DNA of 64,000 bases. Origin: Adineta vaga. Taxonomy: Eukaryota > Animalia > Rotifera. Shown here in pieces: positions 1-64,000 of this stretch. The notes below the pieces were generated by a model. It made no database searches. It was given only the letters and a program-made list of their open reading frames with translations, and had not been told where the DNA came from. The DNA is taken from positions 16,430,001-16,494,000 of the forward strand of contig CP075492.1 of assembly GCA_021613535.1 (NCBI GenBank). Direction: 5' to 3'. Positions within the stretch are counted from its first letter, which is position 1. Each line of letters opens with the position of its first letter. A program made the position numbers and the translations under genes.

Positions 1-2616
1 TTTAGTTTTGATATGTCAATATTTGAAATGTTTGGTACTTTATTAAATGGAGGAATATTAGTGATTGTTTCTCCAGAATCAACTTGTTCGATTCGAGCTC
101 TTATGGAATTACAACTTGATATTATTGGTCCTTCGACCGCTGTTTTTAATATTCTTGTACAACAAGAATCATCAGAAGCACTCTTTGCTTCTTTACAAAA
201 GATTTACATCGGTGGTGAAAAAGCCAATGTTAAATATTTACGTCGTGCAATGAAGGATCAAACTTTAGGAAAGTTTGTAAATATGTATGGTCCAACGGAA
301 ACAACGGTATTTGCCTTATTTTATGAATTATCAAACTCAATTCCGATAGATGCATCAACTATTCCTATTGGCCAATCATTAACAAATACATTGATTTATA
401 TTGTTGATGAATCATTAAATTTAGTACCACATGGTATTCCTGGAGAATTGTTAATTGGAGGAATTGGTTTAAGTAACGGTTATCATAATCGTTCTGATCT
501 TACAAAACAAAAATTCATCGATAATCCATTTGGCGAAGGTCTTGTTTATTGTACTGGTGATATTTGTCGTATGCTTAATGATGGTAATATTGAATTTCTT
601 CGACGTCTTGATACTCAAGTAAAACTTCGTTCACAACGTCTTGAATTAGGAGAAATAGAATTTCATCTTCTTCAACATGAATATATCGCCGATGCTGTTG
701 TTCTCTTACGTGACGATATAGTTGAAGACGAGAAACATCTTGTTGCTTATATTCAACCAATATCTTCAATCGATTCTGAACAAATACGTCACTATCTTAC
801 AAAGCGTCTTCCAGATTATATGATACCCACGTATATTGTCATCATGTCTCAATTTTCACTTAATCTTGTTGGTAAAATCGATAAAAAATCACTTCCAAAA
901 CCACAACGACAAATAAATACTTTAGACATAATTCGTCAAATATGTTCTCATGTATTAAAACAAAATGATATTGATATGAATGAGAATTTCTTTAAATTAG
1001 GAGGTCATTCTCTTTCAGCAATGGAAATAATTGCGAAAATTTATGAAAAACTTAACATTCAAATTACTATTCCTAATCTTTTTCAAACACAATCAATCGC
1101 TGAATTAGCTCGATATATAGAAAAACAATTGAAAACTGAAAATACTTCACAAAAATTAGAACATCCAAAAGTAAATAATCCTTCTCGTGCACCATTAACA
1201 GCTACTCAAAAACAATTTTGGTTTTTTTGGAAATTAAAACCAGAAAGTTCATTTTATAATGTACCAATAGCTTTCAAAATCAACGGAAAATTAAATATGG
1301 CAAAATTAAATCGTTCTTTACATTATCTTGTGTCAAAATATGTTTTATTACGAACTGAATTTAAAGAAGAAAATGATGGTACAGTTTGGCAAGAAAAAAA
1401 CCATCAGTGGAATTTACCTTTGATTGAAGAAACAATAGAAGGAACAATGCAAACACCAGAAGTTATTCAACGTTTACAATTTTATTCATTTAAACCATTC
1501 AAATTAACTGAAGGACAAGTTTGTCGATTTGTTGTCTTTCATTTGTCAAATAATCAGCATATTTTCTTGATTTGTTATCATCACATCATATGTGATGGAC
1601 AATCTGCTAGTCAATTTGTAAATGAATTATTCGAATTATATGATTCAAATGATACAATTTTACCAATGATTTCAAATAAAGACACATCATTTTTTAATTA
1701 TGCAATACATATGGCAGAAAATTCATCTTCAAAACATAATTTAGATCAAGTTATTAATTATTTACGAGATTTTCAATCATTAACGTTCAATCCACATTTT
1801 ATTAATGAACAAAAACAAGATATCGACTATAAATCACATATATCAACATTTGTTATTCCGACTAATATTGCTGAAAAATTAAGAAAATTAGCAATAAATC
1901 ATTCATGTACTTTGCATACTATTTTATTGGCACTATTTAATTGTATATTAAGTGTATATTGTTCGGATACATCGGATATTATACTTGGTTCAATTATATC
2001 TACACGTTCACAACCAGGTGTTATCAATTTATTTGGTCCTTTAATTAATACACTACCAATACGTACTCATCTTCCAAATACATCGAATACAACATTTCTT
2101 GATATTCTTCAAAGTGTACGTCAATCAGTTTTATTCAGTATGGAACATCAAATGGTACCTTTTGCTGATATTGTACAACGTTTACGTTCAATAAGTACAG
2201 ATCCAAGTCTGTTTACGTATCATCCTATTGTCCGAGTTATTTTTGAAATGAATTCATACAATTTATTTGATCGTTCAAAACAATTTATGGATGGAACTGA
2301 ATGGACTAGCATCAATGATTCACAATTACTTTTACCTTATACGAAATCTGATATTAACTTAGAAGTTATGGATTATGGTATTAATCAACCAATTCGTGTG
2401 GCTTTTTATCTAGACTGTAATTTATTCAAATCTGAAATAGCAACTGTCATGGCGGACTGTTATCGTTATGCAATTGATTTAGTCGTACGTGATTCAACAT
2501 GTACCAGAACAAAACTTTGGGATTATTTACATATGATTCAACAGAATAGATTTGATTTGATTTTACATGAACAATTCCGAAAACAAGTTTGGATTACATC
2601 ACATCTCCAGCTGTAA
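1..2616 (+). CDS. NRPS-PKS hybrid, upstream part (partial A domain - PCP - condensation domain); runs in from before the window
   Basis: Frame is open from base 1 (FSFDMSIFE = A4 motif). Motifs: NMYGPTETT, YCTGD, GKIDKK, PCP FFKLGGHSL (~1000), C-domain HHIICDG (~1580). Ends in LHEQFRKQV, the start of the next A domain. Confidence 0.95.
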   Translation, partial: FSFDMSIFEMFGTLLNGGILVIVSPESTCSIRALMELQLDIIGPSTAVFNILVQQESSEALFASLQKIYIGGEKANVKYLRRAMKDQTLGKFVNMYGPTETTVFALFYELSNSIPIDASTIPIGQSLTNTLIYIVDESLNLVPHGIPGELLIGGIGLSNGYHNRSDLTKQKFIDNPFGEGLVYCTGDICRMLNDGNIEFLRRLDTQVKLRSQRLELGEIEFHLLQHEYIADAVVLLRDDIVEDEKHLVAYIQPISSIDSEQIRHYLTKRLPDYMIPTYIVIMSQFSLNLVGKIDKKSLPKPQRQINTLDIIRQICSHVLKQNDIDMNENFFKLGGHSLSAMEIIAKIYEKLNIQITIPNLFQTQSIAELARYIEKQLKTENTSQKLEHPKVNNPSRAPLTATQKQFWFFWKLKPESSFYNVPIAFKINGKLNMAKLNRSLHYLVSKYVLLRTEFKEENDGTVWQEKNHQWNLPLIEETIEGTMQTPEVIQRLQFYSFKPFKLTEGQVCRFVVFHLSNNQHIFLICYHHIICDGQSASQFVNELFELYDSNDTILPMISNKDTSFFNYAIHMAENSSSKHNLDQVINYLRDFQSLTFNPHFINEQKQDIDYKSHISTFVIPTNIAEKLRKLAINHSCTLHTILLALFNCILSVYCSDTSDIILGSIISTRSQPGVINLFGPLINTLPIRTHLPNTSNTTFLDILQSVRQSVLFSMEHQMVPFADIVQRLRSISTDPSLFTYHPIVRVIFEMNSYNLFDRSKQFMDGTEWTSINDSQLLLPYTKSDINLEVMDYGINQPIRVAFYLDCNLFKSEIATVMADCYRYAIDLVVRDSTCTRTKLWDYLHMIQQNRFDLILHEQFRKQVWITSHLQL

Positions 2617-5600
2617 TATATCAAGGCCAGACATATACATATGTTGAATTGTTAGAACAAGTTGAACGTATAGCATCATATTTATGTCATATGAATACAA
2701 AACCAGGCGATATAATTGCTTTATATATGAATCGTTGTGCTTTTATGATCTCAGCTATGTTTGGAGTACTTATGGCTGGTGCTACCTATCTATATTTAGA
2801 TCCTGAACTTCCTGACCAACGCATACGTAGTATGCTTCGTAATGTTAATGTACGAATAGTTATAGAAAACGAAGAAGGATCAACAACGAATTGTTCAGCA
2901 TTTGAAAACATGAAAATATTGTCGAATAAATTGGTAGCGGAAGAATTGAAAGAAGACATTCAATTTCCAATCATTCATCCATCACATCATTGCTATCTTA
3001 TATATACATCTGGTTCTACAGGTGAACCCAAAGGTATGATGATTCAACATCAAGCTGTATCGAAACGTATTCGTCTACCTGTACCTATCACATCGTCGGC
3101 ACGAATAGCTCAATTAACATCATGCAGTTTTGATGCATACATTCTTGAAATATATGGTGCTTTACTTCATGGTGCTACATTAATTATCTATGATAAGAAA
3201 CTTATCTTTCAACCCAAACTACTTTTTGATCAAATTACAGAACAACATATCACCCATATGTACTTAGCAACACCTATATTTAATTTACTAGCTGAATATG
3301 TTCCAAATATTTTTGCTAATATGGAATGTGTCTTATTTGCTGGAGATAGTGCTAATGCTAAATTAATGCGTATAGTACTACAAACAAATAAACCACCAAA
3401 AAGATTGATCAACGCTTATGGGCCTACAGAAACAACTTGTATTGTAACATGGTATGATACTTCGATACATTTTCCAAATCTTTCCGATGATAGTCAAATA
3501 CCTATTGGTTTACCTTTATCGGATACACCTCTGTATATTGTTAATCCAACAACACTTGAATTAGTAGGAAAGAATGAAGAAGGAGAACTGATTATTGGTG
3601 GATATGGAGTTTGTGATGGTTATATTAATAATCATCATGAAACAAAAACAAAATTTCTTGTTAATCAATATGGTATGGATGGTAGAATTTATCGTACTGG
3701 TGATCGTGTTAAACGTTCTTCTGATGGAACTATTCAATTTCTTGGTCGTTTCGATACACAAGTTAAGATCAATGGAAATCGAATTGAATTAGCAGAAATT
3801 GAATATCTATTGCAAGGATATCCGACAATATCTGAAGCTATTGTTGTTGTTCGAAATGATCTTGTACCAAATACACAATCAATCGTGGCTTACGTTCGAC
3901 CTAAAGAACAAAATGAAAAAGAAATTCTTCAATATTTAAGCCGTCGATTACCTTCCTATATGTTACCATCATTTATCATACCAATTGAAGAATTTCCTAT
4001 TAGTTCTGGAGGCGGTAAACGAGATATCAAAAGTTTACCATCAATAAAAGCTAATATTAAAAACGAAAAGGATACTCTTTCAATAATAGAATCAAAACTT
4101 CAATTGGCGTGGAATACTGTTTTGAATAATGGTAAGAATAATCATGTATTTCAAATGGATGATGATTTTTTCATGTTTGGTGGAACATCAATGAATATCA
4201 TTCAACTTCATCGACAACTTGAAATACAATTTGGCTTAACATTAGATCCAATGTCCTTCTTTGAAATACGTACTTTATCTGCACAACTATCTTGGTTTGC
4301 TTCTCTTCAACCAAAGCATGTTGAACGTATACAAGAAAATCCACTGTCAAACAACATAACAACAGAAGGAATTTCTATTATTGGTATGTCTGCTCGATAT
4401 GGTACAATAGAAACAGCTGCTGATCTATGGACAGCACTTCGTAATGGTACCGATTTTTGTACTCATATTACTAATGAGGAATTATTACAACAAAATCCAT
4501 CGATGGCTAGTATGTTAAATGCTAATCCTAATTATGTTCATGCGCATTGTCCTATGACCAATGCTTTATGCTTTGATCATGTCTTTTTTGGTATGACTAA
4601 ACGAGATGCTGAAATTACTGATCCACAACATCGTATTCTGTTAGAAGCTACTTATGAAGCTCTGGAAAATGCTGGTATTGTACCACAAGAATATTCGGGA
4701 ACAATCGGTATGTTTGGAGCAATTTATCGAAATACATATGCTGATCAATATAATCTTTTACGTGCAAATCCTTACGAAGTTTATGATACAACGAAAGCAA
4801 GTATGGGTATTGCTACATTTGATTCAGCAACAATAATGCGTGCAGAAATTGGTAATATGATCGATGGTGCACCAACATTTGTTTCCTATAAATTAGGTTT
4901 TAATGGACCATCAATGGCAATACAAACAGCATGTTCATCTTCGGGAACTGCAATCCATATGGCAATACGTAGTCTCGAAGCAGGTGACTGTAGCATCGCT
5001 ATTGTGGCTGGAATTTCGATTACATTTCCATTAGATATGGGTTATAATTATCAACCAGGAATGGTTATGTCAAAGACGGGTATATGTCGATCGTTCGATG
5101 AAAGTGCTGATGGTGTTGTTGGTGGGGATGGAGCTGGTGTCGTAGTACTGATGAAAACATCAGAAGCTATATCAACTGGTTATTCTATTCGTGGTAAAAT
5201 TACAGGATATGCAATAAATAATGATGGTCAAAATAAAAAATCTTATTCTACAACTAGTCCAGATGCACAAGCCATGTGTATGCAAAAAGCACAGATGACA
5301 GCAAATATTCATTCTCCACAACAGGAAATTGATTATGTTGAAGCACATGGTCCTGGTACACAAATGGGAGATCTATTAGAGATTCAAGCACTTACCAAAG
5401 CATACTCTTCTCAAAATGAATCAATAACACGTCAACTATATTTAGGTTCAATTAAAACAAACATTGGTCATACAGCACATTCAGCATGCATGGCTGGTTT
5501 GATTAAAATAGTTCTATCTTTAGAAGCTGCTGAAATACCACCAACACTTAATTTTCATCAGTTTAGTCCCGTTGTTCAACGCTTACAACCGCCATTTCAA

Positions 5601-8600
5601 GTGAATACTCATACAATTCCATGGCCAACGAATGATAATAAGCATCGACCTCGACGTGCAGCATTAAATACTTTGGGACAAGGTGGAACAAACACACACT
5701 TTATTATCGAACAAGGTTATTCAATGCCAGAAGTTCATGCGTCGTTTGAACCACAACTCTTTGTTTTGAGCGCAAAAACAGAGACTGCTTTAACAAATGT
5801 CAAATTGCGTCTATTCAATCATTTATCGAAATCAGATGATGTACATTTACTTAATGCTTCTTATACTTTAGCATGCGGTCGCATAGCTTATGATCGACGA
5901 TACTTTGCTGTTGCCTCCACAGTTGAAGAGCTTAAAGAACAATTATCAAATACTAATATGTCGCTTGACAACAATAATAGTGAGAAAACGAAGCCTCAAA
6001 TTATTTTCGTCTTTCCTGGACAGGGTACACAATATGCTGGCATGGCTCGTCAATTATACGATCGTTTTCCACAATCATGTGCGAAAATAATAGATACTTG
6101 TTTAGACGAATTACATGCATTAGATAATGATATACAACAAAAAGTTCGTACATGTCTGTTCAATGAATTTTTTAATGATCATGTTGTACTTGAACAATAT
6201 GCTCAAATTACTTTATTCATTGTGGAATATAGTTTAGCTCAAGTTTTTCTCTCGTTAAATATTCGTCCACATTATATTATTGGACATAGTAGTGGTGAAT
6301 TTGTTGCTGCTTGTCTAGCCGAAGTGATGACAATGAAAGATGCTATACGATTACTTGTACGACGATGTCAACTTATGATGACTGTAGCATCTGGTGCTAT
6401 GCTTGCTGTAGAAATTGATCCCAAAGATGATATGTCTGAATTAGCAATAGAGTATGACGTCGATTTAGCTGTTATTAATTCATCGACTCAATATGTTTAT
6501 TCTGGTTCAGTATCGAATATACAAAAGCTCGAGACTGATATGCGAAACAAAGGAAAGAAAGTGAAATTACTCAATACTTTTACTGGATTTCATTCTCGTC
6601 TAATGGAACCAATCTGTCAACAATTAGAATATGAATTCAAGACTATGACATTACGAGAACCAACAATTCCTATTATTTCAACAGTAACTGGTCAACTTGT
6701 CAATGCAGGTGAAATGACACAAACGAAATATTGGTGTGATCATTTACGACAACCGGTACTCTTTGCTCCATGTCTTTTTTATATGTTAACCAACAATCTA
6801 ATGACAAATAATAGATCAACTATATTTATTCCTGTTGGACCTGGTAAAGCATTACATTCGCTTTTAATTCGTGCTGTATCAATGGCAACTGTTATTTCTT
6901 CTCCACTATCACCGAATTCATCATCCGCATTATTTTATACATTAGGCTCAATATGGGCAAATATGATTCCACTAAATTGGACAGAATATTATCGTAATAC
7001 AAATGCTCGACGTACAGTTTTACCAAACTATCCATTTGAACGAACAATATGTGACGCTGATAATCGAGCGACAACTATTACTGATACTAGTATTGAATCA
7101 TCAATTCAAACAAGATCATGCTGTACTGCTCATAATTTACCTGCAAATTTGTCAACAAAAAAAACAACAACAAAAGATTTATTTGAATTACTAAGCAAAC
7201 AAAATAAATTTCTCTGTGAACGAACTCAATCACATCAGAATCGAAAGAATACACTTCCATGGAAGATTAATAAACGTCCATCAATAAGTGTTCAACTATT
7301 GAATTTATTAACGAATACTTCTACATCATTACAGACAACACCTACAATTAGAGAAAATATGCAATTAAATCTTGGTTCTTGTAGTTCTCTATTCGTATTG
7401 GCTTTATATCATGAAGCGATCGAATTAGATCTACTTCAAAGTCATGATTTAGTAACACAATTTATTCCTAACGAATATCAACAATCTAATCTTACTCTAA
7501 CAATTGACGATCTTCTACAAAATAACATAGAAACAAATATGAAATGTTGCGCACCGGATGATTTACTCAATGCACTTCAACAAATAACAATGAAATCAAA
7601 AACTAAAACCGATCGTACTCCAACTATTTTTGCACTCTCATTATTAGGACATATATTAGCTGTTTTACATGAAACATCCTACGATGAACTCGTCTATGAT
7701 CGTATTATTCTACCATTCAATTTACAACAAACAAAGATCAATATTTCTCTATCCAATGAAGCTTACTATCCAGCTACAGCTACACAAAGTTGTATCGAGG
7801 ATCTACAAATGATTTTCAATTCATCTAACAATGATTCAATATCGACAGGATTTAAAAAGGCACTTCTATCAAATCAAGTGTATTACACAAATACTGAACA
7901 ACTTATTATACTAAATTATCCCAATAATTCTGACAAAGTGTTTATTATAGCTAGTCAACATCCACTCCAACAATCAAATGTTGATGCAATTATAAAATCT
8001 AGACATTCTTCCATTGATAAAAATGTCTGTCAATCTTTTACTAATTACGAAGAGCTTGTACATAAATGTTTAACACAGCTTCTTGGATCATCAGGTCATA
8101 CAATGATATCAAATTTCTCTTCTGGAACACTATTTGATCAATTAGGTATTGATTCTTTACAAGCTATTACATTTGTTGAACTTTTATCACAACAATTCGG
8201 TATTCAATTATCTGTCGATCTAATGTCAAAATATCCTAATATTAAAAGTTTATCTGATTATTTAAAACAATTTTTTTCTATAGATAATAACGATAAAGTA
8301 AAGCAATCTTTTCAAGAATATATTCTGAATAAGGAAGCTGGTATGCCACGTGTATATGAATCTACAACAACCAATCGTTCATTATCAATACTTTTATCAT
8401 TTATTACAAATAATAAAGTGAAATTACTTAAACAATTACATCAAGATGGTGCTTTACTATTCCGAGGATTTGCTGTTGATAGTGCTGAAGACTTTTCTAA
8501 AGTCGTCGAATTATTAGCTGATAAAGATAAGGCATTTCTCGATTATAAAGATGGTATTTCTCCACGTACTCGAATCACAAACAAAGTGTTCACTTCAACT

Positions 8601-9287
8601 GAGTATCCACAACAATTTGATATGGCTTTACACAATGAAATGTCGTATTCACATACAATGCCTTCAATGATTTTCTTCTATTGTCAGCTACCACCGGATG
8701 AAAGTGCAGGTGGTGAAACACCGATTGGAAATTCTGCAGCGATTTATAATGCAATTGATCCAAGCATTCGACAGGATTTTATTGATAAACAATTACTTTA
8801 TATTACTAATTTACCAAGTAAAACAAATGGAATTAGTCTTGGTAAAACATGGCAAGATACATATCAAACTGAATCAAAGGCAGATGTTGAAACGTTTCTA
8901 AAAGATAGAGATATTCAATTCAAATGGTTAGCCGATGATCGTCTTAGAACAATACGACTGATTGATGGTGTTCGACAACATCCAGATACAGGTGAAATGG
9001 TATGGTGTAATCATGCTCATTTGTTTCATCCAACAGATCTTAATATATCGACACGTCAAACTCTACAGAAACGTCTTGAACCATTAGATATGCCAAAAAA
9101 TTGTTTTTTTGGTAATGGAGATATTATTCCAGATACATCACTTGATCATATTCGTCAAGTATTGAAACAGCATGAAATAAAATGGACATGGAAAACAGGC
9201 GATATACTTATATTAGATAATCTTCGTACAGCACATGGTCGTGCTTCATTTCATGGAGAACGACGTATTTTAGTTTCAATGTGTTAA
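2589..9287 (+). CDS. NRPS-PKS hybrid, downstream part: A - PCP - KS - AT - degenerate beta-lactamase-like domain - ACP - TauD/SyrP-like Fe(II)/2OG dioxygenase
   Basis: A: YTSGSTGEPKG, NAYGPTETT, YRTGD. PCP: FGGTS. KS: DPQHR, TACSSS, EAHGPGT, KTNIGH. AT: FPGQGTQ, GHSSG, GFHS. ACP: LGIDSL. Dioxygenase: LHNEMSY, GGETP, DNLRTAHGR. Intronless; continues the previous ORF across a -1 frameshift. Confidence 0.95.
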   Translation: MDYITSPAVIYQGQTYTYVELLEQVERIASYLCHMNTKPGDIIALYMNRCAFMISAMFGVLMAGATYLYLDPELPDQRIRSMLRNVNVRIVIENEEGSTTNCSAFENMKILSNKLVAEELKEDIQFPIIHPSHHCYLIYTSGSTGEPKGMMIQHQAVSKRIRLPVPITSSARIAQLTSCSFDAYILEIYGALLHGATLIIYDKKLIFQPKLLFDQITEQHITHMYLATPIFNLLAEYVPNIFANMECVLFAGDSANAKLMRIVLQTNKPPKRLINAYGPTETTCIVTWYDTSIHFPNLSDDSQIPIGLPLSDTPLYIVNPTTLELVGKNEEGELIIGGYGVCDGYINNHHETKTKFLVNQYGMDGRIYRTGDRVKRSSDGTIQFLGRFDTQVKINGNRIELAEIEYLLQGYPTISEAIVVVRNDLVPNTQSIVAYVRPKEQNEKEILQYLSRRLPSYMLPSFIIPIEEFPISSGGGKRDIKSLPSIKANIKNEKDTLSIIESKLQLAWNTVLNNGKNNHVFQMDDDFFMFGGTSMNIIQLHRQLEIQFGLTLDPMSFFEIRTLSAQLSWFASLQPKHVERIQENPLSNNITTEGISIIGMSARYGTIETAADLWTALRNGTDFCTHITNEELLQQNPSMASMLNANPNYVHAHCPMTNALCFDHVFFGMTKRDAEITDPQHRILLEATYEALENAGIVPQEYSGTIGMFGAIYRNTYADQYNLLRANPYEVYDTTKASMGIATFDSATIMRAEIGNMIDGAPTFVSYKLGFNGPSMAIQTACSSSGTAIHMAIRSLEAGDCSIAIVAGISITFPLDMGYNYQPGMVMSKTGICRSFDESADGVVGGDGAGVVVLMKTSEAISTGYSIRGKITGYAINNDGQNKKSYSTTSPDAQAMCMQKAQMTANIHSPQQEIDYVEAHGPGTQMGDLLEIQALTKAYSSQNESITRQLYLGSIKTNIGHTAHSACMAGLIKIVLSLEAAEIPPTLNFHQFSPVVQRLQPPFQVNTHTIPWPTNDNKHRPRRAALNTLGQGGTNTHFIIEQGYSMPEVHASFEPQLFVLSAKTETALTNVKLRLFNHLSKSDDVHLLNASYTLACGRIAYDRRYFAVASTVEELKEQLSNTNMSLDNNNSEKTKPQIIFVFPGQGTQYAGMARQLYDRFPQSCAKIIDTCLDELHALDNDIQQKVRTCLFNEFFNDHVVLEQYAQITLFIVEYSLAQVFLSLNIRPHYIIGHSSGEFVAACLAEVMTMKDAIRLLVRRCQLMMTVASGAMLAVEIDPKDDMSELAIEYDVDLAVINSSTQYVYSGSVSNIQKLETDMRNKGKKVKLLNTFTGFHSRLMEPICQQLEYEFKTMTLREPTIPIISTVTGQLVNAGEMTQTKYWCDHLRQPVLFAPCLFYMLTNNLMTNNRSTIFIPVGPGKALHSLLIRAVSMATVISSPLSPNSSSALFYTLGSIWANMIPLNWTEYYRNTNARRTVLPNYPFERTICDADNRATTITDTSIESSIQTRSCCTAHNLPANLSTKKTTTKDLFELLSKQNKFLCERTQSHQNRKNTLPWKINKRPSISVQLLNLLTNTSTSLQTTPTIRENMQLNLGSCSSLFVLALYHEAIELDLLQSHDLVTQFIPNEYQQSNLTLTIDDLLQNNIETNMKCCAPDDLLNALQQITMKSKTKTDRTPTIFALSLLGHILAVLHETSYDELVYDRIILPFNLQQTKINISLSNEAYYPATATQSCIEDLQMIFNSSNNDSISTGFKKALLSNQVYYTNTEQLIILNYPNNSDKVFIIASQHPLQQSNVDAIIKSRHSSIDKNVCQSFTNYEELVHKCLTQLLGSSGHTMISNFSSGTLFDQLGIDSLQAITFVELLSQQFGIQLSVDLMSKYPNIKSLSDYLKQFFSIDNNDKVKQSFQEYILNKEAGMPRVYESTTTNRSLSILLSFITNNKVKLLKQLHQDGALLFRGFAVDSAEDFSKVVELLADKDKAFLDYKDGISPRTRITNKVFTSTEYPQQFDMALHNEMSYSHTMPSMIFFYCQLPPDESAGGETPIGNSAAIYNAIDPSIRQDFIDKQLLYITNLPSKTNGISLGKTWQDTYQTESKADVETFLKDRDIQFKWLADDRLRTIRLIDGVRQHPDTGEMVWCNHAHLFHPTDLNISTRQTLQKRLEPLDMPKNCFFGNGDIIPDTSLDHIRQVLKQHEIKWTWKTGDILILDNLRTAHGRASFHGERRILVSMC

Positions 9288-9373
9288 TATTTCATTTTCA
9301 TTATTAGATTTGATTCATCCATTCATACATGTTGTATGTTAATTTTGTATATAGTGAATTGTTTGTGTTTCTA

Positions 9374-9379
9374 AATAAA
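9374..9379 (+). terminator. Putative polyadenylation signal of the NRPS-PKS gene
   Basis: AATAAA ~90 nt after the stop codon, with GT-rich sequence nearby; the hexamer is common in AT-rich DNA. Confidence 0.4.
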
Positions 9380-9866
9380 ACTTCAAAATAAGTTTTTGTC
9401 GTAGTTATTAAAGGTTATCTTGAAGGTGTAGATGTAGATCATTTACTATACACACACCCCATCAAGATACTGATTCGAGAATCACTCTGAGCTTGTTAAT
9501 ATTTAGATTCTTATCGTATGAATAGGGATTTATACACTCGTAAAATCGAAGAGTTTGTAACTAATATTTACTTAGTATGAACACAATTCAAGTCCGTTAG
9601 ACTATTAATCATATTGATCAAAAGCATCAAATTTCTTTCGAGTTCATGATTTTTATTAGTAAACATAAATTGTTAATCAAATTATATATTTTCTCATACT
9701 GTTGTACGTGTCATTTCTCATTATTTATCTATGAATCTTTTTATCAAATAAAAAGTACAGAATAACATCCATACAATACATTTCATAAAAATGACTCGTA
9801 TTCTCTTCTGATAAAGATAAACGATTCAGTGACGTCATTTATGATTTTATAAATCAGAACCTTGAA

Positions 9867-12800
9867 ATGAAGATTTGGACATTGTTTTGTTTTATGTTCG
9901 TCAAACAAATTTTAGGTAATTTGCGATTTGATTTTCACGCGACTTATTGATTAGTTTTCATTTCAGCATTGCCATTCAATCAACCGAAATTTTGTTCGAA
10001 TTCAACTTGGAATAAGAATGGCATTACGTTTGCAAATCAAACCATTGTTGGAGAATATCCTCGTGCTATCTTTATCAATACAAATAATACAATTCATATT
10101 TCTCATCGACAAAATTATGAAATTTTAATTTGGTTTAATGAAAGTGAAAAACCTGCAAAAATTATTTCAGGAAATATATCAGATCCATATTCAATATTTA
10201 TCACAAATCTTGGTGATATTTTTCTTAATAATGGTGATGTCAATTTTCGAGTTGAACGCTGGATTATGAAGGATAACATTTTTGTCAATGTAATGAATAT
10301 CGAGTCATATTGTTATGGTTTGTTTGTCGATCAAAATAATACTTTATATTGTTCAATTCGAAATCGTCATAAAGTAGTGAAGAAATGGTTAAATGATGTT
10401 GAATTAACATCAACAATTATTGCTGGAAATAATATTGCAGGTTTTGCTTCAAATCAATTATCTTCTCCTTATGGAATATTTGTTGATGATAATTTTGATT
10501 TATATGTAGCAGATTTTGGAAATGATCGTATTCAACAATTTCAATTTGGACAATTAAATGGAAAAACAATAATAGGAAATGGATCTATTCATTATACTAT
10601 TGCACTTACTCGGCCAACTTGGATTGTTTTAGATATTGATAAATATCTTTTTATTGTCGATCATGGAAATAATCGTATAATTGGTTCAAATCAAAATGGT
10701 TTTCGATGTTTAGTTGGATGTGATGGAGAAGGTTCACAATCTCATCAATTATTAGATTCATATAGTTTTAGTTTTGATTCTCATGGAAATATGTTTGTTA
10801 GTGATCAACGTAATCATCGAATTCAAAAGTTTCTTTTTGAAAAAGAATCTTGTTGTAAATTAAAATAAAATCAAGAATATTCAATTGCTATTGTATTTTT
10901 TTTAATCTTTTTAGATTCAACAAATGCTCTTTTAACACGTGGTACAACGGATCATCAAGGTTTGTTCTCTATGAATATCATTAATGAATAAAACTTGATA
11001 TCATTTTTCTAGATAAAACAACTCTTTTACCGGAAACAACACAAAATCTACAAAGTAAATTGAATGAGATTACGAGAAAGGATCCGTAACATAGTACTTT
11101 TTTTTATATCGTCAGAATACCTCAGTAGAAGAATTAAAAGCATACAGAATTGATTTAGAACGATTTTTCTCATCATACTTTCACTCTGACTGTTTTCATT
11201 CCAGAAAATAGTATAGCTTTCATGGATAAGACTTAATTCCTTTGTTCTATAACTATTGAGGCAATTTTTCGTAAAAAATAATCTATGAATCTTTTTACGT
11301 TTATGCAAATTTTTCAAATATCTCAGTAAATAGATAAATTTCAATGAATAAAAAATTATTTCATTTCAGACGTTAATTTTAATCAACCAAAATTTTGTCC
11401 AAATGCAACTTGGAATAAATCTGGAATTACTTTTGCAAATCAAACCATTGTTGGAAGGAATCCTCTCGCCCTTTTTATCAATACAAATAATACAATTTAT
11501 GTTGTTAATAAAGATAAAAATGAAATTTTAATATGGTTTAATCAAAATTCAAATCCAACAAAAAATATTATAGGAAATTTTTCATTTCCACGATCCATCT
11601 TTGTGACAAAACTTGGAGATATTTTTATTGATAATGGTGATAAGTATCGTCGAGTTAACCAATGGATTTCAAAGAATAATACTTTTATTGATGCAATGAA
11701 TGTTGATTCGATATGTTTTGGTTTGTTTGTTGATCGAAATAATACTTTATATTGTTCAATGAGAGATAAGAATAAAATAGTGAAAAAGCAATTAAATGAT
11801 CAAACAATAACACCAATAGTTGTCGCTGGAAATGGTACTAATGGATCTGCTCCAAATCAACTTCATAGTCCTTATGAAATTATTGTTGATGATAATTTTG
11901 ATTTATATGTAGCAGACTGTGGAAATCATCGCATTCAACTATTTGAATATGGAAAATCCGATGGAATAACAAAAGCAGGAAAAGGCTCTGCTACATTTAC
12001 ACTTACACTTCTCTGGCCAGCTGGAATATTTTTAGATGGAAATAAGTATCTCTTTATTGTAGATCGTGATTATCATCGTATAATTGGATCAGATGAAAAT
12101 GGTTATCGATGTTTAGTTGGATGTGATGGAGAGGGTTCACAATCTTATCAATTATCATGGCCACGGACTCTTAGTTTCGATGTTGATGGAAATATGTTGG
12201 TTAGTGATTATAACAATCATCGAATTCAAAAGTTTCTTTTTGAAAAAGAATCATGTGGTAAGTCAAAATTTAATTAAAGGAAAAAGATAAATGAATTAAA
12301 ATATTTCGTTTTTATTATTTTTATAGATAAAACAACATTGATTCGAACAACAAATCAAATTGAACAAAGTTCGTTAAATTTAAGGAAATAATTTGTAAAT
12401 TCATTTGTAATTTTTTTAGATGAAATAACAACAATTGAAAGTACATTACAAAGTCAACAAGGTTCGTATTGAAATAATTTTCTTTAGAGATAAATTTTAT
12501 GTTTTAAAAATGAAAGATAAAACAACTGTATTTTCAAAAACGGAACAAATCTTAACAACTTCTCTTAAGAATGAAGGTAAAAATTTCATTAAATTATTGG
12601 AAATACAAAAATATTTTTAATCCATGACAGGATTTTTCGTAAATCGACCACACTTTTGTTCGAATGCAACTTGGAATAAAAATGCAATTACATTTGCTAA
12701 TCAAAGCCTTATTGGAATAAATCTTGTTGCTTTTTTTGTCGATACAAATAACATCATTTATGTTGCTAATAATGAAAAAAAAGAACTTTTAATTTGGTTG

Positions 12801-15800
12801 AATCAAAGTTCAAATCCAATAAAAATTAACTTAGAAAATGTTTCAAGTCCATATTCCATCTTTGCAATAGAACACGGTGATATTATTATTGGTAATAGTG
12901 ATCAGTATCATCCAGTTCTTAAATGGATTTCAAAAACGAATACTTTTGTCAATATAATGAATGTTGATTCACAATGTCGAAATCTATTTGTTGATCAAAA
13001 TAATTTCTTATATTGTTCAATGAGATACATTCATAAAGTAGTGAAAAAATGGTTAAATGATCTTAAAATGAATACAACAATTGTTGCTGGAAATGGTACT
13101 CAAGGTTCTGCATCGAATCAACTTGATACTCCATACGGAATCTTTATTGATGTGAATTATGATTTATATGTTGCAGATTCAAAAAATAATCGTATTCAAC
13201 TATTTCAATTTGGACAATCAAATGGAATAACAATAGCCGGAGATACTTCTATTAATATTACAATTACACTTTATCAACCAATAGGAATTATTTTAGATTT
13301 AAGAGGATATCTTTTTATTGCGGATAATGGACGTGGACGTATAATTGGATCAGATCAATATGGTTTTCGATGTTTGGTTGGATGTAATGGAAAAGGTTCA
13401 CAATCTCATCAATTATCCAATCCAAATAATCTTTATTTTGATCGTGATGGAAATATATTTGTTAGTGATTTCAGCGATCATCGAATTCAAAAATTTCTTT
13501 TTGTAAAAGATTCATGTTGTAAGTATTTTTATTTCAAATATTTTTTTTCTCATTTCATTTCTCTTTTTGTTTCTAATAAAATAGATTCTTCGTTAAAAGA
13601 ATGTCAAATTCCACTAATTCGTTTAATTCCTCACTCAACTTATTCATCGCCAATTCAAATACGTCGAAATCGTGATTTTTATATTTTATCAATCATTAAA
13701 TTAAATTGTTCAAAATCTTTTCAAATTAAATCTCAATGGTTTATTCGAAATGGTACAAATCAATTAGATTTTCCTTCAATTAAAACGCATTTCAATGAAC
13801 TATACATTCCATCAACAATACTTCCATATGGAATTTATCAATTTACTCTTCATATTCAAATGATTGATTATCCAACTATTCAAGCATCAGAATCCGTTTA
13901 TATTCAAGTTAATCCAACAGGTATTACGGCAAATCTTGTTCCATTAGGAACATCAATGATTACGTCAGGTCATCAACAAAATCTTCATTTAAATCCAGGA
14001 AATTATTCCAATGATCCTGATGGTTATCCATTTAATTCAACAGTCAGTTTCTTCTTCTCCAAATATTTCGTTTTATTCAATTCTCTCTCTTCCTTCTATT
14101 AGGATTGGATTTATCAATATTACTGTCGAATCTATGATATTCATAATGAATTTCTAACAGATTTATCATGTCTATCAAAATATGAATATGATGGAATGAA
14201 ATATCCAAAAGAATCTTCGATCACAATTTTTGCTGAATCATTACAACTCGGAGAAACTTATCAATTTATGGTTCAAATGAATAACCGAAGAAATTTAACA
14301 ATTTATGCAACAGGTTATGTTCTTGTTCAAATTAAAGATTTACAAAAACCAATGATTATCATCGGGTAAATTCAATAAAAAAATCTTTCAATATTATTCT
14401 TATCTTTATATTTTAGATGTGTTATTTCCACACTTTGTTCATCAAATCTTGAATATCAATTTATAAATCCGACCACACAGGTTGCTTTATATTCATATTG
14501 TTATAGAAACTGTCCTTCAAATGAAATAATTCAATGGAACATTTATTATCGATCATCAAATTCAACCGAATGGATTTTATTTCCCGAGATGAATTCTTCT
14601 TCATGGTTTTATGGTAAGATTATCATTATTTTGAAAATAAGACTTATTTTTTCATTTGAAAGGACAAAATACAAAGAATTTCACGGCTACAAATGATTTA
14701 TTTTTAAATTATCCTCAAGAAATTTATTGGCGATTTGAAGTGATTTATTTATTTGAGAATGAAACAAGTATCAGTGCATTAAATTTTCAAATTAAACCAA
14801 AACCTTCCAATGGAACTTGTTCAATTGATCCAATAAATGGAACAATTGAAACACTTTTTCAAATTAATTGTATTGATTGGCAAATTAAAGATGATATTAT
14901 AGATTATTCATTATATTGGTTAAATGATTCAACAAAACGAATAATCATTGCATTTTCACCTGTAGCGAATTTTACCGTTCGATTACCAAGTGGAAATCTT
15001 AATCTTGTCGTTCAAATTCGTGATTTGATGAATTCAATTACTGAATTTAATATTTCAACATCTATTTTCGTTGCATCAAAACCTATAAACAATTTACAAA
15101 CTGAATTATTTCAAAGTAAAGATCAAAATTCTATTGGACAAATTATTAGTTCAATTTCACAAGAATTAAATCAAATTTCTAATGAAAATCTTCAGAAAGC
15201 AATGCGAAGTAACGTCCTAAACTTCTTTCTTCAATAAAATCTTCTCGTTGTTTTTTATTTAGATGGAATTCAACCGACACAAATTTCTATTTCAACATTA
15301 GGACAAAATCGAACTTCTTTTATCAAGAATTTTATTTCAAATCAATCTGCATTGAATGAATTCAATAAACAACTTAATTTTCAAGGAAAATTTCGAGAGA
15401 TTTTAAGTGAATTTACAATGAATCTTCCTGTAATGACAATTGATAGTATCAAATTACAATTATCAACACTAATTCAACTTAGTGAATCAACAAATGAATT
15501 AACAAGAAAAACTCTTGAAATTATTTCAAATAAATGTTATCAATTAGCAAAAGATCTTCATTCATTTTCAACGAAAATTCCCTATGAAGATATTCAAATC
15601 ACAGGTCAACAACTTCTTCAATGTGCTGCAAATGTTTTGACCGTAATTAACAAAATAAACTTTCCATTCATTAATCTTCTTTATGAATATCATAGGTGTT
15701 AAATGGAGTGTTTTACAAGAACGAACAAATGTTTTAAAATCAGATTTTGATAGTTCAACAAAACACCTGATGATTATGATACTAATTTAGATTCTGATTG

Positions 15801-16817
15801 GTCAAATTTAAGTATGAAATCATTTCATCTTTCTTTCTATAATAAAATCTTTCTCTTTTAGAATTATTTATTAATAAAAATCGTAATCGATTTTATCAAG
15901 AAAAATTAGCAAATGAAATCATGAGTAAAGCGAATCAGATCGTATCATTAGTTACTTCGTCGTTAAATGTTCACTTAAATATCGGACAAAAGATGATCAT
16001 CAATACATTACAAATATTTGTTTCATTCGAAACAATTTCAGTCGAATCACTTTTTAAAAAAGCAATAAAACAAGTTGGAGGAGCTGAAATTTATCTTTCA
16101 TCAAATCTAACATCATCATTTAACAAGAATTCAATCGTTTCTCTTCGAACAATGATGGAACGATTAGCTGTTTATGATAAAAACTCAAATACAAATCTTT
16201 CTACAATGATTTCCGTAACAATTCTTGATCAGAATGGAAATGAAATTCCATTTGTAACAACAAAACAAAATCCAATTCGACTAATAATTCCACGAGATTC
16301 AAATTTTATTATTCCACCAATGAACTATCATAATGTTTCATTATTAAATTCAACTTCACATAATCAAACATTTCATTATCATTTTGTTAATATAACATCT
16401 TATTTACCAATTTCAATACATATTGAATTTGAACCATTGAATTTCAATTTATCTTACTTAATGGTTTATAAATTTGATCAATTTCCACAGTTGAATAGTT
16501 CAATTAATCAAATGGATGGATGGAAATTATTTCATTCATCGAAAGAGAAGAAAACCCATCTTCTTTTTCTTGATAATCAACAAACAATTGGTCATCAAAC
16601 ATTAATCTTTGGTTTACGAGAAATAAATTCATCAAACAACAATACTCTTCCAATTCCAACTGAACCTGTTCATTTCACATCAGATTACCGATTGAGAATT
16701 TATACATCAGGTTGTTATTATCTTAATGAACAAAATCAATGGAAATCTGATGGATTAATAGTTGGATCAAATACAAATCATTATGAAACAGAATGTTTTT
16801 CAACACATTTAGGGTGA
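9867..16817 (+). CDS. Polycystin-1-like ectodomain gene: signal peptide, three NHL beta-propellers, REJ region, GAIN/GPS (multi-exon; possibly pseudogenised)
   Basis: Signal exon 9867-9915 (MKIWTLFCFMFVKQIL) splices in frame to 9967. NHL units at ~9967-10854, ~11370-12258 and ~12631-13518 (LYVADxxNxRIQ). REJ exons from ~13584 (P.NGTCSI.P..G). GPS motif CYYLNEQNQWKSDG...TECFSTHL. The exon at 15696-15811 appears to carry two frameshifts. Confidence 0.8.
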
Positions 16818-16862
16818 GGGTGAGGGTATTTCTATCTTCTGTCACCCACATCCACACCCTCA
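16811..16862. repeat. Telomere-hexamer palindrome (GGGTGA x3 ... CACCCACATCCACACCCTCA)
   Basis: Inverted TGAGGG/TGTGGG-like arms around a ~15 nt spacer, placed right after the GPS His-Leu codons. Confidence 0.8.
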
Positions 16863-17660
16863 TTTTTCCAAGTATATTATTGATTCAATTATTCCGTCGT
16901 CTTCAATCTCGTCATCAACGAATTTCACCATTTAGAAATCTTCTTTATTATTGTACGCGCAATCTCTATTTATCTATTGCTTTTTATCACTTTTATCCAT
17001 TATTGTTTATTCAAATTATAATGAAAATGCATCATTACAAGTTCAATATCTTCGTAAAACATTTCCACAATTGAACATTCTATCAATTCCAAGGATATAT
17101 TTATGGATTTCGTGATTCATTAAAAGAACTTCGAAATAATCTTTCTGAACTTCATTAATTCGGATGGATTGATCAACAAACACGTCTTGTTCAAACACAA
17201 ATGTCATTTTATAATCCAAATATTGAATTATTTACATTTGTGACTATTCGGAGAGTATTTCTTTCAATTTTGGTCAACGATTGAATTAGGTTTAATTATT
17301 TGTTCGATTTCATCAATTGGAATTTATTTTACTCGACATAAAAACTGCAAAAGATATCGGCAAGCTATTTCATGAAAGTCAAGGTGATGTTTATATTAAT
17401 TTACAAGATTCCGTTGATTTAAATGCTCTTCTAACATATTCTAATGGTTTTTGTTGTTTTTTTGGTACAATTAAATTTCTTTATTTATGTCCATATAATC
17501 AATCTAGACAGGTAAAATATATAACGATTAAGTTGTCTTTCGTATGATTGTTTTGTTTTGATTACGAAAACGATCAGAATGGGAATTACAAGAAAATGCG
17601 TGGAGAATATTTAGATACAATGGATGCATTAACATTGAAAACTAAACAATTAGTAGATTA
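16863..17660 (+). pseudogene. Deleted and degraded polycystin transmembrane/channel remnants
   Basis: FPSILLIQLFRR TM fragment; LSELH*FGWIDQQTRLV...FYNPNIELF polycystin motif with an in-frame TAA; GFCCFFGTIKFL S4-like segment. TM1 and PLAT regions are absent. Confidence 0.75.
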
Positions 17661-17959
17661 AATCAATCAAGTAACGTATTTTCATTTTTATTTCTATTTC
17701 TATTTCTTTAAATATTTTCTTTATTTATATGTATTTTAATTAACAAAATACTTAATTATTTGTATTATGAATTAAAGCTTTTGATGTTCTTTAAATAAAT
17801 TGAATCGAAAGAATGTGTCATGATTTATCAAAAATTAAAGATCTTTAAAAAAATGTTTTTCATTTATTTTTTTTATCATTTTGACAATTACATATACAAT
17901 TTTCCATCATTATCTGCCATGACAAATATCTACTGGTGTAGTGACGCTATAGTTCAAAA

Positions 17960-18650
17960 ATATCCACACTTTCAAGATCAGTAAAGTACATTTTTTTACC
18001 ACCATAAGCACAATTCCAACATTCGATAGTCGATATTAAAGCTATCAAGTAATTTTCTATTATCAATCATTGTTTTCAATGGTTCAATCATCACCGTTGA
18101 TCACTATCAATGAGGAAAGATGACTGTTATTAATTCTGTTTGACAATAAAGTTCGTACAAATGATATGAGATCTATCTTTATGTTCAGAATCTGGAGAGA
18201 TTCCATTCGAGGAAAAAGTTTATTCATCAGTTGAACAATGACAAGTGGAAATTTATCATTAATTTGTATATTCTTCATATTATTATTGCATTCCAAATCA
18301 ATTGTATTAGTTTGTTGATTTGACGATACTTCCATAAATTCAAATGATGATTGTACATCAAGAATTAATTTTTGAACATTAGACATATGATTAAGAAGTT
18401 TAATAAAACAGTTCAACCATTGGTCATTAAATGAAATATTTAAATAAGTAATATTTGTTAATATCGTTCGTATCATTATCTTTAAGTTCCAATTCATTTA
18501 CACGAGGAAATTGAAATGGAAAATCGGCAACAGCATTTCGATTTCTGATCATAATTCGTGGTTTGATAGATAAATTGAAGATTGGAAATTGGAAGGAACA
18601 TATATTATTATTTAAAAATTCATCAGTTTGACAAAATTTTAGCCTAAAAT
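17960..18650 (-). pseudogene. 3' fragment of a rotifer-type F-box/LRR-like gene
   Basis: Frameshifted ORFs 18427-18738 and 18084-18497 (FQFPRVNEL, ITYLNI, LFPRMESLQI), ending in LELCLW; no 5' portion visible. Confidence 0.5.
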
Positions 18651-18702
18651 AAAAAAGAATACCTATTTTACAAGAAATATTTTCTTTCATTGAATGCATA
18701 CC

Positions 18703-18778
18703 TGAAGGTGTGGGTGTGTATGAGGGTGGATATATCATAATGCTTGACTCAAACCCACACCCACACCCACACCCTCAA
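18703..18778. repeat. Telomere-hexamer palindrome
   Basis: TGAAGGTGTGGGTGTG...ACCCACACCCACACCCACACCCTCAA. Confidence 0.8.
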
Positions 18779-20473
18779 ATCAATCTATGACACCCGATTA
18801 TTGCCTTTCGAAGAAAAGCCACTGAGTCACCTTTTTTCTTTCAAGCGAAAACTGAAACAAGAAAACGTTATCATTGTATCTTATCTCCAAATTATACAAA
18901 GAGTGTTAGAAATAATGAAAGCAAAACATTATTCATCAGCCATGAGTCATGACTCCTGTATCATAAAACGGGTAATTTTTTCTGAAGATCTTCTCTTTTA
19001 AATAGCTGATGTTTTTCATTATATTCTTCATTCTATCACAAAAAGAACATATTAAAAGGTAAGTTTTTATCAAACGTTCTCTTTTTGAAGGCGCTTTACT
19101 AGGAAGCCGTGCGTTACATTTTCTCGGACTGACTCTCAGTCCGGATCAATTGATTCACGTCTCGTTCAGCGGATAGACATTCAAAATTTTTTCTCGATAA
19201 CATATAGTACTTCTAATGCACATGACTGAATAGAGCATCAAGATATTAGTTATCTATTGGCTATTCTCATGAAAAGTCTGCAGAAAATTATGTTTTGTTG
19301 GCTTCCTCAACTAGTTCTATTCACATTCGAGATCAAATATAAACCGGATGCGAAGTTAAATGTAGATAGATATCATAATCGGATTTCGAATTTAAGTTCG
19401 GACTTGCAAAAAATAGTTTGAACTGAATACCGAACCTTTTTACCGTTCAATGTTCCCTATTTTAATGACTTTTTGATCGGGTGCGAATTATGAATGTATT
19501 CATGACAGTGAATTATCGATCCAACACCACCGTTCCACCTTTATGCATGCCAGATTCCGTTCTCGAGAACCTTCAATCCACCTCCCAATCTATTTTTATG
19601 CATTTTGAAATACAACGAAATATCTAAATAGCCTTTTATTACCTTCTTACAAAAACTTGGTGGTAGGCTTCCGATTTTCTGAAACGAGTTGATGAAGAAT
19701 TTGATTTTGTGAAAAATTACAAATGCTTACACCTCTATACAATCATGAGCTACAAGTGTTAGGTATCAAGATATAAGAAAGCAGTATAAAGATATAGAGG
19801 TATAATAAAAAAAGGATGAAAGGTATACAACCATTAACAATCTAGTTAATCTTGAAGACACTCTATTCACTCATGTTTTCAGATATTTAAAGAGTACTTA
19901 TCATATCCGCATAACAGATCACTGCGAAGATACTGGACTCAACCGCATCATTAAGATTCTGCCAGGTCAATTATCATATTCATGTGTTCCGGGTACCTTT
20001 AAAATACTAGCTTTACCCCGCATCCTCAAGAGAGTTAGTTTATAACCACTTTCCTTCAATATGAAATCAGGTGCACCGAAATCCAATTCGATGAATATGA
20101 CTTGTAACTATTTGGAAAACTCACTCGAGTATCTAAACATCTTTTCTAAACGAGATATTTAAGCATCTGAAAAAGTATTATGTATTGAACATCTCGTTTC
20201 GTATTAAAACCACAGTCAACAAACAACGTATGTCCATTTTTGTCGCATCATAGTTCAGTTTGAGAACAAAACAAAGAACATAATTGCGTGATATTAGAAT
20301 TGAAGTAATAGGTAGAACGGATCTTCCAAACTCCCGATGACCTTTGAGCCAATTCGATGATCGGTACAATCGCATATTTTTCAGATGAGAAAATTGTTTG
20401 TCAAATTCAAAAACAGGAATCTTACTCAATTACTTAAATTTTAGTTGTTATTTATTCGTCATACTTTTCAAAT

Positions 20474-21183
20474 ATGCAAGAAGAGCACAATCAAGCACCA
20501 CCCCAACAGGTATACTTCGATAGATACAATTCAGACGCTCCTATCAACTGGGACATCGGTCGACCGCAGTCCGCTGTGGAACGTCTTGTACGCAATGGTT
20601 TCTTTTGGGGTCGTGTGCTTGATGTTGGTTGTGGTCTTGGAGATAATGCTCGGTGCATCGCTCAACAACCAAAACCAAAAAGCCCTATCCAAGTTGTAGG
20701 CACTGATTTGGTAAAAAGTTAAAACTGTTTTTATACATTATTCGAATCTGAGTTTGTATCTAGGTGCCCAAGGCTATTGAAATGGCCAAGGAACGAACAA
20801 ATCCACATGATTTTCCTAATTTGACCTATATGGTTTTAGACGCACTCGCAGAAGATGAACAAATTGGATTGGGACAATTCGATTTCGTACTTGACTCATG
20901 TCTCTTCCATGGATTGTCCGATGAACATAGACAAATATACATACGTCAACTTCGTCGTTGGTTGAAACCACAAGGCATTCACGTACAATTAGCATGGAGT
21001 GAAAAGGAAACATTGGATCGACCACGAGGTCCACGAAAGATTACTAAAGCTGAACTCGAGCAACTGTTCTCTGTCCACAATGGATGGCAAATCGAGAGTA
21101 TTACCGATGAAATCATCGATAATATACCTCAGATCATGGGCGGACGTTCAGTTGCATATCTCTCAATAATCCGAAAACTATAA
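20474..21183 (+). CDS. Class I SAM-dependent methyltransferase (WDIGRPQ family, TPMT-like), 2 exons, 218 aa
   Basis: NWDIGRPQ, motif I VLDVGCGLG, FDFVLDSCLFH, LKPQG. Phase-0 GT-AG intron 20711-20763 joins ORFs 20474 and 20764. Confidence 0.92.
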
Positions 21184-21349
21184 AAACATTGTGCTTTTCC
21201 TTTTCAATTTTCCTTGTGTCTTCCATTATCTTGAGCAGCATCCGATTTTCAGTTTGTTTTCTTCTCTTTACATACATTTTACTTATCTAATACAATAATA
21301 ATATTGCGTAAGAGTTGTCTCCGAAATTGCAGTATTGTAAAGCTCATAC

Positions 21350-21438
21350 TGAGTGTGTGGGTGTAGGTATTTATCTTACCTACACGTTCGCCACACAATC
21401 ACTTTTATTCACACACACATGCTCACCCACACCCTCAA
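21350..21438. repeat. Telomere-hexamer palindrome between convergent 3' ends
   Basis: TGAGTGTGTGGGTGTAGG...CACCCACACCCTCAA. Confidence 0.75.
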
Positions 21439-21595
21439 GATATATTCAATCTTTACAGTATTATAATATTCCATATCAAAACCTCTGTTTTTACTTCACC
21501 GTAATCATGTGATCGAAAACAAAAAAAAAAGAAAGTGGGACATATATGTCCTATCGCCCATTAAAAAGTTATTATCTTGAAATCAACTGTGGTCT

Positions 21596-23160
21596 TCAGA
21601 GAGGTACAAATTGGAGGCAAATATTGGGTGCATAAGCCAATGGAATTTGTTTTCTAGGAATCTCATCAATGTTTTGATAGTTATCAATAGTTTGGACTCG
21701 ATAATCAAGCAGAATGCGAGCAATCAACAACTTATGTAGAGCTCTGACAAAGTATTCACCAAGACAACGGCGAGTTCGTCCATTACCAAAAGCATGAATA
21801 GCTTTGCGTTGTTTGGCATCTAGATGGCGAAAACGTTCAGGTCGAAAGACAAGTGGCTCATCCCAAATACCATCTCTACGATGCATTGAATGAGTATCAT
21901 AAATAACCATAGTATCTTTTGGAATAGATATACCAGCGATAGTCATTGCTTCACTAGTGAATTCTGGTGTATTCAGCATTTGAACGGGAAACATTCGTTG
22001 ACATTCATTTAAAATCCAATCGAGATATTCAATTGAATCAACATCATCTAATGTTACTGTTGATCGATCGGGTAGTTTATCCCAGAGAAGTTCTCGAGTA
22101 AATGTTTGCACATTCTGATTCATAGCAAGTAGGATGAGAGTGTAGGCAGCTGTAGCAGCAACGACATCGGTAGGAAAGAAAAGACTTTCAGTGAATGTAT
22201 CCATCAATTCTTCAAAAGTCACATCACATTTACCTTCAGCTTCCATTTGTATATATTGTGTAAGCATTGAATCATTAAATTGTTCCTTATCGTTTTTATT
22301 AGCTTCTAACTCTTCTTTATATTCCGACATTAACTTCCCAAGTAAACTTCCCCATTTGTGTCGAAAAGAGGCAATTTTCAAGCGTAATTTGTATGCTTCA
22401 GGTAAAATCCAACGTAATCCGCTTATATTAACCCAAAATGAACAGCAAGACAAAGTCATAAGATGATTCATTTCATCGACGAACGTACCAGTTCATTCAG
22501 ATATCGAGAACTTTTTCGGCCAAGATACATATAAGCACTAGCATCATGACCTAAAAGACTAAGCTCTTTGCCAATATCGACTAGTGTTTCATTATTAGTA
22601 AGATGACGCAATCGAATTATAAATTCATTAATAGCATTTTCGATTTGCATATGAAATCGACTGACATTTCTGGGTCCAAAACAAGCATGAAAGAATTTGC
22701 TAATACGATTTCGAGCTCGGTACGGTTTGAAACCGATTGCTTGTCCCATGATATGTAACAATGCCCAACTTAATTTGACTTCACGTTCGATTTTTGTTTC
22801 ATCATGATATTCCCAAAATTCACGAACAGCGTCTGGATGAGCAAGCATTAATGCTGGTCGAGGACCCACCCAAACCCGATAGACATATGGATTACCAAGT
22901 CGGTTACACAAACGCAATAAATCAAGTCCATCTTTACTTGACAATAGACCAGGCCAGTCGCCAAATGGAAAATAAAAGTTAGTGCCCAAGACTCCAGACC
23001 AATTGCCTGATCTAATCACACGCCACCGAAGAAAGAGACCAATAATGACCATGACATGGCCAATTATAAATACTTTTATCAGTAAACTTAAAAGATCTGT
23101 TCCTAAAAGAACATTTGCAACGATAAACATGATCGATAATCTAGAATCAAAGAGTTTCAT
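21596..23160 (-). CDS. Cytochrome P450 with atypical I-helix, intronless, one -1 frameshift near 22480
   Basis: N-terminal TM, YRVWVGPRP, ECQR (ExxR), PERF, heme motif FGNGRTRRCLG. ORFs 22468-23160 and 21596-22471 join as LVRxVDEMNHL if one base is restored. Confidence 0.9.
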
Positions 23161-23301
23161 ATATTATTTAGAGAATGATATTTTTAGTTGTTCATCTCCT
23201 TTATAGATTTCAAAAAAGATAATAAATGCGGAAACTTCGGATTTTATCCGAGAGTTATGTGTATTTCAAAAAGTGTATGAGCGATCTATGATAGATACAC
23301 A

Positions 23302-23455
23302 CAAGTAATACTCGTCGCGCCGACTTACTTTACCCTCGACTGCGGAGCAGAGGTATTTTTTGCGTATGCCAATAGCAAGACGGATAGATCTAGCAACTTT
23401 ATATGCAAGACAACTATTCAAATTTTTTCTCATCCATACCCACACCCACCCTCAA
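23302..23455 (+). repeat. ~150 bp element, copy 1 (inverted relative to 31135-31280), upstream of the first P450
   Basis: CCGACTTACTTTACCCTCGACTG...GTATTTT...TCTAGCAACTTTAT...CACCCACCCT aligns to the reverse complement of 31135-31280. Confidence 0.85.
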
Positions 23456-24409
23456 ACATGGGAAAAAACCATGCTCAAATTGTTATAATTAAGAAATTTC
23501 AAATGAGGCTCAAATTCCGACATGTGATTGGTTCTAGCCATTCTCGACGACGACTAGATTTCCGAGAAGGTTTCTGCAAAATAAAGATACAAGTCAGTTG
23601 TTTATAAAAATCACAGCGTGTAGCAGAAATATACCACTTGTCAGTATTATCACATAATGTAACAGATCATTTAATGTTCACTGCGAAATAAGATGACGAA
23701 CATCAAATGATCAAGTGAACTTAGTCTCTCTCTAGAGAGAGAAGCTAAAATGTTTTTTCCAATTTGTATTCGGTGCTTTTCGTTGTATTTAATTTTCGAC
23801 GAAAATATAGTCATGTCCATCTTTGCTTTATTTTTGTTCGTTCTGTTGAGAATGATAGACAAAATGTTATCTATAACTAAAAGTAACGCCCAAATATTGG
23901 AAGAAAAAATAATATGCGCAATAAATGACACAAAAAGACTTTAGTCGCCGAATGATGAAGGTGTAAAATAAGACAAAAATAGAAAACAGATTTTTCGCAT
24001 GATAACAGAATGACCAATATATTCATGGGAAGTGACGCATCGTGATATTTTTAAATAGAAAAAAATGGTACCCTAGTTTCCAACATATTTTTTATGAATT
24101 GACTGATGATGACGTCGCTGTTGATTTATATCTCCGAATTCTGAAAGTATATATACGGGTCAATCCGTAAGCAATGCCTCATTAAAAAAAGTTTATGTCT
24201 CTACTTCACTTTAATCAAATAACTTGATTTTCTGGTAATTGATAGAACCTTACTTAACATTTTTTTTCTTACAGTGAATGTAAGTATATACTACTATCAG
24301 GTACTGAGGTTGGTTTCATCGGAGAAATCGCATCTATTTCCAAATAAGAAAATAAACCTGAAACATTTGGTAGAGTTTTCATTTGTTGTTTGAGAGAATA
24401 TAAAATATT

Positions 24410-24728
24410 CTATATACATAATCTTTATTTAGAAGTCTGAAAAGTTTTATCAGGATCTACTATAGCTACTGAGGGTGAAGTCTCAGAGTGTATCAAACAT
24501 GATTTAGGTAAGGGTGAAAGCTTGATGTCATTTTAGACTTTAGTCCAAAAGACCCTGTGAGTAGGGTTCGTCGGGTGAGCGTCCGATCTATACCTGAAGC
24601 TGGAGAATAATTTTAATATATTGAGTGTAAACCCGCGTTCAGATATAACATTTTTTGGTCTCGACGGGGTCTACCTGTAGATCCTGATAAAAAGTCTCAG
24701 GCTTTTAAATAAATATTATATATATACT
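24410..24728. mobile_element. MITE-like inverted-repeat element
   Basis: TTTATTAGAAGTCTGAAAAGTTTTATCAGGATCTAC pairs with GTAGATCCTGATAAAAAGTCTCAGGCTTTTAAATAAA; no ORF. Confidence 0.6.
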
Positions 24729-24973
24729 CTAAATTATTTTGTAACTCATTTCCGTCATGAACTCCTTTTATCAAAAAAACCTGGCTCATATGAACTGTAT
24801 AGTGTAAAAATTCTAATTGTTTTTATGATCTAATTATTTATGAGACACCGTGTAGAAGGTAGTATTCTTCCGTCCGAAGACGAAAGATGATGAATTATGG
24901 GCAATCAGCGAGCGTTCTCTTCTTCTTTAGATATTCAAACTATTTTAATATATTCGCTAGTGCTATCACCAAA

Positions 24974-27506
24974 ATGGTAAGCATTCTTCTCAGTTCAGAT
25001 GACAAAAAAATCAAGTATGGTGACCTGCCTAAGACACTTATCAAACTCCTTTACGGTGTTCACGATTTGGATGTTGCACTTGTACGATTCGACGCAATTT
25101 ATTCTGACAAAGTGAGCGGAATGGATGACATGCTGTCCGAGTTCGATGGTCACATCGGTGATTGTGGTTGTCAACTACGAGCTCAGATGCTTTGGAGTAT
25201 TACAGAACACTACCGCGAATCGAAAAGTCGTGAATGGATCGGCAATGTCGTTCAAACACTTCAACATATCAAAAATAAAATTATTGCCATGTACTGTGAT
25301 ATTCGTCGAGTAAAGAGTGATAATCAATTCTTGGGTTTCCCTTCATCAATTCCACTCATTGATATTTTGACCGTATTGAGTGCAAATCTCTGTTCGCAAT
25401 ACTTGACGATTATTCATCTAAAACTGATTCAGATGACGAGTTTGTTGTCTCTACAGCTTCCAATCATAATATCACCTGTCATTCAAACAATATAGGTGAG
25501 AAATCATCTGGCATTCGCCTGAATAAACGGGAGCGTCGTCGAACAGCCAAAGCCGATAAATGGAACTTGTCCGATTATCGTATGGTAGCTCGGTTTCTAT
25601 CCTACTGTCGGATTTTATCACTTAACAAAAAGGCTGTTCTTGAGCCTGGTGCCACTCGCATTCGTAGTCGACTTGATCCTCTGTTTGCTGCTGCTGTAAC
25701 CAAGAAACAACTTGATGATCTGAATCTCATCCATGATGGCCCCTTATCAAACTTTCTCACGCGCGACGATCAGCCCACTCGTACAGGGCTCGTCCGTGAG
25801 ATCGAAAATATGCAAGTATATGTTTCACAACTTACTTGTGATTGGTTAACCAAATTGTCTCTCGAGATGGGTCTCGCACAACCCATTCAAAAGTAATCTA
25901 TTCATTCCCCTCTGACATTTTATATTCATCTGTTTATTTAACAGGCTTCTCAAAAGCAGTGTTCGAATTTCATCGCGTCTACTTCATTGCATTTCGGCAT
26001 ACGCATCTATTCTCGTCATACGCATTGAGTGGCTAGTCAAACACACTCCACTTTTCCTTGTAGTTCGTCGTTTCTGCACTCATGGTACGTAGTTCAGTTT
26101 TATTCTTACATAATCTCTAGTTTTCATGCACGCTTTCATATGACTCGTAATTCCCTGAGATTGAAACTGCATTCCTTAGTAAAATCGCTAACATTACCTA
26201 TTGTTATCCTTCATCAATACTTTTTGTAACTTTATGATATATACCGTTTCACTCGATGGACTAATGCTAATACGTTTTTCCTTCGTTCATTTGCAAGTTT
26301 GTACTTGTATACAATTTCTCGAATTATTTATATGTACAGATTTAGTACGTAACTTACATTAACAGTAATTGTTTCACACAATTAATCTTCCTTGTGAGGC
26401 AGTCTTCAATTTTTAACGTCAGATATTTCAGTATCGTTCAACACTTCTTTCGCATACCTTTTTCTAAATCGCATGTAGTGGAAGTATTTTTATCGTAGAA
26501 AAGTGACAATATGATCCTTTGATTATCAGTGCTCCTTTATCACAGTTTGAAACGCTACTGACATAACCTAACTATTTTATTTTATTTCGTCGCATGATAT
26601 TGTCTAGTATGTTCAAAGATTTATTTTAACGATCGTTCATGAAAAATAACAAGTCATGATCGGTTTCGACCTTGCTTAAGAGTCTCAAGCAAGACTGAAA
26701 CCGGTCAAAGCTACTTATTCTTATTTCGAGTGTATTCTGTTTTGAAATGAATCGTATACTGTTATATATTATCTATTTGATATCAAATAATCTGACATGT
26801 ATATTGTTCTTGTCTTTTACTAGGCTACCATAACATATTCTATCGCGTCTCGATTAATTCCGATGCAGTTCATTCCAAAATTAAAGCTATTCGTCAAGAC
26901 AACTCTAAGATTGTTGAATTTGGTAGTGCCGATTGGTTTAATCTTACCTTAGTTCATCTGGACTCAATTCTTAATCAAGATTGGAGCTATCAACCTCACG
27001 TGATTCTCATATCGAATTCTATCAATGGTAACATGGATGATTTTTACATTCGGATGGGTAACACCAGTCATTTCGGACCTCATACTAGTTCATGTTCTGA
27101 GTTCGAGGACTTTGTCACGAATGAATTCGCCAAAATTAATTTTTCACAGGCTATCATGCATTTCTTTGGCGCTCACGACCAATATCCATTCGAGCTACCC
27201 GGCAATGAGTCTGAGTTTGATGTAATCGAGAAAATTGTTGATTCGACTCTTGGTCGCGAGGCAGCCACAATCTACCGTCGGACAGTGGACGAAGCTCAAT
27301 GTTATAGAGGACAATATACTGCTCTCGGTCTCTTGAATTTTCAACACATCTTTACAGAGCTACCCGTCGTCGTTGTTCGCCAGACGGAATATATAACATT
27401 GAAAAATGAAAGGCCATCTCTGTACGGTTATCGATGGACTGACATTGCAGCTACAATGTTACACCAGACTGCAGTGCGAAGTGAATTGTATCAACTGAAA
27501 ACATGA
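24974..27506 (+). CDS. Uncharacterised multi-exon protein (about 500-550 aa)
   Basis: Open coding segments at ~24974-25372, ~25433-25892, 25946-26084 and 26824-27506. The last three join in frame through GT-AG introns; the first junction is not exactly resolved. Motif-like segments GHIGDCGCQLRA, HFFGAHDQYPF and FQHIFTE. Confidence 0.7.
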
Positions 27507-29404
27507 ATCATGTGCATATGAAAGATAAAACTTAAAGTTTTAATCTTAAATGTTGTCTCTTATTAATCAATTTTTTTTGTCACATTAAAATGATTCTTTT
27601 CGTTCTAAGTAAGGTTTTAATAAAAATAAATAATGAAGAATATGTACTTAACTCTGATACGCTCACCTGTGATCCACACAAACTCAATTAGTTTCATTTC
27701 AATATTTTACACATATAACAGCAGATCATATTTCATCTCTTTAAGATATACTCTAATGAAGAGTATTAGAACATATTATTGATAGCAATCGCTTATCTTT
27801 CCATCCATAAAGCCTTAAAAAGTTGTCCAGTGCAAGGATCTGTTGAAATAAGGGTATATTGAAGTAAATATGGTTGATTACCATGAGAATCAGCCATAAG
27901 GATTTTTTGTTCGACAAATAAAATTGACTTGATCTGGAATTATCCACATAGGGTTTCATAAACTACGAACGACGGTATTTTGTTCTACGGTTGTTCATAA
28001 AGGGTTTCGTTATTTGAAGTCAAGGATATTTTAATCTACGATTCTGGCAAATCAACTTTTATTATCCAAATAAGTAAAGTGTTCACTACCTTTTCCTGAA
28101 CAATACACCGCTGTGATGTTATTTAAAATAACAGACACCGTGTATTACATATGAACAGAAGTTTTCAAGTGATTTCCCTGTTAAAATCATTATATATAGT
28201 GAAGCTCTTATCAAAGATCTGACTGAAACAGAGATCTTTCATTTAATCACATGACTCCTTCGTACACACACATTGACCACATCGGAGTCATACGAACCAA
28301 GGTACATCATAACCTTGTCAGCATGCTATCGCTCAACCGTATCCTCGATCACACGAAACAACTATCTCCACTCCACTCGATTCAGTGAAATAAAACAAAT
28401 TGCGCTCTTTTCAAACAAAAGAAAAGTTTTTTATCAATTTCTTGAGATGTGGCGCTTTTTTCATACATATATGTATATATAGGTTTTAATTAATGATTCT
28501 TTATTTTTCGTTTATGACAAGAAGCACAATTTTCTTTTTATTGTAAGATATCGATGTTCACTTCGTATACTTGGTTCTTTCTTATAAGAAATAATTACTT
28601 CTTTGTTGACTAAGGAAACCGATGCACCGATTTTAGATTAGTTCGAATATACATACGATTTCGACTTTTTATCGAAGACATGAATGGAAATTAAATCTCA
28701 TTTTACTTTACTGAAGTCATAAGAAATTAAGTTCTTTTTCATTTAGAACGCAATCGAAAGGTCATTCCTCATTTTTCAAGTTGTAATATACCCTGTGGTC
28801 CAAATCATCATAGAGTCGTTTGTAATGTAGTTTGTAAAACATTTCAAAAACAAACAAAAAAACAAATTGTGAGAGAATTTTCGAGAAATAAAAGATAAAA
28901 AACTGAATAAGTTTCTTTTTTTATGGGTCATTAATGCTAAAACATATTGATCACATACTGCATAGTATTAGTATAGTATATTACTTACAACGTCTATTGT
29001 ATTCTATGCTTCCACTTTGGGAATTACACGCACCTCAGATAGGTAACAAGTGATAGTCCTTCAGATGGATACATGAAGGTTAAAAACACGTTTCGAAGAT
29101 CAATTTTGATTCCAGTTTTAGAAGGAAAAAAACTAAAGCTCTAAGTCTTATAGTTTAGGAAGTGTATGGCGCATGTTTTTCGCTTTTCCATGAAAACTTG
29201 CTTTAAGATTATTTTTCTTCAATTAATAATTCAGTCGATAGTCAAGCGAGTCACCCATCAAGAAAAGTTCTGCAATGTCTATTTATAACATAATTCCTCT
29301 ATATCTCTTTATATATTCACGGATGGATGCAAATGAGAGCAATCATAATATCACCAAAAAGAATGGTTGTTAGAAAGAGTATCTGAAATGTCAATAATCA
29401 AGAT

Positions 29405-29578
29405 CTTGCAGCGATTTCGGCGATAGCACCTTTCAGCGATGCTTTTTTCGGCGATAACATCTTGCAGCGATGTTTTTTCCGCGATATCACCTTTCAGCGA
29501 TGCTTTTTTCGGCGATAACATCTTTCAGCGATGTTTTTTCCGCGATATCACCTTTCAGCGATGTTATTTTCGGCGATG
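29405..29578. repeat. Minisatellite with ~15/30 bp period (TTTCAGCGATGTTTTTTCGGCGATAACACC-like)
   Basis: About 12 GCGAT-anchored units in tandem; related runs at ~44925-44985 (reverse) and ~45912-45998. Confidence 0.85.
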
Positions 29579-30521
29579 AAGATTTCATCCGTTTTCGCGG
29601 AATGTCGATGTATTTACATACTGCATACTTGAATATGACCCATTATTCATACAGCAAATATTTTATGAGAAAATGAAGGATGATATATTGTATTGGCTGT
29701 TATCAGTTGTTCTTTTAACTTTCAAGACAAAAGCGCAAAGTCAATACAAAGGTGAAGAAAGTGATGGTGAATCAGTGATAGAGTTAGGAGATATCAAAAA
29801 ATACCTGACTCATCTCGACTTGTACGAGTCAAGTTTCGACTGAAACAGGGAATATGTGAAAGCATATTTTTTTAATAGAATACATAAATTAAAAAAATGA
29901 ACAAAGCATTCAAGAATGATGGTTTCATAATAGCAGACGTATATTCTCTAGGAGTCGATGAAAATTATGGAAGTATAGAACATAAAATAGGCGTGGAAAT
30001 ATCGAATGGATGTTATACTGAACCATCGTCAGTTAAATCGATCGACATACTCGTCCGAATAATCGTTGAAACTTATAACAGAAGTTGGTTGATCACTAGT
30101 GAAATCTGAGTACAAAGAGAATCAGAGTCATTTTAGAATTCTTTGTATGCCTTGATTATCTATATATGTCCGTGATTAGTTAATATATTGCGGTCTGATC
30201 ACTTTCGAGATGAACAACGGTATATTGAATATAACAATGAGAGAAAGTACATGGACGTGTCATTTATTTTGATCTATTTATCACCATCAGTTCATCCATG
30301 TTAACGTATTCATTGTATTATTTTGCTCGTCATATTGAAAAGATCGAGTCCATCGAGTTGCCGAGTATTCAACGAGCGTTGATATCAATTTACAGATGTG
30401 GGATGCTGGTGTAAATATTGACGGGCAACTAATTCAATTGATAAATCTTGTTTAAATTTGAACTCTATGAATAAGATAGAACCTAATGAGATATGAAAAA
30501 CCTCAAAATGATACATCTACA

Positions 30522-30974
30522 TACTCTGAAAAAAAGACCTTTGCTGAACCCACGAAAAAGGTTCTGTAGAAGACCAAAAGCTTCCATTTGAGTCAAAAGT
30601 TTCAAAAAACAGAACATCAAAATGAGCAGAACCTTTTATGGTTCTGAATTTTACCAGCGGGCCGAATCCTCTGCTACAGAACCTTTTTTCAGGTTCCGTA
30701 GAGTAAAATGGATCTTGCAGTATCTGAACCATTAGGGTTCAGTACGGAATCATCAGGATTTCGAAATAAACCCTTGTAGTTCTGTAGAATTTGATCTGAA
30801 TCCCCGAAGGTTTCAGTATTCTCCTACGAAACTCTTTCCTGCTCTCCGGAACCTGAAAAAAGGTTCTGTCTAATTTGATGTTTGGTTTTTTGAAACTTTT
30901 GACCCAAATGGAAGCTTTTGGTCTTCTACAGAACCTTTTTTGTGGGTTCAGAAAAGCTCCTTTTTTTCTGAGTA
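30522..30974. mobile_element. Foldback/MITE with >100 bp terminal inverted repeats
   Basis: TACTCTGAAAAAAAG..CTGAACCCACGAAAAAGGTTCTGTAGAAGACCAAAAGCTTCCATTTG is mirrored by CAAATGGAAGCTTTTGGTCTTCTACAGAACC..GTGGGTTCAG..TTTTTCTGAGTA. Confidence 0.9.
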
Positions 30975-31134
30975 CTGACTGCATCGAGGCATCGCACATT
31001 CTCATGTTTTTTAGGTATACATCAAATCCGAATCGAATTCGGCCGCATACGTTATTCTAGACTATGGCATGATATGTTTTCATAAAAGATTCCTTTTCTA
31101 TGTCGAATTATAAATGAAAAATATTCCTCCGACT

Positions 31135-31280
31135 GTAGGGTGGGTGGGTGTGACAAAGAACTGAATCGTTTCCTCGTAGATAAAGTTGCTAGATAAATTC
31201 ATCTCATTTTTGGCACAGGCAGAAAATACTTGTCTTCCACAGTCGAGGGTAAAGTGAGTCGGCACGACCAGCTTTACATG
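31135..31280 (-). repeat. ~150 bp element, copy 2, upstream of the second P450
   Basis: AGGGTGGGTGGGTGTG...ATAAAGTTGCTAGA...AAAATAC...CAGTCGAGGGTAAAGTGAGTCGG. Confidence 0.85.
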
Positions 31281-31602
31281 CCGAATACTGAGAAATCCAT
31301 GTAACTGGAGACAACCGCCGTTACATATTTTTTCTTATCTCATAGTCGGAGAAAGTTTTTGTTTTCTCTTGCTTTTCTTGCGTAAGAGTTTCGACTCACC
31401 ACTACTGTTGACTCACTTTATTGTTCGTTATCATTTCTCTTCTGCTCATTGATAGTATAGCAAAATAGGAACAAATAATGAATAAGTAAATACGATGTGA
31501 CAAATTAAATATTGCTATTGAGAATATGCGTATATCCATACCTCTATATAACTGGAAACAAGTAGCTCTTTATGCTTATAGATATTTTTTTACATTTATA
31601 AG

Positions 31603-33353
31603 ATGTTTTTCGAGATATGTCTTACTCTCGTATTAGTGATCCTGTACGGAATTTACGTGAAACACCGATATTTTACCCTTCATGGCTCTCTGCCTGGTTT
31701 GTCACCCCACGTATTCTTTGGAAATTTGATTCAAGCGGGTGTACTATTTCGTAATGTGTCAGTGCCTAATGCTTTGCGTGAGTTCAAAGCCCGATATGGA
31801 GATGTTTTCCAGTTTTGGCTCGGATCTTCGCGTTTAATTATCGTCAGTGGTGTTAATGATGTGCAACACGTACTCACCCATCGACACATCTACGATAAAG
31901 GTGCCTTATCGACTCGAACATTTAGTATTCTCTTTCCCGATGCGATAGTCTGTAGCAAAGGTCTGTCGATTTTCTATTAAGACAGGAATCTCTTATGTTC
32001 TGATTTTCAGGTGCAAAATACAAGCGTCATGCTTCCTACATTCTGACCTTATTTCGTCGTACAAAGATCATAGCTAATTTAGATTTGATGGTCGATCATG
32101 TTGATAAATTATTAGTCACATGGCGTGCTAATGACACTGGCATAGTTCATCAAAACATTCTCCAGCAGTGTCAATATCTCGTACTTGGTATCTTTGGTTT
32201 CATAGCTTTTGACTATGACCTAGAAATACTTGATGGCAAAGATGGTACTGGAAATGAACTCACACAAGCTTTACAAGACTTTGTATCCGCATTCCAATTT
32301 CTTCTTTTTACGCCACCATTTATCGGTAATCTCTATTTGAAACTGAATCCCCGATATCGTCGTGCTAGAGAGATTATCAAACGATATCTGTATCGAATAA
32401 TCGAACAAGAATCGACCGAGAGTGAAGAATCGCTGGCAAGCCGAAAGAGAACATGTTTCATTGCTTCATTGGTCACCTCACTGCAAAAAGACGAAAGCTT
32501 GGAAGCCAACAAATCTGAAGACGATAAAAAAGGTAACATACTATACCATGAACGATAGTACTTAAACTTTTCAATATTTATGTAAATGGGCTTGATCAAG
32601 AGTCTTTACATAAGAAGTATAAATAATAGAGTATTCGTCTGAGATAAACTCATCTTCAAAATTTCTTTCCTCCAAATTATTCCACGATTGTGTTTTGTAT
32701 ATAAACAGTATTTCTTTGCAGGTCTATCTCGTCAAGAAGTATTGGATGAGATGCTTCTCTTTCTTGTGGCTGGCTTCGAAACGACTGCGACCGCACTAGC
32801 TTGGTTTATTCATCTCATGAGTAAAAACTCGCGAGTGCAACACAAAATTAAAGCAGAATTGGCATCTAATGGTGGCAATACACAAGACCTCACATTAGAT
32901 CGTCTTGACTCATTAGTCTATTTAGATTGTGTTGTCAATGAAGTTTTTCGTTTTTGTCCACCACTTCTAGCAGCAGTTCGCACAGTGGGCATTGATGACG
33001 TTCTACCTGAGAGTGGGGCTCAGCTCCATGAAGGAGATGAAATACTCATTCCGATTCACAATCTTGCGAGAGATTCTCGTCTCTGGTCGATTGATCCTGA
33101 TCTCTTCTATCCTGAGAGATTTCTCGAAGCAGACAAGAATCACCATCCCTATGCACTTATTCCATTTAGTACTGGTCATCGTCAGTGTATAGGTCAAGAT
33201 CTCGCTCGTTTTGAACTAAAAGTATTGGCAGCAAGGTTGATGCAAAACGTAACATTCAGTGATGGTGGTCCTCAGGTGAATTCAGGTGGACATTTTGTAA
33301 GAGTCTCCGTCATGCCCAAACAAATTGGCGTCAAAATTAACTTTGACTATTGA
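31603..33353 (+). CDS. Cytochrome P450, canonical microsomal type, 3 exons
   Basis: Exons 31603-31960, 32011-32532 and 32722-33353; TM anchor, AGFETT, EVFR, PERF, FSTGHRQCIG. Confidence 0.95.
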
Positions 33354-33687
33354 ACACTTTTTCCTACGAATAATCTTACACTATACTCTAAATATGTACG
33401 CTAATTTTTAATCTATAAACAAACGACAGCACAGTTTGTACATTAGGACTACGAATGCAACAAGACGATTTCTTATTTTTAAAAGTTTCATGCAATATGA
33501 GAAATTACAGAGATAACAAATGCTTCCTCATCATCATCAAATAAATATATTTCAAAATCATTCGAAACAGTACCTAAAGATAAAACTATTTCTTCACCAC
33601 CTAAAACTACTTCGAGTAAAATATTTTCTAAAATATCATCGCCGTCTGCATCAAGAGCTAGTAAACGTTATCAATCAAAATTCAAAA

Positions 33688-33750
33688 GAGGGCATGGGTG
33701 GGTGTGAGTGTGATTTATGAGTAAAGCCTGACCCACACCCACACCCTCAA
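33688..33750. repeat. Telomere-hexamer palindrome
   Basis: GAGGGCATGGGTGGGTGTGAGTG...ACCCACACCCACACCCTCAA. Confidence 0.8.
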
Positions 33751-34201
33751 GATGTTAGTTTTCGATAATCTCGTTTTCGACGAAGAGCATTATATTCTTA
33801 AGATTTTGCTTGCGTCTTTCTACCTAATTCCTGATATTTTCTATAAGAAACAACTGGAATTTGTCGGAAAATGCTTAGATTTTCCGATCCGGAAAACTGT
33901 TTCTATTTCAATTAATTTCCGAGGCTTTTCTACTGAAACCGATGATTTTCCCCCAAGCTTTCCAGCCGTTTCTGCAGGCTGGAATGACCTCCTGCGTTAT
34001 AATGATAATTGAAACATTTAAGGTAACTATCAATTGATCAACAATATAATGTTGATATGACTTTCAATAAAATTCACTTTATAAAGTATTTTACAGTTTG
34101 TTCTTTAAAACAGAATAACAAAAAAAATTAAATTCGTACAAAAAGTTGAAAAAATCAGATGAGCCGTAATAATAATACGAAAAAAATTTAAAAACAAAGA
34201 A

Positions 34202-37200
34202 TTAAAAATAGCTATCATTTGTTTCATCCGTATTTTCTGTTGTCTTTGTCTCAAGTCCCGCTGCTTTAAGGAGTTCTGAATATGTTCCTTGTGGATTAGC
34301 GGCCAATTGTTCATCAGTTCCTTCTTCTTTGACTTGTCCACCAACTAAGACAACTATTTTCTCACTATTTCTAATAGATGATAGACGATGCGTTACCATG
34401 ACACAAGTTCGATCTGCTCGTGTTTGATCAAAGTTACTCATGATTTTCTAAAACAATATTTGAAAAATTCTCAGTTGAAGCCGTTCTCTTTTTATATATT
34501 AAATGTTGTCAAACATACTTGTTCAACTTCAGCATTAAGTGCGGAATTTGCTTCATCAAAAAGAACTATTTTCGGATTACGAATAAGTGATCGTGCAATA
34601 CAAATTCGTTGTTTTTGACCACCAGCCAACTGACCTTGAGTGCTAGATCCACACATTGTATCATATCCCTAAATACCAATAAAAATAATTCCATATTATT
34701 TTCAAACATAAATCTTCAGTCACTACATTGTTTTTTCGTCTTATAATTCATAGAAGATATTAATGATATTATTATTATCTTATTTCAGTTATCATCCAGC
34801 GAAAACAAGCATACTTTTTGGGATTTCTGTACTTCAGAAATGTAGAAGTTTGCTGGTTCCCTCTTGACTATCGTATATAAAATGTTCCCTCGAGACCCTT
34901 ATGTTCTTCTGATCTTTGATCTCTCTTCTAATTAAAAATTACATAAATGTGACATAAACATAGTTTTATATATGACAAGTAAGAAAATAGGATACTAAAG
35001 TCTGAAGATAATCAATAGTCTACATTTTACAGTTGAAAATGAAAATTTATTTATTTATTTAATCACTGTAGTTTGTATTCCTTCAAAAACTCGAGACTAA
35101 CCTGTGCTAAGTTAATAATAGTATCATGAATATCAGCTTGTCGAGCAGCTTCATGAATTTCAGCATCTGTAAACTCTCGTGTTGTATCTCCATAGGCAAT
35201 GTTATCACGAATTGAAATATTAAAAAGAACAGGTTCTTGTTGTACAAGACCAATTATTGAACGAAACCATTGAACATTAAGTGTGCGTAAATCATGTCCA
35301 TCTAGTAACACTTCACCTTGTTGTGGATCGTAAAAACGTTCCAATAAGGCAATACATGTTGATTTACCTGATCCACTTGGACCAACAACTGCTGTTATGT
35401 CGCCTTTTTTACATCCGAAAGACAAATGTTTTAATGCACGTGTGTCCTTGCGCGATGGATATTCGAAAGAAACATTACGAAATTCGAGTCTACCACGAAC
35501 TCTTTGCTGAAAAATATTATTAATAGTTAGCTTTAAAGAAAATTTGCTTTTATGCTTAACAACAAACATTTTAAAGTATACTTTTTGACAAACAATTCAA
35601 AATCAGTTTATCTTACAAGAATATTGATAAATATCATTAAACTTAAAACTCTTCTTAAATTTTCTTTGAAATGAGGAGTAAAACTTACTAAAATTTGGCC
35701 TTCATTTTCATTATCTGGATCAATACATGATTTACGAGCATTTAAATCCATAATTCTGATTGCTGCTTCTTTTGCACGACTATAATTTGGTACCATACTT
35801 ACACTTCGACCAAATGCTATTGTAGCATATGTAATCACAGCAAAAACTCTAAATAATGCGATTTGTAAATGTTAAATAATAAGGTAAGAATGAGCATACT
35901 GAAATACTCCAACGTAAGTCATTTCTCGATCAATTACTAAACGAACACCATAGCCAAAAGCAGTTAATTGAATAAAAAACATTAATGTATTTGCAATTGC
36001 ATTACCAAATACAATTTTTTGACTTTGCCATAAAGATGATCTATTTTTTGTTAAAGATAAGAAGCAATATTATTTTAAACTGAGATCATTATAATTCTCT
36101 GTAAAATCCCTAGTCGCTAAGCTGAAAAACTCGCTAAACTTTTCATTTTGAATAAATTGAATAATTTTGTCTTATAACACGACTTTTATTTACGAACAGA
36201 GATTCAATGAGAGATAGAACTAAGCATGCAACGGTGACGATCAGTATTCAGCTGAAAGTATGTTATTCATCTAGGGATATGTAGTTTCAGTTTATTGATC
36301 ATCTGTGTCATCGACACTGATTGAGCTGAAACCACTGACAACACCGACACTATACGCACTAGAGCACTGGAAAAACTGAAACATGAACAGTTTTTGCTAT
36401 ACTATATTAGTAAACGTCGGTATCCCAGTTTTTTCGTGCTCTAGTGCATGCACTATTCCTGTTATCAGTGGTTTCACTGATATCCTTGTTGGTGACTAAC
36501 TTTTAGTATTTAACTATGTTCGTGGAGACTGCACATTCCTATATTTATCAATAAACACCCATACTATGGTATAAAAAGAATTTTTTAGAAGAAGTATGTT
36601 TTTTTTTAACAATAAATATTAGGAATATTCACTCTGTTTTCAACTTTTCTTTTTGCGAAAAATCTTTGTTTAAAAATATTTTCTTATTTATGCTTGCTAT
36701 TTGAAAATTGTAGTGTCTTGGCTCTATCAATGCAACAGTTTCTGTCTAGGATCGATTACCGGTAGAACGATTACTATTAGGGATAGTTATCGTCACCGTT
36801 TTATCCCTAGAAAGAATTTTTAAATGAACTGAAATGCTGAGATCGTTCCAAAAATACTGCTGAAACACTTTAATATTCTCGAAAAATCTGTTCGATCAGA
36901 TCAATGAATTTGAGACTACAAATAATTCCAATACCTTCCAGTAAAACTAATCAAATGTCTTGATTTATCTGAAATTATATTTACATTTTTTAAACTCTAT
37001 TCTATCAAAAATTAACATTTGGATAATAGGATCAAATTTTGCCAAAAGATAAGTCGTTTGTCTAACATGAAAAGTTCAATCATAAATCAACCTTACCGAA
37101 ATTCTTTATTGTAAGCGTCTTCATATAGTCCAATAAAATGATTTTGAATTCCAAGTGAAGCAACAGTACGAATGTGTTTGAGTGATTCAGTGGCATACTA

Positions 37201-40200
37201 TGAAAAAGAAAAAGACATCTTCAATTTATGATCTAGATTATTCTACTATCAAAAAAAGGTATTTCATCAAATAATGATTATGGGATCTAGTTGTTCCGGC
37301 TCACGACCCCAGTTCAAGCGAGTTGAAGATCTCTTGAAATAGTCTTTTTTTGAACAAACTGGTCTATTCGAAAAGTTCTCTTGCAATGAACTAAAATATT
37401 TAAAAGAACAGATTTAAGAACTACATAGCCCCCACAAGAACACTGCTATGTCTCAACGGTCCTATAAATCATATATATATATGACTTGGGCGCCGGTAAT
37501 ACATAGTAGTATTCTCGTGCAAATTATCCAGTGCTTAAACCTAATCTATCGAGTAGTTCAGTTCGTTGAAAGAATCATTTTTAACAGCTCTGAACGAAAA
37601 CTGAATTTGGTGGATATCTAGTAATGACTGATACAAAAATGTCTTGATTTATATTATTATAATTATGTTCTGTTTTCTTTACCATACTACCGCGTTCAGC
37701 GTGAGTAGAAAAACCTTTCGTTTGACCCGCTTTTGATACTCTTTGACCAAGCACATAGCCAGTTAGAACAATCAATGGAGTAAAACAGAGAAGAACAAGT
37801 GTTAATTTCCATCCAGCAGCAAAGCTTATGACTAAACCGGCAACTAAAGTACCAACAGCATTGAGAAAAGCTCCAATAGTTACACCAGTCATTCCTTTTA
37901 ATGCAGCTGCATCTTTTGAAAGACGTGTAACAAGAATATTATGTTGATTATCTTCTTGATCATACCAAGACATTTCTTGACGTAACATTGCAGCAAATGA
38001 TATAACACGCATTCGCAGAGTTAATGCCTCTCCCGATCGTGCAAATGCATATGATGAAATAAATTGACAGAGACCACCAGCCAACCCAACAAAAAATACA
38101 ATAATCGAATAATTTCGTGCATTAAGTGCTGCTGTTTCAGCATCTTGAGTAAATAATCCAAATACACGGGAAAAGATCAAAGTATATGCTGGAGTAACTG
38201 CTCCATAAATCAATGATGTTATACTTCCTAATAGTATTGAAAACCATTCGGGAGAATTAAGAGCAAGTATTCGCAAGAAAAATGGTTTTCGACAAATACT
38301 CTTCGAAATTGGCTCTTTTTGTTTTGTTTCATCATCACTCTTCTTTGGAGATGTTTTAGAGCGAGTTGAATGTCGTGAACCTTGTCGTTTCAATTTACCT
38401 AAAATATATACTTCAATGGTTGATCGGTTGGAGAACAACTTGCAAGAAAATAATAAATGAAGACTCAAAAAGAAAAAGAAGTTAATTTTTCATAGAAATT
38501 GATCAAAGGTAATTGAGGATAGGAATTTTGAATTATGTTATCGATAGTAGTTCGATGTGTGAATATGTATTATGCATAGAAGTAGACAATTTAGTGTGGA
38601 AAACTCAATGATTCGTAGTTGGTATTCCGAAAACGACCTTTAAATGAAAACCATGTGCTCGATGACAAGAGTGAACTTTTCTCGGTCTCTTTCCTTTCGC
38701 ACTAAACATGTTTGTGCTTTTTACTCATTGCATCATCTGTCAATTAAGATTTTCGAACGGCACTGAAAGGTTTTTCGTGAGAGTTCATGTAAGATGATCA
38801 GAAGAATTCGACTGTTCGCAAGGTAAAAAGCGAAATATTTGCTTTAAATACGATCTATGTCCATAAACTACTATACATTCGAAGAAATTAATATATCACA
38901 GATAGAAGTCTTCGTCTCATATTAGTTCCTACTCTACTATTTCATTAAGCAGCCTTTCGGTCGATTGTTCGAATATAGTCGAGTAAAGAAAGCAGAAGAT
39001 TTGGTTATTCTTCAGTCTTTCGACTTGAAAGTCTTACAGGTACGATCTTCTCTTGCTCAGAATGATAAACCCCAACATTGAATCATTTGCGCTTGATAGA
39101 GAAAATAGAGATCAGTGAAGTCGCATCTTTCGATTCCAATTCTGACCTCAAGCATTTAGTATTAGACTAATTTTAATACAAAAGTATTAGTTAATGCAAT
39201 GCTAATGCTAAGCCGCCACCACTGTTATTCGTTGATTGTTTCGATAGTTAGTAAGATAATTCTTTTATAAAATCAAATTATGTAACATACCGGAAGCACG
39301 TTTATTTTCATTTTCACAATCGTTATCTTCGTCTTCACTACTCTCATCATGTGCATCCGCCAAGTTTTGAAGCTTAACTGCTTGTGCATAATGTCCATTA
39401 AGTTTCATTAAGTCTTCATGAGTTCCTTGTTCGTCGATTCGACCTGCTTTGAGACCGATAATATGATGTGCGTTTCGAATTGTGTTTAATCGATGAGCAA
39501 CAACAATGGTTGTTCGACCTTGAGAAGCTCGTTCAAGACCAACTTGAACGTCACGTTCACTCTTTGAATCTAATAGAGAAATCATATCATTTACTCCATT
39601 TTATAGTTTCAAACTAAATTTGGTATTTCGATTTAATCTTTGCATATCAATCGAAATAATATTCAATTTCAGTGAGATGTTTCTGTCTATCTTCAATTAC
39701 CTAATGCAGATGTTGCTTCATCTAAAAGTAGGATCTTTGGATTCGATAAGACTGCTCGTGCAATAGCAATTCTACAATGAAATTTTGTTTTAATAAGTTA
39801 GAAAAACATCATTTAATAAGTAAATTTACCTTTGTTTCTGTCCTCCTGCCAAACGTGATCCTTGAACTAATGTATTATAACCCTAAAAGTAAAACAAAAT
39901 AAACTACTTCCAGTCCTGAAAAAACATTCGTATATTCATACATCCGGTAATTCATTAACGATGAAATCGTGAATATTAGCTATTCGTGCAGCTGCTTCAA
40001 TATCTTGAGTAGTCGCTGTGGCTTGACCAAAGCGAATATTTTCAGCAATTGTATCATTAAAAAGAATGGGTTCTTGAGAAACCACAGCCATATTTGATCG
40101 AAGCCAAGATAGGTTTAAATGACGAATATCATTATTATCGAGAAGAACCTAATCAAATAAATAATACATCATTATTACTTATAATATATGTACTTGTCCT

Positions 40201-43200
40201 TTATTGGGATCATAAAAACGTTGTATTAGATGAATAATTGTGCTCTCTAAATATTACAATATAACGTGTATCATAAAATATAAGTAAAAGTATTAATGTA
40301 AATACTTACTGCCACAACCAGTTTCACCAACAATTCCCGTTGTCTTGCCTGCAGGAAAACGAATGCTCATATTATTCAGAATCTATGAATGAAAAACGAT
40401 TGAATTAAATATTAAAGTATGTTCAAGAGAAGTACATCGGATGTCATATATTATGAAGGGATATTTCTTTATAATCTATTTTAAGATAGTCCTTATAACT
40501 TTTCTAACTTTACCTAGGAATATTCTTCATAATCCTTGAAGTTCAGTAAATTAGTGTCATTTATCAAGTCTTTACTGCTCCATAGAAGGAAAGGATATTC
40601 TAGATAGGTCGTTAAACACTATTTAGAGTATCTTCTAAACATTTTTATAGGTTATTTAGATATCAATCATAGATCATTATAGATTATCTGTAGTTAGCTG
40701 ATCCCCCTTGGATATTTTCTTATAATTCTATTTCCTACAAAAAGTATTCATTTAAGATTCGAAATCTAATTTCATTCGGACAATAAAACATAGTTTTTGA
40801 AATTTTTGAATTCCAATCTAAAAATGCTTTTGTTTTATAAAATGAAAATGATTAATAATATACCGGTCGATTTTCTTTTCTTGCTGGGTAATTAAATGTA
40901 ACATTACGAAGTTCAATATCACCTCGAATTACTTCTGGTTGATTGTTCATCTGATTGGAATAATCAATTGGTGACTTCTATAAATAAATAATCGTTTAAA
41001 TAATTTATTCAAGAAAAAGTGAATTACAAATTCAACTAGTCGTTAATATATCTATAAAAAGCTCCACAAGCGCATCCCGCGCGTGCTATTTTTATCTTTC
41101 TCCTCAACTGTTAAACAATGAGACAACAAAACTGATTCTCGTTTATTTCAACTTGACGAATATGAAAAGAAAATTAATCTTTTTAGATAAATGAAAGCGT
41201 TTTAAACATTGAATATATTTGTGTTTTGTCATATTAATTACTCTCTCGATCTTTTTACATACCCGATCAATAACGGCAAATACTTTTGCTCCTGAAACGC
41301 TAGCTTCAATAAAAGCAACTATATATGGAATGAACATTGCTATGCTATGTGTTGCAAAGAGACATGAGGTAAAAATCTTAAATATTCAAATAAGAATAAT
41401 TTATATCTAAAAAAAAAGAGTTAAAAACATACAATCATCGTGACACCAGCATCATAATTCCAGCATTCTACACGTGCCAAATACGGTCCATACCAAAATA
41501 TGAGAGCAATGGCACCATACAAAGCAATGTTAACAAATGCTTGGCAAATACCAAGAAAAAGACCCTTTTTTAAACCGGCATTCTTTGCATCTGTTAAATT
41601 TTGTTCGTATCTATAGAAAAAGTTAAATTAGATTGGAAATAAAAAAATGTTTTTCTTTACCTATGACGTTCATGCTTTTGACCTCCAAAAGCGGTCACCG
41701 TGCGAATAGCTGAGAAAACTTCATCAACAATTACATTTGCTTTCATATAAGCAGCGCCTTCGAGTATGGTAAACTTTTTCATAACCTATCTCAATATTAA
41801 AACAGAAATTTTGAAAATAAATTTGCCGCCATGATATAATGTTGGTAGCCGTTTTATTCAACATTCAAATTATTCTTTTAAACAAAGTCGTTGACTTCAG
41901 AAAATCATTAAAGTACATATTTTATGCTGGAAATTTTTAGAGTATATCCTCAATATCAAAGTTTCATTCTCTGTTTTTGATAAGTTTAAAAATTGAAAAG
42001 ATACTCATCAATCCCTTACGAAAGCTATGAAATGTTTTTAGATATGCAATCATGGAGAAAAACAGTGAACTTCAACACTTCTGAAATAAAAGAATCCCAA
42101 GAAGTCCCGAAAAGTACGCTTGTTTCCTCTTGTATTTAATCGAGAAAGATGTCGTAAAATTAGTCCGATAGTATACTCACAACAACTGTAATATTAAATG
42201 TGACAATAATAACAGGAGAAACACTTAAGAAAACCAAGGTAAGTTTCCAGCCGTTCCATATCGAATATACCAAACAACCAATGATACGAGCAAGAAGAGC
42301 TGTACAATCAGCCACTTGATAACCTATTCCTTCACGTATATTATCCAAAGCGCTAAAATATAAATAATATGAGTTTCTAACAAGTACATTTTCTCTATGT
42401 TTTTCGAAGTTTATATCAAAAGTGCTTTACTATTGATTAGTTTCTACTTAAGTATTTTTCAACTGCCATTCTTTTGGCAGATTTCGTCATCTGTACTGTT
42501 ACAGGTGGTTATTCACATCATCCTCTCTCTCCCTCTCGCTCAATGATATATCTTTCTTTATGTCCTTCTTCCTCTTAGATGATTTGTTTGTTGATGTGAT
42601 ATCATTTTATTACATATCGTCATCTCTATAGTTTCGTTCTTCTCTTGTTATACCTTGATGTGTGTGTGTCATCATATATATATATATATAAGTGTATTTT
42701 TTCTCTCATAAGGGGTTGCTACAGATGTATGTAGTATTTGCGTGTTTTTCTTTTATCAAATGAAAGGTAAAACATAATATCCTAATATGTTTTCATTTAT
42801 ATTTGTGTGAGTATTGTTTTTTATTTATTCGATTACTCCTCTATGGCTCATTTTTAGATGTTCAGATGATCTTAAAAATATGTATTCAGTTATTTCTAAG
42901 ATAAATGAATATATCAATTGATTTTGTTCCCTTTTGTAAAAAATAATGAGTTTTCTCAAACATTTCTGACTTACTCTACAAGTAGACCAGTAGAAAGATC
43001 GCTTGACGATCGACAATCAAACCAACCAATATTTTGTCGCATAATATTTTTAATTAATGCATATCTATAGTAATTCTAAGAAGTGTTTCTTCTATCTAAG
43101 TTTTATTAGACTTTTACCTCATCTTACGAACTTGACGATCAGCTGATATAATCCAACAGTTAAAAGCAATGCATAGAAGTACAAAACAACAGCTACCAAT

Positions 43201-43716
43201 TATTGGATACCATTTAATGACTGACATTATATTATCGTAAGGTGAGAGATTGTTGTCCATATATGATGTTTTATTACGACTAAAGATTCATAAAATATCT
43301 TTTATTTTAAATAGAAGAAAACAAATTTAAAACTAGTTACCAGCTTAATCCATTATTTTCTGTTGTTTCAGAGTCTGTTTGGTTTCTTCCGATAGCAATA
43401 AATGAATCAATTACGTTTTGATAAATAAGAAGAACCAATGGATAAAATGCACCACTAGTGATTGCTATGAAAGAAAAAAGTTATATATAAAAATATTTTC
43501 AAAAACATAGAAACCACTACTAACCAGCCAAAAGTCCCACGATCATCATGATTTTATCCCACTTGTCAGCAAATCGAAACTAAACAATTGAAGTTTTTTT
43601 TTCTACTGGATATATATCCATATGACAGAAGACTTACAATGCGAAAAGGTTGTAATCGTATTGGAGAAGACTCATCTATTGTGCTTTGTACTGTTTCAGA
43701 TGTTGTTGATTGGTTG
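34202..43716 (-). CDS. Full-length ABCB/P-glycoprotein (MDR1-like) transporter, many exons; first exon unresolved
   Basis: [24 protein letters not shown]; NBD1 GETGCGKS / LAGGQKQR / [11 protein letters not shown] / VAHRL; TMD2 LNSPEW; NBD2 GPSGSGKST / LAGGQKQR / FDEANSALN / THRL. Confidence 0.93.
36307..36496. mobile_element. Intronic hairpin/MITE-like element
   Basis: TGAAACCACTGACAACA...GCACTAGAGCAC..AAAAACTG is mirrored by CAGTTTTTTCGTGCTCTAGTGC...TGTTATCAGTGGTTTCA. Confidence 0.65.
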
Positions 43717-45837
43717 CTTCAAACAGAAAAAAAGATATGCCTAGGCGCTATCCACATCATATATATAGTAGACAACCAAGAAGCTCAGCTTGCATCCAAC
43801 GAAATCAGGCTATAAGAACGAGGTCTATTATAACCCTTGTTTATTATAGTCATGCGTAAGCGTCTATGTTCTCATTCTCGCTATTGCTCGTAATGTTAAC
43901 TACTGTTCCTTCGTGACCCTTAACACAGTTGTACTAATTGCGATTTATGATTAGAATACATTTTTCTTATGCTATAGGCCAGTACGAGCTTAATTATTGT
44001 CATTTATTTTCAAGGGCATTCTATGCAATCAAAGCTTCTTCGATATTCGAACTCGAATTAAACAATTCATGGATTAAAACGCTTTAGTCTTTCTTAAGAC
44101 AGGTGTTTCTTTGAACTATTACGAGAAAATTTGATTCCATGAATGTATTTGATTACTAATGAAATAGTGGAATTTTTCATGGCTAGCATAGTAAAATTCG
44201 TTCGCATAGAAAACCCAAAACATATAACTTACTCTGTAATATCATTAGAGCCGTTTTGGAGATGTACTCTTGTATGTTCGTCAATATAACCATTATTGAT
44301 GAAATCAGAATTGCTATTATACTCATTCAAATTACGTTTACTATCAGCATGAACTCGGTGTTGATGATGCATAATAATTCTCGCACACTAGAATTATTTT
44401 ATTGTGTTTATAGACGTACGTATAATAATAAAGAGAAATGTCTAATGATGCAGAAGACAAGTATCACGGTCCTCTATATTGTTCTGATAAATAATTCGAT
44501 GTGTTTTGCATCAGCTTAAATACACGACTGCATTATCTCATACACATTAATCATCACTAACCAATCAATGCTCGAGGTAGACTCTTGTTTGAGTCATCAG
44601 ATTAAGTGAGACGTACTGCATTTTTTCATCCGCCGTCACTTGGTTTTTACCTTCAACAGGTTTGCAACATTTACGCCATAATCTCGTCATTGTTTTATTT
44701 TTTTACGAACTCATCTTTTTGGGCAAATATTGACGCAGTGAGGAGCGAAGAATTTTGATATATATTTTCTATATTGCTTTTATCATCTCACCTTTTTAAT
44801 TGCATTTTCTTCGTCGTATCGCCGAAAGTTTGTTAATCACTGTTTCTTTCGAAGAAAGAGCAATATCTACTTTCTATTTTTATAGTACTTTAGAAAAGGT
44901 TATAAATACACGTACTGCAAAAACATCGGCGAAAGATGATATCGTCGAAAACTGCGCCGAAACTTATATCACCGATAGAGGTGTCAGTGTTCCCCGTTCC
45001 CTGTTCCGAGAACAGAAACGCATATTTATCTTTTCATTTTGTAGAAACAGTCAACACAAAATAGAGGTCACATTTTCTGACAATTCTAATCTGTAATTTT
45101 TTTAAAGTTTTGAAAGCAGTGATCATGCTTTCTAATTTATAGACTGCATTAGCAAGGAACAGAGATGATAAAGTTGAAATCATATACAAATTGATTCTAT
45201 TAATAGAATAAATTATTCAAATTACTTTTAGTATTAAGGGTTTCAATAGTATCTAGATAATTATATAATCATTACTACATAAAAAATGATCAAAAATTTT
45301 CTCATTATGTATATTACGATCTTATACATCGCTACATATTTCCTAGAAATTCAATTATCTAAACATTCATTAATAAATGATCCAATTGAAATGTAAATAT
45401 AGGATCAGAAATGAAAAAGACTAAAAGTAAATGAAAAGAAGCAAGAACATTTATACATGATTTTACACTCAACAGTTTTTTTTGTTTTGTTCTGTTCTTT
45501 CACAATCGACGGATGGTGAACGACAATCCATTATATATGCTTTTGCACTTAATTGTCCCCGATAACATCCTTTTCTGTCAAATATTCAATTGATACATAT
45601 TACTTCTATGTATTTTGTCAATCTGTTATTACAGTTTGTTATCATATCTTGCATTTGAACATGAATACTTCATATGGTCGCCGTTCTCTCTCCCGAACAT
45701 CTTCTGTTTCTTCTGAACTACCAACACCCATTACAAGACGACGAAAAATTCGTCAAAATTCGAATTCAACTCTTCAAAAGACTTCGTCTGCCTCACCCAA
45801 GCCTATTAACTGTTCGTTTAGAAGACTTCAAACCATC

Positions 45838-45909
45838 TTGGGTGTCGGTGGGTGGGTATGGCTACTGCATCTATCTAACACTCACACCCAAACCCACACC
45901 CACACCCGA
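45838..45909. repeat. Telomere-hexamer palindrome followed by a GCGAT-type minisatellite fragment
   Basis: TTGGGTGTCGGTGGGTGGG...CACACCCAAACCCACACCCACACCC. Confidence 0.8.
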
Positions 45910-46226
45910 AAAGTTCGGCAATGTCTATTTCGACGAAATATATGTCGAATATTTCTATTTCGACGATATCACCTTTCGGCGATGTTTTTTTCGGCGATGA
46001 GTGTGACAACCTGTTTTATTTCCAACATGAGTAAGCAAAAAATAAATGTCTATTATAATACATCTAACGATATTCACACGTGGAAATGTTTTTTGATAAG
46101 CTTATCAAGACTTGCTATATATAGGATAACTTCTTTTTGCATCAAATTATTATTCTTTTTTTTTCTCTACACAGATAGCATTAACTTTACATCGAATCTA
46201 GATATCTATCTACAAAGTAGAGAAAT

Positions 46227-46571
46227 ATGGCATCATCAGACGAACACAAAAAAGCTGTTGAAGGTTTCATTGCTGCATTATCTGCTCACAATATTGATGA
46301 ATACGTTTCGTATTATGATCCCAAATGTGAAGTAACACTTAATGGACAAGTTGTCATTCGATCAAGAGATGAATTAAAAAAACAGATGGAACAAAGAATG
46401 TCGGATCCCGATTATAAAGTTCATATTGTTGAATTTTTACCAATTGAAGGCGATGATTGTGTACGTTTTATTGTGGGAGATACAGACAAAAATCGAAAGG
46501 ATGAAACTTGTGTCTTTTCAAAAGAAGGAAAGATTGTCCAACAAATGATCACTATTCTAGACAAACAATAG
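46227..46571 (+). CDS. SnoaL-like / NTF2-fold small protein
   Basis: 114 aa, intronless; AVEGFIAALSAHNIDEYVSYYDPKC...SRDELKK and a C-terminal FSKEGKI match the NTF2-like pattern. Confidence 0.75.
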   Translation: MASSDEHKKAVEGFIAALSAHNIDEYVSYYDPKCEVTLNGQVVIRSRDELKKQMEQRMSDPDYKVHIVEFLPIEGDDCVRFIVGDTDKNRKDETCVFSKEGKIVQQMITILDKQ

Positions 46572-46909
46572 ACCGATCTTAATGCAAATATGACTTATTT
46601 TTGATGATTTTGAAGTTTTTTGCTCTTCTTAATTATGACTATAAACTACTAAAGTTGTGCTTTTCAGAGAGTACTGGTAAATGAATGAAATAAATAACTT
46701 TATGCACAAAAATACATTCGATATTTTTCGGAAACTGCGCAGAAAAGAAAGCTCAAAATGAACTTCATAGTTAGGTATGTAAAAACATTAATTAAAGTGT
46801 TTGTTGTGGATGTAGATTTGAGGATCTCCGCCATATTGAAACCCACACCCCTCTAGATACGTGTCTGATGAAAAGATCTACTTTATTTTAGTGATATGTA
46901 TGAAATAAT

Positions 46910-47592
46910 CTACAAATGTTTTGTTTTTTCATTGATAATCTTTTCACTCAATTCCCATAATTCTTGTGCTTCTTTCGAGTTATAAGCTGTAGAACTTGGT
47001 TGAGCTACTCTACAATCAGAATGATCTTTTCCAGGTTGAGCTTCATCTGATAAAGCACAATATAATGTTGTCATTGCTCCTTGACCTATAGACTATTCTT
47101 AAAAGCGGCCGTATAATTGATATTGTATACGATTTTTTGTCACGATTTAATCCTGTTGTTCCAATTGTACCAGGATGAAGTGAATAAGCTTTAATACCTT
47201 GATCACCATATCGTCTTTGTAATTCATTTGTATATAGAATATTCGCTAATTTTGATTCAATATAAGCTTGGAAAGGATTATATGAATTATTCTGAATAAA
47301 ATTAGTATTTTCTTTAGCAAAAACATGTCCAAGACTGCTTACATTAACAATACGTCCATTCGTTTTGATCAATAATGGTACAAGAAGTTGAGTTAAATAA
47401 AAATGACCAACTATAAATAAAACATAAGAATAGAAATATATCCGTAAACGATGTAACTTACTATGATTTGTTCCAAAAGTACTTTCTAAACCATCTTTAG
47501 TAAATTCTTTTTGTTCTTTTACAACACCAGCATTATTAATTAAAATATCTACTTTATCAATTTTTTCAGCAAACACTTTTACACTTGCTAAA
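46910..47592 (-). pseudogene. Short-chain dehydrogenase (RDH12/WWOX-like), 5'-truncated and frameshifted
   Basis: DILINNAG, FGTNH/GHF split by an intron, RIVNVSS, YIESK, SLHPG; GQGAMTTLYCAL...LWELSEK lies in another frame. No TGxxxGIG segment found upstream. Confidence 0.8.
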
Positions 47593-49266
47593 TAGAATGC
47601 ACCACTGTGTTGTCGGTGAGAATATAGACTTGTTATAGATGCCATTAATAAACACTCTCTATATAACGTAGGATATCTTAGCGTCCGATTTGACTTTTTT
47701 CTATAATTTATTCGTTCTATAACTCTGATCTTATTGGTGCCAAGTAAACCCATCCTAGTTCGAGGCCCAACATCTTTTGGGTGTGAATATGGGTGAAGAA
47801 ATAATATTCTGCCGAGAGAGATAATTAGATGAATGAGAAAAAAGTCGAGAGACAACTTCGTCTGATTAATTAATGAACAATAATGAGAAATGAGACTGAT
47901 GCCTCTTATTCAGAACAAACGTTATAGGCAGAAAAAAATAGATCAGACATACAAAATGTATGTGTAACAGATAAGCAGAAAAATGAATATCTGTTCACAT
48001 TAGAGAGGTTATAGTAGCTAAAGGGACTGAGAAAAGGTGTTCATGTTCAGAACCAAGAGGTATTCACAATAGTGAGGTGCATTTCCAGCAAAATTAGCTT
48101 CGTCGGACCCTCAAGTGTTCAGAATAAAGAGGTGTTCACTAGTAGAGGTTTTACTGTATGTACTTCTCATACGTCCGATAACAGAATTTTGTATTGGTAT
48201 AAATTGAGTTACTACAGTCGAAATTGAAAGATTTAGTAGTTGATCCTCCCATGCAATCATTTGAACATCAACAAACATACATAGACAGCAGCAAATCAAA
48301 AAATTTACCACAGCGAAAAGTACAACATAACATGTTATTCGACAATACTGAAATAAAAAAGATGATTGAAGTAATGTTTAAATTTTTGTTTCCAGTTAAA
48401 TATTTATATATGTATGAAGCATTTCGAATTTTCTTTTTTTTTGAATATCATTTGGTACGAAAAGATCTTTTGATTCAGAAACAGCAGACGTTTTAGTTGA
48501 ATATAAATTAATTGTGCTTCTTTCTGGCTTTATATAGAATGTGTCAATAAGAGGAATACGACGGCCGTTTAGCATTCAGGTCATGACCGATTGACCGATA
48601 ATAGCTGCTCAGACATCACATATAGAAATTTTGTTACATGTATATATATAGGAACAGAAATAAAGATCAGTCAATCGATTGAATAAAAAGTAAAAGTTTT
48701 CCGGTTAATATATATGTTCATATAAAGAAATAAATGTGATTAGTACTTTCATAGTTAATTCTTTGTTAAATAGGACATTTAACTGCTGAAAATTTTGAAA
48801 ACAGAATGAATGTTTAAAGAAGTATGGACTATAGATCAATGATCCTTTTATTCTAATTTATTGTAAAAAATCTTGATTTATTTGATTTTATTTTGTCTGA
48901 CGAAGAGAAAAACGACGATGAAGTTTTATACACACACACATACACATTTTTTCTTTGCAAATAACTATGAAAGGATCTTGTTTCATTATTTGCTATATTT
49001 TACCATATTTTATTATTAAATATTAAATCATCTTTTTAAAAAGGATATAAATCAAAGCAACAAGTCAACAATATGACTTTATTATAAAAAAACTACTTTA
49101 TCATTTACAAAGACAATAAAAAAATACGACATTCATTATTTATCGTCAACATTAATTAATAAAAACAAAATTTTCTTTCTAAAATCATGTTCTATATATA
49201 TAATAAAAAGTTTGCGAATGATTATTCTTTATTAAAATCTCGATTGATTTTGAGTGTTTCTCATCA

Positions 49267-51055
49267 ATGTATTTTCATTTTTCAAAGAAATTAATTCTTT
49301 TATTTATTTGGAATATAATTTCTGGTAAAAATATTTTCTTGAAATTTGAATCTTCTATTTATTTCTTCTTTTTTTAAATTTTAGAATCTTCAGTATTGTC
49401 TGAAGATTTAAATGAAACAATAACAATTTACAATAATTGTTTAAAGTCGAAATTTATTCGTTTAAATAGTGATACACGAAATTATTCATTTCATTCAATT
49501 CATATTGAAATATTTCTTACGGGTTCATATAGTTTTACAAGTAATAGTTCAATTGATACTTATGGATCTTTTCATCATAGTTCAATTGATTTAACTAATC
49601 TTTATAAAAGTATGATAACATTTGATGATAATAGTGCTGATAATAAACAATTTCAAATAAAACTTGGTTTATTATCGAAGAAATTGTATAATTTAATTGT
49701 TACAACTGCTATTCCAAATATAATTGAATGTTTTACAATTATAGTTAAAGGTCCAGCACGGGTTCATCTTATTCCGAATGATATTTTTTTCCAAGAAATA
49801 ACAACATCAACAAGTAAGTTAATTAATTTATATTGATTTTAGTTTTGTTTTAAATGAATTGATTAATATGATTTTTGTTTTCAGCAACAATTCCTCCAAT
49901 AATTCATTCAATTTATTCAGGAATATTATCAACAAATAGTTTATCATTCTCGCGTGATAGATCTTATTATACGAATCCTAATTATTATTACGAAGCAATT
50001 GAAATGATAATATCAACAACTGGTATTTATACTTTCTTTAGTGAAAGTTCAATGGATACTTATGGTTATCTTTATAAAGATTCTTTTGATCCATTATTTC
50101 CTTCGGAGAATTTAATTAAACAAGACGATAATAGTAATAACAATTATCAATTTCTTATTGAAGAAAATCTAGAAAATAAACACAAATATATTTTGATTAT
50201 AACAACAGATTCACAAAGTATTACAGGAAATTTCTTAATCAAAGTAAAAGGTCCATCATTACTTAATTTAACTACAATAAATTCACCGATAAGTAAGTTA
50301 AATCAAATCAAATAATATAATTCGATATAATTTCGTATCTTTTAGGTATTTATAGTAATATTCTTTCGATAAATAGTTCAATATATTCAAGATTTCAACA
50401 GAATGAAAATCGTTTTTGTTATTATTATCAAGCAATTGAGATTAAAATTAATACAAATGGTATTTATACTTTCTTTAGTGAAAGTTCGATGGATACTTAT
50501 GGATATATTTATAATAAATCATTTAATCCATTATATGCTTCTGAAAATTTAATGAAAACTGATGATAATAGTGGAAAGAATGAACAATTTCGAATAAATC
50601 TTTCTTTAAAATCTCATCATACATATGTTTTAGTCGTTACGACATATCAAGAAAATATCAAAGGAAATTTTTTAATAAAAGTACTTGGTCCAAATAACGT
50701 TCAGTTTCAATCAATTCCATCATTAACAATAAGTAAAATCAGGAAGAATTTTCTCACCAAAACAAATCCTTTTTTCCATTTAGACAATCAATCATGTATT
50801 GATCATCCTCGATCTAATCCCTATATTCCTAATCATAGTGATACAACATGTAAAAGAACAACAATTGCAATGATCGTTTCAATTTGGATTTTAGTCATTC
50901 TTATATGTTGTTGTTGTTGTTATGATCGATATAAAAAGAAAACTAGTTCAAATCGACAAGCAATTTCATTAAAATCAAATTCAAATAATAATAATTATCA
51001 ACAAGAACCTCCATCATATCAATCAGTTCTACCAATAACAATGCAATATATTTAA
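49267..51055 (+). CDS. Type I membrane protein with three repeated beta-sandwich-like domains
   Basis: Signal exon 49267-49324; three exons sharing YYxAI..G.YTF.S.S..DTYG......F.P....NL...DDN; TM IAMIVSIWILVILI, Cys-rich juxtamembrane segment, PPSY (PPxY) tail. Confidence 0.75.
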
Positions 51056-51176
51056 AGGAAACATTTTAATTTTATTTTTCTTCTTGTCTTGTCTTGTCTT
51101 GTCTGTATTTTCTCATCAAATATTATTTTATTGATACGACAAATAAATATTCATTTATACATTATACACTTCTGCA

Positions 51177-51228
51177 GTGGGTGTGAGTGTGGGTAGCATA
51201 TTAACACATGAGTCTCAACCACACCCAT
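51177..51228. repeat. Telomere-hexamer palindrome
   Basis: GTGGGTGTGAGTGTGGG...ACCACACCCA. Confidence 0.7.
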
Positions 51229-51544
51229 CGATAGTGGATCTTTACTACTTTTAGATTTCGACATCGATCGGACACTTGCGTTGCAAGACTTCACGATTAT
51301 GATGAATGTCAAAAGTAAGGGAGAAATCTCGTTGCTAGTGTAAGTGGTGGTGGTTTATTTGGAGGTGAGCTCGGACCGAATCTCACAAACCAGAAATAAA
51401 AGCACAGATATAAAACTGAAGACGGAGGATAGAGAACAAGGGTAGAAGTTGACACGGACAAACGACAGAAACAGACTGAAAACAAACACACGACGACACG
51501 AACATAAAACACTGGCGCCTCGATCGGCCACCAACACAGTCGAG

Positions 51545-52150
51545 TCATGACCAGGACCGAACCATATCTGCTCTCGTGCTCCAATAGCTGCCCATTTGGA
51601 TCTCGTCAGATGAAAAAGGGCCGTGCTCATAAGCGCCTTGAATTTCCCCTTGCGTGAGACAGAAGGGGAAAAGACGAAGGTAATTCATACGACACACGCT
51701 GCCGTGTATTTCGGTGTACTGTATGACTCTGAGCGATTCTTGCACGGGCGGGTGTGCTACCGTACTTTTACTACATTCACTTGCCAGACCAGACTTGCAT
51801 CCATTGATAGAAAGAGAACAAGTACCGTTTCGGTTGTTGTTGAGCACGATATGAGTCCAAGCATCGTTCACAAGGGTGTTTCTCGCGTGCCACATGTTTG
51901 TGGGCGTAGATACATTGAAAAAACTGGGTGGTGATACGATGATGACCCTAAGATATTGATTTGATAGCCGTGATTCGACAAACAGATCAAGACGATATTC
52001 TGTATTTGGCACCCACATCCAGCAAGAAATCGAAAACGGATTCATTGGCAAGGGATCGATTGAGTATTCGTGGTATTCACATGGGCGTAGGAGAAGACTT
52101 GACACTCCGAGATCCTCCCGATAAATGGACTCATCTTCTGTACCACTCAC
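51545..52150 (-). CDS. Concanavalin/LamG-like jelly-roll domain exon in a GC-richer segment
   Basis: FSISCWMW...WTHIVL...LSING...LRLFPFCLTQGEI matches the LamG_3 pattern; preceded by a CAG acceptor, true start not found. Confidence 0.6.
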   Translation of the reverse strand: MSGTEDESIYREDLGVSSLLLRPCEYHEYSIDPLPMNPFSISCWMWVPNTEYRLDLFVESRLSNQYLRVIIVSPPSFFNVSTPTNMWHARNTLVNDAWTHIVLNNNRNGTCSLSINGCKSGLASECSKSTVAHPPVQESLRVIQYTEIHGSVCRMNYLRLFPFCLTQGEIQGAYEHGPFSSDEIQMGSYWSTRADMVRSWS

Positions 52151-52905
52151 TGTAGATTGATTAGGGATGGAATGACCAGAAGCGAATCGACGATGAAATG
52201 ATTTATTGAGAAAGTGTTCCTTTTTTATTGTTGAATGCTATTTCCGAGAGACGAATGAGAGACCGAAGAGTGCCTAAGGAGAAATGTCCAAATAAAAAAG
52301 AATCTTCTCTAGAATTTCTTGCGGCACGGCGTTCATGTTGGTGCGAGAAGCGCCTGAAATAATCTATCGAAGATGATACCTAATACGTGGAGAATGATCA
52401 ATGATCAAAGTTATTGGTAACTTTTTTCTCTCTCGTTGTATTAATATTATACCAACGTACTCACTAAGAATAATCTTTTTATTATATCCCACAATTTGAA
52501 TAAGACAAAGAAATGGCGCAGAGGTGTCCCGTAATGTGAGAAGAAAACGGTGGGGCCGCGTAGATGAGTGGAAAAGAAGGATCTATACGTGTGTATGTAT
52601 CTCAACACGAGAAAAAAAATTATCTTTAGAGAGAAAGAAAGAGATAACTGCTGTGAAGATCATTTATTTTGACAGAAAAAAGAAAGAACGGGGGCGCATA
52701 AGACCGCGATTCGGCCCGCCATACAAATTTCATATTCAACAGCCAGACAACGCTCTATTGCATCGATTCTTGTACAGCATCTAACGGTGAGTCTTTACAT
52801 ATCAATATAGATCTAACTAGACATGTATTCCATCCCGAGCCTCGCAACACAAAAACGACACGTTTTTTGGTTTTAGCGGGCATTTTTAGGTATTTTTTAA
52901 TCATA

Positions 52906-52952
52906 TTGGGGCGTGGGTGTGGGCAAGATAAATACCCACAACCCACACCTAA
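52906..52952. repeat. Telomere-hexamer palindrome
   Basis: TTGGGGCGTGGGTGTGGG...CCCACAACCCACACCTAA. Confidence 0.75.
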
Positions 52953-52975
52953 ATTTTTTTTGTGTATTCGCACAG

Positions 52976-53390
52976 ATATATTGACATGTTCAAGTGAAAA
53001 GTTACAAACTCGATACAACGAAATGACATCAGCTAATTGTAAAAATTGTGATAGATTCTTCCATTGTCAAGGAAATTATGATGCCGTATATAATTGTGGA
53101 AATACAAGTGAAAGTCAACGTATTGCAGAAGAAAGTTAGTTATAATTATATGACTTAATCATATATTGAATTACTCTATTTTTTAGTTAGCAGTTGTCGT
53201 GAAGAGGCTCAAGATACCGGATTGGTAGATAGTCAAGATGATCAAAAAGCCAATCAATTCGGAAGAAATGGTGGTAATTGTGAAGTAGAATATACGCGTA
53301 AAGTTCAAGTGAACATACAATTATCGAGATGGAACTTGTCAACAATCAAATTGTATGCAGAAACTCAAAGGTTTTTTTCGTAATACCTGA
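52976..53390 (+). CDS. Serum amyloid A-like protein (Cys-rich; 5' exon not found, may be a pseudogene)
   Basis: YNEMTSANCKNCDRFFHCQGNYDA matches SAA YxDMxxANxxxxDKYFHARGNYDA; the next exon DSQDDQKANQFGRNG matches DSxADQxANxWGRSG. Confidence 0.75.
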
Positions 53391-54149
53391 CCTGGATTTA
53401 GAACTTGCATTTCGTTATCTCTTAAACAAATATCTAAAATATGAGAATAGTATATGAGACAAAAAAAAACACTTTGTTTATAACTAAGACTGGCAAACAA
53501 TGAAATTTTCTATATTGAAATTAGTTTTTGTGTTTTCAGTTTTTCTTTCTATGATGTAAAAGGATATGTGATAATTTGTAAAAATATAGATGATTACAAT
53601 TTTGAATATGTATATGACGACGTGTGTTCTTAAACGATATCTACTATAACAAAAATCGTCACAAAAAAGAAGAAAAACAAAACAAAAAGAACATGCGTAA
53701 CTCGTCAGCGAAGAACACGTTACTATATGTGAAACAGACGTTCATTCATCGTAACTATAATTTTTTTGCTCGCTTTAAATTTCTCTCTTCGGTAAAAAAA
53801 GTTCGATTATAAAAAACAAAATTGTTTAGAAAGAGAGAAAAAACTTCACTTGATTCATACTTCGATGTTAGCTTTACAGAGTACTGTCTCTACTGTTTGA
53901 TTTCAGCAGCTAAAGAATGATACTCTACGTTACATTCTTTTTCTCGTTGTTTGTTTTTGCTTTCGATCTCACATAGGTTGTGAGTATTGAACTCCTTTAT
54001 TCCTCACAAGATTACATTTAACACATAAAAATAATCGTGATACAATCTATAGTATGTAAGACTTAACTTCTGACTATAAGTTATAGCTTATTTTCAGAAT
54101 ACCCTGAGAATTTGACAATTAACAAGATTATACAACTGCGAAAAATTAT

Positions 54150-55987
54150 TCTCTGATTTCTTCTTTTTTAAATACACAGAACATATTAAAACTACTGTAG
54201 ATTGTGTGATGTCGAATATTACAACACAAGCAGGATGATCTTTTCTCTGTAGGAGATTGGCTCTATTGGAAATGTGAATTTGACAAGGCACGGAAACATT
54301 TTGAAAGTATTTTAAAGCAATCATCTTTAAGTGATTTTGATATGGTTCGATGTTACAAATCATTGGGTGCTATTGGGGTTGAATTGAAAAACTACGACGA
54401 TGCGTTGGAAATGTACAACAAACAATTGGATATACTTGAAAAATCCGATTTCTCAAACAAAAATCAAGACATTCTGTTATGTTATAGGTCGATAGGTAAA
54501 GTCTATTGGCTAAAACAGGATCAGGGTTGCCAAACCTCCTGGTTTAGTCAGGAGTCTCCTGGTTTTTTTTGCTTTTCTCCTGGTAAAAAAATCTCCTGGT
54601 ACCAGGAGCTGGTTTTTTAGATTTTCTCCTGGTTTCTCCTGGTTTCTGGTTTCTCTTTTAATATCGACTTTTAGCGACATTTTGAATTGATAAAAATACA
54701 CAAATGAAAGGAAGAAAAGAACGAGAATATCTCTCTATTTGATAAATACAGCAGCCAATAAGAAAACAAGTTAATAACAGGGTTGCCAAACCTCCTGGTT
54801 TAGCCAGGAGTCTCCTGGTTTTTTTACTTTTCTCCCGGTAAAAATATCTCCTGGCGAACTCCTGGTTTTTTTCTCGTGAACTACTGGTTCTCAAAATTCG
54901 GATTTGGCAACCCTGAACAGGATTATAATCAAGCTATTACTTATCACCGAGCATTCGAATTTTCTCAATCTTTCATGGATTCTACGAGTGATGTTTCAAC
55001 TATTTATAAAAATCTGGCAAATATTTATACAATATGAAACAATTTGACTTAGCAGTAGAATATTTTCAAAAAGTACTTGAAATTGATGGTGAACGTCTTC
55101 GAAAAGACCATCCACAATTTGGACAAACTTATGCAAATATAGCAATAATGTACCAATCGAAACAAAACTATCAAGAAGCATTGAGTTAATTTCAAAAAGC
55201 TCGTGATATATGTCTGAAAACTTTGTTATCAACTCATTCATTCGTTGAGAAAATAGAAAAGGCTATTCAAAAAATAGAACTAAAGATAGGTAAGCCATTG
55301 AGGTGTTTAAAAAACGATTTTATCGCATCTTATATTGTGCGTACATAGAGTTTTCCATTTGATCCCATAGTATTCTATACCATGTATATTTTATTAGTAG
55401 ATCAACGAAGTACAACTACAATTGAAGCATCAGTCGAGCATATTCAGGTGAGTACTACGTCTTTCTTTACAACAATTTTGAACTTACGTTCGTGTTTATT
55501 TTTAAAATAGCCTGTGAATCCTTCGGATATTCTCACCTTAAACAATGTGATGATAATATGGTTAGATGAACATATCGGTCGTGACGAAAATTGTCGTGAT
55601 TTAAAAAATGAATTTCGTCAAATTACAAATAGTTTCAAAATGTTCGACTCTGTTGAGAGTTGCCGACGATGTTTGCCACATGTCAAAAATCGAAAAATCT
55701 TCTTCATTATTCAAGGGAAACATGCCAAAGAAATTGTTCCTGATATTGTTGAAATTATGTCATCGGAGACGAAACCAGTTGTTTATCTTTTTTGTTTGAA
55801 TATAATCTACTTAATTGAATGGGCTGAAGAACAAGAATGTATTATGGAAGGTGGTATATTCGATGATGAAAAACATCTATTAGCCACACTAACCAATGAT
55901 ATGAAGGATTACATAAAACAAAAATCAGATGAACACAACAAATATATATCCATGGACATGATTTCAATTTTTCTTACAGAACTTTGA
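54150..55987 (+). pseudogene. TPR-repeat gene with a C-terminal IIWLD-type domain, disrupted by stops, frameshifts and a hAT MITE
   Basis: CYKSLGAIGVELKNYDDALEMY, KDHPQFGQTYANIA; in-frame stops; last exon 55512-55987 is open. Linkage of that exon to the TPR part is inferred from the intervening micro-exon. Confidence 0.7.
54522..54915. mobile_element. Non-autonomous hAT-type element with 8-bp TSD
   Basis: TIRs CAGGGTTGCCAAA / TTTGGCAACCCTG; perfect AACAGGAT duplication at 54514-54521 and 54916-54923; many CTCCTGG subterminal repeats; second left end at 54778. Confidence 0.93.
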
Positions 55988-56342
55988 TTTCTGCAGTTCG
56001 ATTTCATATTTTTTCATCCTCATACAAATAAAAACACTTATTCTCGAAGATGTGGGTGTAGGCATTAATGAGTGGCAAGCACTCCCATCCACTTTTCTCA
56101 TATTTATAATGTTTAATTAGAAATTTTTGACCCATAAATATTACACTAACAGCTTTGTATTCATATGTTTTCTCTCTTACAGAGAGAATTTATCGATTTC
56201 TATTTACATTTTTCACCATGTGCATGTTGCTATAGTAAGAAAAAGAAAAAAAGTCGGACAGAATTTTTCTTTGATTTACATTAATTGTCGAAAATTATTC
56301 TACACAATTGAACCCTATTTCATTAACGTCATCAAACGTGAA

Positions 56343-57697
56343 ATGTCAGAAATATCAAATGTTCATCGATTAACCTCACCACTTCCTATGCTCAAAATAA
56401 ATCGTATTGTTATGAAAAAGAATAATCGCGCTAACATCTTTATGAAAATGCAACAGACTGATTCAAATGGTCCACTTGATAATGATATTGTGTATCCACC
56501 AGATATCGAAAATCATCATCCATATGATATTGTTGCTCAATATCGACGATTGTTAGGAAAATCAACTAATTTCAGAATCGAACCTCTTCGTATTGGTGAA
56601 GATGAAATTGAAACAGTTATACTTGGTTTAAATAATTTTGCCAATAAACATGGTTGTAATTTAATATTTACTACTGAAGAACATCGATTTGACAATAGTA
56701 TCTATCGTGCTGTTTGTGGTGTAGCTGATTTAGGAAGTATTCATTTGTTGGCTAACGATGCCATTCACACAGCAACTTTTAGTTTTGATATGAATTTTAA
56801 TTTTAATACAGAATTCGACCAATCTGAACGAAAAGTGGAAGCCTTTATTATGAACTTTTGTCAAGCGATTGCAACAGTTCTTTCGTGTGATATAAATAAT
56901 ATTCGTATATTTTCAATCGGTCAAATGTTTAGAGATATGAAGAAGACTGACGTAGAGTTTGGAGTGACAACAACAGAAATGAAGAAAACTGAACAATTTG
57001 CCGAGATATTAAAGGTAAATTCTTTTCTTTTGCAAGGTCATATGCGTGGAAAATGAAGATCTAATTGTTTTAGATGCATGCAAGTTCAGGTTTCAATGGT
57101 CATCAAGTACTTGAACGTGTTGTTCCTGGTAATTATCATTATAAATGGAAATCAACATTGGAAACATTGAGATTACAAATCAATGATCTAATCCCTAAGG
57201 AGAAATACAAGTATAAATCAGATTCTACATCTGACGAAGTTCATGGTTGGTATCGTCATGCTCTTCGCGTTGAAGATAAATATGAAGAAGATTCAAATGT
57301 ACAAGATGGATGGTCAGTTGCTTTTCATGGAACAAAAGCTTGGACAGTATCACGTATTGTTCAACAAGGTAGAATAACTGGTCCTGTCAAAGTTGATTCA
57401 ATGCAATCAGAAGCGATTGAACAGATTGGAAATGAAGCTAATTGTCCTGGTTTATATGTAGCTACACATTGTAATGGTGGAGCGGATATTTATACTGAAC
57501 CATTTAAAATTACCTCATTTCCAAATAAAACTGAAAGTTTTCGTTTAGTTTTCCAATGTCATGTAAAGTCGGAGAAATTTACAGTTCATGAAAGTCCAGT
57601 AAATGTAGGTAAAGCATGGCGTTATATTATTCCAAATTCTATACGACCATATGGTATTTTATTAAAGAAAGAAAGTTCAAATATCATCTCAGATTAA
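56343..57697 (+). CDS. Protein with a C-terminal ADP-ribosyltransferase-like (NEURL4/PARP-related) domain, 2 exons
   Basis: Intron 57016-57073; GWYRHALRV, WSVAFHGT, GLYVAT, FRLVFQCHV, IRPYGILLK. Confidence 0.7.
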
Positions 57698-57799
57698 CTG
57701 ATATAGTTTTTAGTATTCTGTCGTTAATCACATCCTTTAAAAAAGAAAATCATTTTTTCAAAAATTTTATTATAAAACAATAAATATATCCAAAGGATA

Positions 57800-59045
57800 T
57801 TTATTCTTTTTCTTATCTTAGAATATTAAATAAAATGAACATGTAATCTCGATTCGTTCAAGTGAATCCATGATCTTATTGGTGAACTCGCATCCAAAAT
57901 AGTTAATTTTTCTAATAATAATCTTAAACATTTAACATTTTCAATATAAGATTGAAGTTTTTCAAAATTTTAAAATGCTTTTAATAACCAATGAATTTAT
58001 ATTTAATAATTTCTCAAGTATTTTTCCTAACAATGCTGAAGATATATGAAAGCGATGACCAATTTCTAAATGTTTAATACACGATATATTAATAAACATC
58101 GAAAGATTTTTAAAATGTATTGATGATCTATCAAATTCATACATTTTCTCCTCTATATCATCAAAACTGATTGATTCATCTTCTAATATTAATGATTTAG
58201 CATTACGAAAATAATATAATGAATTCTTTCTAATTGCTTCTGATACTAAATATAAATATGTAACATTATCATATATATTTGAATTGTTGATCAACGAATT
58301 CATATAGAATTTTTTCGAAGATCTTAAATTATATGAAGAAGATATGTATGGTATTGTATAAATTATTGCCGATGAACTAGTAGTTTCTTAAATTGTGTAC
58401 CATCGATGTTGTTTTTGCCAAAAATTACTTTGAAATTTAATTAATTTTTCATCCACAGAATTCCGAGAATATAACAGGTAAATGAAAATTTAAATATATG
58501 TAAATAGGGAAGTGAATTTTCAATAGGATATTGCCAACGATCAGCATTCATTATTGTTATTTGATTAGTTTTTATTGAGAAACTATTTAAATTTGTTAGA
58601 CGTTTTAATAATAATTCAATAAGTATTTCAAATTCGACATCAGAATAATTAAGAATTCATTGTTTTTTTAAATGAATAATATTTGTATTTGTAATATCTA
58701 ATTCATTATCGGTAATTACATTCGTGGAAAATTGTAAAATCTTTAAATAAATGACATAAATCATTTAAAATCAATTTTTGATTTCGACAAAATAGATGTT
58801 ATTGGAAAATTACTATTTAAACGAGTTGTACAATGAAAAGAATGTAAATTCAATAATAATGATAAAAATGATTGAATTTGTCCATATAAACCATTATTTG
58901 ATAGTTTGAAATAAATTATAGTTTGTTTTATTTCAGGATTTGACAATATTATTTGATTTTATCAAAATTCAGATATAATGAAATACTTCGAATTAATCTG
59001 TTAAAACGAGAATTTAATTGATCAAATGAATGAAATATTTCATGT
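57800..59045 (-). pseudogene. Rotifer-type F-box/LRR-like pseudogene
   Basis: Fragments IFHSFDQLNSRFNRL, NADRWQ..IENSLPYL..FKF, YTIPY and YDNVTYLYL in different frames with stops. Confidence 0.65.
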
Positions 59046-60438
59046 TGATATCGTGAATTATACTTGAATAACCGTGTTGACATTATGTATATATTTATCG
59101 TTACCATATCTGACTAAACTATAGTTTTATCGTCCGAGGTCATTTTATAGCACAACTTTTCTATTGACCTATAGATGCAGCGGTTCAACTGCACTTCAAT
59201 GATACCATCACATTCGATTAACATATCGCACACACAATCGACGTGAGAGTGTCATTAAAGTGTGGTTGTACCAAGGAGGAAAATCAAATGAATTTTGTTA
59301 TCCATATGATTTATCATTTGGTTCGGGAAATAATCGAATTGAAAAATTTTCATGAATTTCTGATTAAAATAAATGATTTACGAAAAAAAACAAAAGACCA
59401 AACGAGATTTTTTATGAGTACTATTTTTTTACAAAAATGTTTGTTGTTTGATGATCGTTGCAGAAAAGGAAGTAAAATTCGTTTATATAGGACTTTTTTT
59501 TCTGTACATAGAGACACAAAAAAATATGTGAATCACAGTACAACATCAAATACTCAACATACGTCTATACGACAACAACAAAAAATGTTTGCTTTTGAAT
59601 TGATTTTGTCATCTCTCTATACGAGCATTGAAATTTTTTGCATAGTTATGCGAATAGGATCGATAGATTGAAATTCTTTTGCGTTCTTTCATCGAAAAAT
59701 TTTCTGTCCTTTCAAACCTTCTCTCATCAGAGAAGAACATATCAATTTAAACAATCATACGAATCTCAATGAATCATGTACTTTGGCTATTGAAATTCAT
59801 CATTCAATTTTAAGTACAAATAGTTCTGGATTTAATATCAACCATAAATTGATTAGAAATAAAATTGTGTTTATCTGATTTTTCATGACGTTATTGCGAA
59901 TATGATTTTATAAGAATAAATAATAAACTCTCATATACTCATCAACATTCGAGTTATGGTAATGATTTTGAAGAAAAACAACTCAAAGTCATGAAGAAAA
60001 ATATTCCTTTTTCACACAGTATGTTGGTAACTTGAAAGAGAAGGATTGTGACGACATTTTCATCAAATATAAAAAGCAGTCATTTATTGCAAAAGAGTAT
60101 TACCTTTTCTTTCGTCTTCTCCTTCTATACTTTACCTGTGATTAAAAAAAACAAACAATTTTATATTTTTAGAAATCACACAGCTTTGCCGACATTTCTT
60201 TTCTTCGATCACTTTATAAAATATTATGGCATTTTTATCACAAACTTGTTCCTTATCATCTCTTTCTTTTTTTACTAAAAATTATAGCATAGTTTCATTC
60301 AAATTTCTTTCGGCTATTCATTATAAAACGCAATAAAATAGCCTTAATTGTCACTAATATCTTTTACTCGTGAGAATGTGGGTGGTAGTTTATGTTCTTG
60401 ATATATAATATTTAAATATTAATTTCAGATTTTTTGAC

Positions 60439-61864
60439 ATGTTGTCTCGTATGCGTATCGTGATATTAGCTGTCATATTTATTGTTGCATTGTCAGTGGT
60501 GATAATTCCTGTCACAATTGCTTTGACGATGGGAAAAACTACTCAGGGTAAGTAAGATATACAGTTGTTCAATTATCATATAATTTTGTATGTAAATAGG
60601 CACAAGTGAACCCACAGTAAACACGGCCATAACAAGTACAACAACAACTGTCACAGTTTATAATAATACGATGGTAGCTGTGGCAACATCATCAACAACA
60701 ACAACAACAACAATTGCTTCAAGTAGATAAAAAATATTCTGTTGAATTTTTTTTTCAGAAGAAAGAGAATTTATCTTGTTGCCCGATGTTATACGTTCGA
60801 GAAGTCTAAGAGATCTAATCCAACCCATACCCTCAAGTTTGGAGAATATTTTATAGATTTTTAGAAATTTATTTTTTTATACAGGATGGATAATGACGGG
60901 AAGTATGAATGCTGTACGACAAGAACATACGGCATCGATATTATCAGATGGAAAAGTACTAGTCACTGGTGGATATAATGATGGTTATTTGAACAGTGCT
61001 GAATTGTATGATCCATCGACAGGTAATTGGACAACAACAGGAAATATGAATGTTGCACGAGGATATCACACAGAATCGTTATTATCGAATGGAAAAGTAT
61101 TAGTTGCTGGTGGATGTGATTATGGTTATCTAAACAGTGTTGAATTGTATGATCCATCGACAGGTACTTGGACAATAACAGGAAGTATGCACGTCGCACG
61201 AGCATATCATACGGCATCGATATTATCGAATGGAAAAGTATTAGTTGCTGGTGGATATAATGGTAATGTTTCTCTGGATAGTGCTGAGATATATGATCCA
61301 TCCACAGGTAATTGGACAACAACAGAAAGTATGAATGTTGCGCGAGACTATCATACAGCATTGATATTATTGAATGGAAAAGTATTAGTTACTAACGGAG
61401 AGCTTCCAACTATTGAGTTGTATGATCCATCGACAGGTAATTGGACAATTACAGGAAGTATGAATATTCCACGATATGTACATACGGCATCGATATTATC
61501 AAATGGAAAAGTACTAGTTACTGGTGGATATAATGGTAATGTTTCTCTGAATAGCGCCGAGTTATATGATCCATCGACAGGTATTTGGATTACAACAGGA
61601 AATATGAATATTGTACGAAGCTTTCATACGGCATCTGTATTATCAAATGGGAAAGTATTAGTTAATGGTGGATATACTGGTGTTGCTCTGAGTAGTGCTG
61701 AATTGTATGATCCAACGACAGGTAATTGGACAACAACAGCAAGTATGAATGTAGCACGACGATTTCATACGGCATCCATATTATCAAATGGAAAAGTATT
61801 AATTACTGGTGGACGGAATGGTGATGGTTCTCTGAACAGTGCTGAGTTGTACTATGATCAATAG
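60439..61864 (+). CDS. Type II membrane-anchored seven-bladed kelch (galactose-oxidase-like) propeller protein, 3 exons
   Basis: Exon 1 hydrophobic anchor (IVILAVIFIVALSVVIIPVTIAL); exon 2 Thr-rich stalk (~60600-60722); exon 3 (60885-61864) with seven RxxHTxxxLxxGKVLVxGG repeats. Confidence 0.88.
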
Positions 61865-63414
61865 ATATCGAACTAAAATAGTTCTCCTCAAATATATTAC
61901 ATTCATTAAATAAAATATATAACTCAGGATTTGAGCGAAGGTGTGTTGATGAGCATATACTGTTATTAGACTATGCTTATTCACATTTTCACACATTCTT
62001 CTCAATGTAATATAGTTGTATATAGTATTCGATAAAATGCTGTTCTTATTAAGTTTGCTTTCTTCTACAAAAATTATATTTACTTCTCGCAGACTATTTT
62101 TAAAGTCGATAAGACTTTTTTAGATTTCAATAAATATGCTACTCAGTTCTTTTGCATATGAATTTATGAGGGTGTGGATGGGTAAGGGTATGATTCCGTC
62201 ACAGAATTCTGGAATCGAACGGAATTCTTGTATATAATCCCGATTAAAAATATTAAAGAAAATAATTTGATTCAATTTGTATAATATTTGTAAAAATTAA
62301 AACATTAATATAGCATAAGGATCAAAGCAATGTTAGAATTATTTTAGAAATATAATGAAAACGACGTGTATACTTCGTTGTCTTAGTGTTTGCATTTGAT
62401 GTTATGAATAGTTCAATCAATGAATACAAATATTAAATAATATGGACATAAAATACTTAGAACAACAGCCATATAGAAATTTAATCGACAAATATGAACA
62501 CTTTTTTAATAGAGATCGTTTCATTAAAACCAAGAGTTAATATAATGTTTGTAATATTAATGTATAAATATGTTAAATTACTCATATAATATGATATAAA
62601 AAATAGAATTAAAAAATATTTAAAAGAGAAATATAAGTGAGTAAAAATGAAGGATCTTTTATATTTTTATATTCTTTTTTTCTTGAAATGAAAGTCAGCT
62701 TTTCTTGTCTAGATAATCAACATGGCTATATGCTTTTCTAAAAACTGATTATACAAAATTTGTTGTGTTACATTAATATTTTTAAACAGTACAAGAGAAA
62801 ATATTTGTATTTTGTGGAACTCACATCTATTTTTCGCAGAAAAATAGTGAATGTAAGTTTTAATTTGAGATTTTGGCACACAATTTTATATGTACAATAT
62901 TTAGTATATATTTACTACTTCATTATACAATTAGCATTGAAAAACCTTTACTTTCATACAGAGATAATATTACAGTGAAATATAGAATCAAATGATTCTA
63001 TATTAATATTTATTTAACATGTGAGTTGGACGTTTTAGTCCTGGCAAGCTTTTTTTATGTCATTGAAGACTGTAGTTCATCGGTGAATCATATATTGTGC
63101 ACTGTTTATCCTCCATCATGAATACGTGTCATTACTCCAACTACATTCAATTTTTTGATGAGTTTAGACAATGTACTGAGACATACGATTGGCAAAAGAA
63201 GTGGAACTAAATAGACAACGAATATAATTATGTCAAGATGATCGACTATGAACGAAGGTATAAAACTAATTTGAATAAATTTTATTACCATTAACGGTAT
63301 AACCAGAATGCCAAGTAAATGGAAGAGATTATTCAAAGTTGAAAGATCATTTTACAATGATGAGATGCCTTTTCATAGCTCACATGGATAACAAGTAAGA
63401 CATTTGTAATTAAT

Positions 63415-63487
63415 ATGGATGGGTGTGGATATAGATGTAGATACTAATAACACACCCACCACACCCTCATCGCACTCACACCCTCAA
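63415..63487. repeat. Telomere-hexamer palindrome with duplicated right arm
   Basis: GGATGGGTGTGGAT...CACCCACCACACCCTCA..CACTCACACCCTCAA. Confidence 0.75.
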
Positions 63488-64000
63488 GTTTGACGACACA
63501 GTCTAATCAGACTGGAATTCTTTTCTCTCTTATCATTAGTGTCCTCTAATAAATTAATTTTTCTTTTTCTCTTCAACATTTTTCCTTTCGGTCTTTTCCC
63601 ATCACACCATAAATTATTACAAGTGGGTGCGGTTATGTATTTAATGAGAACATCCTCACCTTTTTATTTCGAAAATGAGTGTATATAATTCTTTCTTTTT
63701 ATCAGTTGATAAAGATGCAGCTATTAATATTGATGTTAAGCATGATATATAGACATTCATTGTTCATCATTTATAATACAACAAAAATTGCAAAATTAAT
63801 ATAAATACTTAATCATACATATAGAGCGGGTAGACGATATTACATCACCGATTTCAATTTCTTTCAAAAAAGTCTTACTATCTTAGCATTCCTACATCTG
63901 TTTGAGTTTATTTTTTGATTGCGGAATAGAGCAAACATTTCTCTATCGATCTATGTAACTTTTAACTAAAAACACCAGAACACTACTGAGCACTGATCGA

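Follow-up and report, generated by a model that had tools for sequence, protein, structure and literature searches.

Bdelloid rotifers are the best-known animals that use horizontally acquired biosynthetic genes against pathogens, and attention has so far focused on their NRPS/PKS megasynthases. Among the closest described systems to the locus presented here are cyclodipeptide pathways, a class whose relatives include the iron-chelating antifungal pulcherriminic acid. In the yeast PUL cluster, PUL1 is the cyclodileucine-forming enzyme, PUL2 a P450, PUL3 a transporter and PUL4 a regulator. CDPS-dependent clusters include yvmC-cypX, which makes pulcherrimin, and Rv2275-CYP121, which makes mycocyclosin. 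The gliotoxin cluster, an example of the fungal diketopiperazine clusters that depend on an NRPS, combines GliP with the P450s GliC and GliF, the methyltransferases GliM and GliN, and the transporter GliA. Yeast PUL1 and PUL2 together suffice for pulcherriminic acid formation in S. cerevisiae, and what PUL1 catalyses on its own still awaits biochemical confirmation (PMC10786192). Animal CDPSs are known from cnidarians and marine worms, an example being Nvec-CDPS2 of Nematostella (PMC5816076).

The window analysed here is a 64,000-nucleotide stretch of Adineta vaga Av20 (Chrom_3:16430001-16494000). Its biosynthetic genes appear to fall into two groups instead of one: unit A, which consists of a megasynthase and its immediate partner, and unit B, at 20.5-46.6 kb, which would be a separate cyclodipeptide (diketopiperazine)-type cluster with its own candidate core enzyme. 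We assign this reading a probability of about 0.5. A first-pass annotation had read the first 47.6 kb as a single pathway built around the NRPS-PKS. Every gene class it named is present at about the position it gave, on Pfam, ORF and homology evidence (Table 1), and the tailoring-type genes do form a real, non-random group. A role of the NRPS-PKS as the core of that group, though, finds no support, so that the single-pathway reading holds only in part; the segmental duplicate carries only the NRPS-PKS and the ABCB gene upstream of it. While the megasynthase of unit A has already been published, unit B is apparently undescribed, and its products are probably modified cyclic dipeptides.

Table 1. 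Features of the window (positions counted from its first nucleotide)
Feature	Position	Strand	Evidence
Hybrid NRPS-PKS, core of proposed unit A	1..9287, start upstream at -3727	+	Pfam
NHL-repeat/REJ/GPS polycystin-like multi-exon gene	9969..16817	+	Pfam NHL, REJ; weak GPS match
LRR/F-box-like fragment	18084-18738	-	
TPMT-like class I SAM methyltransferase (MT), I4U23_016146, 218 aa	20474-20709 + 20763-21183	+	Pfam
P450-1, single exon	21596..23160	-	Pfam
Inverted repeat, 126 nt, 75% complementary	left arm 23302..23427, right arm 31155-31280	.	repeat search
PUL1-like two-domain gene (earlier 'unknown protein')	24887..27506	+	phmmer relatives
P450-2, three exons	31603..33353	+	Pfam
Full-length ABCB (two TMD-NBD halves), enlarged introns	34220..43474	-	Pfam
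SnoaL_2/DUF4440-like NTF2-fold gene	46227..46571	+	Pfam E 2.5e-5, at or just below cut-off
Short-chain dehydrogenase (SDR) ORF	47043..47855	-	Pfam adh_short

The megasynthase is a three-module NRPS joined to a one-module PKS, with the domain order A-T-C-A-T-C-A-T-KS-AT-(weak beta-lactamase-like)-T-TauD. It ends in a TauD-type dioxygenase and lacks a thioesterase or reductase end. Its A, T, C, KS and AT domains lie in one colinear gene whose CDS coordinates agree with the published antiSMASH region3.7 (16426273-16439287, 'intact, 4290 aa, CAS_like'; Nowell 2024, Nat Commun 15:5787, Suppl. Data 9). In the Av20 assembly this gene is split into three ORFs by two apparent 1-nt deletions, one after -1110 and the other after 2605, called relative to both the paralogue and the Rotaria sequence. 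It would make up a two-gene unit of its own with the ABCB gene that lies just outside the window on the upstream side. The segmental duplicate (Chrom_3:2720848-2739843, 87-88% identical) covers window positions -9433..9301, contains these two genes only, and copies nothing past 9301. It is region3.3, and both copies are catalogued in Suppl. Data 9 (Nowell 2024). Beyond the ABCB match, a tblastx comparison of the extended region with the paralogous region was too noisy for use. The large NHL/REJ/GPS gene, which is absent from the duplicate, is an intervening native-type gene and a member of neither unit.

In Rotaria (L026, a single 4394-aa ORF) and Didymodactylos (L027) the megasynthase has orthologues that are colinear over their full length, and the 3-7 kb of flanking DNA seen around them has no similarity to the window's flanks. 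Since these flanks are short compared with the 11 kb that separate the megasynthase from unit B in A. vaga, the comparison is a weak test, and the two may be linked elsewhere. Conversely, no megasynthase was found on the contigs that carry the accessory genes, in the parts examined: contigs of 12-13 kb in full, ~14-16 kb of those measuring 16-19 kb, and ~20 kb of a 142 kb A. ricciae contig, CAJNOJ010000261.1. The published catalogue delimits region3.7 by antiSMASH borders only and does not name the MT, the two P450s, the PUL1-like gene and the second ABCB as a unit; the only cyclodipeptide entry found in its supplement is region6.5 on Chrom_6 (Nowell 2024). Borders of this kind around region3.7 should not be taken to enclose one pathway. 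In the literature searched, no paper brings together 'bdelloid' and 'cyclodipeptide'.

Unit B begins with the MT, whose two exons are joined across an intron (20710-20762); RNA contigs from two runs confirm the GT..AG splice. The solved structures closest to it belong to prokaryotic methyltransferases that act on small molecules, among them the heterocyclic-toxin methyltransferase Rv0560c. Both P450s are of the microsomal eukaryote type and are only ~23% identical to each other, as measured with the A. ricciae orthologue of P450-1 against exon 3 of P450-2. P450-1 is single copy in A. vaga, very divergent, and belongs to clade I of a bdelloid P450 group by tree and sequence identity, while P450-2 comes from a family whose members, at least 10 paralogues, are dispersed over the A. 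vaga genome. Genome-wide, the 100.8 Mb contain no fewer than 39 P450 matches (E<=1e-10), which gives an expectation of ~0.01 per 26 kb span, so that two non-tandem P450s within 26 kb represent about 100 times the genomic density. The exons of the ABCB gene are all colinear with its homologue in a sludge-metagenome locus (L023), and their main frames are free of stops. Its A. ricciae orthologue (L019) is 82-85% identical at the nucleotide level, and no close paralogue was found, the best reaching at most 55%. The SnoaL-like gene stands head-to-head with the ABCB gene, a pairing repeated in A. ricciae, and is a possible member of the unit. Among the ORFs scanned, none has a transcription-factor domain.

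Several of these genes are transcribed and constrained. Transcript contigs of the MT, P450-1 and the PUL1-like gene share one RNA run (X9), in which contigs show presence and not levels; the PUL1-like gene is weakly transcribed. Values of dN/dS between 0.11 and 0.46 across the genes indicate purifying selection (MT 0.11-0.46, P450-1 0.16-0.40, PUL1-like gene 0.23-0.28, SnoaL-like gene 0.23). For the spliced genes (MT, P450-2, ABCB and the PUL1-like gene), single exons or intact orthologous ORFs served as queries. Relative to orthologues, the Av20 assembly has 1-nt deletions in P450-1 (at ~22481-22489) and in the PUL1-like gene (at 25364/5), which could be read as decay of the A. vaga copy. That reading was dropped because the lost bases are present in independent DNA and RNA contigs, including a full-length 1538-nt RNA contig for P450-1.

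The candidate core of unit B is the gene that the first-pass annotation had listed as an unknown protein. Sequence comparison indicates that it is one two-domain gene of a fungal and bdelloid family. The exons of its N-domain run from 24887 to ~26107 and the C-domain exon spans ~26800-27506; the gene is single copy in A. vaga and is transcribed divergently from P450-1, 1.7 kb away. A phmmer search returned 47 relatives, and all those with a named source are fungi or bdelloids. The C-terminal part aligns with the C-terminus of the same fungal proteins. One Psilocybe relative (KAH9478538.1), which matches a Rotaria-labelled orthologue at E 1.3e-19, is labelled 'putative cyclodipeptide synthase PUL1', and its gene adjoins two P450s. 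The PUL1 label used here follows the submitter's name for this one protein and not a comparison with yeast PUL1. Structural searches returned no match: the protein has no Pfam, PDB or fold match, Foldseek and VIA-align searches with AlphaFold models of both domains (pLDDT 77 for the N-domain and 72 for the C-domain) gave nothing above helical-bundle background, and the ESM Atlas held nothing for either the protein or its Psilocybe relative. With neither domain matched to a fold, no catalytic mechanism can be read from them. Additionally, no relation emerged when the PUL1-like family was compared by HHalign with the CDPSs of bdelloids.

Linkage of the unit B genes extends beyond one species. 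In A. ricciae (L019), where the locus has been rearranged and has received a LINE insertion, P450-1, the MT, the SnoaL-like gene and ABCB still lie within 20 kb, and two further ENA loci (L022 and L021) keep the MT, P450-1 and the PUL1-like gene together. A contig labelled 'Rotaria Silwood1' looks Adineta-like. This window-type linkage is documented among close relatives only (dS 0.3-0.6), so synteny is expected there by descent. The SDR, earlier counted in the group, has no counterpart beside the SnoaL-like gene in A. ricciae L019 and probably lies outside unit B.

A paralogous, type II cluster in other bdelloids places the same accessory families around a real CDPS. The sludge-metagenome locus holds a P450-2-type gene, a P450-1-type gene, a CDPS, an MT and an ABCB gene in 11 kb. 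R. sordida (L029) carries a CDPS, a P450-1-type gene, an ABCB gene and a P450-2-type gene, and a second A. ricciae locus (L030) carries an ABCB gene, a CDPS and a P450-1-type gene. The P450-2 family is thus also represented in L023 and L029; the SnoaL-like gene was not found in type II clusters. With an E value of 5e-12, the solved FoCDPS is matched by the type II CDPS, which also matches Pfam PF16715. The bdelloid CDPS family is divergent, with Pfam scores below the cut-off and a best solved match to the CDPS deposited as FoCDPS. Clade II relatives of P450-1 lie 50-520 bp from CDPS genes. Taking both cluster types together, a CDPS or PUL1-like gene is within 2.5 kb of, or fused to, a P450-1-type gene in all seven loci where the neighbour is seen, a count that leaves out A. 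ricciae L019, in which the neighbour of P450-1 falls beyond the locus edge; a 594-aa gene upstream of P450-1 there may be the orthologue of the PUL1-like gene. Two candidate assignments were rejected. L023 had been considered an orthologue of the window cluster, and the P450 tree places it in the paralogous type; a 104-aa ORF after its MT was considered SnoaL-like and failed on comparison. When all six frames were searched with the bdelloid CDPS profile, neither the window nor its surroundings, 30 kb on the upstream and 20 kb on the downstream side, yielded a CDPS, and CDPS searches of the A. vaga genome returned only Chrom_6:13227318-13227833.

Compared with known systems, unit B resembles the yeast PUL cluster in having a candidate scaffold gene of non-CDPS type beside a eukaryote-type P450 and a transporter. 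Unlike that cluster, its transporter is an ABCB pump and not a PUL3-type importer, and no PUL4-like regulator is seen among the ORFs scanned. Given an MT and a second P450, its product would be expected to carry more modifications than pulcherriminic acid does. The type II clusters follow the classic CDPS-dependent layout, with the CDPS directly beside a P450 and accompanied by an MT and a transporter. Unit B likewise has its oxidase, P450-1, directly beside the candidate scaffold gene, whereas the window lacks a CDPS and its P450s are not of the bacterial CYP121/CYP134 type. The gliotoxin cluster shares the same enzyme classes around a peptide core, yet the megasynthase here departs from the two-module layout of a diketopiperazine NRPS, having three A domains plus a PKS module that ends in TauD, and no glutathione-handling or thiol-oxidase genes are seen.

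On this basis, a four-step pathway can be proposed for unit B. The fungal-type PUL1-like protein would make a cyclic dipeptide scaffold, which the divergently transcribed P450-1 would oxidise. P450-2 and the TPMT-like MT may then decorate it further, and the ABCB pump would export the product, possibly with participation of the SnoaL-like protein. Should unit B prove to be a functional cyclodipeptide pathway, it would add a second chemical class to the bdelloid arsenal and provide an animal example of a fungal-type multi-gene cluster under purifying selection. A further, tentative proposal, which we consider rather less probable than not, is that bdelloids hold two paralogous families of fungal-derived diketopiperazine clusters with a shared P450/MT/ABCB set. 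Their scaffold enzymes would not be homologous: one family would use a divergent tRNA-dependent CDPS, and the other, represented in the window, a PUL1-like protein. If this holds, the window would contain the first animal example of a PUL-type pathway, and the exchange of a CDPS for a PUL1-like protein among the same accessory genes would be a natural 'core swap' experiment that could inform on the chemistry of PUL1-family enzymes.

An alternative that we consider unlikely is that the genes form a detoxification or defence island, in which the P450s (phase I), the toxin-type MT (phase II) and the ABCB pump (phase III) neutralise and expel microbial small molecules, and the PUL1-like protein is a passenger or has another role. 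P450s, methyltransferases and ABCB pumps are standard xenobiotic-handling classes, and the kinship of the MT to Rv0560c and the large dispersed family behind P450-2 fit this view. P450/ABCB1 genes that flank a PKS-NRPS cluster may also serve resistance or export (Nowell 2024). Against it, a pure detoxification module needs no scaffold enzyme, yet a CDPS or PUL1-like gene adjoins or is fused to the P450-1-type gene wherever the neighbour is seen, and P450-1, single copy and very divergent, is not of an expanded detoxification family.

Less probable still is the pathway of the first-pass annotation, in which foreign and native genes cooperate and the NRPS-PKS product is tailored by the MT and P450s and exported by one or both ABCB pumps. 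All the genes do lie within 50 kb, and the wider region is rich in biosynthetic genes, with a third core enzyme, a reducing PKS, 6 kb outside the window. Without a thioesterase or reductase end, the megasynthase may need partners, and in A. ricciae, ABCB1 and P450 genes flank another PKS-NRPS cluster and are co-induced with it (Nowell 2024). However, the duplicate of the megasynthase took along the upstream ABCB gene only, its orthologues in other genera are flanked by other DNA, the two units are separated by repeats and a large native gene, and unit B has its own candidate core and recurs without the megasynthase in the DNA examined.

Neutral co-location, in which foreign genes accumulate regionally and relatives share their order by descent without shared function, was named earlier as the main alternative and now seems very improbable: the confinement of the window-type arrangement to close relatives and the transposon-like repeats and rearrangements of the region speak for it, but the group is at least partly transcribed and under purifying selection, three further loci, of the paralogous cluster type, again combine these four or five families in different orders, and two unrelated P450s in 26 kb far exceed genomic density.

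Within unit B, the arms of the inverted repeat bracket the PUL1-like gene. Next to the left arm lies a high-copy repeat (23221-23278), where many contigs end at 23221/23278 and where depth reaches 3722 in the 23100-23299 bin of DNA run X4.

Pfam scans on single ORFs locate in the window all the gene classes named by the first-pass annotation. The methyltransferase (MT), P450#1, PUL1-like gene, P450#2 and ABCB gene, possibly with a SnoaL-like gene, form a proposed unit (unit B) whose product, judged from sequence, would be a modified cyclic dipeptide, with a probability of about one half. Homology searches used single exons or unbroken ORFs of orthologues as queries, and broken genes were treated piecewise with their frames unrepaired.

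Features of the window and its flanks (negative positions lie upstream of the window start)
Feature	Position	Strand	Remarks	Basis
Second ABCB gene	-9433..-4366		outside the annotated span; head-to-head with megasynthase
NRPS-PKS megasynthase	-3727..9287	+	A-T-C-A-T-C-A-T-KS-AT-(weak beta-lactamase-like)-T-TauD	Pfam
NHL/REJ/GPS gene	9969-16817		3' of megasynthase	Pfam
LRR-like fragment			after NHL/REJ/GPS gene, before MT
TPMT-like methyltransferase (MT)	20474-21183			Pfam
P450#1	23160-21596	-		Pfam
PUL1-like gene ('unknown protein')	24887-27506		no annotation by Pfam
P450#2	31603-33353			Pfam
Full ABCB gene	43474-34220	-		Pfam
SnoaL/DUF4440-like gene	46227-46571			Pfam
SDR	47043-47855			Pfam
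Reducing PKS (AT-DH-ER-KR-ACP)	~70.1-79 kb (L010:6095-9921 + L011:81-2921)	-	~6 kb past window end

The PUL1-like gene has no Pfam family, solved relative or fold match for either domain. A phmmer search of 1.84 billion representatives, with the unbroken ORF of an orthologue as query, returned 47 relatives. Every named one comes from a bdelloid or a fungus (five Agaricomycetes, Calcarisporiella and Geranomyces), and one fungal protein bears the label 'putative cyclodipeptide synthase PUL1 [Psilocybe cubensis]'. A second ORF (~26800-27506) aligns to the last 200 residues of these fungal proteins, which makes the pair of ORFs a single two-domain gene. The labelled Psilocybe gene directly follows two P450 genes of 545 and 522 aa (CM039005.1:1545075-1566868), possibly an uncharacterised basidiomycete cluster of similar kind; the Dendrothele homologue has no such P450 pair alongside. 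In yeast, PUL1 and PUL2 share no homology with the bacterial yvmC/cypX pair. They suffice for pulcherriminic acid in S. cerevisiae; the activity of PUL1 itself is still unconfirmed (PMC10786192; bioRxiv 10.1101/2025.03.18.643849). Kinship of the window gene to yeast PUL1, suggested by the name of the fungal relative, is a lead.

A second set of bdelloid clusters (type II) is built around a cyclodipeptide synthase (CDPS). In sludge metagenomes (L023-L025), genes for a P450 of each type (#2 and #1), a 283-aa protein, a methyltransferase and an ABCB transporter occupy 11 kb. The 283-aa protein matches solved CDPSs (FoCDPS, as deposited, E 5e-12; several more at ~1e-4) and Pfam CDPS with a score under the cut-off, and its bdelloid relatives are P0129-P0138. 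In Rotaria sordida (L029) the CDPS neighbours an ABCB gene and P450 genes of both types (#1 and #2); in A. ricciae (L030) it is flanked by ABCB on one side and a P450#1-type gene on the other. The P450#1-type tree separates clade I (the window, A. ricciae L019, ENA contig L022 and L021) from clade II (L023, L029 and L030), at 46-52% identity between them. Because both clades occur in A. ricciae, the two cluster types are paralogous, not orthologous.

Own-genome searches of the Av20 assembly (100.8 Mb, six contigs; the window is 16430001-16494000 of Chrom_3, CP075492.1, 20,354,754 bp) turned up no type II CDPS and no clade II P450, nor any close paralogue of P450#1, the PUL1-like gene or the unit B ABCB. 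The only CDPS found there, canonical and different from type II, lies on Chrom_6 (13226598-13227833; L028:802-2286), where a 495-aa ORF joins the C-terminal half of a P450 (Pfam 114 bits) to the CDPS (76 bits) and is followed by an arginase-family ORF. This P450 half is the closest A. vaga relative of P450#1, and the fusion ORF is listed as region6.5 in the supplement of Nowell et al. 2024 (PMC11258130).

The two cluster types share an accessory set, placed around a genuine CDPS in type II and around the PUL1-like gene in the window type, and in both the scaffold candidate directly adjoins the P450#1-type gene. This guilt by association and the fungal relative's name are two independent lines that agree on a modified cyclic dipeptide as the probable product of unit B. 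By HHalign, the PUL1-like and bdelloid CDPS families are unrelated. Unit B could instead be a detoxification island, which is considerably less probable.

The first-pass annotation had suggested that the genes of the 47.6 kb span, NRPS-PKS included, may form one co-regulated pathway, a single super-cluster that now looks improbable. When the extended region is compared with Chrom_3:2.70-2.80 Mb by blastn, a duplicate of 87-88% identity spans window -9433..9301 only, that is, the upstream ABCB and the NRPS-PKS. TauD-terminated orthologues, colinear with the window gene along their whole length, occur in Rotaria sp. Silwood2 (one 4394-aa ORF), Didymodactylos carnosus and one ENA metagenome; their flanks (Rotaria 4.7 + 3 kb; Didymodactylos 6.7 kb), short and hence a weak test, show no similarity to the window surroundings. 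Taken together, duplicate extent and orthologue flanks point to ABCB and NRPS-PKS as a putative self-contained unit. Both megasynthase copies were catalogued before: Nowell et al. 2024 (PMC11258130, Supplementary Data 9) give region3.7:16406273..16459287 ('intact, 4290 aa, CAS_like'; three CDS, 16426273-16439287, equal to window -3727..9287) and region3.3:2706884..2759476 ('1 frameshift, 4316 aa, CAS_like'). The reducing PKS beyond the window is absent from region3.1-3.8, the Chrom_3 rows consulted in that table. On the ENA ERZ25069412 contig of protein P0011, two plus-strand ORFs (98 and 134 aa) lie ~1.5 kb past an NRPS-PKS orthologue (45% identical), with the spacing of the two MT exons and no Pfam hit on record.

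For unit B, the proposed linkage recurs across bdelloid contigs, found via homologues of the methyltransferase exon, in close relatives. A. ricciae L019 carries P450#1, MT, the SnoaL-like gene and the orthologous ABCB inside 20 kb, in rearranged order and with a LINE insertion, and MT, P450#1 and the PUL1-like gene keep the A. vaga order on L022 and L021. With dS at 0.3-0.6 from A. vaga and L021 Adineta-like, this linkage alone says little beyond shared descent. Neutral co-location has only a slim chance. L021 (GCA_905332295.1, CAJOBT010003283.1) is labelled Rotaria sp. Silwood1, yet its MT, P450#1 and PUL1-like genes sit as near to A. vaga as their A. ricciae counterparts (dS 0.34-0.60, tree distance ~0.25), against ~0.7 for true Adineta-Rotaria pairs in the sister P450 clade, which points to contamination, mislabelling or recent transfer between bdelloids. 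On L019, a 594-aa minus-strand gene just upstream of P450#1 runs off this locus at position 1; its length and position fit a PUL1-like orthologue. The LINE (RVT_1 / Exo_endo_phos, L019:6304-9440) lies just 5' of the methyltransferase, in sequence uninterrupted in A. vaga.

Relative to its orthologues, Av20 is one base short in P450#1 (~22481-22489) and in the PUL1-like gene (25364/5). Contigs of four runs were placed on 20300-26299: an independent DNA contig (run X4) holds both missing bases, and a 1538-nt transcript contig (X9) spans the entire P450#1, extra base included, so the breaks reflect the assembled haplotype or assembly errors. Compared with its paralogue and with Rotaria, the Av20 megasynthase likewise shows single-base deletions, one following -1110 and one following 2605. 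The assembly or chosen haplotype may contain further such breaks, giving intact genes a pseudogene appearance. Transcripts of two runs lack the methyltransferase intron 20710-20762 (GT..AG); those of the PUL1-like gene are two short contigs of low depth. dN/dS is 0.11-0.46 for MT and 0.16-0.40 for P450#1; the PUL1-like gene gives 0.23-0.28 and the SnoaL-like gene 0.23.

The SnoaL-like gene, observed only in Adineta, is a possible member of unit B; the SDR and NHL/REJ genes are probably bystanders. A 61-nt unit is repeated in tandem three times at 29415-29597, with a fourth copy (70% identical) at 45958-46018, just 5' of the SnoaL-like gene. Arms of a 126-nt inverted repeat (23302-23427 / 31155-31280) flank the PUL1-like gene on both sides, adjoined by a ~58-bp very high-copy repeat (23221-23278; depth ~3700 in one DNA run), and these repeats could be a source of the inversions between A. 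vaga and A. ricciae.
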